Source: Phycisphaerae bacterium (GTDB taxonomy: Bacteria > Planctomycetota > Phycisphaerae > SM23-33). Taken from it: 64,000 nucleotides of DNA. The notes below the pieces were generated by a model. That model saw only the letters and a program-made list of their open reading frames with translations. It made no database searches and was not told where the DNA came from. Position numbers and translations under genes: made by a program. Position 1 is the first letter of the stretch; the number at the start of each line of letters is the position of its first letter. Positions 1 to 64,000 of the stretch are shown piece by piece. The stretch is taken from contig JAIORC010000188.1 in assembly GCA_021108335.1 (NCBI GenBank), positions 10,240-74,239 on the forward strand, given 5' to 3'.

Positions 1-923
1 AATCCGGCGATGAAGCCGACATGAAGTCAATCGACAACCTGAAATCGCTGTTCCATTTCGACGAACCGGTATGGAAACGCTACTGCCGCTGGATGGGGGT
101 CTACTGGTTTACAAACGACAATGACCATGGCAAAAACAAAGAAGGCATATTTTTCAGCGATAGGGACGAAGGCCTTCTCCAAGGCAACATGGGACGGTCG
201 ATGGCAACCACGGGGGAAGTCAACAAGATCGTCGGTGACCGCGTACTGCTTACGTTCCTGATCTCGCTGGGTACGGTAATATTCACATGGGTGGTGGCGA
301 TTCCGATCGGCATATACTCAGCCGTGCGACAATATTCCGTTTTCGATTATATCCTTACGTTCGTCGGTTTTATCGGCATGTGTATTCCGGCGTTCCTGCT
401 GGCCTTGATTTTAATGGCTCTTTCCGGCGTGTCGGGGCTGTTCTCGGCAGAATTCGCAGCCCAGCCGGAATGGGATTGGCCAAAGGTCGTAGACCTGCTG
501 AAGCACATTTGGATACCGGTAATCGTTCTGGGCGTCGGCGGAACCGCGGGCATGATCCGCGTGATGCGGGCCAACCTGTTGGACGAATTGAAAAAACCAT
601 ACGTTACCACCGCACGAGCCAAGGGCGTCCGCCCGATTAAGCTGCTGTTCAAGTATCCGGTGCGTCTGGCGTTGAACCCGTTTATTTCGGGTATTGGCGG
701 GTTGTTCCCGCAGTTGGTTTCCGGCGGAGCGATTGTTGCGATGGTTCTGAGCCTGCCGACGGTAGGCCCGTTGATGCTGGAAGCGCTATTCAGCGAAGAT
801 ATGTATATGGCCGGTTCGATGCTTATGGTACTCAGCCTGCTGGGCGTCTTCGGCACGCTCGTCAGCGACTTGCTGCTGCTGTGGCTTGACCCGAGAATCA
901 GATTCAAAGGAGGCAGCCGATGA
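1..923 (+). CDS. Oligopeptide/dipeptide ABC transporter permease (OppB/DppB-like), 5' partial at window edge
   Basis: No in-frame stop upstream of the ATG at 21. Binding-protein-dependent transport permease signature region (LTFLISLGTVIFTWVVAIPIGIYSAV), multiple TM helices, and a C-terminal LWLDPRIRF typical of OppB/DppB. Confidence 0.85.
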   Translation, partial: SGDEADMKSIDNLKSLFHFDEPVWKRYCRWMGVYWFTNDNDHGKNKEGIFFSDRDEGLLQGNMGRSMATTGEVNKIVGDRVLLTFLISLGTVIFTWVVAIPIGIYSAVRQYSVFDYILTFVGFIGMCIPAFLLALILMALSGVSGLFSAEFAAQPEWDWPKVVDLLKHIWIPVIVLGVGGTAGMIRVMRANLLDELKKPYVTTARAKGVRPIKLLFKYPVRLALNPFISGIGGLFPQLVSGGAIVAMVLSLPTVGPLMLEALFSEDMYMAGSMLMVLSLLGVFGTLVSDLLLLWLDPRIRFKGGSR

Positions 924-2086
924 GCGCCCAAAAGAGCGACGAAAAAACTACCGCCGCCACCCCTGCAAAGGCGACTGCCGAAACTCTCAGCCAGTGGCAG
1001 TTGATCCACCGGCGGTTCATCAAACACAAGCTGGCCGTGGCGGCAATGTTTGTGTTGATCTTATTGTATTTCCTGGCTATTTTCGCCGAGAGTTTCGCAC
1101 CATACACGCGAATGTGGAAAGACCTGGATCACTCGTACTGCCCGCCGCAAGTCGTGCATTTCAATCTCTCCGATGGCATCTACGTCAATACGCTCAAGCA
1201 GCACGTTGATCCGATAACCTTCCAGAAAAGCTATTTCGAAGTGCCAGGCAAGCCAATTCCGCTGGGCTTCTTTGTCAAGGGCGAAGAGTACAAATTATGG
1301 GGGCTGAGCCTGCTACCATCGAACCGACATTTCTTCGGTGTAGATCATGATGCCTATGAAAAAGCCTATCCAGATAGCGATGTTGTCCCGACGTTTTATC
1401 TGTTGGGGGCAGACGAGTACGGCCGGGATATTTTCAGCCGTATTGTCTACGGCTCGCGGATTTCGCTTTCGGTGGGCCTGGTCGGTGTGTTCTTTACGTT
1501 TATTTTCGGCATGTCGATTGGCGGGGTCAGCGGCTACGTTGGCGGCTCGACGGACAACATCATCCAGCGTGGCATCGAGATTCTCAACGCCTTTCCACGG
1601 CTGCCGTTATGGCTGGCGCTTGCGGCGGCAATGCCGCAGGACTGGTCGCCGCTGGAGATATACTTTGCCATCACGATCGCGTTGAGCCTGCTTGGCTGGA
1701 CGCGACTTGCCCGCGTGGTGCGCGGTAAAATACTGTCCCTGCGGGAAGAAGACTACGCGATGGCTGCCAGGCTGATCGGTGCCAGCCATGGGCGGATTAT
1801 CTTCCGCCACCTGCTGCCTGGCTTCACCAGCCACATTATCGTAGCCCTGACGCTCAGTGTTCCGGGTATGATTCTTGGCGAAACATCGCTCAGCTTCCTG
1901 GGCCTGGGGCTTCGCCCGCCGATCGTAAGCTGGGGCGTGATGCTGCAGGATTGCATGGACGTCAAAGCCGTTTCTTTCTACCCATGGCTGATGTTACCCG
2001 TTATATTCATCGTGCTGACGGTACTGTGCTTCAACTTCCTTGGTGACGGCCTGCGCGACGCCGCCGATCCGTATTCGTCGAGATAA
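920..2086 (+). CDS. Oligopeptide ABC transporter permease (OppC/DppC-like) with long N-terminal extension
   Basis: ATGA overlap with the upstream permease. Motifs [23 protein letters not shown] and [18 protein letters not shown] are typical of OppC. Confidence 0.85.
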
Positions 2087-2090
2087 AATT

Positions 2091-3140
2091 ATGCAAGATA
2101 CGCAAGAATTACAAGAAATCGAGCCGCAGGAACTGCCGGAGAATGTCCTGGAGTTGAGAGACCTCAAGACTTATTTCTTTACCGACGACGGCACGCTGCC
2201 GGCGGTGGACGGCGTTACGTTTAGCGTCAAACGCGGCAAAACCCTGGCCCTTGTGGGCGAGAGCGGCTGCGGCAAGAGCGTTACCAGCTACTCCGTGCTA
2301 CGGCTGATCCAGAAGCCCGGCGAGATTGTCGAAGGCGAAATCCTGCTCCACACCAACGACTATCAAACCATCGATATCGCCCAATTGACCGAAAAGTCCG
2401 ATCTGCTTTTCCACGTTCGCGGCGGACTGGTGAGCATGATTTTTCAAGAGCCGATGACCGCGCTCAGCCCAGTTCACACCATCGGCAACCAGATTTGCGA
2501 GGCCATCCTGCTGCACCAGAACGTTACCAAGGCCCAGGCCGAGGAGATCGCCATCGAGATGCTTCACAAGGTCGGCATCCCCGGCCCGGAGCAGCGGATG
2601 AACCAGTATCCCCACGAGCTTTCCGGCGGCATGCGTCAGCGCGTTGTTATCGCGATGGCCTTGGTGTGCAAGCCTCAGCTATTGATCGCCGACGAGCCGA
2701 CGACTGCGTTGGACGTAACGATCCAGGCCCAGGTGCTGCGGCTGATTAACGACCTCAAGGCCGAACTGGGCACGAGCGTGCTGTTCATCACGCACGACCT
2801 TGGCGTCGTCGCGCAGATTGCCGACGAGGTGGCGGTGATGTACCTCGGCCGCATCGTCGAACAGGGCGACGTCCGCATCGTAATGAAAAATCCGCTGCAC
2901 CCGTATACGCGATGTTTGCTGAAGTCGCTGCCGGGTCTCAGTGGGCACCACAAACGCCTGGATTCCATCGAAGGTTCCGTGCCGAGCTTGACGGAAATTC
3001 CGCCGGGCTGCCCGTTCCACCCGCGTTGTCCAGACTTCGTTGCCGGCGTCTGCGACGTCGGCAACCCGCCGGAACTGCAGGAGTTGCGGGACGGACACTA
3101 TGTTGCCTGCGCGCGGGCCGAGGAGGTCAACCAGAAATGA
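2091..3140 (+). CDS. Oligopeptide ABC transporter ATP-binding protein (OppD-like)
   Basis: Walker A GESGCGKS, ABC signature LSGGMRQR, Walker B LLIADEPTTALD, and an OppD-type C-terminal Cys-rich tail. The ATG at 2091 is preferred over the 2040 ORF start. Confidence 0.85.
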   Translation: MQDTQELQEIEPQELPENVLELRDLKTYFFTDDGTLPAVDGVTFSVKRGKTLALVGESGCGKSVTSYSVLRLIQKPGEIVEGEILLHTNDYQTIDIAQLTEKSDLLFHVRGGLVSMIFQEPMTALSPVHTIGNQICEAILLHQNVTKAQAEEIAIEMLHKVGIPGPEQRMNQYPHELSGGMRQRVVIAMALVCKPQLLIADEPTTALDVTIQAQVLRLINDLKAELGTSVLFITHDLGVVAQIADEVAVMYLGRIVEQGDVRIVMKNPLHPYTRCLLKSLPGLSGHHKRLDSIEGSVPSLTEIPPGCPFHPRCPDFVAGVCDVGNPPELQELRDGHYVACARAEEVNQK

Positions 3141-4141
3141 TTGCCGAACAAACCACACCATTATTGAGCGTCCGAAATCTCAAGAAGCACTTTCCGATTC
3201 ACAACAAGGGCTTCTCCAGCCGCGTGATCGGAAGCGTCAAAGCTGTCGACGATGTGAGCTTCGACCTGCTGCCCGGCGAAACGCTGGGGCTGGTCGGCGA
3301 GAGCGGTTGCGGCAAAACCACCACCGGCAGAACGATTCTGCGGGCGCTGGACCCCACCAGCGGCCAGGTCATGTTCAAGGTGGACGACGACAAGATAATC
3401 GACCTTGCTGCCATTCATCATAAACATCTCAAACCGTTGCGGCCTGAGATGCAGATGATCTTCCAGGATCCGTTTTCGTCGCTGAATCCGCGTATGACCA
3501 TCGGCGACATCGTCGGCGAGCCGTTGGTGGTTCACAAGATGGCCAGGGGCAGCGAGCTGAAAGACCGCGTTGCGGAGATGCTTTTGAAAGTCGGCCTCAT
3601 GCCGGAACACGCCATCCGTTATCCGCACGCATTCAGCGGCGGCCAGCGTCAGCGCGCGGGTATCGCGCGGGCGTTGATTATGAATCCGTCGCTGATAATC
3701 GCCGACGAGGCGGTCTCGGCTTTGGACGTGTCCGTGCAGGCACAGGTAATCAACCTGCTCGAGGATCTTCAGGAAGAATTAAAGCTGACGTACATTTTCA
3801 TCGCCCACGACCTGAGCGTGGTCAAACACATCTGCGACCGGGTAGCCGTGATGTACGCCGGCAAAATCGTCGAACTCTGCGAGACGGAGGAACTTTTCGC
3901 GGTCCCGAAACACCCGTACACCAGGGCGTTGCTGTCGGCTGTGCCCGTGCCCGACCCGGACGTCAAAATGAACTTCGACCTGCACGGCGAGGTTGCCGAC
4001 CCAGCCAATCTCCCGCCCGGCTGCAGCTTCAACCCGCGATGTTCATATTGTCAGGTACGCTGCAAGCAGGACATACCCGAATTACAGGAAATCGCCCCAG
4101 GCCGCCAGGTAGCCTGCCACTTCACAGAAGACCTGGACTAA
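3137..4141 (+). CDS. Oligopeptide ABC transporter ATP-binding protein (OppF-like)
   Basis: ATGA overlap with OppD-like stop. Walker A GESGCGKT, signature FSGGQRQR, Walker [12 protein letters not shown], and a C-terminal CxxC tail. Confidence 0.85.
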
Positions 4142-4200
4142 CGCCGCCGGCAATTAATCAATAGCCCGGCGCGTAATACTGTGCGCGATAAGTAATGCTT

Positions 4201-4230
4201 GGGTGGCATGGTTTGCTTGCAAGCCATGTG
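4201..4230. repeat. REP-like palindromic element (GGGTGGCATGG-hairpin-CCATG family)
   Basis: gggtggcatggtttgcttgcaagccatgtg. The same core recurs at 12.8-13.2 kb, 41144, 59896 and 62921. Confidence 0.6.
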
Positions 4231-4277
4231 TTTTTCGTGTATTCCCAGTACCAGTTTCCTGGTTCCTGTTTTAACCC

Positions 4278-4454
4278 GTTTTGGGTAGGCCGGGTCTTGA
4301 CCCGGCGATAAGAAGGCGACAGCCTTCTTACATGGAAATCCCCTCCGATAACACATCCATGGGAAATGTATTTTTTGCCACGGGTGCCCCGAATTGGACG
4401 AATTTGTTGCATGTGCCATGCAATTGCCGGGTCAAGACCCGGCCTACCCAAAAC
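4278..4454. repeat. MITE-like element with perfect 29-bp terminal inverted repeats
   Basis: gttttgggtaggccgggtcttgacccggc at 4278-4306 is the exact reverse complement of 4426-4454. Each arm also contains an internal hairpin (gccgggtc/gacccggc). Mirrored ORFs 4158-4451(-) and 4281-4493(+) both start MGRPGLDPAI as an artefact. Confidence 0.5.
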
Positions 4455-4583
4455 TGCTTAAACCACACCCAATCCCCCGCCAATTGGAATTGAGCAGCAG
4501 TCCCCAACCCAGTGCAATATAATGCCTAACTCTTTCTCTCTCCAGGACATATAAAAATTTACCCCCTTCCCGCATTTTATGGG

Positions 4584-4611
4584 TTGACACATACCGATTT
4601 TGACTTACAAT
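4584..4611 (+). promoter_or_regulatory. Sigma70-like promoter candidate (TTGACA-16 nt-TACAAT) upstream of the LacI-family gene
   Basis: ttgaca at 4584-4589, a 16-nt spacer, and tacaat at 4606-4611, read directly from the sequence. Confidence 0.4.
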
Positions 4612-4623
4612 GAACGGGTGTGG

Positions 4624-4667
4624 TGAAGTTCATGAAATTCACTATAGGTGTTTGTGAAATTCACGGA
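4624..4667 (+). promoter_or_regulatory. Two palindromic operator-like sites (GTGAA..TTCAC), candidate LacI autoregulatory operators
   Basis: GTGAAgTTCATGAAaTTCAC at 4624-4643 is 18/20 palindromic; tGTGAAATTCACg lies at 4654-4667. Both sit between the promoter candidate and the regulator start. Confidence 0.45.
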
Positions 4668-4677
4668 AGGAAATACT

Positions 4678-5703
4678 GTGGCAGCTACAGTCGTTGACAT
4701 AGCGAAGAAGGCAGCGGTTTCGGTTGGTACTGTTTCGCGAGTACTCAACCATCAGCCCAACATAGACGTCGCACTCAAGCAGCGGGTATTGGGGGCGATG
4801 GAGCAGTTGGATTATCGGCCCAGACGTCTGGCGCGTGGAACAAAGGACGGCTCGAGTAAGAAACAGACCGGCCAGATCGCCATGATGCTTATCAACCTTC
4901 CCGATCATGTAGCGCACACGGCTTACATGATGCAATACATCCACGGCGTTCAGCAAGAGACCGCTGCGGCAGGCCGAAAGTGCCTTTTTGTTACGTGGAA
5001 CGAAGAGTCCGACGGCGATGCGATTCCACCCGTCCTCCTCGACGGGGAAATTGACGGTATAATTGTTAAGCATTTTTTACACAGTGAAATCGTCCAGCAA
5101 TGGTTGAATCGATATCCAAGGGTATTCCTGAATCCCGCGGGCGCTTCGCCGGACTGTGATTGCGTAATGGTCGACTATGAAGAGGGGATCCGCGATTGCG
5201 TCGCGTATCTGGCTTCGTTGGGGCATCGCCGAATCGCGTTCGTGGGCTTGCCGCATTTTCATACCAAGCTTCTGGGTTATCGACGCGCGGTGAAAGAGCT
5301 TGGTCTCGACGTGGACGAGGGGCTGATCCAGACCCGAGACATCTCTCTGGAAGACACCTCGCAGGAACTGGATTTGAATTGGGCGATAGAGAACCTCTGG
5401 TCGCTTTCGGAGCCGCCGACAGCCATCCTCAGCAACGATTACTTCTGCGGCGCGATTTACCATGCCCTGGCCGAACGCGGCCTGAAGGTGCCCGATGACG
5501 TCAGCATCATCGGATATGACAACGAGACGAGCCTCTGCGAGGCGATCAGGCCTAAACTCACGTCGGTGGACATAAAAGCCGTCGAACTCGGCAAAATCGC
5601 CGCCAAACAACTTCTCGACCGGATACAAAACCCGCAGGAAAGTTACCGCAAAATTTCCATTCGAGGCAAAATCGTGGAAAGAGAATCCGTCCGAAAACTA
5701 TAA
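4678..5703 (+). CDS. LacI family transcriptional regulator
   Basis: N-terminal HTH (TVVDIAKKAAVSVGTVSRVLN) followed by a periplasmic-binding-protein-like sugar-binding fold. A GTG at 4678 with an aaggaa RBS is preferred; the GTG at 4648 is the alternative start. Confidence 0.85.
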   Translation: MAATVVDIAKKAAVSVGTVSRVLNHQPNIDVALKQRVLGAMEQLDYRPRRLARGTKDGSSKKQTGQIAMMLINLPDHVAHTAYMMQYIHGVQQETAAAGRKCLFVTWNEESDGDAIPPVLLDGEIDGIIVKHFLHSEIVQQWLNRYPRVFLNPAGASPDCDCVMVDYEEGIRDCVAYLASLGHRRIAFVGLPHFHTKLLGYRRAVKELGLDVDEGLIQTRDISLEDTSQELDLNWAIENLWSLSEPPTAILSNDYFCGAIYHALAERGLKVPDDVSIIGYDNETSLCEAIRPKLTSVDIKAVELGKIAAKQLLDRIQNPQESYRKISIRGKIVERESVRKL

Positions 5704-5860
5704 CCAATGGAAAAGAATAGAACAGAAACGGAGTTAAGGGAATTTTGAGAGAAAGGAGCAGAGCAGAATTGCTTGTTGGAAACAGTGGAGAGCTTCGGGA
5801 GTAACGAAGCCGAAAGGAAACTTTGATGTCTGGAATAACTCTAACACAAGGAGTAGAAAC

Positions 5861-6673
5861 ATGAAGAAAACAATTGCATTAATGACGATGTTGGCGATGG
5901 TCGGCCTGCTGGCTTCGGTGGCGCAAGCGGCTACCGTTGGGTACTGGCGATTCGAAGATACGCCAGGGTATCTCGAGGATTCAAGCACCTATAACAACGA
6001 TTTGACCGCGGCTGGCGATCCAACGCACGACACGCTGTCTAATCTTGGCGTAAGCTTTGACAATCCTATTCCGCAGACCAGTGCAGCCAACGCCAAGGCT
6101 GTTAGTTTGGACAGAATCGGAGACTATTACCATTGTGCGGATCAGACCGAATTTACCGTTACTGCCTTTACCATCGAGGCATACGTTCGTTGGAGTGGCG
6201 GCAACACCGGATATGTAGCCTCGCATTACGACTACGCCAACAACGATCGAAGCTGGGGCCTGTATTTCGACAGAGGTTCAAACACAATGCGTGCGGTTTT
6301 TAGCTCGAACGGAACATCCTCCACCACCATCGCGTCTGGTATTTCGGTTGCGGGGGCTACGGATTACTTCGTGGCGATGTCGTTTGACGTGTCGGGTAAC
6401 GTGGAATTCTATCTCAAGAATCTTTCCGCCGGTACGTGGAATACGGCAACGGTCTCGCATTCTCTCACCTCGCTGAATGACACGGATGGTAATTTTGATA
6501 TCGGTGCGATCGGCAACGGCCACGCAGATACTCTATGGCACGGTGTGATCGACGAAGTACGCTTCTCGAACGATGTTCTGGGCCAGGATGATATGCTGGC
6601 CATGCCCGAGCCGGCGACGATGACGTTGCTGCTGCTGGGTCTGCCGTTAGCCCTTCGCCGTAGACGCAAATAA
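5861..6673 (+). CDS. Secreted LamG-like (ConA-like jelly-roll) domain protein with PEP-CTERM sorting signal
   Basis: Signal peptide, a Laminin_G_3-like body, and a C-terminal PEPATMTLLLLGLPLALRRRRK (PEP motif, TM segment, basic tail). An aaggag RBS precedes the ATG. Confidence 0.7.
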   Translation: MKKTIALMTMLAMVGLLASVAQAATVGYWRFEDTPGYLEDSSTYNNDLTAAGDPTHDTLSNLGVSFDNPIPQTSAANAKAVSLDRIGDYYHCADQTEFTVTAFTIEAYVRWSGGNTGYVASHYDYANNDRSWGLYFDRGSNTMRAVFSSNGTSSTTIASGISVAGATDYFVAMSFDVSGNVEFYLKNLSAGTWNTATVSHSLTSLNDTDGNFDIGAIGNGHADTLWHGVIDEVRFSNDVLGQDDMLAMPEPATMTLLLLGLPLALRRRRK

Positions 6674-6707
6674 ATAAATAGATAATATTGCAATTGTCTT
6701 TTTCATC

Positions 6708-6758
6708 TTGTGTGTCGGGGCATGTGGTATGCCCCGGCACACAACTCCTGCTTTTTGC
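6708..6758 (+). terminator. Rho-independent terminator
   Basis: GC-rich stem cttgtgtgtcggggcat/atgccccggcacacaa followed by ctcctgcttttt. Confidence 0.6.
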
Positions 6759-6817
6759 GGGAAGGTAATGGACTGGCAAGGCAAATCGCGGTTTCCGCAT
6801 CCTAAGGGAGCGGCATT

Positions 6818-7528
6818 ATGAATCAACGTCGGTCATCAAACAATATCGGGCGATCGCGCGGTTTTACGCTCATAGAACTGCTTGTCGTAATCGCCATTAT
6901 TTCGCTGCTGGCGAGCATTCTTCTGCCGAGTCTCAATAGAGCCAGGGACTTGGCTAAACGAACTGTTTGCGCTTCCAATCAACATCATATAACGTTGGCG
7001 TATGCCTCCTATGCAAGCGAATACTCCAACTATATACCGGTAGGTTATTGGAGTACAAAACAGTTCAACTATCCGATCTACCTGGCTGGCGGCCCAGGTT
7101 TCGTCATGTTCGGCAATCTTTATCTTGCGGACTTGATGCCCGAACCGAAGGTGTTTTACTGCCCGACTAACACGACAGATATCGGTGCGTGCTTTGACAC
7201 CGATCGTAATCGCTGGCCGCCGGGGTCGGGGGGGCATACACGCGCTGGATACGGCTCCAGGCCGGAAGTAAACTGGCGATACAGCAAGAGGGTTCATCTG
7301 TACGAATTGGGTTCGAAGGCTGTTGTCGCGGATTTTGCTTCGGCAGCGGGTCATGTGAATGACCGACACAAAGACGGGGTAAACGCAGGCTATGGAGACG
7401 GCGCGGTATCCTGGGTTGCCAGGAGTCTCCTTGACGAAGATTTCGAGCAGATAACGGGTGGGCCCTTTAGTGGCGCAAATAATATCCACATAGAAAATAT
7501 CTGGGAAACTTTCGACGAACAACATTAG
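6818..7528 (+). CDS. DUF1559 (H-X9-DG) protein with prepilin-type N-terminal cleavage/methylation domain
   Basis: GFTLIELLVVIAIISLLASILLPSLNRARDLAKRTVCASNQHHI is the canonical Planctomycete-type DUF1559 N-terminus. Confidence 0.8.
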   Translation: MNQRRSSNNIGRSRGFTLIELLVVIAIISLLASILLPSLNRARDLAKRTVCASNQHHITLAYASYASEYSNYIPVGYWSTKQFNYPIYLAGGPGFVMFGNLYLADLMPEPKVFYCPTNTTDIGACFDTDRNRWPPGSGGHTRAGYGSRPEVNWRYSKRVHLYELGSKAVVADFASAAGHVNDRHKDGVNAGYGDGAVSWVARSLLDEDFEQITGGPFSGANNIHIENIWETFDEQH

Positions 7529-7569
7529 GGTAATGATGGGGACACGCCTCATGATTCTACAGGAAAAAA

Positions 7570-9657
7570 ATGACGAGAAATAGACTGATTGTATTATTGA
7601 TGTTTGCAGGGATGTTTTGCTTTTGCAATTGTGCGCCGCCGGAGGCCAGGGCGGCTGCGAAGAAGCCCGCCGGGAAGTCAGCCAAGCCCCGGAAGCCCAA
7701 GCGCAAGCGTATCCCGTTGTTTCCGTGGAAGGGTGATATTCTTTCGACTCTCCGCAAGGAGCATCCCCGGCTGTTGTTTACGGCTGCGGACGAGAAGCGC
7801 ATTAAAAAGCTGGCCAAAGACAATGAGCAGTTGGCCGGGCTGATAACGCTTGTTACGAAAAGCGCCGAAAGGATACTTTCCGAACCGGAGGTCAAGCTCG
7901 CCATACCGCCGAAAAGTAAACGCCACTTCTATCTTCTTTCGACAAGCCGCGTTTGCCTTGGAAGGGTTACGACGCTGGCGATGGCGTTCAGGCTGACCGG
8001 CGACCGCCGCTTTTTCGAGCGGGCACGCAAGGAAATGCTTGCAGCGGCTGGGTTCTGGACATGGAATCCCAAACACTTTCTCGATGTCGGGGAAATGTGT
8101 TGTGCCCTGGGAATCGGTTACGACTGGCTGTACGACGAATTAAGCAAAGAAGACCGCGCGATCATCCGCCGGGCCATCGTCGAAAAGGCGTTGAAGCCGA
8201 GCCTGAGACATTATCACCGAAAGGTAACAAGGCTATTCTGGGAAGCAGGGAGGAACAACTGGAACCTCGTATGCAACGGCGGCCTGCTTATAGGCGCGCT
8301 GGCGATAGCCGAGGACGAACCGAAACTGTCGAGGGAAATAGTTTCCCGCGCCCTTTCTTCGGTCAAGTACGGCCTGTCATGCTATCTACCCGACGGCGCA
8401 TGGCCGGAAGGGCCGGGCTATTGGAATTACGGCTCCGTGTATAACGCTTTGTTCTTCTCCGCCCTTGAGACCTCGCTTGGCGATTTAAAGCTTTATCGCA
8501 CTGAAATGAAGGCGTTCAGCAAATCGGGTTCTTTCATAATGCACATGATCGGGCCGAACCGAAAGCCTTTCACCTATGCCGATTGCGGTTCGGGCAAGTG
8601 GAGCATTTCGCCGGCGATGTTTTATCTTGCCCGCAGGTTCAATCAGCCGGCGTTCGCCTGGTTCGAATGGAAGAATCTACGGAGGATGATTCCCTCGCCC
8701 GACGCGAAGGTCAGCAAGAAGCCAGGCAAGAAGACCAGCAAAAAGAAGCCGGGCAAAAAAGTGTCGTACGGAAGGCGCTATCACAGTCAAATCAGATTAC
8801 TTGCAATGGCGATCGCCTGGTTCGACGAGCGGGGCGTGGACTATGTTCCCGACAAATTGCCGCTCGACGCCTTCTTCCGCGGCCAGCAGGATCTTGTCGC
8901 CATGCGTGGTTCATGGGAAGACGCCAACGCCTTGTTCGTGGGTTTCAAGGGCGGAAACAACAAGGCCAGCCACGGCCACATGGACATTGGCAGCTTCGTG
9001 CTCGATGCCGACGGCGTGAGATGGGCCATCGATCTCGGCGCCGACCACTACAGACTACCCGGCTATAGCAACAAAACCGACGGCGGGCCGGGATGGCGAT
9101 ACTACCGCCGCAGCGCGAAAAGCCATAATACGCTTGTCATCGGCGACAAACTCCAGCTTGCGGCGGACAGCGAAAGCAAGGTCGTCGCGTTTCATTCTTC
9201 GCCCACCCGCTCGCACGCGGTGGTGGATATGTCGAAACCGTACCGTCGGCAGGCGAAAAAGTTGCTTCGCGGTGTAGCCATGCTCGGCCGGCAAGCCGTT
9301 CTCGTTCAGGATGAAATAACCGCTCCCGAAAATTCCGAAATCCGGTGGGGAATGGTTACTCGCGCGAAGATAAAAATCGACGGCCGAAAAGCGGTTCTCA
9401 CGCAAGACGGCAAAACGCTGCACGTCGAAGTCGTCGAACCGGTGGACGCGGTGCTCAAAATTGTCTCGACCGCACCGCCGACAAAGAAAGAAAATCCGAA
9501 CAGGGGCACCCGCATGCTGGCTGCCTTCGCCAAACCGAACGGCAAGAAGTTTATGCGGATTGTCGTTCTGCTGAAGCCGGTCGGAAAAAACTGGAAAGAA
9601 ACCCCCACGCCCAAAATCCAGCCGCTGGCCAACTGGAAGGGCAAAAAGGTAAAATAA
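7570..9657 (+). CDS. Heparinase II/III-like polysaccharide lyase family protein, secreted, with Lys-rich low-complexity inserts
   Basis: An (alpha/alpha) toroid-like N-domain and a Hepar_II_III-type motif (KASHGHMDIGSFVLDADGVRWAIDLGADHYRLPGY). Lys-rich tracts AKKPAGKSAKPRKPKRKR and KKPGKKTSKKKPGKK. Confidence 0.7.
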   Translation: MTRNRLIVLLMFAGMFCFCNCAPPEARAAAKKPAGKSAKPRKPKRKRIPLFPWKGDILSTLRKEHPRLLFTAADEKRIKKLAKDNEQLAGLITLVTKSAERILSEPEVKLAIPPKSKRHFYLLSTSRVCLGRVTTLAMAFRLTGDRRFFERARKEMLAAAGFWTWNPKHFLDVGEMCCALGIGYDWLYDELSKEDRAIIRRAIVEKALKPSLRHYHRKVTRLFWEAGRNNWNLVCNGGLLIGALAIAEDEPKLSREIVSRALSSVKYGLSCYLPDGAWPEGPGYWNYGSVYNALFFSALETSLGDLKLYRTEMKAFSKSGSFIMHMIGPNRKPFTYADCGSGKWSISPAMFYLARRFNQPAFAWFEWKNLRRMIPSPDAKVSKKPGKKTSKKKPGKKVSYGRRYHSQIRLLAMAIAWFDERGVDYVPDKLPLDAFFRGQQDLVAMRGSWEDANALFVGFKGGNNKASHGHMDIGSFVLDADGVRWAIDLGADHYRLPGYSNKTDGGPGWRYYRRSAKSHNTLVIGDKLQLAADSESKVVAFHSSPTRSHAVVDMSKPYRRQAKKLLRGVAMLGRQAVLVQDEITAPENSEIRWGMVTRAKIKIDGRKAVLTQDGKTLHVEVVEPVDAVLKIVSTAPPTKKENPNRGTRMLAAFAKPNGKKFMRIVVLLKPVGKNWKETPTPKIQPLANWKGKKVK

Positions 9658-9699
9658 CGGGCACGGATACCGCCTCAGTCGACTCGACGAGGGGAGCCT

Positions 9700-11133
9700 T
9701 TAGCTCTCCGTCCCCACGGTATGCACCGTTACGCTATTGGTTTTGCCGGGCGTGCCGAGGGGCCGGCCTGATACTACCAGTATTCGGTCGCCGTCCGAGG
9801 TAATCTGCAATTCGCGGGCAATCGTTTCGGCGATTTTCAGCACGTCCCGCGTGTGAGCCGGAAGCTTTGCCTTCCGAGATTCGACGCCGTAATACAGGCA
9901 CATTCGTCGCACTGCAGCCATGTCCGGCGACAGCCCCAGTATGGTACACGGCGGGCGGTTTTTTGAAACCATGCGAGCCGACGCGCCGGTAGCGGTAAAC
10001 ACAGCCACTGCGGAGATGGTTTCCACTGCGATAATTTCGCGGATTGCCCCGGCGATGGCGGCGGTGGTGGGGGAATCTTGCCACGTTACGCGGGCGAGGG
10101 GATTAACCTGGTCGTGATAGGCCTGGATCGTCGCGACGGTCTGGTTCATGACCTGCACGGCGTTCACGGGGTATTTGCCCACAGCCGTTTCGCCGGAGAG
10201 CATCACGACGTCGCAGTGGTCCATCACGGCGTTTGCCACGTCGGAAACTTCCGCGCGGGTCGGTGTTGGCGAATCGATCATGCTTTCGAGCATTTGCGTG
10301 GCTATGATGCAGGGTTTGCCGGCCTCCTGGCAGGTTGCGGCGATATGCTTCTGGGCGACCGGCACGGAGGGGAAGTCCATCTCCACGCCCAGATCGCCGC
10401 GGGCAACCATTATGATGTCGGCAGTTTCGATAATCGCGTCGAGTTGCTCCAGGGCCTGGGGTTTTTCGATCTTGGCGATGATATGCGCGTCGCAGTCGTA
10501 TTCCTGCAGCAACTGGCGTAGCGCTATGACATCGTCAGGCCGTTGTACGAACGACAGGGCGACGTAATCGAAATCGTGGGCGGCGATCCAGGTGACGTCG
10601 CGGCGGTCTTTTTCCGTCAGGGCAGAGAGTTTTAATTGCGTATGCGGCAGGTTCACCCCTTTACCGCTGCCGAGAATGCCCCCGACGGTAACGCGACAGA
10701 CAACCTCGTCCGGCGGAACGGTTTTTATCACCTTCAATTGCAACTTGCCGTCGTTCAGCAGAATCATGTCGTCGGGGCTGACGTCGTCCACCAGTTCGCT
10801 CAGGGTGGTGCTGATGCGGGTAGCCGTGCCGACAACAGGCTCTCGCTGGATAACGATTTCCTGCCCCTCAGCCAGTAGCGCCCCGCCGCCATCCATCATT
10901 CCCACGCGAATTTTAGGCCCGCACAGGTCGGCAACCACGGCTATGGGCTTGCCAAGGTCTGCTTCGACGTCGCGGATATTGCCCAGGAATTCGGCATGCT
11001 GTTCGGGGCTGCCGTGAGAAAAGTTGATTCGGAAACCATCGCAGCCGGCTTCGATCAACTTGCGAATAACCTTAGGCGACGAACTCGCCGGGCCTACCGT
11101 CGCCAGAATTTTAGTTCGTATCATGTCGGGCAT
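9700..11133 (-). CDS. pyk: Pyruvate kinase
   Basis: MIRTKILATVGPASSSP..., FRINFSHGSPEQHAE, and MVARGDLGVE are classic PK motifs. The ORF extends to 11178 but the MPDMIRT start is more plausible. Confidence 0.9.
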   Translation of the reverse strand: MPDMIRTKILATVGPASSSPKVIRKLIEAGCDGFRINFSHGSPEQHAEFLGNIRDVEADLGKPIAVVADLCGPKIRVGMMDGGGALLAEGQEIVIQREPVVGTATRISTTLSELVDDVSPDDMILLNDGKLQLKVIKTVPPDEVVCRVTVGGILGSGKGVNLPHTQLKLSALTEKDRRDVTWIAAHDFDYVALSFVQRPDDVIALRQLLQEYDCDAHIIAKIEKPQALEQLDAIIETADIIMVARGDLGVEMDFPSVPVAQKHIAATCQEAGKPCIIATQMLESMIDSPTPTRAEVSDVANAVMDHCDVVMLSGETAVGKYPVNAVQVMNQTVATIQAYHDQVNPLARVTWQDSPTTAAIAGAIREIIAVETISAVAVFTATGASARMVSKNRPPCTILGLSPDMAAVRRMCLYYGVESRKAKLPAHTRDVLKIAETIARELQITSDGDRILVVSGRPLGTPGKTNSVTVHTVGTES

Positions 11134-11223
11134 TGTACCGGCCCTGTCGGCGCATGAAAAGAGCGCCATGAAAAACATGACGCCCGCACACGAATATTTT
11201 ACACAAATTTACTACAGGGGAAA

Positions 11224-11424
11224 TCAGACTTTCCGAACGGAAATAGCTTTCGCTCCACGAGGGCCATCCGTTATCTCGAATTCGACGGTATCCCCCACAT
11301 ACAACGCCTTGAACCCATCACCGTCCACGTCGCTGTAATGCACAAAGGCTTCGGTTCCATCTTCAGTGGTGATGAAACCCCACCCTTTTGAATTATTGAA
11401 CCACTTAACTTTTCCCGTAGTCAT
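11224..11424 (-). CDS. cspA: Cold-shock protein (CspA family)
   Basis: 66 aa; GKVKWFNNSKGWGFI (RNP1) and FVHYSDV (RNP2). Confidence 0.92.
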   Translation of the reverse strand: MTTGKVKWFNNSKGWGFITTEDGTEAFVHYSDVDGDGFKALYVGDTVEFEITDGPRGAKAISVRKV

Positions 11425-11697
11425 TCCCTGGCCTCCCTGTTAACTGGTGTATTCCTGAATAAAGGAACTACGATATCAGGTACGTCTTTTGGAATACACA
11501 GCCACGGGCCAAATGCAACAACGGCTCTGGTTCGTTTCCCTCTATTTTCAGCTTACGTCCGATAATTGTCAATAGAAATTCTGCCAACACCGTAACTATT
11601 GCGGGTTTGCGGAGTTGCATTACATACGAATTTCGCAATCCGTCCTGCTCACATTCCAAAGAGTTTTTATAGGCTGAGTCATGATCCGGCGTTTTTG

Positions 11698-12783
11698 TTA
11701 CTCAATCCAGCCGCCGCCCATGAGAATTTCCCCGTCGTAGACCACCGCCGCCTGGCCGGGCGTTATGGCGTGTATCGGCTCGGCGAAATCCACGGTAAAC
11801 GTGTCCGGGCCTGTTATTTTCACCCTCGCCAGTGCCCCGCGGTGGTTATAGCGAATCTGTACCGTCGCGTCGAATTCCGTTACGTCAGGCTGAGACTGCC
11901 AGACTGCCCCGGCTGCGTTCAGCGAGCGGCTGGACGCCTCTGCCCGCGTGCCGATGGTAACGTCGCCGCTGATCGGATCGATACGCGTAACATACATCGG
12001 CACGCCCGTAGCCACGGCAAGCCCCCGCCGCTGGCCTATCGTGAACTGCCCATAGCCGTCGTGCCGGCCAAGCTCATCGCCGGCGGTGTTGAGAATCCGC
12101 CCCGGCTTAAGTGCCTCCGGTGCTCGCTCGGCAAGCAGCCGAACGTAATCGTCATCTTCGACGAAGCATATCTCCTGGCTGTCCGGTTTGTCGTGGACGT
12201 CCAGCCCACTCTGCCGGGCGATTTCCCGCACGAGGGCTTTGTCGGCGATTTCGCCCACCGGTAGGAGGATGCGGCTGAGCTTTTCCGGTGGAATGCTGAA
12301 AAGTGCGTAGGACTGATCCTTCCGCACGTCGCAGCCGCGAGCGATAACGGGCTGGTCCGCCCGCTCGGATATCCGGGCATAATGGCCGGTGGCTACGTAA
12401 TCCATGCCCAGCGAGTCGGCCAGTTTCATCAGCCTGCCGAATTTCAGTTTCGCGTTGCAGTAGATGCACGGGTTTGGGGTTCGCCCGGCGACGTATTCCC
12501 GCAGGAAATATTCGATAATCGGGGCGAAATGCTCCTTGAGGTTCAGCACGTGCAGATCGATGCCGAGACTCTGGGCTACGCGTCGGGCGTCGGCGGCGTC
12601 CTGCGGGCTGCAACAGCCGCGGTCGCTGCCGGCATCGCCTGCCGAGCCGAGACACATGAACACACCCGTGAGGTCGTAACCCTTCCCCAGCAGCAACGCC
12701 GCAGCTACCGACGAATCCACCCCGCCGCTCATAGCCAGCAAAACCTTCCCGGCGCCTTTCGCATTTTTCGCATCCAAAGCCAT
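11698..12783 (-). CDS. mnmA: tRNA 2-thiouridine(34) synthase MnmA
   Basis: PP-loop AMSGGVDSS, conserved Cys (FMCLG, NPCIYCN) and an MnmA C-terminal domain. Confidence 0.9.
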   Translation of the reverse strand: MALDAKNAKGAGKVLLAMSGGVDSSVAAALLLGKGYDLTGVFMCLGSAGDAGSDRGCCSPQDAADARRVAQSLGIDLHVLNLKEHFAPIIEYFLREYVAGRTPNPCIYCNAKLKFGRLMKLADSLGMDYVATGHYARISERADQPVIARGCDVRKDQSYALFSIPPEKLSRILLPVGEIADKALVREIARQSGLDVHDKPDSQEICFVEDDDYVRLLAERAPEALKPGRILNTAGDELGRHDGYGQFTIGQRRGLAVATGVPMYVTRIDPISGDVTIGTRAEASSRSLNAAGAVWQSQPDVTEFDATVQIRYNHRGALARVKITGPDTFTVDFAEPIHAITPGQAAVVYDGEILMGGGWIE

Positions 12784-12830
12784 GACGATATCTTACCGCA
12801 TGTTTCGTATGGCAGCCATATCCTCTTTTG

Positions 12831-13206
12831 GGTGGCACAGGTTTGCAACCTGTGCCGTGGTGGCCTGGGAAGGCCACCACGCGAAAGGGTTTATGCAATT
12901 TCCCACGATGTAGGGTGGCATGGTCAGCGGCGATAGCCGATGGCCATGAAAGATAGATACACGATGGCGGATGGTATGTTGGGTGGTTTTGAGAAAAGGA
13001 TGGCGTAGAAATTGTGAATCGATCTTTCATGGCTACCCCGCAAAAAACGCGGGGTTTCCATGCCACCCGATATCGTGGGAAATTGCCCGGTGCCATGCTT
13101 CTGCTTGCAGAAGCATGCGGTCCCAGAAAAAATCCTGGGTGGCATGGCGACACCGCAGGGGTCGCCATGAAGAATCGTGCGGAAACCGCGTGGGTGCAAG
13201 CACCCA
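12831..13206. repeat. Cluster of at least six REP-like palindromic elements (BIME-like array) in the mnmA/yqaA-like intergenic region
   Basis: Hairpins ggcacaggtttgcaacctgtgcc, cgtggtggcctgggaaggccaccacg, ccccgcaaaaaacgcgggg, gcatgcttctgcttgcagaagcatgc, gggtggcatggcgacaccgcaggggtcgccatga and gggtgcaagcaccc. The ORFs called here are translation artefacts of the repeats. Confidence 0.65.
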
Positions 13207-13267
13207 CCCTACAATTACGCGTGCGTTTAATATTGACCTCCATTGGCCAATGCGCTATCGTACCGGC

Positions 13268-14002
13268 ATGGAAAAAGTCAATTGTCCGAAATGTAATCTG
13301 AAAATATCCGTCGAAGCCGCGTTTTGTGAGCATTGCGGGGCGAAAATCGCCAAGCACAAAACCGCTCCGTGGTGGCATGTCCATCGGCACGTCTACGACT
13401 GGACGCTGGCCTGGGCGTACAAGCCCTCCGCCGCCATCGCCCTGTTCGTGCTGAGTTTCGCAGAGAGCAGCTTTTTCCCCGTGCCGCCGGACGTACTGCT
13501 TATGCCCCTGGTTCTCGGCAATCGCAAGAAATGGCTGCGATACGCCACCATTTGCAGCGTCGCCAGCGTGCTTGGTGCGCTGTTCGGTTTTCTCATCGGC
13601 TGGCAGCTCTGGACGCAATTAGGTGTGGACAAATTATTCTTCGATTACGTGCCCGGCTTTTCGCAGGAGACGTTTGATAAAGTCAGTGCGCTGTACAATG
13701 AGTACAATTTCTGGATTGTCTTCACCGCCGGCTTTACGCCGATACCATTCAAGGTGATTACCATCACCGCGGGTGTTTTTGGTACGGGGGCGTCGGTGGA
13801 TAATCCGGGGCTGTTCTTCGCTGTGTTTGTAATCGCCGCGACAGTCAGCCGCTCGGCGAGGTTCTTCCTGGTCAGCGGGCTGATGTGGAAATACGGGCCG
13901 AAGATCACGCCCTTTATCGACAAGTATTTCAATTGGCTGGCGTTGCTGTTTACCGTGCTGCTGATCGGCGGCTTCGTGATAATTAAAATCGTGATGCACT
14001 GA
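13268..14002 (+). CDS. Zinc-ribbon fused to YqaA/DedA(VTT)-like membrane protein
   Basis: N-terminal CPKCN...CEHCG zinc ribbon followed by a multi-TM domain resembling the YqaA family. An alternative start lies at 13250. Confidence 0.55.
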   Translation: MEKVNCPKCNLKISVEAAFCEHCGAKIAKHKTAPWWHVHRHVYDWTLAWAYKPSAAIALFVLSFAESSFFPVPPDVLLMPLVLGNRKKWLRYATICSVASVLGALFGFLIGWQLWTQLGVDKLFFDYVPGFSQETFDKVSALYNEYNFWIVFTAGFTPIPFKVITITAGVFGTGASVDNPGLFFAVFVIAATVSRSARFFLVSGLMWKYGPKITPFIDKYFNWLALLFTVLLIGGFVIIKIVMH

Positions 14003-14045
14003 TGACTTGCATGGCCGGCCCGCTGCCGCCATACGGAGAACGACC

Positions 14046-14594
14046 ATGACTATTTCCTCCGAAGATCGAACGAAACTCGTAACGCTCGCCCGGCAAACAA
14101 TCGCCGCAGCCGTTACCAATCAGCCATCGCCAGCGGTCGAAAACGCCGCCGGCCTTCTCACCGAGCAACGTGGCTGCTTCGTAACCATCACCAACGCCGG
14201 CAAGCTGCGCGGCTGCATCGGCACGTTTCAGCCGGACAGGCCGCTCGGCGAAATGATTATCGAAATGGCGCAGGCTGCCACGCACGACCCTCGCTTTACC
14301 GGCAATCCGATAACCGCTGGTGAGTTGGATCAACTTACCATCGAGGTGTCCGTCTTGTCGCCACTGAAAAAGACCGACCACCCCGAGCAGCTTGAAATCG
14401 GCAGGCACGGGATTTACATCGTCGCGGGATATCGCAGCGGATGTTTTCTGCCGGAGGTCGCCACCGATTACAACATGACGGCTGAGGAATTCCTCGACAC
14501 CTGCTGCCAGCACAAAGCCAACCTCCCCGCCGGAGCATGGAAAAACCCCGACACCGAAGTCTACCTCTTCACGTCGGAAAAATTTGAAGAGTAA
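14046..14594 (+). CDS. AMMECR1 domain protein (AmmeMemoRadiSam system protein A-like)
   Basis: GCFVTITNAGKLRGCIGTF and GYRSGCFLPEV motifs of AMMECR1. Confidence 0.85.
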   Translation: MTISSEDRTKLVTLARQTIAAAVTNQPSPAVENAAGLLTEQRGCFVTITNAGKLRGCIGTFQPDRPLGEMIIEMAQAATHDPRFTGNPITAGELDQLTIEVSVLSPLKKTDHPEQLEIGRHGIYIVAGYRSGCFLPEVATDYNMTAEEFLDTCCQHKANLPAGAWKNPDTEVYLFTSEKFEE

Positions 14595-14595
14595 C

Positions 14596-14630
14596 CGGGC
14601 CAAGCCCCGCTCGACGAACTTTTTTGGACA
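14596..14630 (+). terminator. Possible weak intrinsic terminator
   Basis: ccgggccaagccccg followed by cgaactttttt; the stem is imperfect. Confidence 0.25.
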
Positions 14631-14750
14631 AAAATCGAGGGAAAACTAACCTTTGGGGACTGCGGGAGTCTTAAGAGTCTGTAGGCAGGGCGATTTGACT
14701 ATGTGTAATGAATCGTGATTGAGAGAAAATTCTTTGAAAGGAGTGTCAAA

Positions 14751-16151
14751 ATGCAAATGCGTCGTATTCCGATTTATCTCGTTGGGTGTATGGTAATTCT
14801 GGCTGTTGGTTGGGCGGGAGCGGCTCCGCCGAAAGTTGCCATAGCCGGCAAGGCGAAGCCCGTCAAAGGCGAATCGGAGCAGGAGCGACGGGCCTGTCAG
14901 AGACGGTTGCAGGCGGAACTCAAGAATATCCCGAGTTCGCCGGGCCGGGCCAATGACATTTTGACGCTGCTGGCGAAACAGGCGCAAATGAAGCTGAAGG
15001 TGGATTGGGCTTCCCTGGCGGCCCAGAACATCAAGAAAGACAAGACGGTCAAGGTCAACCTCGCCGGCTGCACGATCGGGCAAGGGCTGGATATTCTGGT
15101 AGCCGCCTGGAGCGAGGATGGGGCGAATATGGGCTATTACATTGACCGCGGCGTGATTCACGTTACGACCGCCACGGCGATGAGGCGGATATCCCTGGTG
15201 CGGACATACGACGTTTCCGGCCTGATCCGCCTGGGCACGGATAAGCCGGTACAGACGGGTATCGCATCTCCCACGGAGCTTGGCGAACCTATATACCGCT
15301 ACGATTACCGCGACAATAGCGGCGGCAGCATTTTTGGCGATGAGGACGATTCGAAGTCCCGGAGGATGGACAAGATGATGCCGTTTACGGCAGAGGGCAT
15401 CGTGCGCATTCTCCTGGAAACGGTAGAGCCCAACACTTGGGGCACGCGTGGGTCGATTTGTCCGATGGGGCCGATTCTTCTGATCGATCAAAGCATTGAC
15501 GCCCACGGAAAGATCGAAGCGTTGCTGGCGATGCTCCGCAGGCAGTTCAGGGTTTCGGGACTCATGCGGACGCTGACGGTGCAGGCCCAATGGATCTGGC
15601 TGGACGCGAAGGTCTATACGAAACTGACTTCCGGCAAGGCTGTGGTTGCGTCGGTAGTATCCGACGACATTCTCAAAGCCTCCAAGGTAGCGTATCAGGG
15701 CGTAGCAAAGTGCTTTAACGGCCAGGTGGGAAATATGACGTCCGGTAACGCTCAAAATGTTGTGCTTGGTTATGACCCGGTAGTTACGGATCATATAATA
15801 GCATACCGGCCGATCGTCGAGATGGTGCAATGGGGCGCGGTTTTGGATTTCAAGGTGATGCTCGTCCGCAACGGCAAGCAGGCCAACGTAGAACTGCGGA
15901 GCGTCCTCAGCGAACCCCGCCATCCTGCGCGGGAGAAAAAATCGCAGATTATTCTTACAAAGATGGCGACAAAAGCCACTCCTGGAAGTTTGCGCATTAC
16001 CAACCTGGATTTCGATATCCAGACCTGCCGGGCGGCGATGGCTATTCCGCTGGACAAGTTTGTGCTGGCTGGGGGTATGAGCGGTACAAAGGACAACCCG
16101 GCGGGCAAGATTATGTGTCTGGTGGTCAAGGTTTCGGCTTCGAGTAAATAA
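14751..16151 (+). CDS. Secretin-like outer-membrane protein (N0/STN-like, N1 and compact secretin-like C-domain), paralog 1
   Basis: Signal peptide; STN/N0-like block (ILTLLAKQAQMKLKVDWASL...GYYIDRGVIHVTT); N1-like block (RTYDVSGLI...IVRILLETVEPNTWG...IEALLAML); C-terminal IPLDKFVLAGGMSG...LVVKV resembling the secretin hallmark. RBS aaaggag. Confidence 0.45.
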   Translation: MQMRRIPIYLVGCMVILAVGWAGAAPPKVAIAGKAKPVKGESEQERRACQRRLQAELKNIPSSPGRANDILTLLAKQAQMKLKVDWASLAAQNIKKDKTVKVNLAGCTIGQGLDILVAAWSEDGANMGYYIDRGVIHVTTATAMRRISLVRTYDVSGLIRLGTDKPVQTGIASPTELGEPIYRYDYRDNSGGSIFGDEDDSKSRRMDKMMPFTAEGIVRILLETVEPNTWGTRGSICPMGPILLIDQSIDAHGKIEALLAMLRRQFRVSGLMRTLTVQAQWIWLDAKVYTKLTSGKAVVASVVSDDILKASKVAYQGVAKCFNGQVGNMTSGNAQNVVLGYDPVVTDHIIAYRPIVEMVQWGAVLDFKVMLVRNGKQANVELRSVLSEPRHPAREKKSQIILTKMATKATPGSLRITNLDFDIQTCRAAMAIPLDKFVLAGGMSGTKDNPAGKIMCLVVKVSASSK

Positions 16152-16184
16152 CTTTTTGAGTAATCCGAAAGAAAGGGTGTAGAT

Positions 16185-17627
16185 ATGAGCAGCGGTCATA
16201 AATGGATTTACGGTTTATTGGTGTGTGTTTTCGTCGCGGGTGTTGCCGGCTGTGTTCCAGAGGAGACTGGGGACGAAATCGAGGCAGCCCAAACGCAGAC
16301 GCCCCCGGTGGCCCCCCAGCCCCCAAAGTTGACCATCGACGAGCAAGTCGAAAAGAAACTACAGGATTTGGTTATCGAGAAAGTCAACCTGGTCGACGTC
16401 AGGGCTGAAGATACTATCGATTTTTTCAGGGAGCACACCGATCTTAACATTTTTGTCTACTGGGATTTGCTAAAGGCCGAGAACGAAGATATAGCGGATT
16501 ACAAGATTACCATCAAAACCGGGAAGATTTCAGCCGATGCGTTGTTGAGACTGATTTTGATGGCAATAGGGCACTATGATATGTCATTGGATTACCAGAT
16601 TGACCAGGGAGTAATTATAATTTCAACCTGCGATAAGCTGAACGAGAACATTTTTGCCCGCACGTATGACGTTTCGGACTTATTGTCCCCGCCGCGCAAC
16701 ATGCCGTATGTTTCCGAAGTGCTGCCGCCGGATCGCCTTCACGAAGATCCCTATAATCGTAATGTTCGCATAAAGCGTTCTACGGGAAGCGTTTTTGATG
16801 ATTATGAAGAAGTCTTGAGCAAGAAGGAAATGCGAAGGGAAGCTCTGAAAAAGTTGATTAAAGGCAGTGTCGAGTATGAGAGCTGGTGGCCCGACGGCTT
16901 GGCCAGGTTTTCGGAAGTCGACGACCTGCTTGTCATAACCCAGACATATCAAAACCATAGGCTCATTCGGGAATTGTTGGAAAAGCTGCGTGCCGCTAAT
17001 CGGAAAAAGCAGCTATATCGGCAGGTTGCCGTCAAGACATGGCTGATTCGGCTGAGTGAAAAACAACTGGCCGCCCTGAGCGAGGCCGGGGGGCGGAAGA
17101 GTATCCCGCAGGTGATTTCCCATTCCGAGTTGAAAAAAGCGGATATGGTGTACCAGGGGCGGATTGCATGTTTTAACCGCCAGTGGGTCAGCCTTTCTTC
17201 CGGCAGAGGCCAACTGGTAATTACCGGTGCCGAGCCGGTCGTAGCCGAGCACGCCGTCGGGATCAAGCCGATTGTAAGGATGGTTCACTTCGGGCCGATG
17301 CTGGAAACGCGGGTTACACTCCAGCCATCGGGCAAAAAGGTGACGGTACAGTTAAACTGTCTCTACAGCCAGCCGTTGGGAGAAATAACGAGAAAGGCTC
17401 TCAGACTGGGATACGACAATCCCAAGGCAAAGGGCGGCAAAGCCCCGCAGGCGGCCCCGCAGAGAGTTATGATCGACGTCCTGAAATTTTCTCACCAGAC
17501 ACTGAGCACGGACGTGGTTATTCCCCTCGACAAGCCGGTTCTTGTCGGAGGACTGGCGGGAAAAACCGGCGACAAGTCAGTCGGGCCGAGCCTTTACCTG
17601 GTAGTGGAAGTAAACGCCGCGAAATGA
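16185..17627 (+). CDS. Secretin-like outer-membrane lipoprotein, paralog 2 of 14751-16151
   Basis: Lipobox VAGC. Same three-block architecture as paralog 1 (RTYDVSDLL, IPLDKPVLVGGLAG...LYLVVEVNAAK); clearly homologous but only about 30% identical. Confidence 0.45.
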   Translation: MSSGHKWIYGLLVCVFVAGVAGCVPEETGDEIEAAQTQTPPVAPQPPKLTIDEQVEKKLQDLVIEKVNLVDVRAEDTIDFFREHTDLNIFVYWDLLKAENEDIADYKITIKTGKISADALLRLILMAIGHYDMSLDYQIDQGVIIISTCDKLNENIFARTYDVSDLLSPPRNMPYVSEVLPPDRLHEDPYNRNVRIKRSTGSVFDDYEEVLSKKEMRREALKKLIKGSVEYESWWPDGLARFSEVDDLLVITQTYQNHRLIRELLEKLRAANRKKQLYRQVAVKTWLIRLSEKQLAALSEAGGRKSIPQVISHSELKKADMVYQGRIACFNRQWVSLSSGRGQLVITGAEPVVAEHAVGIKPIVRMVHFGPMLETRVTLQPSGKKVTVQLNCLYSQPLGEITRKALRLGYDNPKAKGGKAPQAAPQRVMIDVLKFSHQTLSTDVVIPLDKPVLVGGLAGKTGDKSVGPSLYLVVEVNAAK

Positions 17628-17662
17628 ATTTTTAGAAATTCCCAATAGTCGGGAGAATCATC

Positions 17663-20600
17663 ATGCGGAAACGAAAATTACTGACGGTTGTTTTCGGGAT
17701 TATCGTTCTGTCGTCGGCAGTTCAGGCGGGCATAGCGCCGCCGGCGATGTTCACCATGGTCAGGCCGGAATCCGGCGGCGATGCGAAACGCCGGCAACTG
17801 AGCCTGGCTGCCATGAATATCGACGTGCAGCTCCACGGCCCACTTGCCGAGACGAGCGTTACGATGACCTTTGCCAATCCCTTCAACCGCCAGCTTGCCG
17901 GCGATCTGTACCTGCCTTTGCCCCTGGGGGCGACCGTCAGCGGTTATGCGCTGGATATCGGCAAAATCATGGTTGACGGCGTCGCGGTCGGCAAACGCAA
18001 GGCGCGTGTCGTTTTCGAGAAGGAAAAGCGCAAGCGAATCGACCCCGGGCTGATCGAGTGGACGAAGGGCAATGTCTTCAAGACGCGCGTATTCCCGATT
18101 CCGGCGAAGGGTTCGCGAACCATTCGCATAACGTACATTACGAAGCTGGATTTCGAAGCCGGCCGGGCGGTCTATCGCCTGCCGCTGAATATTCGCGAGC
18201 AGCTTAAAAATTTCAAGTGCCGGTTGACTGTAATCCGGCCGCACGGGCTGCCCGTGTTGTTTCCGCCGGTAAAGGGGGCCAAGGCTCCCGTTGACAGGCC
18301 GGCCTTCACGCGGATCGAAAGCAATTACGTCGCGGAAATATGCAAGCGGGATTTCAAAGCCGACGATACGCTTGTCGTCGCCATCCCCATAAAGGCCGGC
18401 GACGTGGCTGTGGAACGCGGGCTGAATGGGGATTGCTACTTCTGCATTCATCAGCCGCAGCCGGCCAAGCCGGCAGCTTTCACCAGGGTCGCCCCTTTGC
18501 CGCTGCCGGCCGGCGTAACTGTTTTCTGGGACGCCTCAGGCTCTCGCGGCAAGGTGTCGCACGATGCCGAACTGAAACTCCTGCGGGAATATTTTCGCAA
18601 ATTCGCGAACCGGAAACTCCGTGTTAAACTTGTCGTCTTCCGCGATGTCGCGGAAATGCCCCGAACTTTCAAGATCGTCGACGGCAACGCCAAGGCGCTC
18701 ATCGACACGATAAAGCAATTACCGTATGACGGCGGGACGCAACTGGCGGCGATTTCGCCGTCGCCGGGGTCGGTGCCGACAGCCGGCAAGTCTGATTTGT
18801 GTCTGCTGTTCAGCGATGGGATGGACAATTTCGGCAAGACGCAGATGCCGGCCTTCCCAGGAAAGCTTTTTGCCTTTTCCGCCGGCGCGGTGGCGGATCA
18901 GCCCTTCCTCCGCAAGCTCGCCAGGGAACATGGAGGGCGATATTTCAATTTGGCCGCGACGCCCACAAGCAAAGTGCTGGCAGCGATGAGCGGCGAGGAC
19001 ATCCGTATTATCGTCCGGCACAGCAGCGGCGCTGTCAGCGTACTGCCGTACGATGTGCTTCTCGAACCCGGCGGGTTGTTTATTACCGGCAAACTGGTGA
19101 GCCGAAGCGCTGTCATCGAGGTTTTTTTGCAGCGGCAGGGAAGGACAAGTCGGCTTGCGAGGTATGGGGTTCTCGCAGCCGACGCGGTGGACGGCCGACT
19201 TCTCCGCAAGTTCTGGGCAGGCAGAAAACTCAAGGACCTGCTGCTCAGCCCCCGGATTAATCGCGAGAAAATAACCGCACTGGGCAAGAAGTTCAGCCTC
19301 GTTACGCCGTACACCTCCCTGCTCGTGCTGGAATCGCTCGAGCAGTATCTCAGATACGACGTAACGCCCCCGAAAACGTGGAAGTCGATGTATGACCAGT
19401 TCCAGAAGCAAAAAGTCGCCGTCAGGCTCAAACCTCAAGCCACGCAGGCCAAATTGCTCAAACGCGCTCGTTTGCAATGGGCCGACCTGTTGAAATGGTG
19501 GAAAACCGGTTGGAAAACCGATCGGCGGGAAACTGATACTTCAAGGCAAAGACAAACAACCCGCAAGAGCCTTTGGGAGCAGGCTCAACCCAAGAAAGAA
19601 GAGGGAGGCTTATTCGGCCCAGGAGGTTTATTCGGTGAAGAGGGAGACTCTGCTTCAAGCGGAGGTGGAGGCGGAAGCATATTCGCAGGTGAAGACGAGG
19701 CTCCTGGCAGCGCCCGCCGTCCGCCTGTGCGAATTCCGTCCCGACACCGAGAACAGAAACGAAGCCCCAGTCCTAGCCCCAATCCCAACCTCAACCCAAG
19801 CGGAACCGGCTTGCCGCAACCGGAAGACCAATCAGCACCGGAAGGTCCGCCAGAGCCAGAGCCGGCAGAACAACCCGTGCCGAAGCCGCAGCGATCCACG
19901 TCGCCGGGGGATTTTCGCGGGCCACGCGTGGACCTTGGACCCATCGTCGTGCCCGAGAAGGAGACCGACACCAAGCCCCCTCGCGAGAAAAAAGAGCAAA
20001 AGGCCGAGAGTTACTGCGTAGCCATCCGTGCCGCCAAAAGCGATCGGCGATATGCGACGTACCTGGCCCAGCGGAAAATCCACGGCAAGAAGCCGGGGTT
20101 CTATTTCGCCTGTGCCGAACTGTTTTTCCGTGATAAGCAGCGATTGCTGGCAAATCGGATATTGTCCAACCTTTCCGAACTGGAAACGGAAAGCCCGCGG
20201 CTGCTCCGAATGCAGGCTTATCGTCTGCTGGAAATTGGCGAGTTGGATTCGGCGATAGCGACGTTCCGCCGGGTGCTTGCAATGCGGGGCGAAGAACCCC
20301 AGAGCCATCTCGATCTCGGCGTAGCCCTTGGTCAGAGGGCGTTACGCACCACCGGCCGCCTGCGTAGTAAATATCTCTCCGGGAATGCGACACATCGTAT
20401 CCGCCGGGCCGCCCGACGGGACTATCGCCAGGCGGTCAGGTTGCTCAGGAAAGTTATTTGCAGCCAGTGGACGAAGTACGAGTTGCGGGGTAACTATTAC
20501 GATCCCGATAATCCATATCGCGAGATCGAGTTAACGGCTCTGATCGAATTGAATCGCCTGATCTGCGGCGTCGAGGGATTAGGGATAGGCAGGGGCGAAA

Positions 20601-20977
20601 AAGATTCGCCGCTAGGGAAAGTTCACAAGCTGGAGATGGATTTGCGGGTCGTGCTTCGTTGGGATACTGCCGGCGTCGATGTCAATCTGAGGGTCGAGAG
20701 GGAAGACGCGATAGCGTCAGGCCGGCGAAGTCGAAACTTTACCGAAGGCTACGGCCCGGAGGAATTCCTGCTGAAAAAGGCCGTTGCCGGCGGCAGTTAT
20801 GTAATCAAGGCTGTCTACCAAGCCGACAATGACGTCGAGTTGACCGGCCCGATTACGGTTCGCGTGGATATCTACAAAAACTTCGGCCGCCCCGGCGAGA
20901 CGCATAAAACCATTACCGCCCGCCTGAACAAGACAGGCAAAGACGTTAAACTCACCGAGGTCAATTTTGCCAATTGA
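17663..20977 (+). CDS. Large secreted VIT-vWA domain protein with disordered Pro/Glu/Ser-rich linker and C-terminal DUF2135-like beta domain
   Basis: Signal peptide; VIT domain (LYLPLPLGATVSGYALDIG...VFEKEKRKRIDPGLIEWTKGNVFKTRVFPIPAKGSRTIRITY); vWA domain (VFWDASGSRG...); low-complexity tract around 19.5-19.99 kb; C-terminal ~150 aa resembling DUF2135, which commonly accompanies VIT/vWA. Confidence 0.7.
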   Translation: MRKRKLLTVVFGIIVLSSAVQAGIAPPAMFTMVRPESGGDAKRRQLSLAAMNIDVQLHGPLAETSVTMTFANPFNRQLAGDLYLPLPLGATVSGYALDIGKIMVDGVAVGKRKARVVFEKEKRKRIDPGLIEWTKGNVFKTRVFPIPAKGSRTIRITYITKLDFEAGRAVYRLPLNIREQLKNFKCRLTVIRPHGLPVLFPPVKGAKAPVDRPAFTRIESNYVAEICKRDFKADDTLVVAIPIKAGDVAVERGLNGDCYFCIHQPQPAKPAAFTRVAPLPLPAGVTVFWDASGSRGKVSHDAELKLLREYFRKFANRKLRVKLVVFRDVAEMPRTFKIVDGNAKALIDTIKQLPYDGGTQLAAISPSPGSVPTAGKSDLCLLFSDGMDNFGKTQMPAFPGKLFAFSAGAVADQPFLRKLAREHGGRYFNLAATPTSKVLAAMSGEDIRIIVRHSSGAVSVLPYDVLLEPGGLFITGKLVSRSAVIEVFLQRQGRTSRLARYGVLAADAVDGRLLRKFWAGRKLKDLLLSPRINREKITALGKKFSLVTPYTSLLVLESLEQYLRYDVTPPKTWKSMYDQFQKQKVAVRLKPQATQAKLLKRARLQWADLLKWWKTGWKTDRRETDTSRQRQTTRKSLWEQAQPKKEEGGLFGPGGLFGEEGDSASSGGGGGSIFAGEDEAPGSARRPPVRIPSRHREQKRSPSPSPNPNLNPSGTGLPQPEDQSAPEGPPEPEPAEQPVPKPQRSTSPGDFRGPRVDLGPIVVPEKETDTKPPREKKEQKAESYCVAIRAAKSDRRYATYLAQRKIHGKKPGFYFACAELFFRDKQRLLANRILSNLSELETESPRLLRMQAYRLLEIGELDSAIATFRRVLAMRGEEPQSHLDLGVALGQRALRTTGRLRSKYLSGNATHRIRRAARRDYRQAVRLLRKVICSQWTKYELRGNYYDPDNPYREIELTALIELNRLICGVEGLGIGRGEKDSPLGKVHKLEMDLRVVLRWDTAGVDVNLRVEREDAIASGRRSRNFTEGYGPEEFLLKKAVAGGSYVIKAVYQADNDVELTGPITVRVDIYKNFGRPGETHKTITARLNKTGKDVKLTEVNFAN

Positions 20978-21019
20978 TGCCCGGTGTTTCGCCCGCGAGT
21001 TTTTTGTTTTGCCGTGGGG

Positions 21020-21934
21020 TCAGCCCTTGACGGCGCCGAGCTGGATGCCTTTGACCAGGTATTTCTGCATGAACACGAACAAGATAATCAGCGGCACGAC
21101 GCTCATGGCGACGGCAGCCATCAGCAGGTGCGTCGCCTGGCCCTGAGAGCTGTCGAAGGCCAGCAGGCCTATCGGCAGCGTATACTTGTGTTGCGAACGG
21201 AGCATGACCAGCGGCCAGAAGAAGCTCTTGTACGTACCCATGAACGTGAAGATGCAGAGCACGATCAGCCCCGGCCTGGCCAGCGGCATGATTACTTCCC
21301 AGAATACCTGCCATTTGCTCGCGCCGTCGATTTCGGCGGCTTCGTCCAGGCTGGACGGGATACCCATCATGAACTGCCTCAGCATGAACGTCCCGAAAGC
21401 GGTAAACGCCGCGGGAATTATCAGGCCTTCGTAGCTGTCCACCCATCCCAGCCAGTCCATGAGCTTAAATTTCGGGATCATCAACACCAAGCCGGGAATC
21501 ATCATAGTCGCCAGGTACAGCAGGAAAACCTTGTCTCGCCCGCGCCATTTCAGTCGGCTGAAAGCAAATGCCGCCATCGCGCTGGTCAGGCATTGAAGCA
21601 GTGTTACCCAGGATGCGATAAGCAGGCTGTTGAAGTAATATCGCATGAAAGCAGAATCAGTGAAGTACTGCCACCAATGCCACTGCGGATCCTTTTCGCC
21701 AGCCGCCGCTCCGTAGCTGAGCTTCTTGAAAACTTCCTGGTAATTTTCCGCCTGCCATTTTTCGGGAACCCAGTGTGTTCCCGAAACTTCTTCAAACGGC
21801 TTGAAGCTGGTCAGTGTCATCCAGACGAACGGCATAGCCATCGTACAACAGAGCATCAACAGGAACACGTGGCTGGTCAACATTGTCGCCAGCGGCTTAA
21901 AGAATTTATTGCGATGTTTGGCGGTTTTATTCAT
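21020..21934 (-). CDS. Carbohydrate ABC transporter permease (MalG-like)
   Basis: EAA-loop region DEAAEIDGASKWQVFWEVIMPLARPG; 6 TM; 8-bp overlap with the upstream permease. Confidence 0.85.
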   Translation of the reverse strand: MNKTAKHRNKFFKPLATMLTSHVFLLMLCCTMAMPFVWMTLTSFKPFEEVSGTHWVPEKWQAENYQEVFKKLSYGAAAGEKDPQWHWWQYFTDSAFMRYYFNSLLIASWVTLLQCLTSAMAAFAFSRLKWRGRDKVFLLYLATMMIPGLVLMIPKFKLMDWLGWVDSYEGLIIPAAFTAFGTFMLRQFMMGIPSSLDEAAEIDGASKWQVFWEVIMPLARPGLIVLCIFTFMGTYKSFFWPLVMLRSQHKYTLPIGLLAFDSSQGQATHLLMAAVAMSVVPLIILFVFMQKYLVKGIQLGAVKG

Positions 21935-23426
21935 TTACGTATCTGTTCCCGAATTTATAGTTGAACATTGTCAGGCTGAATATGATGATGAAAATCACCC
22001 AGGCTATTGACGAAGCGTACCCCATTCGGAGCGTTTCAAAGCCCTCGCTGTAGACGTAATAGCTCAACGTGGTGGTCGCCCCGTCAGGCCCGCCCCTGGT
22101 CATGGTTCTTGCCTGCTCGAAACCGCCCTGTATACCGCCGATAACCGACATGATGACGATGAAGAAAGTCGTCGGGGCAAGTTGAGGCCAGGTGATGTTC
22201 CAGAATCGCTGCCATGAGCTGGCACCGTCGATATCGGCGGCTTCGTACAGATGCTGCGGTACGTTGCTGATTCCCGCAATATAGAGCAGCATATTGTTGG
22301 AGCCGACAGCCATCCACAAACCCATAATCATGAGTGCCGGTTTGGCCCAGTGGACGTCGATGAGCCATTCAGGGGCTTCGAGGGCTTTGTCGCCGGCCCA
22401 GAGCGGCAAAGACTTTAACACCAATCCCAGCGAAAAAAGAATCAACCCGCCGACAGCCAGCGCTAACAGGCTCATAAAACCCGTGCCAAACCCGAAATCC
22501 CTCCGTAGCCAACCCCGAATTGTTACCGCACCGAAATAAAGCACGCCGAGGCCTGCAACTGCCCATAGGCCATAGCCTATCACCTGCCAAAGGTCCGGCG
22601 GTACAGATTTCAACCGCAATCCCAGCAAAAACAGAATCAACCCGCCCAAAACCAGATTCAGTAGTCGCATGAAGCTCGTGCCCAATCCGAAATCCCTTCG
22701 TCGCCAGCTGCGAATTGTTACCGTTCCGAAATAAAGCACGCCGGCGCCAGCAATCACCCACAACGCATAACAGCACACCTGCCAAAAACCAGACTGTGGG
22801 GAATTGACCAAATGGCATATCCAGTTCAGTATTGGCCGAAGGCTTTCGTTGACCGGCCCGCGTCCGGGATTGTACATCTGTTTCCACAGTAGAAACACCG
22901 CCACGCCGCTGGTGAAGCTCGGCAGGTAGAAAATCGTCCGGTACACCGTCGCGCCGGTGGTTATGCCCAAAGCCAGCACCACCCCGGACAATACACAGAA
23001 CAACAGGGCGATTAACCCGTAGCCCATACTGCTGAGCAACAGGCCCATGCCGGTAAAGCCGGCCAAGGCTATTAACGCCAACCCCCAACGGGTGGTACGT
23101 TTTTCGCTACGCAGTTTCCTGGTCAACAGCAACGCCAGCAATAGCGACCCGGCAATGCCAAGCGGTATACCCATCATGAAGAACAATGTGTTGCCAAGGA
23201 ATTTCCAGAAGTCGTCATGCGTCAACAAGTCATAAAAATTGCGCAGCCATACCCATTGGATCGGATCGTCCCGGAAGCGATTGTGGAGCGTCAAATCCCA
23301 GTTTGTAAAAGCCATCGCGATAGAGAAGACCACCGGAATCGCCACGAAAATAAGAAAGCCGATAAAATTGGGTGCCAGGAAGAAACACGCCGACCGAAGG
23401 TCGTTGCGACGTTTGTTTGTGCTCAT
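21927..23426 (-). CDS. Carbohydrate ABC transporter permease (MalF-like) with internal tandem duplication
   Basis: EAADIDGASSWQRFWNITWPQLAP EAA loop. Residues ~213-278 and ~279-342 are a tandem repeat (LYFGTVTIRSWRRRDFGLGTSFM / LYFGAVTIRGWLRRDFGFGTGFM). Confidence 0.8.
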   Translation of the reverse strand: MSTNKRRNDLRSACFFLAPNFIGFLIFVAIPVVFSIAMAFTNWDLTLHNRFRDDPIQWVWLRNFYDLLTHDDFWKFLGNTLFFMMGIPLGIAGSLLLALLLTRKLRSEKRTTRWGLALIALAGFTGMGLLLSSMGYGLIALLFCVLSGVVLALGITTGATVYRTIFYLPSFTSGVAVFLLWKQMYNPGRGPVNESLRPILNWICHLVNSPQSGFWQVCCYALWVIAGAGVLYFGTVTIRSWRRRDFGLGTSFMRLLNLVLGGLILFLLGLRLKSVPPDLWQVIGYGLWAVAGLGVLYFGAVTIRGWLRRDFGFGTGFMSLLALAVGGLILFSLGLVLKSLPLWAGDKALEAPEWLIDVHWAKPALMIMGLWMAVGSNNMLLYIAGISNVPQHLYEAADIDGASSWQRFWNITWPQLAPTTFFIVIMSVIGGIQGGFEQARTMTRGGPDGATTTLSYYVYSEGFETLRMGYASSIAWVIFIIIFSLTMFNYKFGNRYVNE

Positions 23427-24874
23427 TTGCCGGCCTCCCTGAGACGCCGAATCACGGGATTGTCAATCATTTCAAGCGGGACTTTTTTTCCGGCAGCCTT
23501 GAGACTGTCTATTTCCCGCTGCCGGGTGAGTGCCTTTTCGTATAACGGCTTGAGCTTTTTGTCGCGATTGACGGTGTTGCTGATTTCAAGGTTGATCTTG
23601 TCTGTCATCTTCCGCAAAGCATCTTTGACGGAACGCGTCTTGCTCTCCACGCCGGAGAGACTACGACCTATTGTGCGGCTAACGGTCGTGGAGATGACAA
23701 ATCGGCTGTATTCCTGCCCCACGCCGTATTTTTCCGCCACATGAAGATATTTTTCGTGAGCACCCCATTCATCGGGATATTTTGCCGGTTTGAGAAATTC
23801 CGGGACTCTGGTATTTTTGGGGTTGGGAGGCAAGGCATCGCCGTCTTCGATGATTAACCTGTTGTAAGATTCGTCGGCAAGGTATTGCAAAAACCGCAGA
23901 GCGATCTTTTTCGAGGAGTCGGACACCCCGGCGATAATCCCGGATGAACGAGCATCGATGAATGCCATCGGCATTACTTTATAGGGTATCAGGGCTACGC
24001 AGGGTTTGAAATCCTTGAAGTTACGCAGGGGAACCAGGCCCCATCGGCCTATGACCATAGACACGACCATTTCATTACCAAGCCACTGCATTTCCGCGCC
24101 GCCGTAGCCGCCCTCTACCGCCGCAGACGCCCGTTCCACAGGCGTGGGCATTACTTTATGCTTGAACATCAAGTCATAATAGAACTGTGTCGCTTCCAAC
24201 ACCTGCGGCGAATCGAGGGTGCATTTCGTCATCGTCTCGTTGAATATCGTCCCACCGTTCGTCGGCCATAGCCTACGCGCCTCGAAAGGCCAGATGGCGT
24301 AGCGCGTTACCCGCCCGTTTTCGTCGACCTTGCGAACCTTCAGGCACCACTGAAGAAACTCGTCCCAGTTCCAATCGAATTTCGGCATGGGCAGGTCTTC
24401 CCGTTCCAACAGGGCACGATTAACCGTCACAGGCGACGCCGTAAGATTACCCGGGAAGCCGTACTGCCTGCCGTCAACGACAATTTCCTCCCGCGCATCC
24501 TTATAGGTCTTGTCCGGGCCGAAATCATACTCCTTCGCGAAGTCGGTAAGGTCCATCAATACGCCCGCAGCCACGTACTGACGCAACTGGCCTCCATTGT
24601 AAATGTCTACAATCTCGCTGCCGACGCCGCTGGTTGCCTGGATTATAACCTTCATCGTGCCGCTGTTGTTGCTGTCGATCTCAAAATCAACTTCCCCGTA
24701 ACCCTTGTCCACCATCCATTTTTCAAATCCCGCCATCTGGCCTACGCGGGAGGGGTGAAGGTCTGTTACCCGGTACAAAAGCGGCACATCGCTACGGCGT
24801 TCCGGCAGCGTAGCCACCGCCAGAACAGTCAGCCCCGCAAGTACAAGAGTGGAAATGATGTAAAGTGCTTTCAA
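23423..24874 (-). CDS. ABC transporter extracellular solute-binding protein (family 1, sugar-type)
   Basis: Signal peptide, ~480 aa, and 4-bp overlap with the MalF-like gene at the head of the permease operon. Sequence is compatible with SBP family 1 but carries no strong motif. Confidence 0.55.
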   Translation of the reverse strand: MKALYIISTLVLAGLTVLAVATLPERRSDVPLLYRVTDLHPSRVGQMAGFEKWMVDKGYGEVDFEIDSNNSGTMKVIIQATSGVGSEIVDIYNGGQLRQYVAAGVLMDLTDFAKEYDFGPDKTYKDAREEIVVDGRQYGFPGNLTASPVTVNRALLEREDLPMPKFDWNWDEFLQWCLKVRKVDENGRVTRYAIWPFEARRLWPTNGGTIFNETMTKCTLDSPQVLEATQFYYDLMFKHKVMPTPVERASAAVEGGYGGAEMQWLGNEMVVSMVIGRWGLVPLRNFKDFKPCVALIPYKVMPMAFIDARSSGIIAGVSDSSKKIALRFLQYLADESYNRLIIEDGDALPPNPKNTRVPEFLKPAKYPDEWGAHEKYLHVAEKYGVGQEYSRFVISTTVSRTIGRSLSGVESKTRSVKDALRKMTDKINLEISNTVNRDKKLKPLYEKALTRQREIDSLKAAGKKVPLEMIDNPVIRRLREAGK

Positions 24875-25059
24875 GTTTGTCTGACTCCCATTCCATCTGG
24901 TCTGAGATGCGGATATTACAGAAGAACCGCGATTATCTGGATTTTTGCGAGCGGGTCAAACTTATTTCCAACGTCGAATGTGTCGACGCCGGGGAATAAT
25001 GGAGACATCTCCTGTTTTTGCCATATCCCTTGCGACGAAAGCAATTTTCAGAGGCACCC

Positions 25060-26355
25060 TTACTTGTCGCCGCTGGCTTTCTTCTTTTTCTCTGCTTGCT
25101 TGATTCGTTTTTGAAATGTCTTTTTGTATTTTTTGGCGTAGGTGGTCCACTTTTTGCAGAGTTCCTTGAGCTGCTTGTTGGCTTGGCGTTTGTCGAGGGG
25201 TTCAAGCAGCTTTTCCAGCTCGGCGATGTCGCTTTGCCATTGGGAAAAGAGTTCATCGCGTTGTTTGGCGGCGTCCTCAAGGAAATCCTGCTCCCATCCT
25301 CGTCCCGCGGCACGCGTGAAGGCCTGTAATGCCAAGCCGAGTTTGGGGGCTTTGAGGTGCTTCAGCCCCTTTTCATATGCTTTTTTGGCTGAACCGGCAA
25401 GGGGAGCATCGAGAAACTGAAAGGCCTTGTCCATCCATTTCGCGGAAGGCCTATCATGTCCCACGCCGGGCATGACAAAAAATTGAACATATTTAAAACC
25501 ATCCTTTTTCATGGTCTTTGCTACGGCACCCATGCCTTCCGGTCTATTTATTTTGTCTTTTTCGCCCGCGATGATGCAAATACGACTGTTTCGCTTGGCC
25601 CGACGGATAGCCGCGGCACTCGGATGATAACTAGGCCCCCGAGAAAATCCTTTTTTGCCTGGAACAGGGACGTTGCGGAAATAATCCACGCCGATAATAG
25701 GAATATTCCCCGTGAAAATATTGGAGTGCATCACGGCGATACGACTTGACATTCTCCCCCCGCCCGAAGCGCCGGCAACGTAAATACGACCCGGGTCGAT
25801 AGAGTAGCCGGCTTTGAGAATCTGTCGTACCGAATCGACCGACAATGCCTGTCGCCAGGGAACATAACACTTGTTGCCCGCATTAGCCGGCCCGATCCAG
25901 ATGAGATTGTACTTGTCAAAAAGTTTCTGCCACCGTCCCTGGGGCAGGTTCCCGGGACAGCTATTAACGAAAACGAGTAGGCCGAACTGCGTACCAGGCT
26001 TGTAGTGCGGCGGCACGTAGACATTCCAACGACAATGTGCCTCCTCTGCCTTTTCTTCGTCCCCTTCGCCACCCTTCTTTTTGGGAGTGGGTTTCCCTTT
26101 TTTTAACTTCGCCTTATAACTGCGGCAGATTGAGTAAAACAGTTTGCGGTTTACTCCCTTGTCTCCGATGGAATATCTGCCGGTTCGTGTAGCCGGCGGA
26201 ACATAGGCCGGCAGCACTTCGTCGGAAAGATATAATTGCGGGGGCTTGGCCGACCTGCCCTTGCCAACGGCAGGTTTGCCCAAAATCGAAGAGAATATGA
26301 ATACACCAGCAAATCCCACAATCAGCCAGAGTAAAATCAGTCGTTTGCCTACCAT
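25060..26355 (-). CDS. Alpha/beta-hydrolase esterase (PHB-depolymerase/feruloyl-esterase-like) with Lys-rich helical C-terminal tail
   Basis: N-terminal TM/signal segment, nucleophile elbow GASGG (YVAGASGGGRMS), a catalytic His candidate (VGHD), and a ~110-aa K/E-rich C-terminal tail. Confidence 0.55.
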   Translation of the reverse strand: MVGKRLILLWLIVGFAGVFIFSSILGKPAVGKGRSAKPPQLYLSDEVLPAYVPPATRTGRYSIGDKGVNRKLFYSICRSYKAKLKKGKPTPKKKGGEGDEEKAEEAHCRWNVYVPPHYKPGTQFGLLVFVNSCPGNLPQGRWQKLFDKYNLIWIGPANAGNKCYVPWRQALSVDSVRQILKAGYSIDPGRIYVAGASGGGRMSSRIAVMHSNIFTGNIPIIGVDYFRNVPVPGKKGFSRGPSYHPSAAAIRRAKRNSRICIIAGEKDKINRPEGMGAVAKTMKKDGFKYVQFFVMPGVGHDRPSAKWMDKAFQFLDAPLAGSAKKAYEKGLKHLKAPKLGLALQAFTRAAGRGWEQDFLEDAAKQRDELFSQWQSDIAELEKLLEPLDKRQANKQLKELCKKWTTYAKKYKKTFQKRIKQAEKKKKASGDK

Positions 26356-26646
26356 TAGTATTCACCGCCTTTGTATTTGTTGGATGTGATGGAAACACAT
26401 CATGCCCGAAAATATCACATTTCCCCGCTGGGACAACGATAAAACCATATGACATGCATGCGACAAAAACAAGATATTATTGAATAATAGGAATAACGGG
26501 AGCAGAGCCTGTTATTTGTCAAAAAGGTTGCTCTATTTAGATATCGGGCATCGTTTTTTCTGGCTTTTTTACGGGCGATCGCCACAATAGTGCGGACAAT
26601 TTGCGATTAGTGAGCAACTAAGTTTTAATTTACGGAGAAAAAGGGC

Positions 26647-28737
26647 ATGCAAAAAATATCCGGAATTACAAGACTCACGTTTGGGACCCCGGAAACGGTA
26701 ACGCCGGTCAAGCTGCGGCATTTTCAGCCGGCTTATGACCACCTGGGAAAGATGGCCGCGGCGGATGGCCCGCCGTTTGCGCCTGAGAAAGTAACCACGC
26801 GTAACAACAGCCGTGGTTTTCAAGTAGAACTCCCGCTCGATGACGACGAGCAGCTATTCGGTCTGGGGCTGCAGTTCCTGTCGTTTAACCAGACGGGGAA
26901 GAAAAAAACGCTGCGGGTCAACTCCGATCCGCGTGTCGACCTGGGCGATTCGCACTCTCCCGTACCGTTTTACGTTTCGACCAAAGGCTACGCGGTGCTG
27001 ATAGACACCGCCCGCTATGCGACTTTCTACCTTGGCGCTCTGACGAAGAGACGGAATCGCTCGAACGAAGGCGCCGCCGGTGATTCGGAAGTCGGGACCG
27101 CGATTGAAACGCTTTACGATTGCAAGGAGCAGGCAGCCGAGCGTTCCGTACTGGTTGACATACCGACTGCCGAAGGGGTGGACGTCTACATTTTCGAAGG
27201 CCCGACCATGAAAGAGGCCATCGCACGGTACAACCTCTTCAGCGGTGGCGGGTGCGTTCCGCCGCGTTGGGGGCTGGGCGTGTGGTATCGCTGCAAAGCC
27301 GACTACGATCAGCAGGGAATAGTGGAAATGGCTGATCGGCTCCGCGACGAAAAAATGCCCTGCGACGTGATGGGCCTGGAACCGGGCTGGCAAAGCCAAT
27401 CCTATTCCTGCTCGTTCGTCTGGAGCGACAAGTTTACCAAGCCGGCTGAAATGTTTTCCGCCCTGAGCGAGCGGGGTTTCAAAACGAATCTCTGGACCCA
27501 CGGATTCACCCACCCCGCCTCGCCGATTTACAAAAAACTCCTGCCATACAGCGGTGAGTATGAAGTGTTCTCGCAGGGGCTGGTCCCCGATTTCACCATG
27601 AAGGAAACCCGCGATATCTTTGGCGAGCATTTCGACAAGGAGCATGTTTCGTGCGGCGCAGCGGGATACAAGCTGGACGAATGCGACAATTCCGACTTCA
27701 TCGCAGCCTGGCCTTGGTCGTTCCCGGAAGCCGATAGTTTCCCCTCCGGCCTTGACGGCGAGCAGATGCATTCGCTGTTCGGCTTTAACTTCCAGGAATG
27801 TATCAATGATATTTTCCGCAAGCGCAATCAGCGAACCTGGTGCCAGACGCGTAATACCCATGCCCTGGCGGCACCTTATCCGTTCGTGCATACGAGCGAC
27901 CTTTACAAACACAGCGATTTCATACGCGGCCTGGTCAACAGCGGCTTTGGCGGGCTGCTATGGTGCCCGGAGGTGCGGCACGCTGCGTCGGCGGAAGATT
28001 TGGTCCGGCGCATCCAGTCGGTAGTCCTCTCGCCACTGGCGCTGATTAACGCGTGGTATATTCAGAATCCACCGTGGAAGCAGTGGGACAGGCATTTGAA
28101 CAATGACGACAAACTCCTGGACGACGGGGGCGAACTCGAAAATAATTGCCGGAAGATTCTCGAACTGCGCATGAAGCTTCTTCCGTACATTCACTCCGCG
28201 TTTTACGACTATCACCTGAACGGCATTCCGCCGTTCCGGGCACTGGTAATGGATTGGCCCAAAGATGAGGAAACATGGCAAATCGACGACCAGTACATGG
28301 TAGGCGACCGGATTATGGTCGCTCCGGTAACAGCGGAAAGCAGCAGCCGGGAGATTTATTTCCCCGCCGGCCAATGGTATGATTTCTGGACCGGCCAAAA
28401 GTATGACGGCGGCAACAAAGTCTCGTTCGACGTGCCGCTGGATCGGATTCCGATTTTCGTCAAGAGCGGCAGCGTTCTGCCGTTGGCAACTGTTACGCAA
28501 CACACCAACGATCCCGAAGCTTTTAAGCTTCAGGTCAGGGTTTATGGCGACGGTTCTCTGCCGATTCGGCTGTTCGAGGACGACGACGCGAGCATGGACT
28601 ACGAAAACGGCAGCTACAATACGCTGTCCCTCAGTTGGGATTCAACAAAACAGGACATTGTTTCAGAACGCCAGGGAAATACCCCGGCGAACGAATATTC
28701 CGTATCGGGTATTGAAATAGTAAAGGAGATATCATGA
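26647..28737 (+). CDS. Glycoside hydrolase family 31 (alpha-glucosidase/alpha-xylosidase-like)
   Basis: GH31-type TIM barrel (PCDVMGLEPGW..., GYKLDECD nucleophile region) and the C-terminal beta-sandwich signature EIYFPAGQWYDFWTGQKYDGGNKVSFDVPLDRIPIFVKSGSVLP. Confidence 0.75.
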   Translation: MQKISGITRLTFGTPETVTPVKLRHFQPAYDHLGKMAAADGPPFAPEKVTTRNNSRGFQVELPLDDDEQLFGLGLQFLSFNQTGKKKTLRVNSDPRVDLGDSHSPVPFYVSTKGYAVLIDTARYATFYLGALTKRRNRSNEGAAGDSEVGTAIETLYDCKEQAAERSVLVDIPTAEGVDVYIFEGPTMKEAIARYNLFSGGGCVPPRWGLGVWYRCKADYDQQGIVEMADRLRDEKMPCDVMGLEPGWQSQSYSCSFVWSDKFTKPAEMFSALSERGFKTNLWTHGFTHPASPIYKKLLPYSGEYEVFSQGLVPDFTMKETRDIFGEHFDKEHVSCGAAGYKLDECDNSDFIAAWPWSFPEADSFPSGLDGEQMHSLFGFNFQECINDIFRKRNQRTWCQTRNTHALAAPYPFVHTSDLYKHSDFIRGLVNSGFGGLLWCPEVRHAASAEDLVRRIQSVVLSPLALINAWYIQNPPWKQWDRHLNNDDKLLDDGGELENNCRKILELRMKLLPYIHSAFYDYHLNGIPPFRALVMDWPKDEETWQIDDQYMVGDRIMVAPVTAESSSREIYFPAGQWYDFWTGQKYDGGNKVSFDVPLDRIPIFVKSGSVLPLATVTQHTNDPEAFKLQVRVYGDGSLPIRLFEDDDASMDYENGSYNTLSLSWDSTKQDIVSERQGNTPANEYSVSGIEIVKEIS

Positions 28738-29858
28738 ATAAGCGAATTTTAGCGACACTGGTAATTTTGCCGTTGGCGGGTCTGGTACTCATGGCGGTTG
28801 CGATGGCTGCTCCGGCCAAGTCCTCCGGCGGGGCGAATCTTATCAAAAATGGTAATTTCGAACAGGTAACCAACGATAAGCCGAACGGCTGGAAATATCA
28901 GAAGCAGTGGGCTGCAAAGGCGAAATGGGGCGTGGACGCCTCGATCCGCAAGGGTCAGAAATGCCTTATCCTCAAATCGGATAACGCCGGGACTCATGGC
29001 GGAATCATGCAGAAATTGCAGCTTAAGCCCAAGACGAAGTACAAATTCTCGGCTTGGATAAAGGCATCGCTCCAAGCCGGTGCCAAAGTCCAGTACCCCC
29101 ATTGTGCCTGTGAGCAAATGGTAAAGGGTAAAAAGCAACGTTGGGAATCGCCGAAGACGGCTATTACCAACACCACGGATTGGCGCTATGTGGAAAAGAT
29201 TTTCCAGACTCCCGCCAAAATCGTGAAGAATAAAGGATGGTTTATGCCGTTCCTTTTCCAGGGGAAAGGCAGGGTATGGGTCACCGACGTCAAGCTGATC
29301 AGTTTCGGCCCAGCCGATCTCGGAAAGGCTACGTTTTCGAGCGATTTCAGTGATGTCAAGAAGTGGAAAGTTTCGTGCCACCAAGGCGAAAAGCCGGCAG
29401 CGCTTCCCGCTGGAGTCGCATTGACCAAGGCGACAGTGGACAAGAAAAGCTGCGCGAAACTGGATTACAATTTCACCAGCCCGAAGCACGATGCCGTAAT
29501 GTTGAGCACGAAGGCGAATGTCGCTTCCGGCGAGGTTTTGTCGATCGATATTTGCGGCGACGGGTCGGGGCACGCTTTTTTTGTCGTTCTGATGGACAAA
29601 AGCGGCGAATCGCATTACCTGCCGGTAGCAAGACTTTCATGGAAGGGCTGGCGAACCTTATATGTCTCAGTCTCAAAGTTATTTAAGACGCCCGACATCC
29701 GCAACGTTTCCGCGACGCATTGGGGCGGCGACGGTTCGCAGGTGCTCGAATTTCCGATCACCAAAATAACCGTCGGCATCAACGACAAGCCCGATTCGTT
29801 CAAGGGCAAGGGCAGTATATGGCTGGGCAAGATTCAAATTTTCGAGAAGGTAAAATAA
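28734..29858 (+). CDS. Secreted protein with two CBM4_9-like carbohydrate-binding jelly-roll domains
   Basis: Signal peptide and NLIKNGNFEQV motif. ATGA overlap with GH31, and 1-nt spacing to the next gene. Confidence 0.4.
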   Translation: MNKRILATLVILPLAGLVLMAVAMAAPAKSSGGANLIKNGNFEQVTNDKPNGWKYQKQWAAKAKWGVDASIRKGQKCLILKSDNAGTHGGIMQKLQLKPKTKYKFSAWIKASLQAGAKVQYPHCACEQMVKGKKQRWESPKTAITNTTDWRYVEKIFQTPAKIVKNKGWFMPFLFQGKGRVWVTDVKLISFGPADLGKATFSSDFSDVKKWKVSCHQGEKPAALPAGVALTKATVDKKSCAKLDYNFTSPKHDAVMLSTKANVASGEVLSIDICGDGSGHAFFVVLMDKSGESHYLPVARLSWKGWRTLYVSVSKLFKTPDIRNVSATHWGGDGSQVLEFPITKITVGINDKPDSFKGKGSIWLGKIQIFEKVK

Positions 29859-29859
29859 C

Positions 29860-32826
29860 GTGCGCAAATCATTCATAATTATTTCATGTGTTTTGACGAT
29901 ACTTGTCGGGAGTGTGGCATCGCTGCAGGCCGCCGGTATCGGAGAAACTCAAGCGAAATATCTGTGCATCAGCAAAACGGCCCATCCGCCGGTAATTGAC
30001 GGGAAGCTTGGCAAAGACGAATGGGCCGGCTGCGCCAAAATTCCCGGTTTTGTGCTGAAAAGCGGTATCTGCCCCCCGACGCAACAGACGGAAGTCTTTA
30101 TCACCTATGACGACAAGACTTTTTACTTTGCCGCGCGTTGCCTCGAATCGAGCATGGATAAAATCAGAACCAGGGTAAAGGAGCACAACGGGGCGGTTTA
30201 TAATGACGATAACATCGAGTTGTTTATTGACACGAATTATGACCGATACAGCTATCGGCAGTTCGTCCTGAATTCCATCGCCGTGCAGTGGAGTGACGAG
30301 CTATCGAAAAAGGGAACATGGCCCGCGGCTGCCCAGAGACACGCCGACCGCTGGGTCGTGGAAATGGCCATCCCCTTCGCCCAGCTTGGAATCACGCCGG
30401 AAAAGGGGTTTGTCTGCGGGCTTAACATCTGTCGTATCCGCTGGGGCAAGAAGCCGGAGTTGAGCTGCTGGTCGCCGACGTACGGTGGGTTTCATTCGCC
30501 GGGACGTTTCGGCTGCATGGTCTTTGGTTCTTTTAAGGATGTAGCGGTCCGCGAGGCCGACAAGCTCAGGGCGCAGCTTGACAAGATTACAGCGAAAGAT
30601 TCCGGCAATGCGGCAATGCTTGTAGAGATTAAAAAGCTGGAGGAATCGGTTAAACCGGATGAAAAATTCGACGTTGATCGATTCCGTTCGCTCCGCAAAT
30701 CGGCCGAGGCCATTGGTGAAAAAATAGTAGACCTTGGGTTGTCGGACTTGCGCGCGAAATTGACCGGCGCCGGCACGGTGGAAACGCAGCATCTGACTTC
30801 TGCCGCCTCACGGGGCAATTACAAGTTCCCGGAAAACTGGCGGAGCCGGAAGATTCTGGGGCAATATGATTTCCTGCACGATCTTTCGAACCACAAAATG
30901 CCCCTTTTCAAAAAGGCTGGACTCGCGGATGAACCTTTTATCAAGGACGCGCTCATGGGGGTCTATGTCCTGCACAATAAGATGTTCAAGAAGAAATTCT
31001 TCGATCCCAAATCCCCTATCCGAAAAGAGCTGAAAAAAACCGGCAGGCCGTTTTGCATAAACGCCCTGGTTGGTAATGCCCGAATCAGCGACATTCCGCC
31101 TTCCCTGTGCCGGCGATTCATCAAGGAATACGGCGACCAGTTTGTCGGTTTTATCGCGGACGAATGCTTTGGCCATGACGCCGATAAAAAATGGAGACAT
31201 CTGGGGGTAAGCAAGCCGAAAAACCGGAAAGACGCATTTATGGTTTTTGTAGCCTGTGCGCTGGATCGGCACACAAGGATTTTCCGCAACTGGGCCTTGA
31301 GCCATAACGAATTCCGCAACTGGGCGATTTGCACGATTTCAGATCCGCTTGACCATTTAGCGCTCGAAACTCATAACCTCGTGATGTCCGGCCATGAAAT
31401 CGGCGGCTATATGATGAGTACGCCTTTTGCGTTTGCTTGTTCCCGTGGAGCGGCAAGGCAATACGATAAGCCGTGGAGGACGTACTTGGCGGTGTGGGGG
31501 CCGGGCGTTGTCTGGGGATCTGTAACGGGCTATCAGTTTTTGTCGCCGCGTTGTCGCAGGGCGTTTGCCCGGCCGACGTGGGATACTGGCCCGTATTGCG
31601 GCACGTCGCTTTCACTTCAGAAGCGGCAGATTTTTGGTGCTTACATGTCGGGCACAAACATATTTCGCGACGAAAGCGATGCCGATGTAGGTTCGATCTA
31701 TGTCGCCAATTACGACCATCGGAAAATTCATGAGGTCGACGATCTGGTGATAGTGTTGCGGGACCGACCCTATGCCCTTTCACCGGCTGGTTCAATCCGC
31801 CAGGAACTCCATGATAACCTTGTAAAAAAGCATGACCGCGGCGCAACATACACGCCGGTGGCACTGATCTTCGACCGCTATCATGGGTACATGAATACGG
31901 AGAATATCAGTTATATTCTGGGCATGATTCCATACGCCGAAGCGGATTACATGATGCGGGCGGTTAACGATACGCTGTTCCCGTGGGAGCGTCGCATGGG
32001 CGAACGGAAGACGATGGTTACCGGGCCGTTCGGCGACATGTTTGATATTTTGACCAACAATGCTCCCGGCGAAGTTATTGACACGTACAAAGCGGCGATG
32101 CTTGTCGGGGATGTCGCTCTGGACGGGCAGTTCGTAAGCAAACTCATCAAGTACGTCAGAAACGGCGGAACGTTGATTATTAACGCCAAACAGATCAAAG
32201 GCAAACTGCCGGAGAAGTTCCAGGAAATGCTCGGCTGCAAGGTAACGGAAAAACGAGGCCGGGGCAAAATCGCGTTCAGTAATCTCGATAATTCGGTGAT
32301 ACCGGAGAAAAAGCCCTTCAACTTCCAGTACCTCCAGCCGACAACCGCGACGACTCTCGTTTCCCTGGTCGAGGGCGACAAGAAAACCGCTCCGCTGGTA
32401 CTGTCGAACAAATACGGCAAGGGCCGCGTGATTGTTACCGCGCCGGATTATCTTAAGGAAACCGGCAGCAAAACGCGGATGCTGAAATTGTTCAGCCATC
32501 TCATGCGGAATCTGAATTCCGAACTGCTGCCGGTGGCGGTGGAAGGAAATGTAGAGTATATTGTCAATCGCAATAAGAACGGCTGGGTGGTAACGCTCAT
32601 CAATAACGAAGGCGCGTACAAATATCCCGGCAAAAAGGAAGTCATCAAATCCAAGGAAAATGTCGACGCAAAAATTACTCTGAAGCGTAACGCCCTGGTG
32701 GAAGTCTCGAAAGTAAGCGAGTGGCTCACAGGTAAAGAGCTGAAACTCGCCAAAACCCCGCAAGGGACAAAAGTAATCCTCACCGTCCCAGCCGGTGACG
32801 TGCGGATTATCGAATTCGCGCAATGA
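29860..32826 (+). CDS. Giant secreted protein, family A paralog 1: CBM9/DOMON-like N-module - coiled coil - unassigned hydrolase-like central domain - GH42-middle-like domain - C-terminal beta-sandwich
   Basis: GTG start at stop+2 of the previous gene; signal peptide; CBM9-like hallmark PPVIDGKLGKDEW...LFIDTNYD...WVVEMAIPF; GH42M-like YKAAMLVGDVALDGQFVSKLIKYVRNGGTLIINAKQ; conserved C-terminal EGNVEYIVNRNKNGWVVTLINNEG...VPAGDVRIIEFAQ. Confidence 0.6.
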   Translation: MRKSFIIISCVLTILVGSVASLQAAGIGETQAKYLCISKTAHPPVIDGKLGKDEWAGCAKIPGFVLKSGICPPTQQTEVFITYDDKTFYFAARCLESSMDKIRTRVKEHNGAVYNDDNIELFIDTNYDRYSYRQFVLNSIAVQWSDELSKKGTWPAAAQRHADRWVVEMAIPFAQLGITPEKGFVCGLNICRIRWGKKPELSCWSPTYGGFHSPGRFGCMVFGSFKDVAVREADKLRAQLDKITAKDSGNAAMLVEIKKLEESVKPDEKFDVDRFRSLRKSAEAIGEKIVDLGLSDLRAKLTGAGTVETQHLTSAASRGNYKFPENWRSRKILGQYDFLHDLSNHKMPLFKKAGLADEPFIKDALMGVYVLHNKMFKKKFFDPKSPIRKELKKTGRPFCINALVGNARISDIPPSLCRRFIKEYGDQFVGFIADECFGHDADKKWRHLGVSKPKNRKDAFMVFVACALDRHTRIFRNWALSHNEFRNWAICTISDPLDHLALETHNLVMSGHEIGGYMMSTPFAFACSRGAARQYDKPWRTYLAVWGPGVVWGSVTGYQFLSPRCRRAFARPTWDTGPYCGTSLSLQKRQIFGAYMSGTNIFRDESDADVGSIYVANYDHRKIHEVDDLVIVLRDRPYALSPAGSIRQELHDNLVKKHDRGATYTPVALIFDRYHGYMNTENISYILGMIPYAEADYMMRAVNDTLFPWERRMGERKTMVTGPFGDMFDILTNNAPGEVIDTYKAAMLVGDVALDGQFVSKLIKYVRNGGTLIINAKQIKGKLPEKFQEMLGCKVTEKRGRGKIAFSNLDNSVIPEKKPFNFQYLQPTTATTLVSLVEGDKKTAPLVLSNKYGKGRVIVTAPDYLKETGSKTRMLKLFSHLMRNLNSELLPVAVEGNVEYIVNRNKNGWVVTLINNEGAYKYPGKKEVIKSKENVDAKITLKRNALVEVSKVSEWLTGKELKLAKTPQGTKVILTVPAGDVRIIEFAQ

Positions 32827-32873
32827 CAGTCAGTTGATCTGGATTATCCTCCACAGGGCAGGAGGAATTCCAC

Positions 32874-35816
32874 ATGCTGGGAAAGGTAAATCACGTGCGA
32901 GCGAGCTTTATCAATATATTATGTTTCCTGTTGCTCCTGGGCGGGAGCGTCGGAATGTTACAAGCCGATGAATCCCGGAAGCCGGTATTGTGCGCGAGCA
33001 GGACAGCCACTCCGCCGGTAATAGACGGCAAAATGAGCAAGGGGGAATGGCCGAAGAAAGCCGCGGCATCGGGTTTCAAATATCAGGGGATCGGCGCGGA
33101 AGCCAGGGAACCGACCGCCGTATTCGTTACGTACGATGACAAAAACCTTTATTTCTGCTTCCGGTGCTCCGAATCGAATGTTGGGCAAATTGTAGCCAGA
33201 CTCAAAAAACATGGCTCGGCTGTTTGGAGAGACGATTTCGTATCGGTGAATATTGACGCAACTCTTGGCAAGGCCGGCTTTTCGCAGTTTCTCACAAATT
33301 CAATCGGTACTCGATACGGCGCGCGCGGGAAGTGGCGGGCAGCGGCAAAGGTGCATCGCGGTTTCTGGTGCGCGGAGATCGCCATTGCCTTTTCCGCTCT
33401 CAGAATACCAGCCGAAGACGGTAGAGTTTGCGGCCTGGAGCTGTATCGCGGAAAACAAGGCGGATACCGGGAAAAAAGCTATTGGGCACCGGCACATGGA
33501 GACCCCCGCGTTCCCACACGGTATGGATACATGGTGTTGGGCTCGCTGCAATCTGCTGCCGTACGCCGTGCCGGAGTGTTGGAAACACGTTTGGCGAAAG
33601 CAGCGGGAGAAAAGGCCCGAAAGGCAATTTTATTGCGGAAGATCAAAAAGCTGAAAACCTTGCCCTGCCGGACAAAAAAAGATTTCATGGCGATGCGTAC
33701 CGTCGCCGCTGCGATTGAAAAGCAGATTGTACGGCTCGAAGAATCAGCGATTTGTAAAAAGGTTGCGCCTGTCGCAACAACGGGGAAAATTTTTCTGACT
33801 TCCGATGCAGCACGGAGCGGTTACGAGCTGCCGGAAAACTGGCGGCTGCGGAAAATTCTGGGTAGGGATTTTTGGCATGACATTTCATCCCGCAGAATGT
33901 CCCTGTTCAGGCGGGCGGGTTTTGTGGACGAACCGTTCATAAAGGATTCGCTCCTGACGATTCCCACCAGGGGCAACGCGATGTTTGAGCGGGTCTTCCT
34001 TGATCCCAAGTCCAAAACCCGAAAAATGCTGAAAGAAACCGGCAGGGCGTTTTGCATACCGTCGCCCCACGGCAGCTATGCTATTTCGCGTTCTTCGCGC
34101 CGAAAGTTTTTGGATGAGTTTGGCGGGCAGTTTGTCGGCTTCATTGCGGACGAATGCTACGGCCACAATTGCAGGGCAAGATGGAAGCAAATGAAGTTGC
34201 CTATGCCCAAAACCCGGCATGAAGCGTTTATGGGATTTGCCGCCCTGTTTCTGGAACGCCGAAGGGGAATTTTCCGTAATTGGGCGCTTTGTTACGTGGA
34301 TTTGCGGCCTTGGACGATATGCACGTTTTCCAGTCCCATGGACCACTATGTCCTTGAACTCGGGCCGATAAAAATGTCCGGCGCGGAGATTGGCGGACAC
34401 CCGAAATCTACAGCGATGATGTTTGCGTTCTCGCGAGGCGCTGCCCGTCAGTACGACAAGCCGTGGCGAATTTACCTGGCTCTCTATGGGATGGGTGTTA
34501 TTTCGGATTCGACAAATGGCTATCGCGTTCTGTCGCCGCGGTGCCGCAACGCGACCCGCAGGAAAAGGTGGGACACCGGGCCGAATAGCGGCACTTCGCT
34601 GTCGCTGCAAAAGAGGCAGATACTGGCTGCGTATATGTCCGGGATGAACCTGTTCCACGACGAAGGCGACAGCGATTGCGGCTCAGTTTATGTAGCCAAT
34701 TACGATTACCGCACAATCGACAGTGTAGACGACCTTGTGATAGTATTGCGGGACAAGCCTTACTGCCTGTCGCCGGCTGGTGTAATCCGCAAGGAATTCT
34801 ACGACAATATCGTCAAGAAGCATGACCGCGGCGCGATATACACGCCGGTGGCGTTGGTGTTCGACCGCTATCACGGATACATGCCCAAGCATTACCCCAA
34901 CCACGTTCAGGGCGCGATTCCGTACAAAGAAGCGGACTACATGATGCGGGCGGTCAACGAAGCGTTGTTCCCATGGGAAAGTCGCATGGGCGAGCGGCAG
35001 GCGATGGTTACCGGGCCTTTCGGCGACATGTTCGACGTGTTGACCAACAACACTCCGAGCGAAGTGCTGAGTACTTACGGGGCGGCGATGCTTGTCGGCA
35101 ATGTCGAGTTGGACGGATATTTCGTGCAACGGCTCGTCAAGTACGTCGAGAACGGCGGAACGCTGATTGTCAACGCCAGGCAGATCAAAGGCAAGCTGTC
35201 GAAAAAATTCCAGAAAATTCTCGGCTGCAAGGTAACGAAAAAGCGAGGCCGCGGCAAAATAGCATTCAGCAATCTCGACAATTCAGTGATACTGGAAAAA
35301 AAGCCCTTCAACTTCCAATACCTCCAGCCGACAACCGCGACGACCCTCGTTTCCCTGATCGAGGGCGACAAGAAAACCGCTCCGCTGGTGTTGTCAAACA
35401 AATACGGCAAAGGCCGCGTGATAGTTACCTCGCCGGATTATCTTAAGGAGCCCGGCAGCAAGACGCAGATGCTGAGATTATTCAGCCATCTCATGCGGCG
35501 GCTCAATTCCGAATTGTTGCCGGTGGCGGTGGAAGGGAACGTCGAGTATATCGTCAACCGCAACAAGAACGGCTGGGTGGTAACGCTTATCAATAACGAC
35601 GGCGTGTACAAATATCCCGGACAAAAGCCAATCGTCAAATCCGAGAAAAACGTCGCCGCGAAGGTTACGCTGAAACGTAACGCCGCGGCAAAAGTCTCGA
35701 AAGTCAGTGAGTGGCTCACCGGCAAAGAATTAAAATTCGCCGAAACCCCGCAAGGCACGAAAGTAACCCTCACCGTCCCAGCCGGCAAGGTGCGGATTAT
35801 CGAATTCGAGTTATAA
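32874..35816 (+). CDS. Family A paralog 2 (CBM9-like - central domain - GH42M-like - beta-sandwich)
   Basis: Homologous to 29860-32826 throughout; RBS aggagg. Confidence 0.6.
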   Translation: MLGKVNHVRASFINILCFLLLLGGSVGMLQADESRKPVLCASRTATPPVIDGKMSKGEWPKKAAASGFKYQGIGAEAREPTAVFVTYDDKNLYFCFRCSESNVGQIVARLKKHGSAVWRDDFVSVNIDATLGKAGFSQFLTNSIGTRYGARGKWRAAAKVHRGFWCAEIAIAFSALRIPAEDGRVCGLELYRGKQGGYREKSYWAPAHGDPRVPTRYGYMVLGSLQSAAVRRAGVLETRLAKAAGEKARKAILLRKIKKLKTLPCRTKKDFMAMRTVAAAIEKQIVRLEESAICKKVAPVATTGKIFLTSDAARSGYELPENWRLRKILGRDFWHDISSRRMSLFRRAGFVDEPFIKDSLLTIPTRGNAMFERVFLDPKSKTRKMLKETGRAFCIPSPHGSYAISRSSRRKFLDEFGGQFVGFIADECYGHNCRARWKQMKLPMPKTRHEAFMGFAALFLERRRGIFRNWALCYVDLRPWTICTFSSPMDHYVLELGPIKMSGAEIGGHPKSTAMMFAFSRGAARQYDKPWRIYLALYGMGVISDSTNGYRVLSPRCRNATRRKRWDTGPNSGTSLSLQKRQILAAYMSGMNLFHDEGDSDCGSVYVANYDYRTIDSVDDLVIVLRDKPYCLSPAGVIRKEFYDNIVKKHDRGAIYTPVALVFDRYHGYMPKHYPNHVQGAIPYKEADYMMRAVNEALFPWESRMGERQAMVTGPFGDMFDVLTNNTPSEVLSTYGAAMLVGNVELDGYFVQRLVKYVENGGTLIVNARQIKGKLSKKFQKILGCKVTKKRGRGKIAFSNLDNSVILEKKPFNFQYLQPTTATTLVSLIEGDKKTAPLVLSNKYGKGRVIVTSPDYLKEPGSKTQMLRLFSHLMRRLNSELLPVAVEGNVEYIVNRNKNGWVVTLINNDGVYKYPGQKPIVKSEKNVAAKVTLKRNAAAKVSKVSEWLTGKELKFAETPQGTKVTLTVPAGKVRIIEFEL

Positions 35817-35961
35817 CAGGTAGTTGATCCAAATATTTTTGGGACAGGTATTTGCATTGTCGGCCAGGTTTGGATTGGCATTTATGTGGATTGAGTAACC
35901 GCTGATGCCCGGCTGTGGTAGAACTATGGTTGAATTGAATTAAGAGAAAGTGGAGTCGAGC

Positions 35962-38520
35962 ATGAAATTTTCAAAATCATGTGTGGTGTTGACGTTGGCT
36001 TTCGCGGCTGCGTGTGCGCAGGCGGATCCGAACGTAATTCTTGAGGATGATTTCTCGGGGACGAAGATCAATTCTGCCAAGTGGAAGCTCTACGTTCCGA
36101 AGGGGACAGGCGGTTTCATCAGAATTGAAGACGGCGTACTGCATGTTTTGTCATGTGACAGATCGGCATTTTTCACTACGAAAAAAGAGATTCCGTCAGG
36201 ACATATCCTGGAGTTCGACTACTTTCAGCCTTCGAAAGAGCGAAAGGGCAGCTACCAGAATCATGTGTTGTATAGTGCGACCAGAGACGCAAAGGGGCGG
36301 AAGTGTCGCAACACCGTGTGGTACGTTGAGCAATCCGGGTGTTTGTTCAGTCATCACAACGGCCTGCGAGACAAGCGGGGAGCGATTGGGAATTTTCCTC
36401 CATCGCGTGATAAGTGGTATCGGGTTCGAGTATTGAACCAGGCCCGGAGCACTACGATTATTGTACGCGACCGGAAGACCGGCAAGCTTTGCAGCCGGGC
36501 CACTTTTTCCCACGATCCGGTGTCGTCGGGTCGAATACAGTTTGTTGGGGGGGCATACAACAAAGGCAGCCGCCTGGGCTTCAAGCTCGACAATGTGCGA
36601 ATTCTCAGCAAAACGCCCGTTCTCGGCAAAGCCCCGACGCCGCTGGTACCGCCGGGAAATTTCGAGACGCCGGCGAACTGGAAGCCGCTCGATATCGCAG
36701 GAAGGAATTTCTGGCATTTGGCTTACTATAAGCCCCATGCGTGGAAGCTTTGGGGAATGAGCAAGCATCCGCTGTTTGCCGAAGCGGCGTGGCTGCACGC
36801 TCCGACCGACGAAAAAGCGATCAGCGCCACGCCTCGGCCTTTTACGATGAGGCCGGCAAGAACGAAGGCCGGTCGCGAGCGGCAGGTGAAAATTGTAAAG
36901 GCCGCCGGAGATAAGTTCCTCGGATTTTATCCGCCGATGAATGAGTGGGGCGATGTCTACCTTCGCCGCGGCCGGCTTGGCAAAGCGACCAGCCGCGATG
37001 ACGGACTTGCACGAATTAAGCGGATGTATATCAAACGTGCGGATACGGCGCCGGTCAAACGCGCGACCTTTTCGCTTATGAATTACCGGCTTTTCCATCA
37101 TCACGCCCTCGAGTGGGGATCACGCTCGGTGACAGCCGAAATCGGCGAAACCGTTCCGTGTACCAACCTTCAGATTGCATGTACGCGCGGTGCGGCGCGC
37201 GAGTACGGCCGCCCGTGGGGCATCGATCTTTCCTCGTGGCTTTACGGAAAGATGACCCATTACGTGTACACGCCTGACTTCATATCCAGCCCGTGCTCGT
37301 TGTACAGCGGTCATTCCGTATCGCTCCACAAAAGATTCTGCTACGCCTCCTGGCTGGCTGGCGCTAACTATATCTGGTACGAGAACGAAGCTGTGCTGGC
37401 GATGAATGAAAACGACATCCGCCAGGTGATCGGTTGCCAGCCGGACAAGAAATACGATCGCTGGGTGCTCTCGCCGGTTGGCGAGATAGCGCAGAAGCTC
37501 TTTGCTCTCGCGAAAATCAAAGATCGCGGAACCCCTTACACGCCGGTGGCGTTGATGATCGATTTCGCCCATGGCTGGTCGCCGCTGGGCTGTACGCCGC
37601 ACAAGATATGGGCCAATCTGCCGCTGGCCAAGGGCGACCACATGCTCGACGAGTTCTTCAATACGATTTACCCGTGGAACCCGGCCCGCGACTATAGCGA
37701 GCCTGGCGCGCGCAAGCCAGGCAGGAACGGCGAGCAGGGCTTCCTGACGCCAACTCCCTATGGCGATATCTTCGACGTGTTCACGAACAAGTCATGCCGC
37801 ACCCTGGCTGGCTATCGCGTATTGATGATGGTGGGCGACGTGCGGATCGACAAGGCCCTGGCGGCAAAACTTATAGCATACGTCAAAAATGGCGGCACAC
37901 TCGTTATCAACGCGAAGCAGCTCGGGGCGCATTTGCCGGCGAAGTTCCTCGGCGCTAAGCTGACGGGGCAAAGCGGCACGGCGAAGTCGGCTTTGTGCAA
38001 GCTCGACGGCAAAAAGCTTGCCGGGGCGGCATTCAGCTACGCCAAGGTGGAATTGACAACCGCCAAGCCGCTCGTTACAGCCGATGGCGGCAAAGACGCG
38101 CTGGCTTGCATTAACGAGGTCGGCAAGGGCAGAGTAGTTCTCACGACACCGCCTTATCTTCTCAACAAGAAGAATCGTGCGGTGCCCATGTTGAAGCACC
38201 TGTTGAAACATCTCACCAGCGGCCTGCTGCCGGTTCGCGTCAGCGAAGGCGACGGCCTGGAGTATACGGTCAACCGCACCGCCAAGGGCTGGGTTGTGGG
38301 GCTTATTAACAATAAGGGTATTTACAAGCAGCCGACCGGCCCGCCGACAATCAGGCCCGAAGAGGAAATAGCAGTAATGGTGCGTCTGGATGGTGTGGCG
38401 ACGAAGGCTACCGAATGGATCACCGGCAAGAAGCTGAAAATGAAAACCACGAAAAAAAGTACAACCGTCAGGCTGGTCGTCCCAGCCGGCGACGTACGAA
38501 TTATTGAATTGGAGAAATAA
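35962..38520 (+). CDS. Family B paralog 1: ConA/LamG-like N-module fused to the same central domain - GH42M-like - beta-sandwich core
   Basis: Signal peptide. N-module ILEDDFSGTKINSAKWKLYVP... is a jelly-roll lectin/glucanase-like fold. The central RGAAREYGRPWGIDLS and SGHSVSLHKRFCYASWLAGANYIWYE align with family A RGAARQYDKPWRTYLA and CGTSLSLQKRQIFGAYMSGTNIFRDE. C-terminus ...VPAGDVRIIELEK. Confidence 0.6.
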   Translation: MKFSKSCVVLTLAFAAACAQADPNVILEDDFSGTKINSAKWKLYVPKGTGGFIRIEDGVLHVLSCDRSAFFTTKKEIPSGHILEFDYFQPSKERKGSYQNHVLYSATRDAKGRKCRNTVWYVEQSGCLFSHHNGLRDKRGAIGNFPPSRDKWYRVRVLNQARSTTIIVRDRKTGKLCSRATFSHDPVSSGRIQFVGGAYNKGSRLGFKLDNVRILSKTPVLGKAPTPLVPPGNFETPANWKPLDIAGRNFWHLAYYKPHAWKLWGMSKHPLFAEAAWLHAPTDEKAISATPRPFTMRPARTKAGRERQVKIVKAAGDKFLGFYPPMNEWGDVYLRRGRLGKATSRDDGLARIKRMYIKRADTAPVKRATFSLMNYRLFHHHALEWGSRSVTAEIGETVPCTNLQIACTRGAAREYGRPWGIDLSSWLYGKMTHYVYTPDFISSPCSLYSGHSVSLHKRFCYASWLAGANYIWYENEAVLAMNENDIRQVIGCQPDKKYDRWVLSPVGEIAQKLFALAKIKDRGTPYTPVALMIDFAHGWSPLGCTPHKIWANLPLAKGDHMLDEFFNTIYPWNPARDYSEPGARKPGRNGEQGFLTPTPYGDIFDVFTNKSCRTLAGYRVLMMVGDVRIDKALAAKLIAYVKNGGTLVINAKQLGAHLPAKFLGAKLTGQSGTAKSALCKLDGKKLAGAAFSYAKVELTTAKPLVTADGGKDALACINEVGKGRVVLTTPPYLLNKKNRAVPMLKHLLKHLTSGLLPVRVSEGDGLEYTVNRTAKGWVVGLINNKGIYKQPTGPPTIRPEEEIAVMVRLDGVATKATEWITGKKLKMKTTKKSTTVRLVVPAGDVRIIELEK

Positions 38521-38521
38521 C

Positions 38522-41080
38522 ATGCGTGCAACACTCAAAATTACTTTATGCCTGTTTTTACTGATGGCCTTCTGCGCGAAGTCCCTGGCTTCGCCCAAGG
38601 TAATTCTCGAGGACGATTTCTCGGGAACGAAGATCAATTCTCGCAAGTGGACGGTACGCGTTCCCAAGACGAAGGGCAGTTTCGCCAAAATTGAAAACGG
38701 CGTGCTGCATGTTCTTGCCTGCGACAAAGAGGCATCGATAGCTACGCGGCCGGCAATACCGGCTGCTCACATATTGGAGTTTGATTACCTGCAGCCGTCG
38801 ACAGAGATGCGTGGCGGCTACCAGAACAACATATCGTTTCAGACGATAAAAAGGCAACCGGGGCGGTGGGGTGGCGTGTTATGGTATATCGAGAGATCCG
38901 GCGTTACATACAGTCTGTGCGGCGGAATGTGGGGCAGGAAGGAAACACTTGGCAAGAAATTCCCGGTGATAAACAACAAGTGGTATCGGGTTCAGATATA
39001 CAATTTCATGGGAAGCACCATGATTGTTCTGCGCGATAAGGCTACAGGCAAGATCGAAAGCAAAACTGTTTTTCAACATGATCCCTCGTCGGATGGGCGC
39101 ATATTTTTCAAGGCGGCATCGACCAGAAAAGGAAGTCGCTGGGGATTCAAACTCGATAACGTGCGGATTACTTCAGGAGGTGGGACTCTCGATAAAGCAC
39201 CTGCCGCGCTGTTGCCTGCGCAAAAGCCGCGAGTCGGTAAAAGCTGGCAGCCCATGATGCTTGCAGGCAGGAGTTTCTGGCATCTCGCCTACTACAATCC
39301 TGTTCAATGGAAGGCCTGGGGCATGAGCGACCTGCCGCTTTTCGCGGAATCGGCATGGATGGCTGCGCCGCAGGATGCGGAGCTGCTTGGCCAGGGTAAG
39401 AGACCTTACACGCTGAAACCCAGAGGCAAAAACGCCGCAAGCATCGCGAAAAACGCCGGCAACGAGTTTTTGGGCTTCTATCCGACTCTGAATGAATGGG
39501 GCGATGTTCTTCTCAGGTCTGGGCCATGGAAAAAAATGAAGATCAAATCCAGGTACGAGGGGGTTGCGGCGCTGGAACAAATGTACAAAAAGAGAGCCGC
39601 GTCCGCACCGGTAAGCAAGGATATTTTTTCGTGGGTAGGCTACAAGCCTTTCAATCATCAGGCATGTGAGTGGGGCGCGCGAGCGCTGATCGTCGAAACC
39701 GGAGAAACGATCCCCTGCACCAATCTCCAGATTGCATTCATACGTGGAGCGGCAAGGGAATACGGCAAACCCTGGGGCGTGGATATTTCCGCATGGTTGT
39801 TCGGCGCCATGACCAACTACGTTCCGGTACAGGATTTCGTCACGGCACGCTCTGGCCCGTTTTCCGGTCATTCGGTATCTTTTCATAAGAGGATGTCGTA
39901 TGTGTCCTGGCTCACCGGGGCAAACTACCTCCTGTACGAAGAGCGCAGGGCTTTGGCAGTCAACGAAAACGATGTACGCCAGGTATATGGATACGCCCGC
40001 GACAAGGCCCACGACCGCTGGATACTTTCGCCGATCGGCGACGTGGCAAGCAAGCTGTTCAAACTTGCCGCAGTGAAAGATCGAGGCACACCTTACACGC
40101 CGGTAGCCGTCATGGTCGATTTCGCCCACGGCTGGTCGCCGGTAGGCTGTTCGGCGCACAAGATATGGGCAAAGCTTCCCTATACCAGTGGCGACCAGAT
40201 GATAAATGAGTTCTTTAACACGATCTTTCCCTGGAACCCCGACCGCAACTACAGCGTGCAAGGTGCTCGAAAGCCGGGGCGCACCGAGCAGGGATTCCTC
40301 ACGTCAACTCCCTACGGCGACATCTTCGACGTGTTCACGAACAAGTCATACCGCACGATAGACGAATATCGTGTATTGATGATGGTGGGTGATGTGCGGA
40401 TCGACAAAGCCCTGGCGGCGAAGCTTATGGAGTACGTCAAAAGTGGCGGGGCGCTGGTTATCAACGCGAAGCAACTCGGGGCACATCTGCCGGCGGAGTT
40501 TGTCGGTGCTAAGCTGACGGGGCAAAGCGGCACAGCCAAGGCTGCCCTGTGCAAACTTGACGGCAAGAAGCTCGCCGGCTCGGCATTCAGCTACGCCAAG
40601 GTGGAATTGACAACCGCCAAGCCGATTATTACAGCCGATGGTAGCGGCGACGTGCTGGCCTGCATTAACGAGGTCGGCAAGGGCAGAGTTGTTCTCACGA
40701 CGCCACCTTATTTTCTCGACAAGAAGAACCGTGTACTGCCCATGCTAGGGCATCTGTTGAAACACCTCACCAGCGGCCTGCTGCCGGTGCGCGTCAGCAA
40801 GGGTGTGGAGTATACGGTCAACCGCACGCAGGACGGCTGGGTTGTGGGACTGATCAACAACAAGGGCATCTACAAATCGCCGACCGGTCCGCCGAAAATC
40901 AAGCCCGAAGAAGAAATAGCCGTAATGGTGCGTCTCGACGGTGTTGCAACGCAGGCTACCGAATGGCTCACCGGCAAGAAGCTGAAAATGAAAACCATGA
41001 AAAATACCACAACGGTTACGCTTTCCGTCCCAGTCGGCGACGTTCGGATTGTTGAGTTCCGTACCCGACAGGAAGATTAA
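38522..41080 (+). CDS. Family B paralog 2
   Basis: About 65% identical to 35962-38520 throughout, with RBS ggagaaataac ATG. The 38504 ORF start is a TTG artefact upstream. Confidence 0.6.
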   Translation: MRATLKITLCLFLLMAFCAKSLASPKVILEDDFSGTKINSRKWTVRVPKTKGSFAKIENGVLHVLACDKEASIATRPAIPAAHILEFDYLQPSTEMRGGYQNNISFQTIKRQPGRWGGVLWYIERSGVTYSLCGGMWGRKETLGKKFPVINNKWYRVQIYNFMGSTMIVLRDKATGKIESKTVFQHDPSSDGRIFFKAASTRKGSRWGFKLDNVRITSGGGTLDKAPAALLPAQKPRVGKSWQPMMLAGRSFWHLAYYNPVQWKAWGMSDLPLFAESAWMAAPQDAELLGQGKRPYTLKPRGKNAASIAKNAGNEFLGFYPTLNEWGDVLLRSGPWKKMKIKSRYEGVAALEQMYKKRAASAPVSKDIFSWVGYKPFNHQACEWGARALIVETGETIPCTNLQIAFIRGAAREYGKPWGVDISAWLFGAMTNYVPVQDFVTARSGPFSGHSVSFHKRMSYVSWLTGANYLLYEERRALAVNENDVRQVYGYARDKAHDRWILSPIGDVASKLFKLAAVKDRGTPYTPVAVMVDFAHGWSPVGCSAHKIWAKLPYTSGDQMINEFFNTIFPWNPDRNYSVQGARKPGRTEQGFLTSTPYGDIFDVFTNKSYRTIDEYRVLMMVGDVRIDKALAAKLMEYVKSGGALVINAKQLGAHLPAEFVGAKLTGQSGTAKAALCKLDGKKLAGSAFSYAKVELTTAKPIITADGSGDVLACINEVGKGRVVLTTPPYFLDKKNRVLPMLGHLLKHLTSGLLPVRVSKGVEYTVNRTQDGWVVGLINNKGIYKSPTGPPKIKPEEEIAVMVRLDGVATQATEWLTGKKLKMKTMKNTTTVTLSVPVGDVRIVEFRTRQED

Positions 41081-41082
41081 TA

Positions 41083-41243
41083 CCGGGCGCACAAAATTAG
41101 TGCGATCGCGAGTAAAATGTCTAATGACTAAAAAAACACGCTGGGTGGCATGGCGACACCGCAGGGGTCGCCATGAGGGATGGCGTAGGAATTGCGTGGT
41201 GGCCTTGTTACCTCGTCTGGCGCACTAACTTTGTGCGCCCGGT
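41083..41243. repeat. MITE-like element: REP-like hairpin flanked by 23-bp inverted repeats
   Basis: accgggcgcacaaaattagtgcg at 41083-41105 versus cgcactaactttgtgcgcccggt at 41221-41243 (22/23 complementary). Inside lies gggtggcatggcgacaccgcaggggtcgccatga (41144-41177), identical to the copy at 13135-13170. Confidence 0.5.
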
Positions 41244-41323
41244 ATAATAGCATGCGGCAGAGTAGACACGCTGCCGACAGGAAAGGGCAAATTGTTTTGT
41301 GCATCCTAAAAAAGGTGAATTTA

Positions 41324-44263
41324 ATGCGCTGGAAATTATTGGTTTTGACGGGCTTTATGGCGATGTTTTTCGTTGGCGCCTCGGTTGCGGACGCCGCGGA
41401 GGACAAGCCGGTTTTGTGCATACGCAAAACGCCCCGCCCGCCGGTAATTGACGGGAAGCTGGACAAGGGCGAATGGGCCGGCCGCGGCGAAATTCCCCTG
41501 GTTCGCCTGCACAGCGGAAAGGGTAACGCGTCGCAGCCGGCCAAGGCTTTTGTTACTTATGACGATAAGAACCTGTATTTCGGCGTGCGTTGCGCCGAGT
41601 CGAACATCGGCAAAATAAAAGCCAATGTCAAGGAGCACAACGGCGATATCTGGTATGACGACGATATTGAAGTATTTATCGATACGAATCACGATAAGAT
41701 CAGCTATCACCAATATGCCGTCAATTCCATCGGCACGCAGTGGGACCGCGATTCGTCGAAAAAGGGAGCCTGGAAAGCGGCGGCGAAGGTGTATGCCGAT
41801 CACTGGGTCGTGGAGATAGCCATACCTTTTACCGTACTCGGGATAACGCCGGACGACGGTCTGGTTTGTGGATTTAATCTCACCCGTACGCGGCCTGGTA
41901 AGCCGACTGAGGTAAGCACCTGGTCTCCCCAGAAAGGGTCGATTCACGCCCCGGCGCGCTTCGGCTATCTGGTTTTCGGTACTCTCAAGGCTGCCGCCGA
42001 CCGTAAGGGGAAGCTGCTCCGGGCACAGTTGGACGCGCTGACTGGGGAGACAACCGCAAAGGCCGCTTTGCTTAAGCAGGTTAAAGCGATGGAGAATTTG
42101 GTTCGGAAGGGCGAGAGTTTCAAAGTGGCCCGATATCAGGCTATTCGCAAATCGGCGGCGGCGATTGAAAAGAAGATTGAGGCACTGGCGCGAGCGGAGC
42201 TGGTCGCGAAATTAACTGCCGGAGATACGGGAAAGAAACACCTTCTGACTTCCGCCGCTGCGCGAAGCGGTTATGACGTGCCGGGCAACTGGCGGATGCG
42301 AAAAATTCTGGGCAAGGAATTCTGGCATGATATTTCATATCACAGGATGCCAATGTTCAAGCAGGCAGGCCTCGCGGACGAGCCGTTTATAAAAAACGCG
42401 ATGCCGGCGATTCGCACCCGGGGCAGTGCAACTTTCGAGCGTGTTTTTTTTGATCCCAAATCCGCGACTCGAAAAATGCTGAAAAGTACCGGCAAGCCGT
42501 TTTGCGTAGCATCTGCCGGCGGCAGCTTCGCCCTCGGCCTTGAGCCTTCGGTATGCCGCAGATTCATCAAGGAGTACGGCAAGCAGTTCGCCGGTTTCGT
42601 TGCGGACGAATGCTTCGGGCATGATGCCCGGAAAAAATGGCCTCGCATGAATCTCCCCATGCCGAAAACCCGGCACGAAGCGTTTCTGGGATTTGCCGCG
42701 CAATTTCTGGAGCGCCGGAGGGTGGCTTTCCACAATTGGGCGCTTTGCTACGTGGAATTCCGGCCTTGGGCGATATGCACGTTCTCCACACCCCTCGATC
42801 ATTATGCGCTCGAACTCGGCCCGATCAAGATGGCCGGCACGGAAATCGGTGGGCATATGAAAAGCATGGCCATGATTTTTGCTTTCTCGCGGGGAGCCTC
42901 GCGTCAATACGATAAGCCCTGGCGGATGTATCTCGCCGTCTTTGGGCCGGGTGTTATCTCGGATTCGACACAGGGCTATCGCGTTCTGTCGCCGCGGTGC
43001 CGCAACGCGGCCCCCACCTCTTTCTGGGATACCGGGCCGAATAGCGGCACTTCTTTGTCGCTGCAAAAACGGCAGATACTGTCTGCGTATATGTCCGGGA
43101 TGAATATGTTCCACGACGAGGGCGACAGCGATTGCGGTTCGCTTTACGTCGCCAATTACGACTATCGGAAAATTGACAGCGTCGACGACCTTGTGATCGT
43201 ATTGCGGGACACGCCGCATTGCCTGTCGCCGGCGGGAGCAATCCGCAAGGAGTTCCATGACAATATTGTCAATACGCGCGACCGCGGCGTAATTTATACG
43301 CCGGTAGCCCTGATTTTCGACCGCTTTCACGGATACATGCCCAAGCACTATCAGGATCGGATTCTGGGAGTGATTCCGTACAAAGAGGCTGACTACATGA
43401 TGCGGGCGGTCAATCAGACGCTGTTTCCGTGGGAGCATCGCTCCGGCGAGCAGCAGGCGATGGTTACCGGCCCGTTCGGCGACATGTTCGACGTTTTGAC
43501 CAACAACGCTGAGAGCGAAGTGCTGAGTACTTACGGGGCGGCGATGCTTGTCGGCAATGTCGAGATGAACGGGTATTTCGTGCAAAGGCTCATCAAGTAC
43601 GTCGAGAACGGCGGAACGCTGATTATCAACGCCAGGCAGATCAACGGTAGATTGCCGGAAAAATTTCTCGGCTGCAAAGTAACGAAAAAACGAGGCCGGG
43701 GCAAAATAGCGTTCAGTAACCTTGATAAGTCGGTAATCGTCGAACGCAAGCCCTTCAACTTCCAATACCTCAAGCCGACAACCGCGACGACGCTTGTTTC
43801 TCTGGTCGAGGGCAACAAGAAAACCGTGCCGTTGGTGTTGTCGAACAAGTACGGCAAAGGCAGAGTGATCGTTACCGCGCCGGATTATCTTAAGGAATCC
43901 GGCAGCAAAACGCAGATGCTGAAATTGTTCAGCCATCTCATGCGGCGGCTCAACTCCGAATTGCTGCCGGTGGCGGTGGAAGGAAATGTTGAGTATATCG
44001 TCAATCGCAACAAGAGCGGCTGGGTGGTAACGCTCATCAATAACGAAGGTGTGTACAAACCACCTGGCCAAAAACCAATCGTCAAATCCGAGGAAAACGT
44101 GGTCGCGAAAGTTATTCTGAAGCGTAACGCCGCGGCGAAAGTCTCGAAAGTCAGCGAGTGGCTCACCGGCAAAGAGCTGAAACTCGCCGAAACCCCGCAG
44201 GGCATGGAAGTAACCCTCACCGTCCCAGCCGGCGATGTGCGGATTATCGAATTCGCACAATGA
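41324..44263 (+). CDS. Family A paralog 3
   Basis: True start MRWKLLVLTGFMAMFFVGASVADA, in frame with the longer 41192 ORF. CBM9-like PPVIDGKLDKGEW and a C-terminus ending IIEFAQ. Confidence 0.6.
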   Translation: MRWKLLVLTGFMAMFFVGASVADAAEDKPVLCIRKTPRPPVIDGKLDKGEWAGRGEIPLVRLHSGKGNASQPAKAFVTYDDKNLYFGVRCAESNIGKIKANVKEHNGDIWYDDDIEVFIDTNHDKISYHQYAVNSIGTQWDRDSSKKGAWKAAAKVYADHWVVEIAIPFTVLGITPDDGLVCGFNLTRTRPGKPTEVSTWSPQKGSIHAPARFGYLVFGTLKAAADRKGKLLRAQLDALTGETTAKAALLKQVKAMENLVRKGESFKVARYQAIRKSAAAIEKKIEALARAELVAKLTAGDTGKKHLLTSAAARSGYDVPGNWRMRKILGKEFWHDISYHRMPMFKQAGLADEPFIKNAMPAIRTRGSATFERVFFDPKSATRKMLKSTGKPFCVASAGGSFALGLEPSVCRRFIKEYGKQFAGFVADECFGHDARKKWPRMNLPMPKTRHEAFLGFAAQFLERRRVAFHNWALCYVEFRPWAICTFSTPLDHYALELGPIKMAGTEIGGHMKSMAMIFAFSRGASRQYDKPWRMYLAVFGPGVISDSTQGYRVLSPRCRNAAPTSFWDTGPNSGTSLSLQKRQILSAYMSGMNMFHDEGDSDCGSLYVANYDYRKIDSVDDLVIVLRDTPHCLSPAGAIRKEFHDNIVNTRDRGVIYTPVALIFDRFHGYMPKHYQDRILGVIPYKEADYMMRAVNQTLFPWEHRSGEQQAMVTGPFGDMFDVLTNNAESEVLSTYGAAMLVGNVEMNGYFVQRLIKYVENGGTLIINARQINGRLPEKFLGCKVTKKRGRGKIAFSNLDKSVIVERKPFNFQYLKPTTATTLVSLVEGNKKTVPLVLSNKYGKGRVIVTAPDYLKESGSKTQMLKLFSHLMRRLNSELLPVAVEGNVEYIVNRNKSGWVVTLINNEGVYKPPGQKPIVKSEENVVAKVILKRNAAAKVSKVSEWLTGKELKLAETPQGMEVTLTVPAGDVRIIEFAQ

Positions 44264-44311
44264 CAATCAGTTGATCTGGATATCCTTCCAGGGCAGGAGG
44301 AATTCAACACA

Positions 44312-47300
44312 TTGGGAAAGGTAAATCACGTGCGAGCGAGCTTTATCAATATATTATGGTTCCTGTTGTTCCTGGGTGGGAACGTTGGGCTATTGCAGGC
44401 TCGCGAATCGGTCTGCCTCAACGGCGTGTGGCGGTGTCAGGAGGCTAAAGATAATAAGGCGCCCTCTGGCGACTGGCATTACATAAGGGTCCCGCACCGG
44501 CTTCGCTTGGGCGTGTTCGATATAACCGATTCCGGGGGCAGGGTCATACCGGGCAGCGACGAGTTACAGAAAAACGCCGTCCGTTTCTGGTTTCAGAGAG
44601 ACGTGGTCGTTCCGAAAAAATGGATTGGCAAGAAAATTTTTCTCCGTTTCGGCTCGGTCGGTGTCTACGCCAAAGTGTTGGTGAACGGCAAGGTCGCCGG
44701 CGAGCATTACGGCGAAAGCACGAGTTTTAAGTTCGATATTACGAATCTCGTAACGCCGGGCAAGAAATGCGTTATCTCCGTTCTGGCTCTAAACCGCAAA
44801 GCCGTCGGCAAGACCGTTCCCGGCGGTGGTTCCGGCGGATACGCGGGGATTCGCGAAGATGTATTTCTCGATGCCTTGCCGCAGACCCGCGTCGAAAACC
44901 TGCATATCATCACGTCATTCCGAGAGAAAACAATCAAGGTGAAAACCTGGGTGCGAAACGACGGGGACAAACGCAAAAAAATAACGCTCACAGCTTTTGT
45001 ACTTAAAGACGGGAAGGAAGTTAAAAAGCTTCCTGCCCAAGAGTTCTGGTTGAAGCCGGGGCAAAGCAGGGAAATCGAGACGATACAGAAATGGATCGCC
45101 CCCCGGCTGTGGACGCATGAAACCCCTCATCTTTACAATCTCCGAACGGAGTTGCGTTCCGGCGGCGAAGTCGTCGATACGCTGACGACGCGATTCGGGT
45201 TTCGCGAGTTCTGGGTGGAAAAGGATTCGTTTTATCTGAATGGCGCCAAGGTACATCTCCTGGGCGAGGGAACGCTGGGCCCTTCCCGTCATTTTCTGAC
45301 TCCGGAGACTACCAGGGCATGGGTAAGGCTGCTCAAGGACAGCAATCATAATTGCGTTCGTTTCCACACCGGCCCAGCCCAGCCGTGGGTCTGGGACATC
45401 TGCGACGAGGAAGGGATACTCGCGGTTTCCCAATCGTCATTTTTTCAATTAAGCCGCAACGATGTCAACCCCCCGGAATTCTGGAAAAACATGAAGACCG
45501 AAATCGATGAGTGGATACCGGCCGATCGCAATCACCCCAGCATAATCATGTGGAATGCGGATAACGAAATCCACCACCTGAAATATTCGCTCCGGCTGAA
45601 AAAGATGATCAATAAATATGACGCCACCAGGCCGATCCAATACGGCGGCGACTCCGCGTACAAGACGTCCATGCCGCATTGTCTCGGTAACAAGGACTAT
45701 TATGACAGCCCGGAAGTGGAGGTGTTGAGTACGTATTTTTATGCCTGCTACGGCTATGCCGCCGGTGGAGAGGGACAAAGCTACGGATTCCAGGACCTGC
45801 TCAAGCGTGAGAAATGGCCGCCGGTGTGGCAGAAACTGACGGACAAACCCATCGTAATCGACGAGTTCAGCTATCCGTACGATTTTTGCGACGTGAAAAT
45901 GCTGCGAAACAAAGACCGCAAAGGCCACGTCGCGTGGCTCATCGGCGACGAAGCATACCTGGAAGCGGGCGACTATGACGCAAGGGGGCTTAATGTCAAG
46001 GCGATCAGTTTTGGTGACAGCGCGGTCAAGTCGCGAGTCTATTCGCCCACCTACATAAAAGCCAGGTCGCTGATTGGGGAGGATCTGCTTTCTGCCTGGC
46101 GGTGCTATGACTTTGCCGGCATCGTGGAGTTTGAAAGCTTCTGCCTGACCGCAAATGCCTGGTACGACTTCAGCGCGATCAAACTGAACTACACTCCCGA
46201 AGAGCTTGCCTTGCCAGGCATGAGGCCGAAGTGCCCCGCGGCTTTTTTTCGTGGCGACTCGTTTCTTAACACCTGCAAACCGGAGCTGCCGCCGTACCGG
46301 CCAAACAAACTCTTTCACACCGTAAAAAAAGCCTTCGCGCCAATATTCCTCTATCTCGGCGGCGATATGGAAATAGCGAATAAGAGGCATGTCTGGTTCG
46401 CGGGCGACGATATGAGGAAAACGCTTTGCCTGATCAACGACCGCCTCGATAAGAAAGTTTTCAGGCTTTATCTCGGTTTCGAGGATTCCTCCGGCAAAGT
46501 TTACCAGACGATAAATAAAACGCTTACGCTGCTTCCCGGCGAAGTGAAAAGGCAAAAGGTAAAATTCAACATTCCAGATTTCGCGGCAAAAACAAAATGC
46601 CGGGTCAAAATAATCGCTGTGTCCGACGGCGAGGAATATAAAAGGGATTTTGCGGTTACCGTATTCCCCAAACCGGGCTGTTTGAAAACAGTTTGCAAAA
46701 TAGGCGTCCGCGGTGACAGCCTCGCGGGGTTGCTTGGCAAGAGGATGGCGGGGATCGTTCCGGTGAAGACCATGGCCGAAATCGAGCAATGCGACATTGT
46801 CTTCTGCGACAGTGCCGACTGGCTGGAACGGGAAGCCGAAAAGGCGGAGAAGTTCATGCGTAAAGGAGGAATGATAGTTTGCCTCTGTCGCGAATCCGTC
46901 GCCGGTGTGGAGGTGGATAGGTTCACGGTGAAGAATCTTTTTCCGCGTGCGAAAGGCCATCCGCTTTTAGGCGGCATCGACGCCGACGACCTCGCGAGAA
47001 TGGAAATAACCGCCCTGCCGATGTGGGCAAAGCCCGAGCGGGGTGCTTTCCGCCCCATTATCGACGGCGGTTACAGGCTGGACTACGCGTCGATGCTCGA
47101 GTTTGTCATTGGCAAGGGCAGGCTTGTCTGCCTTTCCCTGCCGGTCCGGGAGTACGGTGCAGAGCCGATCATTACCACGCTGGTCGACAATTGCGTCCGC
47201 TACCGTGACAGCCTTGTTGCCAAATTATTACCGGCGGCTTATATGGGCGGCGCCGAAGGCGCGGCGTTTCTCGCGGGGCTGGGCCTGACGCTTCCGAAAG

Positions 47301-48652
47301 TCGAAAATCCGGGGCAGGCCGGGGTTTTGTTCGTCGGTGCGGACGTGTCCGACAAGCTCGCCAAAATAACGGAATTTGTGAAAAAGGGCGGCAAGGCCGT
47401 TTTCCTGAAACGTCAAAACTTTGATAATTTGCCGTTCGATTTGAACGTGGCAAAAACAAAAACTAATCGCCTCAATTTTCGCCGCCGTCCGCCGTTGATG
47501 CGGGGGATAGCCAATGCGGATTTATACTGGGATGAGGAAGTGGAAGTTTTGGCTTTCAACAGGTTCCCGATCCATGCTTTCGCTACTCGTCCGGCGGCTT
47601 TGCTCCAAATACCCTATGGCGGCGAGTTCGTATTTCTGCAACTCGATAAAAAGGATATCGCCGCGATAGGCCCGCGGGCGAACCGGGCGGTGTCGATTAT
47701 GCTGACCAATTTGGGTGTGGAATGCAAAGTTCCCCCCACCTGGAAGATCACCGCTTCCGATCCGGTTGCGATAGACGCCTCGATTAAGCCGGGCGAGGGT
47801 TTGCAGGTTTCAGCCGCGATTTTGCTACAGAATTATTCGTGGCAAGCCACTCGCGGCGAGTTGAAAGCAAAATTCTCCGGCCGGGAAACGTCGCAAAAAA
47901 TCAGCCTGCCTGCTAAAAGGCGAAAACGCGTACTGGTGCCGCTTGCGGCTGAATTGGGCGATATTTCCGCAACGTTGAAGCTGGCTGCAAAGCCGGACAC
48001 GGGCGAAACGGTTGAAACAGAAACATTGGCAAAAGCAATTGTGATACCGCACATCCGACAAGGGAGTATTACAATCGACGGGCGGCCTGGCGACAAGGAA
48101 TGGAAAAAAACCGCTGCTACAAAGCGTTTTGTCAGGCTGAACAAGAGATTTAAGCCATTGAACCAGAATGCCGTAGCCCGTATGGCATATGACGAAAAAA
48201 AACTTTATATCGCCATCAAGTGCGACGAGTCTCAAATTGACGCTTTGCGAGCACAACACTCCGTAACCGTGCATGACGGGCCGGTGTGGGAGGACGACGA
48301 ATTGGAAGTGTTCCTGAGCACTGGCAGCGATCCGGCAAAATATTTCCATTTCCTCGTCAATTCGATTGGGACGAGGGCGGACGAAATGAAGCTGGACAAA
48401 AAATGGAGCGGCCAATGGCAGGCTGCCACGTCGATCGGCAAAAACGGATGGACTGCGGAAATATGCATCCCGTTCAAATCGCTGGGGCAAAAAGCACCTG
48501 CGTCGGGAACTGTGTGGCGGCTTAACCTGTGTCGCTCAAGGCGGGTTGGGAAAGCCGAATATTCCGTCTGGTCGCAGACCAACGGCGGGTTCCACAAATC
48601 GGGAAAATTCGGATACCTGATTTTCGGAGGCAAATTCCCCGATGGTGGCTGA
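44312..48652 (+). CDS. Glycoside hydrolase family 2 (beta-galactosidase/beta-mannosidase-like) with large C-terminal extension ending in a CBM9-like module
   Basis: GH2 N sugar-binding domain (FWFQRDVVVPKKWIGKKIFLRFGSVGVYAKVLVNGKVAGEHYGESTSFKFDITN) and TIM barrel with NCVRFHTGPAQPWVWDICDEEGILAV and HPSIIMWNADNEIHH (acid/base NE). The last ~200 aa (ITIDGRPGDKEWKK...WTAEICIPF...GKFGYLIFGG) match the CBM9-like N-modules of family A. TTG start. The signal peptide is near-identical to that of 32874. Confidence 0.8.
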   Translation: MGKVNHVRASFINILWFLLFLGGNVGLLQARESVCLNGVWRCQEAKDNKAPSGDWHYIRVPHRLRLGVFDITDSGGRVIPGSDELQKNAVRFWFQRDVVVPKKWIGKKIFLRFGSVGVYAKVLVNGKVAGEHYGESTSFKFDITNLVTPGKKCVISVLALNRKAVGKTVPGGGSGGYAGIREDVFLDALPQTRVENLHIITSFREKTIKVKTWVRNDGDKRKKITLTAFVLKDGKEVKKLPAQEFWLKPGQSREIETIQKWIAPRLWTHETPHLYNLRTELRSGGEVVDTLTTRFGFREFWVEKDSFYLNGAKVHLLGEGTLGPSRHFLTPETTRAWVRLLKDSNHNCVRFHTGPAQPWVWDICDEEGILAVSQSSFFQLSRNDVNPPEFWKNMKTEIDEWIPADRNHPSIIMWNADNEIHHLKYSLRLKKMINKYDATRPIQYGGDSAYKTSMPHCLGNKDYYDSPEVEVLSTYFYACYGYAAGGEGQSYGFQDLLKREKWPPVWQKLTDKPIVIDEFSYPYDFCDVKMLRNKDRKGHVAWLIGDEAYLEAGDYDARGLNVKAISFGDSAVKSRVYSPTYIKARSLIGEDLLSAWRCYDFAGIVEFESFCLTANAWYDFSAIKLNYTPEELALPGMRPKCPAAFFRGDSFLNTCKPELPPYRPNKLFHTVKKAFAPIFLYLGGDMEIANKRHVWFAGDDMRKTLCLINDRLDKKVFRLYLGFEDSSGKVYQTINKTLTLLPGEVKRQKVKFNIPDFAAKTKCRVKIIAVSDGEEYKRDFAVTVFPKPGCLKTVCKIGVRGDSLAGLLGKRMAGIVPVKTMAEIEQCDIVFCDSADWLEREAEKAEKFMRKGGMIVCLCRESVAGVEVDRFTVKNLFPRAKGHPLLGGIDADDLARMEITALPMWAKPERGAFRPIIDGGYRLDYASMLEFVIGKGRLVCLSLPVREYGAEPIITTLVDNCVRYRDSLVAKLLPAAYMGGAEGAAFLAGLGLTLPKVENPGQAGVLFVGADVSDKLAKITEFVKKGGKAVFLKRQNFDNLPFDLNVAKTKTNRLNFRRRPPLMRGIANADLYWDEEVEVLAFNRFPIHAFATRPAALLQIPYGGEFVFLQLDKKDIAAIGPRANRAVSIMLTNLGVECKVPPTWKITASDPVAIDASIKPGEGLQVSAAILLQNYSWQATRGELKAKFSGRETSQKISLPAKRRKRVLVPLAAELGDISATLKLAAKPDTGETVETETLAKAIVIPHIRQGSITIDGRPGDKEWKKTAATKRFVRLNKRFKPLNQNAVARMAYDEKKLYIAIKCDESQIDALRAQHSVTVHDGPVWEDDELEVFLSTGSDPAKYFHFLVNSIGTRADEMKLDKKWSGQWQAATSIGKNGWTAEICIPFKSLGQKAPASGTVWRLNLCRSRRVGKAEYSVWSQTNGGFHKSGKFGYLIFGGKFPDGG

Positions 48653-48775
48653 AGGAAATTTCGAGTATATAGTCAACCGCAATAAGAGCGGCTGGGTGGT
48701 AACGATCGTCAACAACGAAGACGCGCTACCGGTTGAAAAGGACAAACTTTTTTACACAAACGAAAAGAGGAAAAT
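48653..48775 (+). pseudogene. Relic of the 3' end of a family A paralog (gene fragment, about 40 codons)
   Basis: Immediately after the GH2 stop the sequence translates EGNFEYIVNRNKSGWVVTIVNNEDALPVEKDKLFYTNEKRKI*. This matches the conserved C-terminal EGNVEYIVNRNKNGWVVTLINNEG of family A but lacks everything upstream. Confidence 0.6.
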
Positions 48776-48778
48776 CTA

Positions 48779-51751
48779 ATGCATGGAAAAGTATTAATTT
48801 TGACAGGTTTTATGATGTTTTTTGTTGGCGGTTCGGCTGCTGCTGCTCAGAAGGACTCTCAAGCGAAATATCTGTGCCTGAGCAAAACAGCTCGCCCGCC
48901 GGTAATTGACGGGAAACTTGGCAAAGACGAATGGGCCGGCAGCGCCAAAATTTCTGGCTTTGTGCTGAAAAGTGGTATCTGCCCCCCGAAACAACAGGCG
49001 GAGGTTTTTGTAACTTATGACGACAAAAACCTTTATATTGCCGCGCGTTACGCCGAATCTCAACCGGACAAAATCAAAGCCAATATAACACGGCACAACG
49101 GCCCGGTTTATGAAGACGATGACATTGAAATATTTATCGACACGAATTTCGACCGGAGCAGTTGTCACCAGTTTGTTACCAATCCCATCGGTACGCAGTG
49201 GGACAGCCTTGCAATGAAAAAGGGCGCGTGGTCTACAGCGTCGCAGGTGTATGCGGACTGCTGGATTACGGAGATAGCCATACCTTTTACCGTGCTCAAA
49301 ATAACGCCGGAGAAGGGGCTTGTCTGCGGGCTTAACGTCTGTCGTATGCGAAGGAGCAAGATTCCGGAGTTGAGCTGCTGGTCGCCGACGTACGGTTCTT
49401 TCCATGCGCCGGGGCGTTGCGGCTACCTGGTGTTCGGTTCTCTCAAGGACGTAGCGGCTCGCAAAGCCGGCAAGCTCAGAGCGAAACTCGCAAAGGTTAC
49501 AGGAAAAAAGAGCGCGAAAGACGCGTTGCTTAAGGAAATCGGAGAACTTGAGACGTCGGCGGGGAAAGCAGGGAGTTTTGAGGCTCGTTTCCGCAAGCTC
49601 GTCAAATCGGAAGCTGCGATAGGCGAGAAAATAACGGCGTTGAAACTATCGCCCCTGTGTGCGAAATTGATCTCCGAAAACCAGATATCCGTAAACAAGA
49701 TAAAATATCTGATTTCCTCACGTCTGACTTCCCCTGCTGCGATGAACGGTTACAAGTTCCCGGAAAACTGGCGGCTGCGGAAGACGAAGGGCAGGGATTA
49801 CTGGCATGATCTTTCATATCGCAAAATGCCCCTTTATAAGAAGGCCGGCATTGCCGATGAGCCGTTTATCAAAGACTCGCTCCTCGGGCTTTACTTTTGG
49901 AGTAACGATCAGTTCAAGAGAATGTTCTTTGACCCCAAATCCCCGACCCGGAAATTATTGAAAAAGACCGGCAGGGCGTTTTGCATACAGGCCAACGCAG
50001 GCCGGAAATATCCCTATGACATTCCACCCTCCCTGTGCCGCAGATTCCTCAAGGAATTCGGCGGGCAATTCGTTGGTTTCACCGGAGATGAATGTTACGG
50101 CCACGAGTGCGCGAAAAAATGGCCGCGTATGAAATTAAGCATGCCGAAAACCCGGCACGAATCGTTTCTGGGCTTTCTGGCTTGTTTCCAGGATCGACGC
50201 AGGCCGATGTTCCACAACTGGGCTTTGTGCATCGACGAGTTCCGTCCCTGGACAATTTGTACAAATGCGGCAAGGCTTGACCATTATGTTCACGATGCGG
50301 GAACGGTGCTGATGTCCGGCCATGAAATCGGCGGGCATCAGGTATGTAATCCGATGGCGTTTGCATTTTCGCGTGGGGCGGGGCGGCAATACGATAAGCC
50401 GTGGCGAACGTATCTGGCGGTCTGGAGCACGGGCATTGTGTGGGATTCCACCAACGGTTACGACGTACTGTCGCCGGAGTGCCGCAACTCGTTTGGCAGA
50501 GCCAATTGGGACAGAGGCCCTTACAGCGGCACGTCGCTTTCGCTGCAGTGGAGAGAAATTGCCAGCGCGCTTATGTCCGGCACGAACATGTTCCGCGACG
50601 AAGGCGACGCCGATTGCGGCTCGCTCTATGTAGCCAATTACGACTATCGCACGATTAATACCGTGGACAACCTCGTAAAAGTCCTGCGAGACAAGCCGTA
50701 CTGCATATCGCCGGCTGGCGCAATCCGCAGAGACCTCTATAACATTATCATCAAGAGGAATGATCGCGGCGCGACATACGCGCCGGTGGCCTTGGTTTTC
50801 GACCGTTATCACGGCTTTATTCTGGGGCATTATCTCAATTCCGTTCTTGGCGTGTTTCCGTACACCGAGGCGGATTACATGATGCGGGCAGTCAATCAGA
50901 CGCTGTTCCCGTGGGAGCATCGTGCGGGCGAGCACCGGGCGACGGCGACAGGCCCGTTCGGCGACATGTTCGACGTTTTGACCAACAATGCTTCTGGCGA
51001 AGTGTTCGACACTTACGGGGCAGCGATGCTTGTCGGGAATGTCGAGATGGACGGGAATTTTGTGAAAAAGCTCGTCAACTACGTCAAAAACGGCGGAACG
51101 CTGATTGTCAACGCCAAACAGATCAACGGCAACCTGTCGGAAAGGCTCCAGAAATTCCTCGGCTGCAAGGTAACGGAAAAGCGAGGCCGGGGCAAAATGG
51201 CGTTCAGCAATCTCGACAATTCAATGATACTGGAAAAAAAGCCCTTCAACTTCCAGTACCTTGAACCGACAACCGCGACGCCGCTCGTTTCCCTGATCAA
51301 GGGAGACAAGAAAACCGCTCCGCTGGTACTGTCGAACAAATACGGCAAGGGCAGGGTGATTGTTACCGCGCCGGATTATCTTAAGGTACCCGGCAGCAAA
51401 ATGCGGATGCTGAAATTGTTCAGCCATCTCATGCGACAGCTCAACTCCGAGCTGCTGCCGGTGAAGGTGGAGGGGAACGTTGAGTATATCGTCAACCGCA
51501 ACAAGAACGGCTGGGTGGTAACGCTTATCAATAACGAGGGCGTGTACAAATATCCCGGCAAAGAGGAAATTATCAAATCCGCGGAAAACGTCGACGCAAA
51601 GGTTACCCTTAAGCGTAACGCTGCGGCGAAGGTTTCGAAAGTCAATGAATGGTTTACTGGCAAAGAGCTGAAACACGCCGAAACCCCGCAGGGCACGGAA
51701 GTAACCCTCACCGTCCCAGCCGGCGACGTTCGGATCGTCGAATTTGAATGA
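48779..51751 (+). CDS. Family A paralog 4
   Basis: Signal peptide, CBM9-like PPVIDGKLGKDEW, conserved core, and a C-terminus ending VRIVEFE. Confidence 0.6.
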   Translation: MHGKVLILTGFMMFFVGGSAAAAQKDSQAKYLCLSKTARPPVIDGKLGKDEWAGSAKISGFVLKSGICPPKQQAEVFVTYDDKNLYIAARYAESQPDKIKANITRHNGPVYEDDDIEIFIDTNFDRSSCHQFVTNPIGTQWDSLAMKKGAWSTASQVYADCWITEIAIPFTVLKITPEKGLVCGLNVCRMRRSKIPELSCWSPTYGSFHAPGRCGYLVFGSLKDVAARKAGKLRAKLAKVTGKKSAKDALLKEIGELETSAGKAGSFEARFRKLVKSEAAIGEKITALKLSPLCAKLISENQISVNKIKYLISSRLTSPAAMNGYKFPENWRLRKTKGRDYWHDLSYRKMPLYKKAGIADEPFIKDSLLGLYFWSNDQFKRMFFDPKSPTRKLLKKTGRAFCIQANAGRKYPYDIPPSLCRRFLKEFGGQFVGFTGDECYGHECAKKWPRMKLSMPKTRHESFLGFLACFQDRRRPMFHNWALCIDEFRPWTICTNAARLDHYVHDAGTVLMSGHEIGGHQVCNPMAFAFSRGAGRQYDKPWRTYLAVWSTGIVWDSTNGYDVLSPECRNSFGRANWDRGPYSGTSLSLQWREIASALMSGTNMFRDEGDADCGSLYVANYDYRTINTVDNLVKVLRDKPYCISPAGAIRRDLYNIIIKRNDRGATYAPVALVFDRYHGFILGHYLNSVLGVFPYTEADYMMRAVNQTLFPWEHRAGEHRATATGPFGDMFDVLTNNASGEVFDTYGAAMLVGNVEMDGNFVKKLVNYVKNGGTLIVNAKQINGNLSERLQKFLGCKVTEKRGRGKMAFSNLDNSMILEKKPFNFQYLEPTTATPLVSLIKGDKKTAPLVLSNKYGKGRVIVTAPDYLKVPGSKMRMLKLFSHLMRQLNSELLPVKVEGNVEYIVNRNKNGWVVTLINNEGVYKYPGKEEIIKSAENVDAKVTLKRNAAAKVSKVNEWFTGKELKHAETPQGTEVTLTVPAGDVRIVEFE

Positions 51752-51833
51752 CAGTGAAGCGCTTACGAAAATTACGAGATTGAACAAGGCAACGCCCAAA
51801 GCCCTGCACCTTGCGAAGCAAGGAGAGTAGAAA

Positions 51834-53621
51834 ATGCGAATTCATAATTGGTTGTGTTTTCTTTTGATAGTAGCGTGGATGTTCTGCGCTGGCGTATCTT
51901 GGGCGCAGTCGCCTCGTCCCAAATATACTTGTTATAAGATCCCCAAAGGGGCCGTCAAAATCGATGGTGTCCTGGACGAAAAGTGCTGGTCGCGGACTCC
52001 GTGGCTGGACTTGCGGAACACGAAAACCGGCAAACGCATTGCCTATCCGTCGAAAGTGCGAATGTTGTGGGATGACAAATATCTCTACGCGGGCTATGAC
52101 GTAGGCTATGTGGATGTGTTCGGCAAGGAGACGAAAAGAGACACGCCTTTCTATAAAAAAAAAGAAATGTTCGTAAAGCTTTTTCTGGACCCTGACGCAA
52201 ACGGCACGGATGTTTTTGAAATCCATGTTTCGCCGCGGAATTGCGTGTACGATGTCCGACAGGCTATCCCGAACCATAATCAAAATCCCCCTGGCACAGT
52301 AGCCGCCAAGTGGAACTGCAAGGGGCTTCTCAGTGCGGTTCGTATTAACGGAACCCTGAATAATTCAGCTGATGTGGATCGAGGATATACCGTGGAGCTG
52401 GCTATTCCGTGGGCGTCGATACGCAAATTCACGATTGGCAAGTGCCCTCCCTCGCCGGGGGACCGTTGGGCTGTAAGTCCGCAATGTCGGTATTTTCTGC
52501 AACCGTCGAAGAATGGAATATGCCGCGGCAAAGCGTATTATGCCAGTTGGCCGAAACTCGGTATTATTGATTCACATGTTTATGACAGGTATGGACATAT
52601 GATTTTTTCATCACAAAGCCCCAGAATGCTCGAATGGAAACTAGCCTGGATATGGACCCTGCCGTCGAAAACCGACGCGCAGATCGAAGACGCCGTCGTC
52701 AAGGCCAAAGCAATGGGCTTCAATGCGATAGCGTGGAATGCCAGGTGGAAACCGTTCATTCACGCGTGCAGAAAACATGGCATGCAAGCATATGCCGTTA
52801 TCTCCCCAGATTACGGGAAAGCCTGGGGAACCACAAAGCACGAACAGGTAATGCTTCCTGGAGAGGAGAAATTACCCTCCAGTCGCAAAGATAATCCAAC
52901 TTATCAGGAAGGCGGCGAGCCGCTTGGAGGAGCTATAGGAACAGAAATCCGCCGAGCCACTTTGCCTTGTTTCAGGCATCCGCATGTCCTTGAACAATTC
53001 CGCAAAAAAATTCGCCAAAGCGTGGATCGAGGCTATTCGGGAATTGCCTTCGATTGGATTGGTTACAAGAATCTTCACGGGTGTTACTGTGAACACTGCA
53101 AGCGGCTTGCCCGTAAGGCGGCCCCGCCCGGAATGTCTCCGCAGGAGGCAGACCGCCGGTTTCAAGAGGAAACGCTCACGCAATTCTACAAGAACATATG
53201 CGATTACGCCAAATCCTACGCTAAATCCCTGAACAGGACCGTCAAAACCACATGCCATGTCTACCCGGCCTTTTTACCGAACAATCTCTATGGTAACAAG
53301 CTGCCGGTGGACTATTGCGGCCAGACGGTTTCGTGGTTTTTCAAGCCTCATTGGAAATTCGAGAAAATCGAACGCTACACGCGGTACGTCGTGGAGAATG
53401 ACTCTTTGTACCACCGGCACAGTGTAGGTGCGCCTTTTATCGCTTTCTACGGCAAGGGAACCTTCGCTGTCGATGTCAAGTCGGCTGGGCGTGTTAGAAA
53501 AGAGATTCAAATTATCAAGAAATGCGGTGCAAGGGCTATCCAGTTTGCCGAACTGGGGAATATTCTGGCAGTCCCTGCTGTCGCCAAGGTTGTCACAGAA
53601 GAGCTTAATGACCAAGAATAA
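51834..53621 (+). CDS. Secreted CBM9-like N-module fused to a putative TIM-barrel glycosidase-like domain containing a Cys cluster
   Basis: Signal peptide; CBM9-like VKIDGVLDEKCW...LFLDPDANGTDVFEIHV...YTVELAIPWASI; C-terminal ~330 aa with GFNAIAWNARWKPF...GYSGIAFDWIGYKNLHGCYCEHCKRLA. Confidence 0.45.
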   Translation: MRIHNWLCFLLIVAWMFCAGVSWAQSPRPKYTCYKIPKGAVKIDGVLDEKCWSRTPWLDLRNTKTGKRIAYPSKVRMLWDDKYLYAGYDVGYVDVFGKETKRDTPFYKKKEMFVKLFLDPDANGTDVFEIHVSPRNCVYDVRQAIPNHNQNPPGTVAAKWNCKGLLSAVRINGTLNNSADVDRGYTVELAIPWASIRKFTIGKCPPSPGDRWAVSPQCRYFLQPSKNGICRGKAYYASWPKLGIIDSHVYDRYGHMIFSSQSPRMLEWKLAWIWTLPSKTDAQIEDAVVKAKAMGFNAIAWNARWKPFIHACRKHGMQAYAVISPDYGKAWGTTKHEQVMLPGEEKLPSSRKDNPTYQEGGEPLGGAIGTEIRRATLPCFRHPHVLEQFRKKIRQSVDRGYSGIAFDWIGYKNLHGCYCEHCKRLARKAAPPGMSPQEADRRFQEETLTQFYKNICDYAKSYAKSLNRTVKTTCHVYPAFLPNNLYGNKLPVDYCGQTVSWFFKPHWKFEKIERYTRYVVENDSLYHRHSVGAPFIAFYGKGTFAVDVKSAGRVRKEIQIIKKCGARAIQFAELGNILAVPAVAKVVTEELNDQE

Positions 53622-53631
53622 GGAAAATATT

Positions 53632-56595
53632 ATGCATGGAAAAGTATTAATTTTGGCAGGTTTTATGGCGATGTGTTTCGTTGGCGGTTCGGTTATTGCT
53701 GCCGGGAAGGACTCTCAAGAGAAATATCTGTGCATCAGCAAAACCGCTCGCCCGCCGGTAATTAACGGAAAGCTTGGTAAGGACGAATGGGCCGGCAGCG
53801 CCAAAATCTCCGGCTTTGTGCTGAAGGGCGGAATCGGTGCCCCGACGCAACAGACGGAAGTCTTTATCACTTATGACGACAAGACTTTTTACTTTGCCGC
53901 GCGTTGCCTCGAATCGAGCATGGATAAAATCAGAACCAGGGTAAAGGAGCACAACGGGGCGGTTTATAATGACGATAACATCGAGTTGTTTATCGATACG
54001 AATTATGATCGATACAGCTATCGGCAGTTTGTCCTGAATTCCATCGCCACGCAGTGGAGCGATGATATATCGAAAAAGGGAGCATGGTCCGCGGCTGCGA
54101 AGGAGCGCGATGACTGCTGGGTCGTGGAAATGGCCATACCCTTCACCCAGCTTGGCATGACGCCGGAAAAGGGGCTTGTCTGCGGGCTGAACATCTGTCG
54201 TATCCGATGGGGCAACAGGAAGCCGGAGCTGAGTTGCTGGTCGCCGACGTACGGTGGGTTTCATTCGCCGGGACATTTCGGCTGCATGGTCTTTGGTTCT
54301 TTCCAAGAAGTAGCAGCCCGTGAGGCCGGCAAACTCAGGGCGCGGCTTGACAAGATTACGGCGAAAGATTCTGACAAGGCCCCAGTGCTTGCAGAGATTA
54401 AAAAGCTGGAGGATTCGGTCAAGCCGGACGAAAAATTCGACGTAGACCGATATCGGGCGCTCCGCAAATCGGCCGAGGCCATTGGTGAAAAAATAGTAGA
54501 CCTTGGGTTGTCGGACTTGCGCGCGAAATTGACCGGCGCCGGCACGGTGGAAACGCAGCATCTGACTTCTGCCGCCTCACGGGGCAATTACAAGTTCCCG
54601 GAAAACTGGCGGAGCCGGAAGATTCTGGGGCAATATGAATTCCTGCACGATCTCTCGAATCACAAAAAGTCCCTTTACAAAAAAGCCGGGCTTGCGGATG
54701 AGCCTTTTATCAAGGACGCTCTTATGGGGGTTTACGTCCTGCACAATAAGATGTTCAAGAAGAAATTCTTCGACCCCAAATCCCCTATCCGAAAAGAGCT
54801 GAAAAAAACCGGCAGACCGTTCTGCATAAACGCCCTGGTCGGTAATAAGCGTATCAGCGACATTCCGCCTTCCCTGTGCCGCCGATTCATCAAGGAATAC
54901 GGCGACCAGTTTGTCGGTTTTATCGCGGACGAAAGCTTTGGCCATAACGCCCATAAAAAATGGAAGCATCTGGGGGTAAGCAAGCCGAAAAACCGGAAAG
55001 ACGCGTTTATGGTTTTTGTAGCCTGTGCGTTGGATCGGCACACGAAGATTTTCCGCAACTGGGCCTTGGGCCATACTGAATTCCGCAACTGGTCGGTTTG
55101 CACGTTTTCGGATCCGCTGGACCATTTAGCGCTTGAAACCCATAACCTCGTGATGTCCGGCCATGAAATCGGTGGATTTGTGCCGTGTACGCCTTTGTTG
55201 TTTGCTTTTTCCCGTGGTGCGGCAAGGCAATACGATAAGCCGTGGAGGACGTACCTGGCGGTTTGGGGGCCGGGCGTGGTTTGGGGTTCTGTAAAGGGCT
55301 ACAATGTATTGTCGCCCCGATGTCGCACACCGTTTCATCGGCCAACGTGGGAGAGAGGCCCGTACTGCGGCACGTCGCTTTCGCTTCAGAAGCGACAAAT
55401 TCTTGCGGCCTACATGTCGGGCACAAACATATTCCGCGATGAAAGCGATGCCGATTGCGGTTCGCTCTATGTCGCCCATTACGACCATCGCACCATTGAT
55501 ACCGTTGACGACCTCGTGCTGGTATTGCGGGACCAACCCTACGCCCTTTCGCCGGCCGGTGAGATTCGCAAGGAGCTCCACGACAATATCGTCAAGAAGC
55601 ATGATCGCGGCGCGGCCTACACGCCGGTGGCGCTGGTCTTCGATCGATATCACGGGTATATGTCCACACACTATCGCGACCAGATACAAGGCCTGATCCC
55701 ATACACCGAAGCGGATTACATGATGCGGGCGGTCAACGATACGCTGTTCCCGTGGGATCATCGCACGGGCGAGCGGAAGACGATGGTAACCGGGCCTTTC
55801 GGCGACATGTTCGACGTTCTGACAAACAACACTCCCGGCGAAGTGCTTGACACGTATAAAGCGGCGATGCTTGTTGGGGATGTCGCTCTGGACGGGAGCT
55901 TTGTGAACAAGCTCGTCAAGTACGTCAAAAACGGCGGAACGTTGATTATTAACGCCAAACAGATCAAAGGCAAGCTGCCGAAAAAATTCCAGGAAATGCT
56001 CGGCTGCAAGGTAACAGAAAAACGCGGCAAGGGAATCACGGTGTTCAGCAAACTGGATAATTCGGTGATACCGGAGAAAAAATCCTTCAACTTCCAATAC
56101 CTTGAGCCGACAACCGCGACACCGCTCGTTTTCCTGGTCGAAGGTGACAAAAAAACCGTGCCGCTGGTGTTGTCGAACAAATACGGCAAGGGCAGAGCGA
56201 TCGTTACCGCGCCGGATTATCTTAAGGAATCCGGCAGCAAGACGCGGATGCTGAAATTGTTCAGCCATCTCATGCGGCATCTCAACTCCGAACTGCTGCC
56301 GGTGAAGGTGGAAGGAAATGTTGAATATATCGTCAACCGCAACAAGAACGGCTGGGTGGTAACGCTCATCAACAACGAGGGCGTGTACAAATATCCCGGC
56401 AAAAAAGAAATCGTCAAATCCGAGGAAAACGTCATCGCGAAAGTTACTCTGAAGCGTAATGCCGCCGCGAAAGTCTCGAAAGTAGGCGAGTGGCTCACAG
56501 GCAAAAAGCTGAAATCCGCCGACACCCCACAGGGGACGAAAGTAACTATTACCGTTCCGGCTGGCGACGTGCGGATTATAGAATTCGAGCAATAA
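53632..56595 (+). CDS. Family A paralog 5
   Basis: True start MHGKVLILAGFMAMCFVGGSV, in frame with the 53428 ORF. About 85% identical to paralog 1 in the CBM9-like region. Confidence 0.6.
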   Translation: MHGKVLILAGFMAMCFVGGSVIAAGKDSQEKYLCISKTARPPVINGKLGKDEWAGSAKISGFVLKGGIGAPTQQTEVFITYDDKTFYFAARCLESSMDKIRTRVKEHNGAVYNDDNIELFIDTNYDRYSYRQFVLNSIATQWSDDISKKGAWSAAAKERDDCWVVEMAIPFTQLGMTPEKGLVCGLNICRIRWGNRKPELSCWSPTYGGFHSPGHFGCMVFGSFQEVAAREAGKLRARLDKITAKDSDKAPVLAEIKKLEDSVKPDEKFDVDRYRALRKSAEAIGEKIVDLGLSDLRAKLTGAGTVETQHLTSAASRGNYKFPENWRSRKILGQYEFLHDLSNHKKSLYKKAGLADEPFIKDALMGVYVLHNKMFKKKFFDPKSPIRKELKKTGRPFCINALVGNKRISDIPPSLCRRFIKEYGDQFVGFIADESFGHNAHKKWKHLGVSKPKNRKDAFMVFVACALDRHTKIFRNWALGHTEFRNWSVCTFSDPLDHLALETHNLVMSGHEIGGFVPCTPLLFAFSRGAARQYDKPWRTYLAVWGPGVVWGSVKGYNVLSPRCRTPFHRPTWERGPYCGTSLSLQKRQILAAYMSGTNIFRDESDADCGSLYVAHYDHRTIDTVDDLVLVLRDQPYALSPAGEIRKELHDNIVKKHDRGAAYTPVALVFDRYHGYMSTHYRDQIQGLIPYTEADYMMRAVNDTLFPWDHRTGERKTMVTGPFGDMFDVLTNNTPGEVLDTYKAAMLVGDVALDGSFVNKLVKYVKNGGTLIINAKQIKGKLPKKFQEMLGCKVTEKRGKGITVFSKLDNSVIPEKKSFNFQYLEPTTATPLVFLVEGDKKTVPLVLSNKYGKGRAIVTAPDYLKESGSKTRMLKLFSHLMRHLNSELLPVKVEGNVEYIVNRNKNGWVVTLINNEGVYKYPGKKEIVKSEENVIAKVTLKRNAAAKVSKVGEWLTGKKLKSADTPQGTKVTITVPAGDVRIIEFEQ

Positions 56596-56742
56596 TCAAA
56601 CGGCGAAAACGCCTGGTGATTTATAATGCCGGAAACGGTATTATTAGCGGCCCTCGTTGGGTTTATGTGGATGCCGGGCGACGTGTAAGTAGCTTTTTCA
56701 AGACAAAGCAGTAGAGACGTTAACAGGAAATTTGGTGCAAAT

Positions 56743-57927
56743 ATGCTGATGAAATCCATTGTGTTTAAGGAACTGCCGATCCATGACGCCTGCTGGGCGA
56801 TTACGACCGGGGCGGACGGAAATGTCTACGTCGGCGTATGCGGCGAGTTGACGGGCGGCTTGAGCGTATTTATCGTTCGTTACGATCCGGCCAAGGACGA
56901 GTACGACTATTTGCTGGAGGCAAGCCCGGCCTTGGGAGAACCGACGGACAGCGGCAGGTCGCCTCACAGCAAAATACATTACTGTCTTCTCCCAGCCACT
57001 GACGGAACGTTATATTGTGCGACGCATTTTTCCGGGCCTGGGTTGGATGATCCGATATGGCGGCCTTGGCATGTGTGGGACGATCCGCAGCGAATGGCCG
57101 AAGGTTTTCACATTTTCCACTTCGATCCCAAGACTGAAGCGCTTGAGGATTTCGGCGTCATGAGCCCCAACGAGGGCTGTCGGGCGATGGCGTTTGCGGA
57201 GAAGAGAGGCCTGCTGTACGGCGTTACCTGGCCACGGAATCATTTCTTCGTGTACGACATAAATAAAAGGCAATACAGAGACCTCGGCAGATTTTGCGAT
57301 GTCAACCCGCAGGTGGTCTGGACGGATTCCGACGAGAACGGATACACGGTAGACGATCTGGGATACATCATGAAATATGATGCGGACGCGGATAAGCTTT
57401 TCCGGCTGGACGCAAGAGTCCCCATCGATCCGAGTTCGACAGTCGAGGCCCGCTCGGCGTACGATGTAATTCCTTCGCCGGACGGTAAAAGCGTTTACGG
57501 GTCGGTGTGGAATATGGAGATAAACTTCAAGCCCGTGCGACTCTTCAAATATGATTTCGCGGAAGAAAAGGTCTACGACCTCGGGCCAGGCCTGGGCGAG
57601 GACGATCTGGACCACGTGGGGGCGCTGATTTTCGGCGACGACGGAATGCTCTATTACACCGCCACCAAGAAAGCCAAGAATCGGATAATACCTTTCAAGG
57701 TTTATCTGTTCCGAATGAATCCGGACACGTTGGAAAAAGAGGAAATCGGCCCGGTTGATGACGGCGATTGGCATTCCACGTATATCGCCAAAGCTACGAA
57801 AGACCTCCATGGCAACCTCTACTTCGCCGACACGAATAATCGCCCGGAACGAATTTACGTCTACACGCCGGAAAAAACGGATAAGGACACACCTTCAAAA
57901 CAACCTATAGTCAGAGCATGGGGTTAA
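56743..57927 (+). CDS. Seven-bladed beta-propeller protein, cytoplasmic (no signal peptide)
   Basis: Repeated blade motif xDGxxYxG...LF/VYD...L/G (e.g. ADGNVYVGVCG, DGTLYCATHF, DGKSVYGSVW, DGMLYYTATKK, HGNLYFADTNN). Confidence 0.45.
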   Translation: MLMKSIVFKELPIHDACWAITTGADGNVYVGVCGELTGGLSVFIVRYDPAKDEYDYLLEASPALGEPTDSGRSPHSKIHYCLLPATDGTLYCATHFSGPGLDDPIWRPWHVWDDPQRMAEGFHIFHFDPKTEALEDFGVMSPNEGCRAMAFAEKRGLLYGVTWPRNHFFVYDINKRQYRDLGRFCDVNPQVVWTDSDENGYTVDDLGYIMKYDADADKLFRLDARVPIDPSSTVEARSAYDVIPSPDGKSVYGSVWNMEINFKPVRLFKYDFAEEKVYDLGPGLGEDDLDHVGALIFGDDGMLYYTATKKAKNRIIPFKVYLFRMNPDTLEKEEIGPVDDGDWHSTYIAKATKDLHGNLYFADTNNRPERIYVYTPEKTDKDTPSKQPIVRAWG

Positions 57928-57931
57928 AATT

Positions 57932-59125
57932 ATGCCAATAGATCGTAACGAATTAAAAAACAGACAATGGCCGACGCCTCCATTCCCGATCGGCAAGGAA
58001 ATCGCCGGCAGAAAACCGGATAGCGGTTCGGACGGTTCCTACGACAACGACTGGACGCGATTCGAAATAAAACAAGGCGTGCAATTTAAGGCCCTGCCTC
58101 ACCCGGCGGATTATTGCCAGTCCTGCTACGTTCACCAGGGCAGCTTGCGGCTGGTCTCCCTGCCGATTCCTCCCGGCGAATGCGGCATCAATTCCCTCGC
58201 CAGAGACAAAGGCGGCAAAATCTATGGCCTGACGAACGGCGAAAAAAGCCACCTCTTCTGCTACGACGCCGAAACGCAAAAAGACCAGGCCCGCGATCTG
58301 GGAACGTTCGAGGAGACTGCGCAAAAAGGTACGCTGGTTGTCGGTGCCGACGGCCTGCTCTACATGGCTGGTAATCTGCCGTCCGGCGAAGGCTGTATTT
58401 ATTCCCACGACCCCGCCGACGAAGCCGCCGGCGTTGCAAAAGTATGCTGCCCCGTACAAGGCGAAGGGATTGCCGCGATTGTTTCGGATGAAAACCGGCC
58501 TCGGATTTACGGCTTGAGTAACAAAAGCGGGACTTTCTTTCTTCTCGATACGGAGAAGGGCACGGTTGAAATCAAGGGCACGGTTGACGATGACGGCGTG
58601 TTTTCCGAGACCCTCGTTATCACGCCCGACGGAGACGTATTCGGCGGCTGCCGATGGTCGCAGTTGTTCAAATACGACGCGAAAGAAGACCGGCTGGCCG
58701 GCCTGGACATCAATGCGCCCATAATCCAAGGCCGCGAGATGTATAACCGGCTGGAGTCGCTGGTCTACGACAAGAATACGGATTCCATCTTCGGCGGAAC
58801 GTCGGCGGATGGAATTCTTTTCCGGTATTATCCAGGTCGGGACAAGATGGTTTCGCTGGGCAAGCCCTTCAACCAGCCGCACATTCGCTGCCTGACTATC
58901 GGGCATGACAACGCGGTTTACGGTATCGCAGGCCGGCAGTGCTGCCATCTGTTCAAATACGATGCCGGCGAAGGCGACCTTCGCGACCTCGGCATGGTTC
59001 ATGTCCGCTCGCCGCGTTTCTGGCATTGCTACGAATGCGACGCCGCCGTTACGGGCAAAAATGGCGAAATATATCTAGGCCAGAACGAAAGAATCAGCTA
59101 CCTGCATATTTACACACAAGATTGA
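57932..59125 (+). CDS. Seven-bladed beta-propeller protein, paralogous to 56743-57927
   Basis: Blades GKIYGLTNGEKSHLFCYDAETQKDQARDLG, PRIYGLSNKSGTFFLLDTEKG, DSIFGGTSADGILFRYYPGRDKMVSLG, AVYGIAGRQCCHLFKYDAGEGDLRDLG. Confidence 0.45.
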   Translation: MPIDRNELKNRQWPTPPFPIGKEIAGRKPDSGSDGSYDNDWTRFEIKQGVQFKALPHPADYCQSCYVHQGSLRLVSLPIPPGECGINSLARDKGGKIYGLTNGEKSHLFCYDAETQKDQARDLGTFEETAQKGTLVVGADGLLYMAGNLPSGEGCIYSHDPADEAAGVAKVCCPVQGEGIAAIVSDENRPRIYGLSNKSGTFFLLDTEKGTVEIKGTVDDDGVFSETLVITPDGDVFGGCRWSQLFKYDAKEDRLAGLDINAPIIQGREMYNRLESLVYDKNTDSIFGGTSADGILFRYYPGRDKMVSLGKPFNQPHIRCLTIGHDNAVYGIAGRQCCHLFKYDAGEGDLRDLGMVHVRSPRFWHCYECDAAVTGKNGEIYLGQNERISYLHIYTQD

Positions 59126-59346
59126 AAGGAATGCAGTTGCCGCTCTACTGAAGCATCAGCTAGTATTCCGTCCCGTAAAAATTGATGGGTGCCGTGGCGG
59201 GAGCGAAGCGACAGCCACGACGTAACTATTGCGAGAAAGCCCTTTGGGGGCGTCCAGCAATTTAACAGGGACGCGGCACTAGGCTGGCTTGGATAATGGG
59301 AACCGAATCCATCATTTTGCGTCAAAGAAGTGAAGGAGATTTGGTC

Positions 59347-59841
59347 ATGAAACGAGCGGCTTGGGGAATATGCGGCCTTTTGCTGGCAATCTTTCTAGTA
59401 CCTGCCGGATGCGAACAAGCTCCGCAACACGGCGTGACACCGAGCACCTCGTCGGACAATACGCTGAAATTTGTCTACGTGTCACATTGGACACTCGGTA
59501 GAATCATGCTTCTTGTGAGTGGCGAAGAAGCCGGACTTGATGTCCGATGCATTCTTCCAAAGGGAAAACTTTCCAGTCCGACAAGACATGAAATCGGCCA
59601 CGGCGAGGGTTTCGCAGAAGTTCGCCTATATCGTGGCAATGACATAGCCAGCTATTTGGCACCAAGCGGTTCCCCACGCGTACCCAGGCCGAACGAAAAG
59701 GCTGTTGGTGGAACCCTTGTATGTAAGCCTCTTGATGGCAAGAAGGCGATAATTCTGCTGGAAGGGCTACAGTTCGAGTCCGGTACGATTCCGAAGGTTG
59801 GTCCGTTTGAAGTCGTCCTGGATTATCCGCCACCACCATAG
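59347..59841 (+). CDS. Hypothetical small lipoprotein
   Basis: MKRAAWGICGLLLAIFLVPAGCEQ has a signal peptide with a marginal lipobox. There is no recognisable domain. Confidence 0.35.
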   Translation: MKRAAWGICGLLLAIFLVPAGCEQAPQHGVTPSTSSDNTLKFVYVSHWTLGRIMLLVSGEEAGLDVRCILPKGKLSSPTRHEIGHGEGFAEVRLYRGNDIASYLAPSGSPRVPRPNEKAVGGTLVCKPLDGKKAIILLEGLQFESGTIPKVGPFEVVLDYPPPP

Positions 59842-59895
59842 ATATTGACTGTTGAAATACCCAAGTCGTAGCCAATAATGTCGGCCATGAAGCGA

Positions 59896-59933
59896 CCAGT
59901 GCCGTGCTTCTGCAAGCAGAAGCACGGCACTGG
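59896..59933. terminator. Perfect 18-bp-stem REP-like hairpin between convergent genes, candidate bidirectional terminator
   Basis: ccagtgccgtgcttctgc-aa-gcagaagcacggcactgg followed by gcatttttt on the + strand. Same family as the 13094-13119 hairpin. Confidence 0.5.
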
Positions 59934-59963
59934 GCATTTTTTGGATGGTTGGTTATATGTTTC

Positions 59964-60872
59964 TCAGGCGGTTTTGCGCCGGCGTTGTTGTTTGAGGAGC
60001 AGGCCGATTCCGCCGCCGACCAGCAGGCAGAGCGTCGCCGGTTCAGGTACGATCTCCCAGCCGATATCGCTCAGGCCGGCTTCGTCCAGATCGGTAAAAT
60101 ATTTCCGCTTCCCGTTGGCGATAGTCGGATCCATCGCTGCTTCCTGGTCAACGCCGTCAACTTCGCTTTTGGTGCCTTCTTTCCAGTGGGCATTATCGTT
60201 TAACGGAACATCATCGCCATACTCCGCCCTCGCTGCGGGGCCTGTAAAATCGCTGCCACTAATATAATTCTGCCAGGGCGTTGCCCCGCCGATTCCCAGC
60301 ACATGGCCCATTTCGTGTATCGCGACCGATAGAAAATCATACTCGTCAGACTCTGGGTCGTTAGCGGAGAAGTTCCAGCTATAATCAGTTGGTAGATTAG
60401 TATTGAAGGAAACCGACCCGCCCCATGGGCCGAAATCGGTAATCGGGTTTTCCCCGCGGCTTGCCACTAAATCCAGCCATGCTGCGGTACCGACGGCGCT
60501 GTAACCACCGGCGCCGCCCTGGCCCAGGGCGCCCATATCCCGCCCGCCGGCGTAGACGATAAGCGTGTCGGCGGCGACGTTCATGTCTATCTCTCCGCTT
60601 ATCGGAAGGCCGGTAGCAGGATTGGAGAACTGTGGTGTCCAGGTATTCACCCCGCTGGGCGTAATCGCCAGCAGAGTGTCATTAAGAATGCCCTCGTAGT
60701 AAGATGCCACGTCGTCCATCCTGTCCCGGGCAGCCAAGCCGTCGGCTGTGCTGGTGTCAAAGAAACCATTCGCGTTGTCGTCGTAGTAGTAGTCGAAAAC
60801 GACATCAATCGCTGCCGTTGCGGGGGAAATCGAAATAAGGCAAACCGTAAGAATCAGAACTGCACGTCTCAT
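59964..60872 (-). CDS. Secreted zinc metalloprotease (HExxH zincin) with PEP-CTERM sorting signal
   Basis: True start MRRAVLILTVCLISISPATA (signal peptide); AIHEMGHVLGIGG zinc-binding motif; C-terminal VPEPATLCLLVGGGIGLLLKQQRRRK. Confidence 0.7.
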   Translation of the reverse strand: MRRAVLILTVCLISISPATAAIDVVFDYYYDDNANGFFDTSTADGLAARDRMDDVASYYEGILNDTLLAITPSGVNTWTPQFSNPATGLPISGEIDMNVAADTLIVYAGGRDMGALGQGGAGGYSAVGTAAWLDLVASRGENPITDFGPWGGSVSFNTNLPTDYSWNFSANDPESDEYDFLSVAIHEMGHVLGIGGATPWQNYISGSDFTGPAARAEYGDDVPLNDNAHWKEGTKSEVDGVDQEAAMDPTIANGKRKYFTDLDEAGLSDIGWEIVPEPATLCLLVGGGIGLLLKQQRRRKTA

Positions 60873-61312
60873 AATGCTCTCCATCTCGTCAGAACCAGCC
60901 GCGTGCAAAAGCGCACGGTAACCTGTTTTGCCTCGCATACGTCAGCAAGGCCATCTTCAGTGAGCACAACATGAGCGCACAACTCAAAAGAATTGAACGG
61001 CAAAACATCGACAAAACGTCCCTTCCCCGCAAACGCAACCAAGCGAACACCGGTAGACAGAAAAAGCGACACCGAACCCAAGGCTATTTTGATTCAGCTT
61101 TGATTCAGCGCGTTCTTCCGCTATCGCAGATGTTCTGAAAAGAGCGATGGCGAGCAAAATGTTTTGTCCAACAAGCCGTAAATTCTCGAGTCGTAATCCT
61201 CCTCGAGCAGAGCTAATAAGCAAAGGTTATTGTACGTCTAATACGGATTTTGTCAAGTAATATCGCCGCATCGGCAGATGTAACCACTTATTGTGTTTGC
61301 GGTTAAGATTTT

Positions 61313-63994
61313 TTAATGGAGTCTGCCGACGAGGTTGCGGTAGTCGATTTTTCCCGTGCCGAGCAGCGGCAGTTCGTCGATGGCGATTACGCGGCGGATG
61401 TTGTGCAGGCCGCTCATGCCGGCGGCGCGGATTGCCTGGTTTGCGGCGGCGCGATCAATCGGCCCGACGGCGAACATCACGACCTCAGGCCGTTCTTCGT
61501 CCGGCGTCGCCACCACCGCCAGGGGCGGCCTGTCGTCATCCTCCCGGTGAAATCGCTCCGCCAGGACAGCCTCGATCGCCGGAAGCGAAATCATCTCGCC
61601 GCCGAGCTTGACGAACCGTTTGAGCCGGCCGCTGAATGTCAACACGCCCTCGGCGTCCTGCCTCATAAGGTCGCCGGTGCAATACCAGCTCCGCCCGTCG
61701 AGCTCCACGAACGGCGACGGCCCGTCGTAATCCAGATATCCGCCAAATACGCTAGGCCCGCGAACCAGCAACATGCCCTCGCCGCCAGGTTCGACCCGCC
61801 CCCGCAATTCGGGATCCACCAGCACATACTCCAGCGAACCCATCACCCTGCCGATGGTGCTGGCGTGAGCGTCGGATTCGTGGTTGACGGAGATCATCGG
61901 CGAGCATTCGGTTACGCCGTATCCTTCCAGTACGGTGGTCTGCGGGCACTGCCGGGCCAGTGTGTCGTAGAGGCGAGCGGGGCATTTTTCTCCGCCGCTG
62001 ACCACCAGCCGCAATGACTCAAGCTGCCGCGACTCCGACGCCCGCAGTATGCCGCTGAGGAACGTCGGCGTGCCGCCCAGAATCGTCGCCTTGTACAGAT
62101 CGATCATCCGCCCCACCACCATGCCGTCGGTGGGATTTGGGTGATGCACCACGCGGACGCCCAGCACCAGCGGCAGCAGCGTTGTTACGGTCAGGCCGAA
62201 CGAATGGAATGGCGGCAGGATGCCCAATATGCTGTCGTGGCGGCTTACGGTGAAGCAGTCGTAGGCGTCGCGGATATTCGCCAGAATGTTCCGGTGGCTC
62301 AGCGGTACTGCCTTGGGCGTACTCTCCGACCCGCTGGTGAACAGAATGACTGCTGTCTTTGTTGCGCGAGACGCCGCAGCCCGCAAACTCCCCCAGCCTA
62401 GCCGGTAAAATCGCGATTTGACGAACGCCTGCAGCTTTTCCAGCCGTCCGAGATTTGCGACGATGTCCTCGATATAAACGAACCGCTCCGCCAGCCCGCC
62501 CAGATCGACCCCTTGGGCAGTCAGTCGCGTAACCAGCGCCCTGGCGGTGAGAATCCGCTGCGTACCACTGGACTTGAGGCAGTGCTCCAGGTTCCGCGGG
62601 CCTAGCGTCCAGTTGATCATCGCGGGGGTCTTGCCGGCGAATTGTGTCGCCAGAAACAAAACATCCGCCGCCACCGATGCCGGCATCATAATGCCCACGA
62701 CCTCGCCGGCCAGCGCCCGGATGTGCCGCCGGAGAATCATAATGCTCGTTACCATGTCGCGATATGTTTTGACCCCGCCGGCTTGGTCGGCGGCGATTAC
62801 CTCGCCGGGCCGGCGACCGGCCTGATACAAAAATGCCTCCGGGATATTCATATCCTCCAGCCCCGGCGGACACGGCAGAGTGGCACAATCCTTTGAGAGC
62901 CGTGTGTTTTTCACTGCGCTGGGTGGCATGGCTTGCTTGCAAGCCATGTGTTTCCCCGTATGGCTAAACCACTTTGGCGATACCGGCTTGAGGTTCACCG
63001 CCGCAGCCGAGATCGATTCGCCGCAGGCAGCGAGCATCACGTCGCCGACCGTCTGTATCGCTGTGATGTCGTTCTGCGTAAAGCCGAACTCCGCGCCCAG
63101 CCAGGCCAGCAGCTCCATGCCCGCCAGCGAGTCCATCCCCAAGTCATTGGCCAGCCGCGACGTATCGTCGAAGTCGGCCCGGCCGATCAACTCCGCTAGA
63201 TACTCTCGCACTTGCCGCCGCGTCGCCTGCGGGACAGCCGCGGCATCCCCGGAAATCCGTGGCGGGGTCGGTTCGGGCAGTTCCCGCGTGCCGCCGCGCT
63301 CCCAAATCGTAAGCGGCACGAAGGTGTTTTTAAGTGCGTCGGTGTTGTAGCGGGATTCGAGGTAGCGATTTATTTCCTGCCGGCTGCCCTGGCGGGGCAG
63401 GTCGTCCGGCTCGACAAGTTCGAGCGTAATCTCGCGGCGTGGTGTGAAAAAAAGTCCATTCCGTAGCAGTGCCCAAGCCCCCTGTTTCAGCACAGGCCCG
63501 ACACCTGGTTCCGTGCCGCCGGCCCAACTGAAGCGGCTGCCCCAAAGCCCGCGCGTGCGAACCAGCACTACCCGAACGTCCGGCAATTCGCGGAGAATCG
63601 TCTCCACACCGCTGCCGGCCCGCAGGTCTTCCAATCGCGTTCGCTGCAATTGCCCCGACGGATACAGCACGATATTGTCGCCGCTGCGCAACGCCTCGAC
63701 GCATTGGCCGATGACCGCCCGCACCGCATCCGACGACGTTCCGATTTCCGTCAGGTCGTCGATGGGCAGCACGCGACACCGCCGGGCCAGCGAGCGGATG
63801 AAGAAGCGGTCGATCTGGTTGCGGTCAGCCAGCGCCCGCACCTCGAAAGGCCCGAACAGCCGCGACAGGACAATCACCGGATCGATCAGGGCAGGGTGAT
63901 TCGGCAGGAACAGAATCCCCCGGCTGCCCTTTCCCAGCACCTCAGCCAGCCCGCGGACGCGAATGCGATATCGCAGCCATAGCGCGAATTTCAC
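61313..63994 (-). CDS. Tri-domain Aas-like protein: PlsC-type lysophospholipid acyltransferase - acyl carrier protein - acyl-AMP/acyl-ACP synthetase
   Basis: N-terminal LPLAT motif LPNHPALIDP (HxxxxD); mid ACP motif LGMDSLAGMELLAWL (DSL phosphopantetheine site); C-terminal AMP-binding ILFTSGSESTPKAV, GYGVTE and GDL...GR..R. The N-terminus abuts the window end. Confidence 0.8.
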   Translation of the reverse strand: MKFALWLRYRIRVRGLAEVLGKGSRGILFLPNHPALIDPVIVLSRLFGPFEVRALADRNQIDRFFIRSLARRCRVLPIDDLTEIGTSSDAVRAVIGQCVEALRSGDNIVLYPSGQLQRTRLEDLRAGSGVETILRELPDVRVVLVRTRGLWGSRFSWAGGTEPGVGPVLKQGAWALLRNGLFFTPRREITLELVEPDDLPRQGSRQEINRYLESRYNTDALKNTFVPLTIWERGGTRELPEPTPPRISGDAAAVPQATRRQVREYLAELIGRADFDDTSRLANDLGMDSLAGMELLAWLGAEFGFTQNDITAIQTVGDVMLAACGESISAAAVNLKPVSPKWFSHTGKHMACKQAMPPSAVKNTRLSKDCATLPCPPGLEDMNIPEAFLYQAGRRPGEVIAADQAGGVKTYRDMVTSIMILRRHIRALAGEVVGIMMPASVAADVLFLATQFAGKTPAMINWTLGPRNLEHCLKSSGTQRILTARALVTRLTAQGVDLGGLAERFVYIEDIVANLGRLEKLQAFVKSRFYRLGWGSLRAAASRATKTAVILFTSGSESTPKAVPLSHRNILANIRDAYDCFTVSRHDSILGILPPFHSFGLTVTTLLPLVLGVRVVHHPNPTDGMVVGRMIDLYKATILGGTPTFLSGILRASESRQLESLRLVVSGGEKCPARLYDTLARQCPQTTVLEGYGVTECSPMISVNHESDAHASTIGRVMGSLEYVLVDPELRGRVEPGGEGMLLVRGPSVFGGYLDYDGPSPFVELDGRSWYCTGDLMRQDAEGVLTFSGRLKRFVKLGGEMISLPAIEAVLAERFHREDDDRPPLAVVATPDEERPEVVMFAVGPIDRAAANQAIRAAGMSGLHNIRRVIAIDELPLLGTGKIDYRNLVGRLH
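62921..62950. repeat. REP-like palindrome embedded in frame inside the Aas-like CDS (ACP/ligase interdomain linker)
   Basis: gggtggcatggcttgcttgcaagccatgtg is a perfect palindrome, translated on the minus strand as ...GKHMACKQAMPP... The same peptide string appears in the artefactual ORF over the 4201 copy. Confidence 0.6.
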
Positions 63995-64000
63995 GAATGC

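Follow-up and report, generated by a model that had tools for sequence, protein, structure and literature searches.

The inverted repeat at 4278–4454, hereafter Element 1, is very probably a non-autonomous head-head doublet of a GTAG-tagged REP, that is, a REPIN-like unit with a long structured spacer that belongs to a Planctomycetota/Phycisphaerae family. It lies in a 64,000-nt stretch of contig JAIORC010000188.1 (positions 10,240 to 74,239) of the Phycisphaerae bacterium assembly GCA_021108335.1; this whole stretch is called the window, and all coordinates refer to its first letter as position 1 unless a contig is named. Element 1 is real and non-random, and it is also ordinary, of a known type of small bacterial repeat that a dedicated RAYT transposase spreads; it holds nothing conceptually surprising.

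Element 1 is bounded by perfect 29-nt inverted repeats, in which 4278–4306 (GTTTTGGGTAGGCCGGGTCTTGACCCGGC) is the exact reverse complement of 4426–4454, with 119 nt between them (Table 1). The first-pass annotation, made by a model from the sequence alone, had described a 177-bp element with perfect 29-bp termini and an AT-richer interior, and this description was exact, the G+C content being 46% in the interior, 66% in the arms and 54% in the whole window. The separate hairpin that it had seen in each terminal repeat was also recovered, as the palindrome GCCGGGTC-TT-GACCCGGC in each arm. Together with a GTAG tag, this 8-bp-stem palindrome makes up a 22-nt unit, GTAGGCCGGGTCTTGACCCGGC, which is present on both arms and is referred to as REP-A. 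When mismatches were allowed, repeat finding extended the arms to 43 nt with 91% complementarity (4267–4309 and 4423–4465), and a search with the 23-mer arm core at up to 3 mismatches returned only 2 sites in the window, with 0 expected from shuffled sequences. Folding of 4267–4465 as single-stranded DNA gave −61 kcal/mol vs. −25.6 ± 3.0 kcal/mol for the shuffles (z = −11.7). An independent assembly of the same strain (L097; ENA ERZ26872896 NODE_178) aligned to the window over 15,703 nt without gaps at 99.73% identity and showed zero differences across 4142–4677, so Element 1 is stable between the two assemblies and not an assembly artefact.

Table 1. Features of Element 1, its surroundings, and Elements 2 and 3 (window coordinates).
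Feature	Position	Strand	Description
ABC transporter ATPase, upstream gene	3137..4141	+	Pfam ABC_tran and oligo_HPY; gene call in L097
REP-B, GTGG-tagged hairpin	4201..4239	+	GGGTGG-CATGGTTTGC-TT-GCAAGCCATG, followed by GTTTTTC
Whole inverted repeat, probable head-head REP doublet (REPIN-like)	4267..4465	.	43-nt arms, 91%; ssDNA fold
Left arm, REP-A unit	4278..4306	+	Outer extension GTTTTGG (7 nt); GTAG 4285–4288; palindrome GCCGGGTC-TT-GACCCGGC 4289–4306
Spacer, 119 nt, non-coding	4307..4425	.	Stem-loop at either end (fold)
h1 stem-loop of spacer	4309–4330		TAAGAAGGC-GACA-GCCTTCTTA (fold)
h2 stem-loop of spacer	4407–4423		TTGCATG-TGC-CATGCAA (fold)
Right arm, REP-A on minus strand	4426..4454	-	Core 4426–4447; outer extension CCAAAAC
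Sigma-70-like promoter of LacI-family gene	4584..4611	+	TTGACA-16-TACAAT; downstream of and outside Element 1
LacI-family regulator, downstream gene	4678..5703	+	100% identical to NCBI MCD4824560.1 (Phycisphaerae MAG)
Element 3, head-head doublet of REP-B-type (GTGG) units	12895..13086	.	Arms GCAATTTCCCACGAT(G/A)T(A/C)GGGTGGCATGG; nested hairpins in spacer
Element 2, inverted-repeat element	41080..41245	.	25-nt arms ATACCGGGCGCACAAAATTAGTGCG / CGCACTAACTTTGTGCGCCCGGTAT; REP-B unit inside

The anatomy of the arms is that of the GTAG REPs, which are defined as 20–40 bp palindromes with an unpaired GTAG tag, stems of 6–9 bp and very short TY loops, and which include the E. coli REP/BIME sequences and have already been reported in Planctomycetes (Di Nocera, De Gregorio and Rocco, 2013; PMC3733652). 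Similarly, the 5′ GTAG of each unit of Element 1 is unpaired, its stem measures 8 bp and its loop is a TT of 2 nt, which places REP-A in this class, not in a particular one of its 24 published families (PMC3733652). In the head-head (HH) dimers of the class two GTAG REPs carry their tags outside, and their spacers, usually 20–100 bp long, can bear a stem-loop at either end (PMC3733652). The tags of Element 1 are likewise outside and its spacer has a stem-loop at each end, although at 119 nt this spacer is just over the usual length. Also shared with GTAG REPs are the occurrence in mixed-class clusters and the location 3′ of a coding region, between genes that run in one direction (PMC3733652). 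As in REPINs (Bertels and Rainey, 2011; PMC3116915), the inverted REPs and the spacer between them fold into one long hairpin. The spacing differs, being 141 nt from start to start in Element 1 vs. 71 and 110 nt in P. fluorescens SBW25 and 45–47 nt in most members of the REP-A family itself. An integron attC site was also considered for the outer extensions and rejected, as, read from the sequence, the order GTTTTGG / CCAAAAC is wrong for RYYYAAC...GTTRRRY and no cassette context is present.

Further copies of the terminal repeat were found when its 20-mer TAGGCCGGGTCTTGACCCGG was scanned against the GTDB species-representative genomes (43 exact loci) and the 22-mer GTAGGCCGGGTCTTGACCCGGC against metagenome contigs (50 contigs with exact matches). 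About 33 of the 43 loci were spread over >20 contigs of one Planctomycetota MAG (CSMAG_1807, DAOVZK01), and the remainder fell in Thermoguttaceae, Phycisphaerae, Planctomyces, Pirellulales and Planctomycetaceae MAGs, together with a few isolated matches in other phyla. From the source organism, 2 REP-A units forming one doublet were seen in the 64-kb window (69 kb when L097 is included).

The arrangement of REP-A was then counted, at up to 4 mismatches, over all collected loci. The 185 units comprised ~60 true HH dimers, 35 singlets, 4 HT and 1 TT arrangements, a doublet-to-singlet ratio that is biased by the choice of loci for their REP content; the HH figure was obtained from 74 script calls after removal of 14 self-overlaps of single palindromes. 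In these REP-selected loci doublets outnumber singlets, which may be a likeness to REPINs. The spacer length of the doublets has its mode at 23–25 nt, with minority classes of 84, 89, 119, 166, 178, 178 and 199 nt, and the 119-nt spacing occurs elsewhere at one locus only (L055, see below). Most REP-A units are found in 66–70-bp doublets or as singletons, and not at the ends of longer elements. In CSMAG_1807, a doublet type with a ~180-nt spacer is present in at least 7 copies of 73–98% identity, suggesting that long-spacer doublets may propagate as units.

Two further REP-A ‘spacers’, of 584 and 608 nt, turned out to be genes. The 584-nt one, on contig L012, is an ORF of 179 aa (2731–3270 of that contig) whose product reached 177.6 bits, against a cut-off of 80, with the NCBIfam equivalog model NF047646 (‘REP-associated tyrosine transposase’), scored 24.1 bits with Pfam Y1_Tnp, and matched E. 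coli TnpA(REP) (PDB 4ER8) at E = 2e-35. Both signature motifs are aligned in this match, LPDHLHTVW with LPEHMHCIW for HUH and YIHYNPVKHG with YIYINPVKHG for the tyrosine. Exact REP-A copies stand in inverted orientation on the two sides of this RAYT gene, with two more units on each side, and NCBI assigns the protein to a MAG of the Phycisphaerae, the class to which the window also belongs. The same arrangement was found around RAYTs 84% and 57% identical to it on the metagenome contigs L090 and L065, respectively, so that in these relatives REP-A directly flanks a RAYT gene on three independent contigs, and the cognate transposase that the first-pass annotation had proposed to look for is thereby at hand. 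In ~700 kb of collected loci, RAYTs were the only genes bounded by REP-A arms. As a control, a second RAYT from the same MAG (L041; 42% identity) was found to be flanked by a different GTAG REP, GTAGGGTCGGCCATTGCCGAC, indicating that the REP–RAYT pairing is class-specific, as described for REPtrons (PMC3733652). Within the window, tblastn with the L012 RAYT found no RAYT (best E-value, 0.16).

Element 1 also recurs as a whole. The locus L055 (JGI Ga0255448_1100) carries a collinear copy of window 4200–4454 between unrelated genes, its neighbors being a UbiA-like prenyltransferase, an epimerase and a GT2 as read from the ORF translations. The order is that of the window, a GTGG-tagged hairpin with a T-run being followed by the REP-A doublet with a 119-nt spacer, except that the L055 copy is without the 21–22-nt segment lying between hairpin and doublet in the window. 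The REP cores are identical on both sides (22/22), vs. 104/119 in the spacer, and this better conservation of the arms is again REPIN-like. Two offsetting 1-nt indels separate the two spacers; no reading frame is therefore conserved in it, and a small ORF in the spacer was ruled out. A partial copy was found on contig L094 between scpB and a CBM48 gene; it comprises the hairpin, a single REP and ~75 nt from the start of the spacer. The composite is thus seen in three gene contexts (the window, L055 and, partially, L094), and in both comparisons the homology with the window begins at the REP-B hairpin. Changes in the stems were compensatory: in h1 of L094 a G-C pair is replaced by A-T (AAGAAGGC/GCCTTCTT to AAGAAGAC/GTCTTCTT), and in the GTGG hairpin of L055 CATGGTTTGC/GCAAGCCATG is replaced by CACGGCTTGC/GCAAGCCGTG, with the pairing kept in each case.

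This dispersal in other gene contexts would also suit a classical MITE, which would have arisen by deletion from an insertion sequence with a DDE transposase, would be recognized through its 29-bp terminal inverted repeats and would duplicate its target site on insertion. Like MITEs, Element 1 is short, bounded by perfect inverted repeats and non-autonomous, with a small, non-coding and AT-richer interior. However, the target-site duplications looked for were not found, as no direct repeat flanks Element 1 either in the window (AACCC / TGCTT) or in L055 (GCCC / AGTG). Absence of a target-site duplication is the expected outcome of IS200/IS605-type chemistry. Further, the arms are self-folding REP units that mostly occur in 66–70-bp doublets or singly, and the sole gene type found between REP-A arms encodes not a DDE transposase but an HUH/Y1 RAYT, a tyrosine transposase acting on single-stranded hairpins. 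We therefore regard a MITE as very unlikely. The ‘MITE-like’ label of the first-pass annotation stands in so far as Element 1 is one of a family of dispersed, non-autonomous repeats for which a cognate transposase exists, but a MITE with terminal inverted repeats is not supported. The adjacency of REP-A to a class-specific RAYT in relatives and the absence of a target-site duplication are instead features shared with REPIN/RAYT systems (PMC3116915; PDB 4ER8, PMC3479197).

The state of the orthologous site was assessed on three contigs that carry orthologues of the downstream LacI-family gene, L094, L095 and L096 (77, 72 and 80% identity, respectively). Synteny downstream of the LacI gene (Laminin_G_3, N_methyl, heparinase II/III-like) is kept in L094 and L095, L096 being too short (1,566 bp), and similar TTGACA promoters precede the LacI gene in all three. 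Element 1 is absent upstream of the LacI orthologue in each of them; at this site, L096 carries a doublet of the Element 3 family (REP-B type) instead. No clean empty site was found in these contigs, since L094 and L095 have another gene upstream and L096 ends too early, and in the relatives compared the synteny upstream of LacI breaks exactly at the Element 1 gap. Judged from these alignments, the absence upstream of the LacI orthologues would be an absence in situ, and Element 1 does not appear to be ancestral at the locus. A lone structure conserved in place across relatives, which the first-pass annotation had named as the outcome that would speak against a mobile element, is thus not what was observed, since copies exist elsewhere and none is present upstream of the LacI orthologues.

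Element 1 is located in a 536-nt gap between the ABC-transporter ATPase gene and the LacI-family gene. Following the ATPase gene, the terminator scan reported a terminator-like site at 4206–4229 with a T-run (GTTTTTC, to 4236), so that the REP-B hairpin looks like an intrinsic terminator of the upstream ABC operon while also belonging to the composite that recurs elsewhere. A good promoter-like site was found only once in the gap, that of the LacI-family gene, 130 nt 3′ of Element 1, and none inside the 119-nt spacer. For a doublet placed between a terminator and the next promoter, a tolerated selfish insertion would fit better than a regulatory RNA.

The same surroundings bear on whether Element 1 could be an inverton, in which a site-specific recombinase flips the 119-nt segment and so controls LacI or the downstream glycan-utilization genes. 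Inverted repeats of 29–43 nt around a ~120-nt interior are of typical inverton size, and the element is intergenic, upstream of a regulator and glycan genes. Yet the segment contains no promoter-like site, the LacI promoter lying downstream of it; gene calls over ±10 kb included no recombinase; with respect to the REP-B hairpin, the orientation is one and the same in the window, L097, L055 and L094; and in relatives the arms are repeated across the genome and have a transposase of their own. An inverton is thus extremely unlikely.

We consider it improbable, if less strictly so, that Element 1 is a structured RNA or DNA under host selection (for instance a stabilizer of mRNA 3′ ends, a terminator/insulator or a protein-binding site), with function and not transposition explaining its conservation. 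The RNA fold of 4190–4470 is very stable (z = −9.5), the compensatory changes preserve the pairing of the h1 and REP-B hairpins, the latter with its T-run resembles an intrinsic terminator, and E. coli REPs have such secondary roles (PMC3479197, PMC3733652). However, Rfam gave zero matches at gathering thresholds over the whole window and zero even at E ≤ 1 over 4100–4700, the relatives compared lack the element at the orthologous site, and the doublet may be little transcribed, since the terminator-like hairpin precedes it and the next promoter follows it. The large regulatory stem-loop offered by the first-pass annotation was not borne out as a locus-specific RNA on these grounds, its sequence also occurring in unrelated gene contexts. 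A host-selected function of the stem-loop would be compatible with a REP origin, and is required by no result.

With Element 1 taken as a REP doublet, a mechanism can be proposed by analogy with the work on E. coli TnpA(REP) and on P. fluorescens REPINs. To our knowledge, RAYT-mediated mobilization of REPINs has been inferred in the literature and not reconstituted. E. coli TnpA(REP) needs the 5′ GTAG and the hairpin for binding and for cleavage of single-stranded DNA at a CT dinucleotide (PMC3479197), and a case has been made for the REP doublet (REPIN) as the unit that replicates (PMC3116915). By this analogy, the REP-A hairpin with its 5′ GTAG would be bound and nicked, on single-stranded DNA, by a cognate HUH/Y1 RAYT encoded elsewhere in the genome, and the inverted pair with its spacer would be copied as one unit to new intergenic sites without target-site duplication. 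Element 1 would have landed with or beside the GTGG terminator-like hairpin, between the terminator of the ABC operon and the promoter of the LacI-family gene. We infer that a RAYT is present in the source genome and moved Element 1, which is probably neutral at its present site; any effect on the neighboring genes would at most be that of an added strong 3′ stem-loop or insulator.

GTGG-tagged REP-B units also form part of two other inverted-repeat elements of the window. The GTGG variant of the tag has been described for Opitutus terrae (PMC3733652). Shuffled sequences gave ~3 matches to a simple GTAG/GTGG-plus-stem scan at its loosest setting, so only strong long-stem matches were used. The second element of the first-pass annotation, which placed it at 41083–41243 with near-perfect termini around a REP-like hairpin, is real in both respects (Element 2), with arms at 41080–41104 and 41221–41245 that are complementary at 24/25 positions and stand 116 nt apart; its fold gave z = −7.2. 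Its GTGG-tagged REP-B hairpin (41143–41176) is identical to 13137–13170 and to one in L096. It had been called unrelated to Element 1, which does not wholly hold because it encloses a unit of the REP-B class that also lies beside Element 1; Element 2 is built around this second REP class. No other copies of its arms were found in the window (≤3 mismatches) or in the 97 loci searched.

Element 2 lies between two large paralogous genes, the downstream one with a CBM9 domain. The gap without Element 2 would be ~77 nt, which resembles the other paralogue gaps in the array (47–147 nt) and so suggests that Element 2 was inserted between the paralogues. Its boundaries can be drawn as TAA|TACCGGG...CCCGGTA|TAA, in which the left TAA is the stop codon of the upstream gene. 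With the boundary freely chosen, this would amount to a weak candidate for a 3-bp duplication, a point in favor of a MITE that concerns Element 2 only.

Element 3, which the first-pass annotation had not reported, has 29-nt arms (12895–12923 and 13058–13086; 93%) that enclose 134 nt, and its fold gave z = −10.2; the extended arms read AATTTCCCACGAT...GGGTGGCATGG. A second copy of this doublet lies upstream of the 80%-identical LacI orthologue in L096, placing Element 3 in a second REPIN-like family. As a side observation, three intergenic gaps of the window are mosaics in which palindromic repeats of at least four or five classes are combined.

Element 1 also differs from REPINs in that what is repeated appears to take in, at one end, a further hairpin with a GTGG tag. 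A GTGG-type hairpin also stands directly 5′ of short REP-A doublets on three other contigs (L061, L074 and L068), and this association could reflect co-mobilization or a preferred insertion site. A long-spacer composite that is complete was found at one other locus only, L055, in a different organism. It is rather doubtful, and we hold it only tentatively, that the repeated unit is a composite of ~235–258 bp (4201–4454) made up of the GTGG terminator-like hairpin, the GTAG REP doublet and a 119-nt ‘cargo’ that is structured, conserved and non-coding. If that were true, the composite would be a long REPIN carrying a portable terminator/insulator or a small structured RNA between Phycisphaerae operons, and the ~180-nt-spacer family of CSMAG_1807 would be a second example.

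Element 1 is assigned to a known class, REP/REPIN with a cognate RAYT, so that MITE, riboswitch and inverton would all be wrong annotations for it. One REP–RAYT pair is documented here, whose 22-nt unit does not vary between distant Planctomycetota lineages. These findings are of practical use for annotating and assembling Phycisphaerae MAGs, whose contigs are broken by such repeats, and as a marker for studies of REPIN populations outside Proteobacteria.

The GTGG-tagged hairpins of the window share the general form (T)GGGTGGCAYRG plus stem, and several of them, with a T-run after the stem, look like intrinsic terminators. For GGGTGGCATGG, 6 occurrences were counted vs. 1.3 expected. A 34-nt unit at 13137-13170 was identical to that at 41143-41176 and to positions 81-114 of L096, a contig carrying a LacI orthologue 80% identical to that of the window. 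The hairpin at 62923 falls in a region called greedily within a long minus-strand ORF (61313-63994), a call that may be wrong. Beyond the REP-A and GTGG units, three more palindromic repeat classes were found in the window.

Repeat units in the window and in the comparison contigs
Feature	Position	Strand	Remarks
GTGG-tagged hairpin	4203-4228		
GTGG-tagged hairpin	12832-12855		
GTGG-tagged hairpin	13139-13169		
GTGG-tagged hairpin	41145-41175		
GTGG-tagged hairpin	62923-62948		
Palindromic repeat GGGTGCCGTGGCGGGAGCGAAGCGACAGCCACGAC	59187-59220		also in L055, L094
Palindromic repeat GGTGCCATGCTTCTGCTTGCAGAAGCATG	13089-13117, 59905-59931		also in L072, L041, L007
Palindromic repeat GTAGGGTGGGTGCTTGCACCCACGC	13188-13212	(-)	further GTAG REP
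REP-A doublet, ~180-nt spacer	L022 5562-5784, L026 6125-6346		also in L032, L006, L013, L018, L008

A third inverted-repeat element, absent from the list of the first-pass annotation, was observed at 12895-13086. Its 29-nt arms match at 93% and end in GGGTGGCATGG; its 134-nt spacer holds nested hairpins, and the fold z is -10.2. A copy of this doublet family is located at positions 18-125 of L096, upstream of the LacI orthologue. The two differences of this element from L097, an independent assembly of the same strain, (13063 and 13071) both lie within its right arm.

The ends of the second inverted-repeat element can be read as TAA/TACCGGG...CCCGGTA/TAA (41078-41080 and 41245-41247). The TAA pair is possibly a 3-bp target duplication, too short for significance; the left TAA also serves the upstream gene as its stop codon. 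Five to seven paralogous genes of ~3 kb are arrayed over 29860-56595, with DNA blocks 60-93% identical; a CBM9 domain was found in the paralogue tested (41324-44263), and no Pfam match was obtained for that at 38504-41080.

A direct repeat, GTTCATGAAATTCAC/GTTTGTGAAATTCAC (4628-4664, 22 nt apart), is located downstream of the LacI promoter (4584-4611) and ahead of the start of LacI (4678); it is a candidate operator for LacI autoregulation. By eye only, a low-complexity AAAACAGGAACCAGGAAACTGG-like motif is common, on opposite strands, to the left flank (4244-4277) of element 1 (the REP-A doublet upstream of LacI) and to L094 5728-5800, upstream of the 77%-identical LacI orthologue. Also by eye only, this motif is overlapped by the 21-22 nt that L055 lacks relative to the window composite (REP-B hairpin, REP-A doublet and spacer); it may be another repeat or ancestral spacer.

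In the REP-A-rich Planctomycetota MAG CSMAG_1807, REP-A doublets with an AT-rich, conserved spacer of ~180 nt form a multi-copy family (73-98% identity). The MAG also carries a second REP-associated tyrosine transposase (L041 2190-2915, 42% identity), with a REP of its own, GTAGGGTCGGCCATTGCCGAC, on its flanks. In the window, the gaps at 4142-4677, 12785-13268 and 41081-41323 are BIME-like mosaics.

Follow-up and report, generated by a model that had tools for sequence, protein, structure and literature searches.

REPs usually occur in more than 100 copies dispersed over the genome. In the PVC group, GTAG-tagged REPs are known from Rhodopirellula baltica (families GTAG-20, GTAG-21 and GTAG-22) and Opitutus terrae (GTAG-17 to GTAG-20), GTGG being the predominant head in GTAG-20 of O. 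terrae (PMC3733652). The same study describes heads-outward HH dimers with spacers of 20-100 bp, several families per genome, copies lying in frame within genes, and, in R. baltica, 'a plethora' of genes for tyrosine transposases that have repeats on their flanks, as well as REPtrons (PMC3733652). Single-stranded REP is not cleaved unless it has the GTAG head, and both cleavage and strand transfer adjoin the hairpin (PMC8266576). An RNA-element role has been widely proposed for REPs (PMC3733652). Among the atypical sequences around subclass 2.2 of the transposases, the REPs are enriched in GTGG heads (PMC6006769).

The units considered here very probably are REPs of this GT[AG]G-tagged superfamily, that is, the REP/REPIN family of a RAYT (TnpA-REP) system from Planctomycetota. 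They had been described as REP-like palindromes in the first-pass annotation, and this reading is supported by the GT[AG]G head, the hairpin, the inverted doublets, the extragenic location and the linkage to a RAYT gene in relatives. Since such REPs are described by Di Nocera et al. 2013 (PMC3733652) and Quentin et al. 2018 (PMC6006769), the element class is already known, and the repeats constitute a new family within it. Less expected are the head and foot common to two classes of the phylum, and the stem diversity under one head in a single genome.

We analysed a window, the whole 64-kb stretch of DNA, and the adjacent 9 kb upstream of it on the same contig (ENA ERZ26872896 NODE_178), 73 kb of host sequence in total. 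The 11-mer GGGTGGCATGG occurs in the window at six sites (4201+, 12913+, 13068-, 13137+, 41143+, 62921+), compared to 1.3 expected from dinucleotide-preserving shuffles. In all six copies it is closed by CCATG 8-30 nt further on, a configuration not seen in the shuffles. The first-pass annotation had counted at least ten copies with this head and closure; the closure was confirmed, and the count fell to six, the remainder having shorter heads. These additional units were found by a scan for perfect hairpins and a scan for heads with hairpins. Their common feature is the shorter head, GGGTGG, GGGTAG, GGTGC or GGGTGC, over other stems. The wider family, defined by a 6-base head (GGGTGG, GGGTAG or G(G)GTGC) with an immediate hairpin, comprises approximately 14 units in the window.

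The perfect stems are 8-18 bp long, and the units fold as single-stranded DNA with energies from -5.6 to -21.8 kcal/mol (z from -1.6 to -8.9); the 6-nt head stays unpaired in the fold of each unit. The GGGTGG and GGGTAG heads contain the GTGG and GTAG tags, so that the characteristic tetranucleotide is present at the 5' foot, whereas the GGTGC and GGGTGC heads deviate from strict GT[AG]G. At least six stem types occur in the 73 kb of host sequence, and it is an assumption that one enzyme recognises all of them. Some units stand alone, others form inverted doublets, heads outward (REPINs, or BIME-like 'HH dimers'). Inverted pairs in the window are 4283/4449, where the heads point outward, 12913/13068 and 13137/13209. 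In each of the six singlets of the window, the head is on the + strand; the cumulative GC skew rises along this strand, which suggests that it is the leading strand. The + strand also codes most genes in the window and the copies are few, so the cause of this bias is inseparable.

Seven units fill the 466-bp region between the divergently transcribed genes mnmA (11698-12783, minus) and a VTT-family gene (13250-14002, plus). A dense array of six units had been noted here at 12.8-13.2 kb; the array was recovered, with seven units instead of six. The entire intergenic region folds far better than shuffled sequences (z = -12). A search of positions 12000-14000 against Rfam at E<=1 yielded two chance-level matches only (one miRNA and one snoRNA), and thus no known RNA family was found there.

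The first unit of the cluster (12830-12856, +) is GGGTGG-CACAGGTT-tgc-AACCTGTG-CC; its fold has z = -3.7, and a related copy lies upstream of the window (L165, 223-247). It is directly followed by the palindrome GTGGTGGCC-tgggaa-GGCCACCAC (12857-12880), unit 2, which has GTGG/CCAC on both ends, a 'double foot'. Units 3 (12913-12949, +) and 4 (13028-13068, minus), GGGTGG-CATGGTCAGCGGC-gata-GCCGATGGCCATG-A and GGGTGG-CATGGAAACCCCGC-gttttt-GCGGGGTAGCCATG-A, are the inverted arms of a long doublet (12895-13086) that reaches into 29-nt inverted flanks (12895-12923 and 13058-13086). Unit 4 with its flank is 97% identical over 60 nt to L165 2406-2465. Unit 5 (13089-13117, +), GGTGC-CATGCTTCTGC-tt-GCAGAAGCATG, is related to the palindrome at 59896-59933, and its foot, GGTGC-CATG, is of the type that flanks a RAYT gene of Phycisphaerae (L292, see below). 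Unit 6 (13137-13170, +), GGGTGG-CATGGCGACaCC-gca-GGgGTCGCCATG-A, represents type a; its head and stem are the same as in the REP flanking the RAYT gene of L196 and L290. Its inverted partner at a distance of 20 nt, unit 7 (13190-13209, minus), is GGGTGG-GTGC-tt-GCAC-CCAC and folds weakly (z = -2.0).

Outside the cluster, a second type-a unit identical to unit 6 (41143-41176, +) lies between two co-directional genes of the glycoside-hydrolase cluster, bracketed by a 24-nt inverted repeat (41081-41104 and 41221-41244). As already reported in the first-pass annotation, the hairpin CATGGCGACaccgcagggGTCGCCATG is the same at both places (13143 and 41149, the latter given there as 41150); indeed, the whole 36-nt unit, 13135-13170 and 41141-41176, is 100% identical. 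Type b, tGGGTGG-CATGGTTTGC-tt-GCAAGCCATG-tgttt, is found at 4200-4233 (+), 59 nt past the stop codon of the last opp-type ABC ATPase gene, and at 62920-62953 (+), with 97% identity over 34 nt. Type c, GGGTAG-GCCGGGTC-tt-GACCCGGC, forms the left arm (4283-4306, +) of an inverted doublet of about 170 bp (4278-4454), and its partner with the heads outward is at 4426-4449 (minus). A probable diverged unit, assigned with lower confidence, GGGTGC-CGTGGC-(15 nt)-GCCACG (59187-59219, +), is intergenic and shares its head and stem base, the GGGTGC-CGTGG foot, with the REPs flanking RAYT genes in Phycisphaerae. Finally, a 38-nt perfect palindrome (59896-59933; fold z = -8.9) lies where two genes converge, and a T-run comes directly after it. 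The motif gcttctgc-tt/aa-gcagaagc, noticed earlier in two places, is indeed present both at 13094-13117 and within this palindrome, and the sequence comparison in the window matches 13084-13115 to 59905-59936.

At least six more units were found in the adjacent 9 kb, including a variant of the type-a unit. The composite of about 170 bp (4278-4454) recurs there at L165 2145-2310 with 89% identity over 169 nt.

The genes of the window encode an opp-type ABC transporter, a LacI regulator, N-methyl/Laminin_G_3 proteins, MnmA, a VTT/DedA-like protein and a long run of CBM9/GH2/GH31-type proteins. Gene content and the nearest homologues with NCBI names (Planctomycetota, Sedimentisphaerales) suggest a host from Planctomycetota, probably from Phycisphaerae. 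With gene limits taken from the list of open reading frames, Pfam hits and gene calls of the contig, the intergenic share of the window is 6.3%, and 12 of the 13 units are wholly intergenic (P ~5e-14 if the units are taken as independent; counted per locus, four of five, ~7e-5). The positions at operon boundaries claimed previously were found as described, at 4201 after the opp-type ABC operon and at 59896 between convergent genes. Several open reading frames of the window are pure translations of the repeats; the peptides HGDPCGVAMPP and CFCKQKHGTG were found to be such translations at the places given in the earlier annotation.

The only intragenic unit of the 13, that at 62921, is within the frame of an 893-aa open reading frame on the minus strand (61313-63994; acyltransferase/ACP/AMP-binding). 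In this Aas-like protein, the repeat (62920-62953) falls into the linker that joins the PP-binding domain to the AMP-binding domain. An insertion of 24 residues sets the protein apart from five homologues (44-52% identity), and the REP-encoded residues are part of it. This is consistent with insertion of a REP into the gene, at a divergence too high for proof.

It may also be considered that the units are intrinsic terminators, or 3' stem-loops stabilising mRNA, that arose in place and have no mobile origin. The proposed RNA roles of REPs mentioned above count for this explanation, as do two sites of the window. At 59896-59933, downstream of a + strand gene, a 17-bp stem is followed by TTTTTT in agreement with the terminator consensus, and the copy at 4201 is situated just past an operon and has a T-rich tail. 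However, the palindrome at 59896 is the only unit that qualifies as a terminator, and none of the positions 12500-13500 do, the seven-unit cluster lying between divergently transcribed genes. Moreover, the units are found in both orientations and pair up as inverted doublets, terminators are not characterised by a conserved unpaired head, one copy is within a coding region on the strand opposite to the gene, and identical units are present at unlinked sites, in other genomes and on the flanks of a RAYT gene. Thus we regard an origin in place as unlikely, and favour the assignment to mobile REPs.

The repeats are not restricted to this genome. As the family probe we used the head with the type-a stem, GGGTGGCATGGCGAC-N(5-13)-GTCGCCATG. 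The looser pattern GGGTGGCATGG-N(8-30)-CCATG proved useless for this purpose, producing at least 120 single chance-type matches in viral contigs; the specific pattern of head and stem was absent from viral contigs. When one genome per species was scanned, the head with the CATGGCGAC stem was found in at least five Planctomycetota metagenome-assembled genomes (MAGs); among the matches listed are Planctomycetaceae CAZYDC01, Phycisphaerales CBDUQP01, Phycisphaerae JBDKRA01, Planctomycetota JAYZMM01 and Planctomycetales CAZTQK01. In metagenomes, at least 120 stretches contained it. The MAG CAZYDC01 has dozens of near-identical copies (more than 50 in the 35 fetched stretches), mostly 82-nt inverted doublets with the heads outward and a variable 20-nt spacer; other copies in this MAG are followed by a second GTGG-headed hairpin. 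In CBDUQP01, a variant like that of the host forms heterodimers with a 21-nt spacer. Confinement to the window, which the first-pass annotation had named as an outcome that would speak against a repeat family, is not what was observed, since genomes of other Planctomycetota and metagenomes contain this head and stem as well.

The coupling of the head to the hairpin was measured in approximately 1 Mb of fetched Planctomycetota loci as the fraction of occurrences of a hexamer that are immediately followed by a hairpin. This was the case for 265 of 858 GGGTGG sites (31%), 26 of which do not have the seeded stem; these 26 comprise 16 different stems. For GGGTGC the figure was 65 of 637 (10%), and none of these stems had been used for fetching. 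The control hexamers, permutations and single-base variants, gave 0-5 hairpins each (at most 0.8%). The stems under both GGGTGG and GGGTGC open with CATG, CACG or CGTG, and thus the conserved part of the unit consists of the head and the hairpin foot, whereas the distal stem and the loop vary.

The RAYT/TIRYT alignment that accompanies Di Nocera et al. 2013 as Additional file 5 (PMC3733652) served to build an HMM. No Y1/RAYT gene was detected with it in the window and the adjacent 9 kb of the same contig, and a cognate enzyme active in the host itself is putative. Searches with tblastn, the query being the E. coli RAYT, and with a regular expression describing the HUH and Y..NP motifs retrieved nothing convincing from the first 371 kb of the loci. 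In the metagenome contig L196, however, the HMM identified an open reading frame of 192 aa (1739-2317, minus) exactly between the repeats. With 88.9 bits, the protein exceeds the cut-off of 80 set for NF047646, the NCBIfam equivalog of REP-associated tyrosine transposases. Its match to E. coli TnpA-REP (PDB 4ER8; E = 3e-8) spans the HUH and Y...NP motifs; in the L196 protein these read PEHIHLV (HUH = HIH) and YVHLNPV. The Pfam model Y1_Tnp gives only 22 bits, just below its cut-off of 23. By NF047646, 4ER8 and the motifs, the enzyme belongs with the class-2 Y1 HUH enzymes and not with IS200 transposases.

The repeat GGGTGGCATGGCGACGTTGTTTGTCGCCATG is present on both sides of the L196 gene with the heads outward. 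The side of the stop codon has three tandem copies of a 55-nt unit containing GGGTGGCATGGCGACG(T/C)(T/C)GTTTGTCGCCATG, and the start side has a doublet and a single inverted copy. A gene for a 99%-identical RAYT protein, with the same flanks, is present in CAZYDC010000364.1 (L290), that is, in the MAG that carries dozens of doublets. In total, this locus with its repeat flanks was found in L196, L289, L290 and L291, representing the REP-rich MAG and three metagenome assemblies. Two assemblies have three copies in the tandem array and a further one has six; this may be either real variation or assembly collapse.

Homologous repeats flank four homologous RAYT genes (59-64% identity) in Phycisphaerae MAGs, L292, L293, L295 and L296. 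The flanking repeat is GGTGC-CACGGCTGC-ggtgttt-GCAGCCGTG in L292, GGGTGC-CGTGGTTGC-ggttttt-GCAACCACG in L293 and L294, and GGGTGC-CGTGGTCGC-gg(c/t)gttt-GCGACCACG in L295 and L296. When aligned, the RAYT-flanking repeats follow one design, with 9 bp in the stem and 7 nt in the loop. Compensatory changes, with both sides altered, affect five of the nine stem pairs, and 100% of the cells are paired, the latter partly by construction because the aligned sequences had been chosen as hairpins. Comparison with REP/BIME and RAYT systems had been recommended together with the original observation, and it shows the repeats, in relatives, on both flanks of a bona fide REP-associated tyrosine transposase gene.

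Two other Y1 genes were considered. The Y1 gene at L125 in the MAG CAZYDC01 was ruled out as the cognate enzyme, as it is flanked by a different palindrome of its own, GGTCACTWWAGTGACC. The other belongs to a family of 148-aa IS200-type Y1 transposases, labelled 'RayT' by JGI, and could be proposed as the cognate enzyme in place of the 192-aa RAYT clade. Its representative in L221 matches NF033573 and PF01797; roughly 150 nt upstream of this gene lies a GGGTGG-CATGGTTCACGCG hairpin, and some 165 nt downstream there is a type-a doublet like those of the host. However, other conserved hairpins, CCCCGAAGGGG and CCGGGGGC-gaa-GCCCCCGG, directly adjoin the gene on its flanks in L221, L286, L287 and L288. 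These look like its own repeats, and they are absent from the window. No GGGTGG-CATGG units flank the gene in L286-L288. The L221 gene was thus rejected as a REPtron of the host type, given the different hairpins of its homologues, and we consider it very unlikely that the IS200-type family, and not the 192-aa RAYT clade, mobilises the repeats.

The doublets resemble short elements with terminal inverted repeats of about 31 nt and a short centre, and one could interpret them as MITEs, the GGGTGGCATGG... arms being the terminal repeats on which a DDE transposase acts in trans. We give this little credence, less than to an IS200-type enzyme: upon inspection, the flanks of 15 complete CAZYDC01 doublets have no target-site duplication, many units are singlets and thus only one arm, and the transposase-like genes found beside the repeats are Y1/HUH enzymes only. 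Local duplication or chance palindromes confined to the region can practically be discarded: the densest array does lie within one 466-bp region, but the copies occupy five separate loci over 59 kb with more in the adjacent 9 kb, and these readings are refuted by the shuffled controls, which give none, and by the same sequences in other genomes and metagenomes.

For the REP/RAYT system itself, we infer the enzymology, the activity in the host and the role in RNA from homology with the systems of E. coli and Pseudomonas. The hairpin would fold in single-stranded DNA and be bound by a single-copy HUH/Y1 enzyme, the RAYT, that reads the 5' head. The enzyme would then cleave and rejoin the DNA beside the hairpin, so that singlets and doublets would be copied to new, mostly intergenic sites. 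Some inserted copies likely have been co-opted as hairpins at transcript 3' ends, and the unit at 59896 resembles an intrinsic terminator.

A more speculative possibility, which we hold to be rather doubtful, is that a Planctomycetota-wide RAYT clade reads only the GGGTGS head and the four stem pairs at its foot (CRYG...CRYG), tolerating any distal stem and loop. If this were the case, unrelated hairpins could become mobilisable by gaining the foot. Such a rule would explain the six or more stem types that share one head in a single genome, the core common to the terminator-like palindrome at 59896 and a cluster unit, and the foot common to Planctomycetia and Phycisphaerae. This modular recognition would be unlike both the bulge-dependent mode of E. 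coli and the whole-stem mode of Pseudomonas and Stenotrophomonas.

These results leave the current understanding of REPs unchanged and add a well-documented REP/RAYT system for Planctomycetota (Phycisphaerae and Planctomycetia), previously only briefly catalogued. The signature, GGGTGS followed by a CRYG-footed hairpin, can be used in annotation and helps to avoid spurious open reading frames called over the repeats. Matched RAYT homologues with their covarying REPs, drawn from five lineages, provide material for testing substrate recognition in this clade.

Like the members of the GTAG superfamily, the units are short hairpins that carry the GT[AG]G tag, unpaired, at one end. Shared as well are stems of 6-13 bp and loops of 2-4 nt, HH dimers, clusters, more than one family per genome, an occasional in-frame copy within a gene and, in relatives, RAYT genes flanked by the repeats. 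On the other hand, the conserved head is longer in the present family (GGGTGS), and the first four bases of the stem (CRYG) are conserved across families. The stems, among them CATGGCGAC and CATGGCTTGC, were set against the GTAG families by description (PMC3733652). The peptides encoded by the intragenic copies of R. baltica (PMC3733652) do not match the present repeats.

The likeness to the REP/BIME system of E. coli (Ton-Hoang 2012, Messing 2012, Corneloup 2021) consists of an HUH/Y1 enzyme flanked by cognate REPs (a REPtron, here in relatives), a tetranucleotide head at the 5' side of the hairpin foot and inverted pairs. However, the planctomycete enzyme is only distantly similar to E. coli TnpA-REP 4ER8, and the WQ residues beside the GTAG contacts of the latter are YH in the aligned L196 protein. 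The stem of E. coli REPs is imperfect, with a bulge that is required for activity, whereas the stems here are mostly perfect, with an internal loop in some variants.

In Pseudomonas fluorescens, as Bertels and Rainey are said to have found in 2011, the replicating unit is the REPIN, two inverted REPs with a short, less conserved spacer between them. The dozens of near-identical 82-nt doublets of CAZYDC01, in which the 20-nt spacers vary, are of the same kind; compared to the REPINs of P. fluorescens, they have a shorter spacer (about 20 nt) and come from a different phylum.

Among published examples, the L196 RAYT is closest in sequence to the acidobacterial TIRYT proteins aba_3477 (E = 5e-26) and tsa_392 (1e-24). 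Quentin et al. 2018 assign both to the 'arc a/b' sequences that surround subclass 2.2 (PMC6006769). The acidobacterial TIRYT genes have long terminal inverted repeats on their flanks (Di Nocera et al. 2013, PMC3733652), whereas the planctomycete genes are accompanied by typical short REPs and doublets.

One REP of the window lies within a coding sequence. It belongs to the stretch 62882-62953, inside the minus-strand ORF 61313-63994, and is read in frame as part of the linker of an Aas-like protein (acyltransferase/ACP/AMP-binding). Compared with five homologues, this protein has a 24-residue insertion (KHMACKQAMPPSAVKNTRLSKDCA), and the REP-encoded residues lie inside it. In the 38 nt adjoining the REP, its 3' half seems to be repeated in part. 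In the Planctomycetaceae MAG CAZYDC01, a 435-aa ORF (locus L156, contig CAZYDC010000349.1, 2013-3320) runs through a REP and its degenerate partner (…LQGWHGDVVCRHAATGAPDQHGDKQHRHATL…), and is possibly another in-frame intragenic insertion.

In the flanks of the MAG loci, an AA dinucleotide, in many cases within TAA or CAA, almost always stands immediately 5' of the GGGTGG head, and thus many units begin right at a stop codon. Either the AA belongs to the element itself, or insertion favours such sites.

The type-a REP at 41143, between two genes of the glycoside-hydrolase cluster, is flanked by a 24-nt inverted repeat with 96% complementarity (41081-41104 and 41221-41244), whose arms could pair into a long stem around the REP. 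The approximately 170-bp GGGTAG-GCCGGGTC composite contains a second small hairpin (4309-4330 in the window; 2169-2189 in the other host copy, at locus L165, outside the window). The arms of this hairpin are TAAGAAGGC/GCCTTCTTA in one copy and AAAAAAGGC/GCCTTTTTT in the other, so that the sequence differs and the pairing is kept.

The region 29860-56595 of the window is a run of large paralogous genes containing CBM9 domains. Three of them encode products of about 985 aa and two encode products of about 857 aa; the products of two others have 1023 and 1055 aa. The internal hairpins at 43879 and 56211 are identical. An overlap of about 190 nt between the ORFs 51834-53621 and 53428-56595 is a possible sign that a paralogue has been truncated or frameshifted.

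A tandem REP array with a 55-nt period adjoins the stop codon of the RAYT gene (metagenome contig L196, 1590-1735; downstream of the gene at L289 and L290, the same locus in other assemblies). It has three copies in two assemblies and six in one; in the MAG, the same array consists of at least five copies and an assembly gap. The difference in copy number reflects either real variation or assembly collapse.

A second RAYT-like gene of the MAG (195 aa; locus L125, CAZYDC010000316.1, region 785-1530) matches the NF047646 model of REP-associated tyrosine transposases with 67.5 bits, under the cut-off. It is flanked by the palindrome GGTCACT(A/T)(A/T)AGTGACC, unlike the GGGTGG-headed REPs, and thus the MAG appears to hold two distinct repeat/transposase pairs. 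Finally, an IS200-type Y1 gene of 148 aa, labelled 'RayT' by JGI, was observed at L221 (region 3590-4520), L286 (region 9790-10700), L287 (region 1640-2810) and L288 (region 9510-10960), one copy per locus; the protein search yielded only 1-6 contigs per cluster. In several Phycisphaerae contigs its flanks carry hairpins in tandem, of the sequences CCCCGAAGGGG and CCGGGGGC-gaa-GCCCCCGG. The gene with these hairpins looks like another REPtron-like system, with an enzyme of the IS200 class.

Follow-up and report, generated by a model that had tools for sequence, protein, structure and literature searches.

In clan GH-A, the hallmark active site is built from an acid/base glutamate, usually within an Asn-Glu pair, ending barrel strand 4 and a nucleophilic glutamate ending strand 7. 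Among the closest described enzymes, GH42 (PDB 3tts, 4oif, 5xb7, 1kwk) combines a barrel with a GH42M middle domain and a C-terminal beta-sandwich in that order. This tri-domain layout is shared by the GH164 beta-mannosidase Bs164 (PDB 6t5o), by the archaeal GH35-type exo-beta-D-glucosaminidase GlmA, and by a GH35-type beta-1,2-glucosyltransferase (5gsl, 6jow, 8oug, 7vkw), whereas GH98 (inverting endo-beta-galactosidases and an endo-xylanase; PDB 2wmi, 2wmh, 9h6h, 7pmo) has no GH42M domain. In GH164, the catalytic glutamates lie on strands 4 and 7 (E160/E297), and arginine is found on early strands (PMC7105311). Here, we analyzed a 64,000-nucleotide stretch of an uncultured Phycisphaerae genome (the window) and describe an array of seven genes whose products are probably glycoside hydrolases, secreted or periplasmic, from a large and hitherto undescribed GH42/GH164-like family.

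The array (29860-56595, forward strand) comprises seven intact paralogs of 856-990 aa without internal stops (Table 1), whose C-terminal ~650-680 aa can be aligned across all seven and include the blocks RGAARQYDKPWR, SGHEIGG, CGTSLSLQKRQI...YMSGTN, NGGTLIINAKQ, and EGNVEYIVNRNKNGWVVTLINNEG. The open reading frames, the alignment, and the quoted blocks thus bear out the sequence-only reading of seven same-strand paralogs with an alignable C-terminal part. Its claim of a seven-fold lineage-specific expansion does not hold: the family is widespread, with at least 1054 clusters at 50% identity, and the array consists of 5 + 2 copies from two subfamilies instead of seven equal copies. The five paralogs with a CBM9-like N-terminal module share 60-85% identity with paralog 1, whereas paralogs 3 and 4, with a concanavalin-A-like module, are 63% identical to each other and only 29-33% identical to the other five. 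Paralog 7, at 84% identity to paralog 1, is its recent duplicate.

Table 1 Features of the paralog array and its surroundings (positions in the window)
Feature	Coordinates	Strand	Remarks
Sugar-type ABC importer	binding protein 23423..24874; permeases 21927..23426, 21020..21934	-	
S9 alpha/beta hydrolase	25060..26355	-	
GH31	26647..28737	+	heads the same-strand gene run with the CBM4_9 gene
CBM4_9 protein	28734..29858	+	second gene at the head of the run
Paralog 1	29860..32826	+	988 aa; NCBI MCD4824578.1, named 'hypothetical protein'
CBM9-like module of paralog 1	29995..30432	+	residues 46-191; PF06452 34.2 bits, E 3.1e-8
(beta/alpha)8 barrel of paralog 1	30835..31839	+	~residues 326-660; putative catalytic domain
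Glu435 codon (core E126)	31162..31164	+	immediately follows strand 119-125; proposed general acid (acid/base)
Glu513 codon (core E204)	31396..31398	+	in SGHEIGG; near C-terminal end of strand 198-206
Glu605 codon (core E296)	31672..31674	+	in FRDESD; immediately follows strand 292-295; proposed nucleophile or base
GH42-type middle domain of paralog 1	31840..32529	+	~residues 661-890; first strand TPVALIFD
C-terminal beta-sandwich of paralog 1	32530..32823	+	residues 891-988; all-beta in AF2 model; aligned to GH42 C-terminal domain
Paralog 2	32874..35816	+	980 aa; CBM9 type
Paralog 3	35950..38520	+	856 aa; concanavalin-A-like N-terminal module; ATG at 35962, start in the sequence-only reading, is the fifth codon
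Paralog 4	38504..41080	+	858 aa; sister of paralog 3; ATG at 38522, start in the sequence-only reading, is the seventh codon
Paralog 5	41324..44263	+	979 aa; CBM9 type; reading frame open from 41192
GH2 with C-terminal CBM9	44312..48652	+	1446 aa; inserted in the array
Non-coding relic of a paralog beta-sandwich	48639..48722	+	would read EGNFEYIVNRNKSGWVVTIVNNE; spans the GH2 stop codon and beyond
Paralog 6	48779..51751	+	990 aa; CBM9 type
CBM9 protein with ~330-aa domain without family assignment	51834..53621	+	595 aa; unrelated to the paralog family
Paralog 7	53632..56595	+	987 aa; CBM9 type; reading frame open from 53428
Terminator-like hairpin	59896..59933	+	strong; 17-bp stem

All seven N-termini look like Sec signals when judged by eye (basic residues, a hydrophobic stretch, and a small-x-small site), and the paralogs are predicted to be secreted or periplasmic. 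The Pfam model CBM9_1 (PF06452) scores above its gathering cut-off of 23.4 bits in paralogs 1, 5, 6, and 7 (34.2, 57.2, 37.7, and 37.9 bits; E 2.6e-15 for paralog 5) and below it in paralog 2 (19.3 bits). The same model does not match paralogs 3 and 4, and the N-terminal module of paralog 3 has a sub-threshold match to Laminin_G_3 (E 0.0079). Signal peptides and N-terminal CBM9 or ConA-like modules set these proteins apart from classical GH42 enzymes, which are cytoplasmic.

In paralog 1, a signal peptide, a CBM9-like module, and a helical linker precede a core of ~680 aa, which was modeled with AF2 (residues 310-988, pLDDT 94.7) as a (beta/alpha)8 barrel, a GH42-type 'trimerisation' domain, and a beta-sandwich. 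One strand (core residues 358-362) was lost when the barrel was modeled alone and was therefore assigned to the middle domain. Pfam matches on the middle domain are sub-threshold (PF08532, PF22369, and GLMA_2nd), with Glyco_hydro_42M (PF08532) scoring 13.7-23.5 bits under a gathering cut-off of 25.8 bits. The family profile, in turn, matched the middle domain of GH42, GH164, and GH35-type chains in the PDB (E 4.5e-5), and hhalign against a GH42 profile gave 97.9% for the two C-terminal domains, which, together with the model, confirms the GH42-middle-like domain and terminal beta-sandwich proposed in the sequence-only reading and shows both to be homologous to their GH42 counterparts. At the structural level, Foldseek matched the model to the GlmA and GH35-type structures at E 1e-15 to 1e-18, although their barrel has no sequence match to the array family and identity is 8-11%. 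Identity to the array core is similarly low for Bs164 (8-12%) and for GH98 (8-11%), the latter also differing in carboxylate spacing.

The barrel itself was recognized by none of the sequence searches, in line with the earlier impression of a central domain lacking any known GH signature. No Pfam model matched it in the seven paralogs or in 10 distant relatives (E ≤ 0.1-1), including Glyco_hydro_42 (PF02449), which gave no match at E ≤ 0.1 in either set; the GH98 models PF08306/PF08307 gave no match, nor did any NCBIfam model match the barrel of the paralogs, and no PDB chain was matched by its single sequence (phmmer) or by the family profile (hmmsearch). When aligned to one GH42 sequence or to a 49-sequence GH42 profile, the latter in both global and local mode, the barrel reached an hhalign probability of 0.1-0.4%, with alignment confined to the two C-terminal domains, and a mapping of catalytic residues onto GH42 by this route was discarded because its barrel part carried zero confidence. 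That no sequence method ties the barrel to any GH family counts against a hydrolase, as do the many non-glycosidase activities also housed by TIM barrels. A full-text literature search found no characterized member and no fitting new GH family; judged against Pfam, NCBIfam, and PDB sequences, these proteins are a candidate undescribed GH family.

Structure prediction returned a glycosidase-type (beta/alpha)8 barrel and not a non-enzymatic fold, and three glutamates that are invariant lie at the ends of its strands or close to them. Glu435 was found in 69 of 69 sequences, Glu513 in 167 of 169, and Glu605 in 168 of 169, with Glu435 and Glu605 separated by 170 residues. Since nine beta-alpha units are listed in the model, two strand numberings are possible (beta4/beta7 or beta4/beta6/beta8), and the second glutamate would accordingly sit on either strand 7 or strand 8. 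As has been described for GH42 and GH164, the Glu435 strand leads into a helical insertion. The NE..E pattern reported as lacking is indeed replaced by D-E in the five CBM9 paralogs, but paralogs 3 and 4 do carry N-E at the invariant glutamate (PMNEWGD in paralog 3), and a second invariant glutamate follows at a GH42-like distance. Across the family, the preceding residue is G, D, H, or N, so that the Asn typical of clan GH-A, GH42 included, is not conserved, and the first three barrel strands contain zero invariant residues, which is unusual for the clan. Both observations count against a hydrolase. Compared to GH42, the family additionally has the third invariant glutamate and an invariant RGAARQ motif, whose helix is not on the face where catalysis usually takes place.

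The genomic context listed in the sequence-only reading (GH31, GH2, CBM4_9, an esterase, and a sugar ABC importer) agrees with domain annotation. The 595-aa CBM9 protein encoded between paralogs 6 and 7 was considered as a truncated relative of the paralogs and ruled out. Within the plus-strand gene run, which extends over 26.6-59.9 kb, weaker terminator-like matches to the consensus (33 and 21) are not above shuffled sequence, and none rivals the hairpin downstream of the array. Beyond the window, a profile scan with the seven paralogs, skewed to sequences keeping the WVVxLINN and AxRQYxxPW motifs, detected members in Phycisphaerae, Kiritimatiellae, Lentisphaerae, Verrucomicrobiota, and soil Acidobacteriota. 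Most belong to uncultured PVC and Acidobacteriota genomes, nearly all are from metagenome-assembled genomes, and every one is named 'hypothetical protein'. Both PVC bacteria and soil Acidobacteriota, as uncultured lineages, are regarded as major contributors to the breakdown of complex, recalcitrant glycans. Relatives carry fused CBM9, LamG, F5/8-C, NPCBM, and PA14 modules, and their PVC neighborhoods include GH31 (directly upstream of the family member in one further locus as well), GH130, GH43, GH78, GH172, long GH42 proteins, and LacI/GntR/AraC regulators. In Acidobacteriota and Oligoflexus, the gene lies outside CAZyme clusters and adjoins cytochrome b, chlorite-dismutase-like, or GT-C genes, an arrangement that counts against a hydrolase.

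Taken together, we infer that the family would share common ancestry with the GH42/GH164 group, its barrel having diverged past sequence recognition. The CBM9-like or ConA-like module would dock the enzyme onto a polysaccharide, and a glycosidic bond would be cut by acid/base catalysis on the barrel's C-terminal face. Glu435, directly after the fourth listed strand, would be the proton donor, and Glu605, placed 170 residues on as in GH42, the most likely nucleophile or base. Glu513, likewise essential, would be the third carboxylate and could serve as catalytic partner instead. The GH42M domain would probably mediate trimerization and may also help shape the active site, because it carries the invariant R660, D729, and Y743. 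At the level of the locus, the array may act as a toolkit in which barrels diverged under purifying selection, presumably to suit different linkages within a single complex glycan. The co-transcribed GH31, GH2, and CBM-bearing proteins would act on this glycan too, and the neighboring ABC importer would take up the cleavage products. With an activity assigned, the proteins would become a new named CAZy family and many metagenomes would gain a sharper carbon-cycling annotation; enzymes might also be obtained for polysaccharides that at present have no known depolymerases.

Alternatively, the proteins may belong to an existing CAZy family that has neither a Pfam or NCBIfam model nor a solved structure, in which case the lack of assignment would be a library artefact. 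We consider this unlikely. In its favor, the no-match status comes from Pfam, NCBIfam, and PDB sequences, new families appear in CAZy sooner than models for them appear in Pfam, and several groups related to GH42 (GH164, GH165, GH167, and 'GHX' clades) were recently split off. Another alternative, highly divergent true GH42 enzymes (beta-galactosidases or alpha-L-arabinopyranosidases) that escape the Pfam model, would fit the identical three-domain order, the homology of the two C-terminal domains, and the candidate glutamate spacing (170 aa, vs 157-171 aa in GH42), and at low stringency an hhalign path that is not significant sets FIADE against the LGDE motif of a GH42 protein. We regard this alternative as very improbable.

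Slightly less probable again is a barrel that is not a hydrolase at all, and is instead a transglycosylase, a phosphorylase, a polysaccharide-modifying enzyme that serves envelope or exopolysaccharide processing, or a non-catalytic binding scaffold. The glucosyltransferase 7vkw is among the structural neighbors, a GT-C (PMT_2) gene immediately precedes the one in Oligoflexus, the Pyrinomonadaceae gene lies outside sugar-catabolic clusters, and the RGAARQ helix lies away from where catalysis would be expected. Against a pure binding role, however, speak the three invariant glutamates with their positions at strand ends or close by. The neighbors of these genes, both in the window and across other PVC genomes, include catabolic GHs, LacI/GntR/AraC regulators, and a sugar importer, and signal peptides and CBMs suit extracellular depolymerization.

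In every domain where dS could be estimated, dN/dS was 0.17-0.25, several pairs being saturated, and all copies are therefore under purifying selection. Synonymous divergence was lower in the 3' third of the genes (dS 0.37-0.55) than in the barrel (0.8-1.9 or saturated), which shows gene conversion homogenizing the 3' thirds of the array genes and keeping them alike. Concerted evolution, and not added functional constraint, largely accounts for how strongly the C-terminal blocks are conserved. By comparison, barrel identity among the five CBM9-type paralogs is 62-74% for most pairs and 86% for paralogs 1 and 7. Domain-wise evolution is plainly visible in this natural array, where barrels diverge while oligomerization domains are homogenized, making mixed oligomers of GH42-type enzymes directly testable. 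A bolder proposal, which we consider rather improbable, is a new GH family whose catalytic machinery would depart from clan GH-A, with a glutamate triad on alternate strands (4/6/8) and neither Asn-Glu nor any conserved residue on strands 1-3. In its tandem arrays, gene conversion would keep the oligomerization domains interchangeable, so that mixed (hetero)trimers might form a combinatorial, multi-specific glycosidase. Traces of paralog sequence also surround the inserted GH2 gene: a beta-sandwich relic overlaps its 3' end, and its upstream region and signal peptide share 85% DNA identity with those of paralog 2.

Neither Pfam, searched with the seven paralogs (p1–p7) and ten distant family members, nor NCBIfam returned a match to the central domain shared by the array proteins, and none was found among PDB chains with single-sequence or family-profile searches, in line with the sequence-only reading, which had been unable to assign this domain to a known glycoside hydrolase (GH). 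An AlphaFold2 model of p1 residues 310–988 (alignment of 69 homologs; mean pLDDT 94.7, pTM 0.95) predicts that it folds as a (β/α)8-type barrel, followed by an α/β middle domain and an all-β domain, i.e., the same three-part architecture of barrel, middle domain, and β-sandwich as in GH42 and GH164. The family profile matched the middle domain of GH42, GH164, and GH35-type PDB chains (best E 4.5e-5), and an alignment of a 169-sequence family profile to one built from 49 GH42 sequences reached 97.9% probability, with confidence confined to the middle domain and β-sandwich, while the barrel alone reached just 0.1–0.4% against GH42 (hhalign). These profile comparisons show both C-terminal domains to share homology with those of GH42, as had been proposed. 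The sequence-only interpretation thus withstood the checks it had called for. Overall, the proteins are best described as a candidate new GH family inside a GH42-like architectural group, set apart with respect to Pfam, NCBIfam, and PDB, and not as a categorically new system.

A profile search over 1.84 billion cluster representatives recovered 1054 family clusters at E ≤ 1e-30; the count grew to 2005 when the threshold was relaxed to E ≤ 1e-10 and to 3328 at E ≤ 1e-3, with the weaker matches expected to include proteins that have only the middle domain in common. All members were named either “hypothetical protein” (including p1, MCD4824578.1, from this Phycisphaerae metagenome-assembled genome, MAG) or with CBM-derived labels such as “sugar-binding protein”, and full-text literature searches found no paper on such proteins. 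In a motif-seeded scan of species-representative genomes, members were detected in Verrucomicrobiota, Lentisphaeria, Victivallaceae, Kiritimatiellae, Planctomycetota, Armatimonadota, and many Pyrinomonadaceae (Acidobacteriota), with Oligoflexus tunisiensis the sole cultured isolate among the matches. Relatives carry CBM9, LamG, F5/8-type-C, NPCBM, PA14, Ig-like, or T9SS sorting domains as fusion partners. Judged from sequence, the barrel defines a large, uncharacterised family, distinct from Pfam, NCBIfam, and PDB entries, with three invariant glutamates.

These glutamates emerged from residue conservation scored over 69 to 169 family members, which left few essentially invariant barrel positions: Glu435, His499, Glu513, Arg529-Gly-Ala-x-Arg-Gln534, and Glu605 (p1 numbering), with Tyr542 at 88%; further such positions in the middle domain are Arg660, Asp729, and Tyr743. 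Active sites of TIM barrels lie at the C-terminal strand ends; in the model, Glu435 and Glu605 (core residues 126 and 296) immediately follow strands at core residues 119–125 and 292–295, and Glu513 (core 204) is close to the end of strand 198–206. The Glu435–Glu605 spacing of 170 residues falls inside the range of 157–171 for the catalytic glutamates of GH42. The literature on 5E9A provides one GH42 spacing within this range, and a helical insertion downstream of the Glu435 strand resembles the one described after strand 4 in GH42 and GH164. By analogy with these two families, Glu435 and Glu605 are favoured as the putative catalytic pair over Glu435 and Glu513. The models show nine β–α units, of which unit 358–362 (TPVALIFD) was lost when the barrel was modelled alone, indicating that this strand is part of the middle domain. 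Two strand numberings are possible on these models: in one, Glu435 would sit on strand 4, Tyr542 on strand 6, and Glu605 on strand 7, the clan GH-A pattern; in the other, strands 4, 6, and 8 would each bear a glutamate (Glu435, Glu513, and Glu605, respectively). Immediately before Glu435, p3 and p4 have Asn (PMNEW), the other five paralogs have Asp (ADEC), and the family as a whole has G, D, H, or N, so that the Asn-Glu signature of clan GH-A is not conserved in the family. The earlier statement that the NE..E pattern is missing holds only in part: p3 and p4 do have Asn-Glu.

Features of the array and its surroundings (nucleotide positions in the window; p1 residues for protein domains).
Feature	Position	Strand	Remarks
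Barrel, p1	~326–660 (residues)		alternating strands and helices
Middle domain, p1	~661–890 (residues)		α/β
C-terminal domain, p1	891–988 (residues)		all-β
LamG-like protein	5861–6673		secreted; upstream
Prepilin-type N-methyl/DUF1559 protein	6818–7528		typical of Planctomycetota; upstream
Heparinase II/III-like protein	7570–9657		upstream
VIT-domain protein	17663–20977		1104 aa; upstream
p1	29860–32826	+	no internal stops; concerted 3′ third 32040–32823
p2	32874–35816	+	no internal stops; concerted 3′ third 35030–35813
p3	35950–38520	+	no internal stops; concerted 3′ third 37730–38517
p4	38504–41080	+	no internal stops; concerted 3′ third 40285–41058
p5	41324–44263	+	no internal stops; concerted 3′ third 43480–44260
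GH2 enzyme	44312–48652		1446 aa; C-terminal CBM9; interrupts array
Shared 5′ ends	32854–32974 (p2); 44289–44409 (GH2)		upstream and signal-peptide DNA
β-sandwich relic	48639–48722		~85 nt
p6	48779–51751	+	no internal stops; concerted 3′ third 50970–51748
CBM9 protein	51834–53621		595 aa; C-terminal domain without assignment; interrupts array
p7	53632–56595	+	no internal stops; concerted 3′ third 55810–56592
~395-aa proteins	56743–57927; 57932–59125		same orientation as array
Terminator-like hairpin	59896–59933		17-bp stem, 11 G-C pairs, T tail

All seven genes are intact, and a seven-way alignment extends over the whole C-terminal ~650–680 residues and contains each conserved block quoted in the sequence-only reading, which had described seven paralogs sharing their C-terminal ~650 aa. 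The seven form two groups: p1, p2, p5, p6, and p7 are 60–85% identical and each begin with a CBM9-like module, which exceeds the Pfam threshold in four of them, while p3 and p4 are 63% identical to each other, ~30% to the five, and have a concanavalin-A-like module in place of CBM9 (sub-threshold Laminin_G_3 matches). Since, compared over the full length, the nearest relatives outside this genome share ≤44% identity with the five and ≤49% with the pair, both groups expanded inside this lineage; the expansion proposed earlier is one of five plus two and not of a single seven-fold group, and the family itself is widespread. A Verrucomicrobiota MAG (SRP192927_co3_754) contains at least five family loci (L035, L037, L057, L059, and L072), where three matches spanning 3.7–4.2 kb may be adjacent copies, and with these loci in view, multi-copy expansion may not be peculiar to the Phycisphaerae MAG.

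Divergence was unevenly distributed along the genes. Among the five, the barrels of most pairs shared 62–74% protein identity, with p1/p7 at 86%, and the two C-terminal domains 78–88%; p3/p4 showed 60% vs 80–86%. Four-fold degenerate sites were ~50% identical in the barrel and 73–87% in the middle domain, nucleotide identity rose from 60–70% to 85–92% across the last ~250 codons in all pairs, and dS was uniform in the 3′ third (0.37–0.55) and 0.8–1.9 or saturated in the barrel. This indicates that the 3′ thirds (last ~750 nt) were homogenised by gene conversion or recombination and not just conserved by constraint, separately inside the five and inside the pair, forming a gene-conversion mosaic. 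The barrels diverged under purifying selection; dN/dS was 0.17–0.25 where dS could be estimated, and similar in the 3′ third and barrel part. For p1 and p7, dS is 0.25–0.43 along the whole gene, marking them as products of a recent duplication of the entire gene. The marked C-terminal block conservation, while real, thus in large part reflects concerted evolution, and homogenised putative oligomerisation domains raise the idea of mixed oligomers among paralogs.

Recombination also touched the interrupting GH2 gene. A β-sandwich coding relic, 85% identical to the paralogs, lies across and past its stop codon (it would read EGNFEYIVNRNKSGWVVTIVNNE), and was probably left behind either when an eighth copy was lost or when recombination brought the GH2 gene into the array. 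At the DNA level, the 5′ ends of p2 and the GH2 gene share 85% identity (MLGKVNHVRASFINIL... vs MGKVNHVRASFINIL...), indicating that recombination moved 5′ ends between unrelated enzymes. The second interrupting protein combines an N-terminal CBM9, outside which it had no Pfam or PDB match, with a ~330-aa C-terminal domain containing HGCYCEHC; this protein was rejected as a relative of the paralogs (unrelated by hhalign), and its C-terminal domain may be another enzyme domain without assignment.

The array lies within an unbroken + strand gene run from GH31 (26647) to 59841. In a consensus scan, terminator-like matches inside this run were many, weak, and no more numerous than in shuffled sequence; the sole strong hairpin closes the run, which suggests one very long transcription unit of 33 kb. 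Upstream, a sugar-type ABC importer and an S9 α/β hydrolase are encoded on the opposite strand, preceded by a LacI regulator and the heparinase II/III-like protein. The gene context given earlier was borne out (GH31, GH2, ABC importer), and GH-rich neighbourhoods recur around family members in other PVC genomes: GH31 lies directly upstream in L006, as in the window, L001 includes GH130, a 1104-aa GH42-type protein, and a β-helix protein, and L005 a 1162-aa GH42-type protein, GH172, GH43, and GH78. Regulatory and other genes adjoin L004 (ROK, GFO/IDH, AraC) and L002 (AraC, LacI). These neighbourhoods support a role in glycan catabolism in PVC lineages, and the putative function of p1–p7 is most likely glycoside hydrolysis of complex polysaccharide: as secreted proteins, individual paralogs would supply differing specificities, and the CBM9-like or ConA-like modules would supply targeting. 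Neighbours in Pyrinomonadaceae and Oligoflexus are not CAZymes, e.g., a PMT_2 GT-C glycosyltransferase gene directly upstream in O. tunisiensis Shr3 (L042, 3591–7581), or a preceding chlorite-dismutase-like gene and nearby cytochrome b in a Pyrinomonadaceae locus (L085, 4404–8010), so that the role of the family may not be uniform across lineages.

The long GH42-Pfam proteins (1100–1220 aa) adjoining family members in L001 (6012–9326) and L005 (3612–7100), from Kiritimatiellae and another metagenomic contig, belong to a family comprising at least 49 clusters; the single sequence examined has LGDEN where NE would be usual at the presumed acid/base position. These proteins may form a recurrent gene pair with the candidate new family. 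Downstream of the array, the two neighbouring ~395-aa proteins had no Pfam match and are distant mutual paralogs (24% identity, E 7e-12) with an internally repetitive, propeller-like sequence pattern.

Follow-up and report, generated by a model that had tools for sequence, protein, structure and literature searches.

The lpl cluster of Staphylococcus aureus consists of tandem, co-oriented paralogs of exported proteins. Comparison of more than ten strains showed that a conserved central stretch within the ORFs acts as a recombination site, and that the relationships of the two ends of one ORF are incongruent (Tsuru & Kobayashi 2008, Mol Biol Evol 25:2457, PMC2568036). This cluster is the closest precedent for the locus described here, which lies in a 64,000-nucleotide stretch of DNA (the window) from a Phycisphaerae MAG. 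As in lpl, the genes that we term family A are tandem, co-oriented paralogous ORFs (five genes on the + strand), and the 3′ region of one gene, the stretch between genes and the 5′ region of the following gene are conserved as a unit, here at the boundaries from A1 to A2 and from A3 to a gene for a glycoside hydrolase, GH2 (121 of 140 alignment columns identical). Family A also has a conserved intragenic recombination zone, its last ∼250 codons, where synonymous divergence (pS) falls from 0.6-0.8 to 0.25-0.4. Likewise, 5′ and 3′ parts of genes are incongruent, as seen for A1 and A5, for A2 and A3, and for a related contig (L004) in which a type-1 signal peptide is joined to an A4-like body.

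There are also differences from lpl. The conserved zone of family A is the 3′-terminal ∼700 nt rather than a central stretch, and the comparison draws on one genome and one related contig in place of more than ten strains. Moreover, the genes encode glycoside hydrolases of a Phycisphaerae MAG, and one copy of the unit leads into the non-paralogous GH2 gene, giving a chimeric ORF.

Two further systems invite comparison. The vlp and vsp genes of Mycoplasma and the paralog families of Borrelia carry conserved 5′ cassettes formed by an upstream region, a ribosome-binding site and a signal or lipoprotein signal peptide. These cassettes contain demonstrated promoters or phase-variable elements and have a role in antigenic variation. 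Our locus resembles them in its near-identical upstream and signal-peptide segment, differing mature parts and upkeep by recombination within the family. However, it has no evident promoter or switch, and the segment is present as just two recent copies and one old copy in a polysaccharide-degradation operon. Module shuffling can also create chimeric secreted enzymes, through replacement of the N-terminal signal peptide by illegitimate recombination. The GH2 gene shares with such products a heterologous mature enzyme placed in frame behind an existing signal peptide, the breakpoint coinciding with the boundary between signal peptide and mature protein. It differs from them in that both flanks of the donor gene persist, a signal peptide on the 5′ side and a relic on the 3′ side, and thus the recipient “slot” can be recognized.

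A junction repeat at the end of two aligned paralogs

Family A comprises five tandem CBM9 + GH42-like genes, each encoding an N-terminal CBM9 followed by a GH42/GH35-like body, that start at 29860 (A1), 32874 (A2), 41324 (A3), 48779 (A4) and 53632 (A5). Protein identity among them is 60-85%. A1 occupies 29860..32826 with a GTG start and is preceded by a CBM4_9 gene, while A3, which has a type-2 signal peptide, occupies 41324..44263. Genes from 26647 to 59841 have a single orientation and are separated by short gaps, and therefore the spacer that follows A1, designated J, is most likely intercistronic.

An earlier note on this DNA had described ∼145 nt of ∼88% identity ending at 32963 and 44400. 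The repeat is real, although in a global alignment 32827-32966 and 44264-44401 are 86.4% identical and the block ends three and one nucleotides farther on. Each copy opens with J, which in copy 1 (32827..32873, + strand) is 47 nt long with an SD-like AGGAGGA at 32860-32866, and which in copy 2 (44264..44311, + strand), just past the 3′ end of A3, has two 1-nt deletions relative to copy 1 and AGGAGGA at 44295-44301. From stop codon to ATG, 42 of 47 spacer positions are identical (89.4%, two 1-nt gaps). The 24 signal-peptide codons that follow, from GTG 32895 to 32966 and from GTG 44330 to 44401, align without gaps at 61 of 72 identical positions (84.7%) and differ by six synonymous and four conservative changes, such that indels between the copies are confined to the non-coding part. 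The longest exact run measures 46 nt (32878-32923 and 44313-44358). Past the block, identity drops to ∼42% over the next 33 columns (from 32964) and is ∼40-55% farther downstream.

Both copies indeed follow a family-A gene end, since A1 and A3 each terminate in ...RIIEFAQ and a stop codon. The similarity had been thought to start at about 32810, but homology extends upstream through the entire A1 and A3 genes (29963-32953 versus 41415-44388, ∼3 kb). Identity climbs to 84-92% in the last ∼700 nt and then stops abruptly, and the repeat is the downstream end of this homology. What had been taken for a discrete unit of ∼145 nt, copied to a position ahead of two genes, is actually the end of a full-length alignment of A1 with A3. 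Similarity does reach beyond coding sequence, as the same note had held: the non-coding spacer is conserved too, indicating shared DNA ancestry rather than convergent signal peptides. Among the five family-A 3′ flanks, only those of A1 and A3 can be aligned through the spacer into the next gene. The A2 flank has in common with J just the first ∼13 nt past the A2 stop (CAGGTAGTTGATC, 35817..35829, + strand), an apparent remnant suggesting that J formerly followed A2 as well.

Divergence is distributed unevenly along the block. Signal-peptide codons 1-15 are 96% identical between the copies and codons 16-24 are 67% identical, and the last nine codons are 33% diverged compared to 9% elsewhere (p=0.003). 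Thus the block is not of one uniform age, and its explanation requires an older common signal peptide overlain by a recent conversion patch. Spacer divergence (10.6%) is not significantly lower than the 18% observed at third codon positions in the adjacent 360 nt of coding sequence (p=0.12).

The 3′ tract of A1 (32240..32826, + strand) is 84-92% identical to that of A3 and similar to those of A2, A4 and A5, and this homogenized zone supplies homology for recombination. The last ∼700 nt are homogenized in all five paralogs, and the fall in pS toward the gene end occurs in all ten paralog pairs. Nearest neighbours also shift along the gene, with A1 pairing with A5 over codons 40-560, A2 with A3 over codons 400-760, and A1 with A4 and A3 with A5 near the end; A2 is closest to A3 in the 3′ two-thirds only. 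The mature proteins of A1 and A5 are 88% identical throughout, whereas their signal peptides are unrelated (type 1 versus type 2), which is a second case of discordance between signal peptide and body. The proposal that the repeat originated by recombination between tandem paralogs agrees with both the A1/A3 alignment and these homogenized 3′ ends.

The type-1 signal peptide and its upstream spacer

The type-1 signal peptide of A2 (32874..32966, + strand) begins at ATG 32874, includes the conserved GTG 32895 and ends with ...GMLQA. Copy 2 (44312..44401, + strand) ends with ...GLLQA and lacks the ATG, having ACA TTG in place of ATG CTG, and the reported start with MLGK is therefore not common to both proteins. 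The downstream GTG is common to both copies, and GH2 translation would start at either TTG 44312 or GTG 44330. An older, diverged copy of this peptide is found in A1 (29860-29931, + strand; MRKSFIIISCVLTILVGSVASLQA). A degenerate 31-nt pattern for the signal-peptide core matches the window three times, at the starts of A1, A2 and GH2 (none expected from shuffles), and has zero matches in genome contigs or metagenome contigs. The 3.1-kb contig L004 belongs to a relative present at low coverage in the same sample and carries MQKNIIIILCLFSVAVLGSRNLFA after the same upstream CBM4_9 gene as A1. The presence of the type-1 peptide in both A1 and L004 establishes that it is native to family A. A candidate homology between J and the 3′ end of the CBM4_9 gene before A1 was rejected (local alignment p ∼0.1-0.45 versus shuffles), the sole common stretch being AAGGTAAA before GTG.

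Sec-type signal peptides cleaved by SPase I have a positively charged n-region, an h-region of 10-15 residues and small residues at positions −1 and −3. The type-1 peptides have K/R residues ahead of a 12-residue hydrophobic core with a mean Kyte-Doolittle (KD) value of 2.3-3.2. Their c-region (..SVGMLQA or ..NVGLLQA) presents A at −1 and a non-canonical L at −3, and alternative cleavage sites lie after SVG and after SVA. Export and cleavage of the peptide are predicted.

Only part of the promoter, ribosome-binding site and signal-peptide unit that had been proposed is borne out, namely the SD (AGGAGGA) and the predicted signal peptide. We required sigma-70 −35 and −10 hexamers spaced by 16-18 nt and conserved in both copies. 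The sole match, in copy 1 (ATGACA-16-TATCCT, 9 of 12 positions), is lost from copy 2, where a 1-nt deletion reduces the spacing to 15 nt. The region contains 20 sigma-70-like matches compared to 12.8 ± 3.3 in shuffles, in a scan limited to sigma-70-type promoters rather than the promoter types of Planctomycetota. No terminator was found before the block, and an Rfam search yielded no match at the gathering score, with two sub-threshold eukaryotic matches attributable to chance. RNA folding gave no significant or conserved structure, and an anti-SD hairpin in copy 1 (z = −1.3) is lost in copy 2. With no conserved promoter match, terminator, Rfam family or significant fold, the suggestion of a shared regulatory element is not sustained. 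The block appears to provide GH2 with a ribosome-binding site, a start codon and a predicted export signal, but not a promoter.

GH2 lies between family-A fragments

The GH2 body (44402..48639, + strand) encodes GH2_N, Glyco_hydro_2 and TIM barrel domains, a long C-terminal extension and a CBM9, and has no homology to family A at the DNA level. Identity is lost immediately past ...LQA, where the signal peptide is predicted to end, and native GH2 sequence (RESVCLNG...) starts at 44402 with the reading frame unbroken across the join. In two GH2 homologues (P0009 and P0010), a signal peptide of their own precedes SRED/SREE..LNG.W, a pattern that corresponds to RESVCLNGVW immediately past the breakpoint. 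The closest homologue (P0002/L001) shows 54% identity and an N-terminal truncation, and its 5′ end is adaptor-like junk that is uninformative regarding the native signal peptide. The GC content of GH2 (0.53-0.56) is the same as that of its flanks, and GC and skew show no discontinuity that would signal horizontal transfer. At 44402 and 48639 there are no direct or inverted repeats other than short, scattered chance repeats. A mobile cassette, such as a transposon or an integron cassette, would be expected to carry terminal inverted repeats, a target-site duplication or an attC-like structure at its ends. It was rejected, as neither the block nor the GH2 segment is flanked by direct or inverted repeats.

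At its 3′ end, GH2 runs into an 81-nt relic of the family-A C-terminal region (48640..48720, + strand), which is out of frame relative to GH2 and spans the GH2 stop codon TGA (48650-48652). The relic is identical to A1 and to A3 at 69 of 81 positions (85%) without gaps, and blastn reports an 87-nt match to A1 with E ∼1e-20. Its counterpart in family A is a stretch ending ∼215 nt before the stop codon. Six replacement changes affect conserved residues, four of which are strictly invariant in A1-A5, indicating relaxed constraint. The relic gives rise to a 45-aa ORF (48642..48779, + strand) that starts within the GH2 3′ end and whose TAA overlaps the A4 ATG (TAATG). It also adjoins the 60-nt upstream region of A4 (48719..48778, + strand), a type-2 5′ module homologous to 41264-41323 upstream of A3. 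Family-A fragments are therefore present on both sides of GH2 in collinear order, and the relic at the GH2 stop places this gene, with its borrowed SD and signal peptide, inside the remains of a family-A unit.

The order of signal peptide, CBM9 and C-terminal region in the GH2 unit is likewise collinear with family A. Nevertheless, derivation of the GH2 CBM9 from the disrupted gene is unlikely, and this candidate was set aside: the domain scores 147 bits against a family-A CBM9 profile, compared to 150-180 for the CBM9s of unrelated proteins from other organisms. It is 37-40% identical to family-A CBM9s, and the A2 CBM9 is 42-46% identical to the others.

Origin of the chimeric gene boundary

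The boundary block as a whole is an ordinary recombination mosaic. We favor, with a probability of roughly 0.7, the reading that the repeat represents the boundary between units in a tandem array of secreted glycosidase genes, and that GH2 replaced the body of one paralog but kept its signal peptide. Within this reading we infer the order and number of events, the export and cleavage of the protein, and the start codon used. Each unit boundary would consist of a gene end, an intercistronic spacer of ∼47 nt that contains an SD, and the following gene's start codon and type-1 Sec-type signal peptide. Through recombination and gene conversion, the 3′ ∼700 nt of the paralogs would stay alike, and the linked spacer and signal-peptide segment would be co-transferred with the 3′ ends, so that the boundaries from A1 to A2 and from A3 to the next gene are still ∼86-91% identical. 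After A3, a family-A body may have been swapped in frame, beginning immediately past the signal peptide, for a GH2-CBM9 segment without its own signal peptide or stop codon. The out-of-frame remnant of the old C-terminal region would now supply the last codons and stop of GH2. Counting against this history, it needs at least three illegitimate junctions (signal peptide to GH2, CBM9 to relic, and relic to the A4 upstream region). The search turned up no close relative whose A3-A4 interval contains an intact family-A gene or whose GH2 orthologue has a native signal peptide; hence the replacement is read from a single genome.

One-sided gene conversion offers another, rather unlikely account, in which GH2 is the old resident of the A3-A4 interval, a conversion tract with A1-J-A2 as donor began in the homologous 3′ end of the A gene, crossed the spacer and overwrote the native 5′ end of GH2 as far as the signal-peptide boundary, and the relic has no connection with this and stems from the duplication that gave A4. 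Homogenized 3′ ends in all paralogs fit this account, as does an identity that peaks beside the A gene and decays within the signal peptide, in the manner of a tract exhausting its homology. Patchy, paralog-matching differences between assemblies also suggest ongoing exchange. However, conversion normally requires homology on two sides, which is absent 3′ of the signal peptide, and the collinear family-A fragments flanking GH2 are left as coincidence. Moreover, the diverged last nine codons still encode a type-1 c-region (GGNVGLLQA versus GGSVGMLQA), which implies an older common type-1 peptide and not a recent overwrite alone.

Improbable in our estimation is the view of the earlier note, that a discrete ∼145-nt cassette of promoter, ribosome-binding site and signal peptide was duplicated before two unrelated genes as a shared regulatory element. 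The 89% identity of the spacer, the 46-nt exact run over the translation start and the one weak sigma-70-like match in copy 1 speak for it. J and the first 15 signal-peptide codons also differ at only 10 of 113 positions, compared to 18% of neighbouring third positions (p=0.002, computed as 9/110 for an earlier block end). Yet there is no left homology boundary near 32810, copy 2 has lost the promoter-like match, such matches occur at near chance frequency, and neither a terminator, an RNA family or significant fold, nor direct or inverted repeats bounding the block or the GH2 segment were found. The relic, in addition, is a sign of a former whole family-A unit. A shade less probable again is an “export adaptor”, whereby, in this lineage, recombination within tandem CAZyme (carbohydrate-active enzyme) arrays would graft J and the type-1 segment repeatedly onto heterologous enzyme genes, selection rather than recent conversion would hold the 46-nt core around the start codon, and the relic ORF could couple translation of GH2 and A4. 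If this were true, the 46-nt core might be, for example, a translational control site common to A2 and GH2.

The ENA assembly NODE_61 (88,360 nt, 28x) is identical to the window over both copies and the relic. It and the 89,895-nt NCBI contig differ at 15 positions, all within paralogous stretches, a clustering that makes some consensus mixing between paralogs possible. Of the ORFs at the edges of the window, the two outermost had no record with exactly the same product, and the third led only to a 1.9-kb contig that falls within the window. An assembly artefact, in which the 46-nt exact repeat led an assembler to fuse GH2 with the 5′ end of a family-A gene, is very improbable. In its favor, the source is a MAG, exact runs of up to 46 nt are common to paralogs, and all inter-assembly differences fall in paralogous stretches. 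However, the two assemblies, which are differently bounded, match exactly at the two junctions and over the relic, and the frame is intact across the join. Variants private to copy 2 also lie on either side of the 46-nt run, namely two indels plus substitutions upstream and 11 substitutions downstream before homology ends, so this copy is no splice of known copies.

These findings bear on annotation. The start that NCBI assigns to A2 (Met at 32955, 953 aa) cuts off a signal peptide that three genes conserve as coding sequence, and the 45-aa “gene” located between GH2 and A4 is a pseudogene fragment. No new mechanism or regulatory element is revealed. Instead, the locus provides a clean natural case of a tandem paralog array that evolves by units straddling gene boundaries, in which a non-homologous enzyme such as GH2 can gain a ribosome-binding site and a predicted export signal when it lands in frame in a paralog slot.

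The repeated gene boundary

From 26647 to 59841 of the window, within a Phycisphaerae MAG contig of 89,895 nt (locus tags K8S55_08215-08260), every gene lies on the plus strand with short gaps, in the order GH31, CBM4_9 protein, A1, A2, B1, B2, A3, GH2, A4, CBM9 protein, A5 and two unknown genes. A1 to A5 are tandem paralogs of one family, here called family A. The sequence at the A1-A2 boundary (copy 1, 32827-32966) recurs at the A3-GH2 boundary (copy 2, 44264-44401). By direct reading and alignment, which take in the non-coding spacer, 121 of 140 columns are identical (86.4%), and the repeat described in an earlier note is therefore real. A degenerate core pattern has three matches in the 64 kb, where none is expected by chance.

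The 47 nt from TGA to ATG in copy 1 show 89.4% identity and hold both indels of the alignment, each of 1 nt. Across the 24 codons from a shared GTG (32895 and 44330) to ...LQA, which hold no indels, identity is 84.7%; 6 codons differ synonymously and 4 conservatively (C/W, L/F, S/N and M/L). The longest exact run spans 46 nt (32878-32923). Immediately 3′ of the last alanine codon, identity drops to 40-55%, the level of unrelated sequence, which sets the right ends at 32966 and 44401; there is no left edge near 32810, where the earlier note had begun the block. Nor do the two downstream genes start alike, as had been stated. Copy 2 has ACA TTG in place of the ATG of copy 1, which leaves TTG 44312, the start in the NCBI annotation, and the GTG as possible starts of GH2. 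Divergence is uneven inside the block, at 9% up to signal-peptide codon 15 versus 33% in codons 16-24 (p=0.003), suggesting a recent conversion patch over an older shared signal peptide.

Self-BLAST aligns A1 and A3 across 3 kb (29963-32953 with 41415-44388), and the repeat is the final 140 nt of this alignment. The proposal of recombination among tandem paralogs, with ribosome-binding site and signal peptide shared, stands, but that of a discrete copied cassette does not. Identity between A1 and A3 climbs from ~60-70% to 84-92% in the last ~700 nt. Nor is this pair alone: all ten paralog pairs have a lower proportion of synonymous differences over the final ~250 codons (0.25-0.4) than elsewhere (0.6-0.8), and the nearest neighbour of each paralog shifts along the gene. 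The synonymous drop and the shifting neighbours are what marks concerted evolution with mosaic recombination. Peculiar to A1 and A3 is the sequence 3′ of the stop, since two of the five flanks run on through the spacer, designated J, into the next gene. The A2 flank retains the first ~13 nt of J (CAGGTAGTTGATC), and nothing of J is retained in the 3′ flanks of A4 and A5. On the simplest reading, J would be a former inter-unit spacer of the tandem array.

The suggestion that the block carries a promoter or shared regulatory element is not borne out. Its sole promoter-like match (9/12) belongs to copy 1; copy 2 has lost 1 nt and with it the permitted spacing, and the enrichment of such matches across the region is very slight. 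The block contains no terminator and no Rfam family, and no RNA fold that is significant or conserved between the copies. Third positions of the 360 coding nt next to the spacer diverge at 22/120, and the spacer itself, at 5/47, is not significantly below this (p=0.12). A conserved AGGAGGA, 8 nt before the ATG in copy 1 and 11 nt before the TTG in copy 2, fits an intercistronic ribosome-binding site.

Signal peptides and gene bodies

Two signal-peptide types occur in the array. Type 1 (VR.SFI.I.C.L..L.GSV..LQA) is found on A1, A2 and GH2, and type 2 (MHGKVLILTGFM...) on A3, A4 and A5, with a 60-nt upstream region common to A3 and A4. Because of an in-frame stop 9 nt upstream, A1 must start at its GTG, and the peptide encoded from there lines up with A2 and GH2 from their GTG onward. 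The signal peptides of A1 and A5 are unrelated, although the two genes share 88% identity all the way from about 16 nt beyond them to the stop; this is a second case in which signal peptide and body disagree.

A 3.1-kb contig from the same sample (L004; ENA ERZ26872896 NODE_12059, 1-3136; coverage 2.3) carries the end of the same CBM4_9 gene that lies before A1, then, after 1 nt, an ATG where A1 has GTG, a type-1-like MQKNIIIILCLFSVAVLGSRNLFA, and a body nearest A4 (79% at the nucleotide level) rather than A1. The CBM4_9 to family-A junction has the identical 1-nt gap in the window. The source of this contig is a low-abundance relative, and the split of its reading frame at ~1640-1900 is probably due to low-coverage errors. 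Since type 1 occurs on A1 and on this further family-A gene, it is native to family A, with GH2 as the borrower. The NCBI annotation of A2 (953 aa) starts at the Met of ...GMLQA (32955), removing a signal peptide kept as coding sequence in A1, A2, GH2 and L004; translation probably begins at ATG 32874 or GTG 32895.

The GH2 gene and its flanks

In the GH2 homologues P0009 and P0010, the conserved domain opens with (S)RE..(C/S/G)LNG.W right behind their own signal peptides; P0008 and P0012 lack a signal peptide. In the window, RESVCLNGVW begins one codon past ...LQA, and thus in both parents the breakpoint falls where the signal peptide gives way to the mature protein. On the 3′ side of the gene, 48640-48720 aligns over 81 nt without gaps (85% identity) with the family-A region ending ~215 nt before the stop, with blastn giving E ~1e-20 for an 87-nt hit to A1. 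This relic, in a frame different from that of GH2, provides the final GH2 codons and TGA (48650-48652), and adjoins the 60-nt type-2 stretch that precedes A4. Its translation in the family-A frame departs from A1-A5 at six conserved residues, four of which are strictly invariant among them, the kind of change that a decaying fragment should show. With type 1 at one end and the relic at the other, GH2 has the start of a family-A gene before it and a 3′ fragment of one behind it, in correct order and orientation, and reads as a chimera in a family-A slot. Because no repeats marking the ends of the GH2 segment were found and its composition is like that of its flanks, we infer placement by illegitimate recombination and not by a mobile element.

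A 45-aa ORF (48642-48779) consists wholly of the relic and the A4 upstream region. It begins with an ATG inside the 3′ part of GH2, where ATGGTGGCTGA runs across the GH2 stop, and ends in a TAA that shares bases with the A4 ATG (TAATG). It is called as a gene in the ENA record and is probably K8S55_08245. Most likely it is a pseudogene fragment, although it could conceivably couple the translation of GH2 to that of A4.

The nearest GH2 homologue, P0002 (54% identity), stops at the equivalent of residue 1137, and for this reason the ~100-aa linker and C-terminal CBM9 (47723-48639, residues ~1138-1442) are a lineage-specific addition. CBM9 domains of this subtype are also attached to many enzymes of unrelated kinds (PQQ, metallophosphatase, GH123).

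Assembly, enzyme family and a known parallel

An ENA assembly independent of the NCBI one (NODE_61; 88,360 nt, 28x, with other contig ends) matches the window base for base across both copies and across the relic. Between the assemblies there are 15 differences in 24,341 positions; they fall exclusively in paralogous parts of A3 and A5, clustered (relative to ENA contig L003) at 43814-43864, 53895-53938 and 54883-54990, and leave the junctions untouched. The window allele equals A1 at all ten differing positions in A5, and the ENA allele equals other paralogs at 3-4 of five in A3. Either population polymorphism from gene conversion between paralogs or consensus mixing between them would account for these differences. 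Copy 2 carries variants of its own to the left and to the right of the 46-nt exact run, evidence against a chimeric join.

Family A (starts 29860, 32874, 41324, 48779 and 53632) combines an N-terminal CBM9 with an uncharacterised body not assigned to any family in Pfam or NCBIfam. For A3, a confident AlphaFold model (pLDDT 87.6) has as its best Foldseek matches (E 1e-19 to 1e-14) GH42 beta-galactosidases, GH35-type exo-glucosaminidases and an Ignavibacterium beta-1,2-glucosyltransferase, and its N-terminal domain matches CBM9 structurally; on these matches, family A is a putative, distantly GH42/GH35-like glycosidase. A profile search of 1.8 billion proteins gave 478 relatives at E<=1e-30, and the family is therefore not confined to this genome. 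Within 29860-56595, A1-A5 comprise CBM9, a helical linker, a GH42/GH35-like TIM barrel, a trimerisation-like domain and a beta-sandwich. Family B (B1 and B2; 35950-41080) is the family-A body without CBM9, and the body common to both may represent an unclassified glycoside hydrolase family.

Also present is a small family of GC-rich, REP- or terminator-like intergenic hairpin repeats, CTGGGTGGCATGG...CCATG and GCATGCTTCTGC-TTGC-GCAGAAGCATGC (13093-13171, 41141-41176, 4197-4233, 62917-62953 and 59900-59930), one of them inside the 243-nt B2-A3 spacer.

The same kind of unit was described in the lpl cluster of Staphylococcus aureus (Tsuru & Kobayashi 2008, PMC2568036). Four of the five defining features of the lpl model are found here, the fifth being a multi-strain comparison. 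Unlike in the lpl cluster, one unit here runs into a non-paralogous gene, GH2. The locus is a fresh example of an already known kind of paralog-array mosaic.
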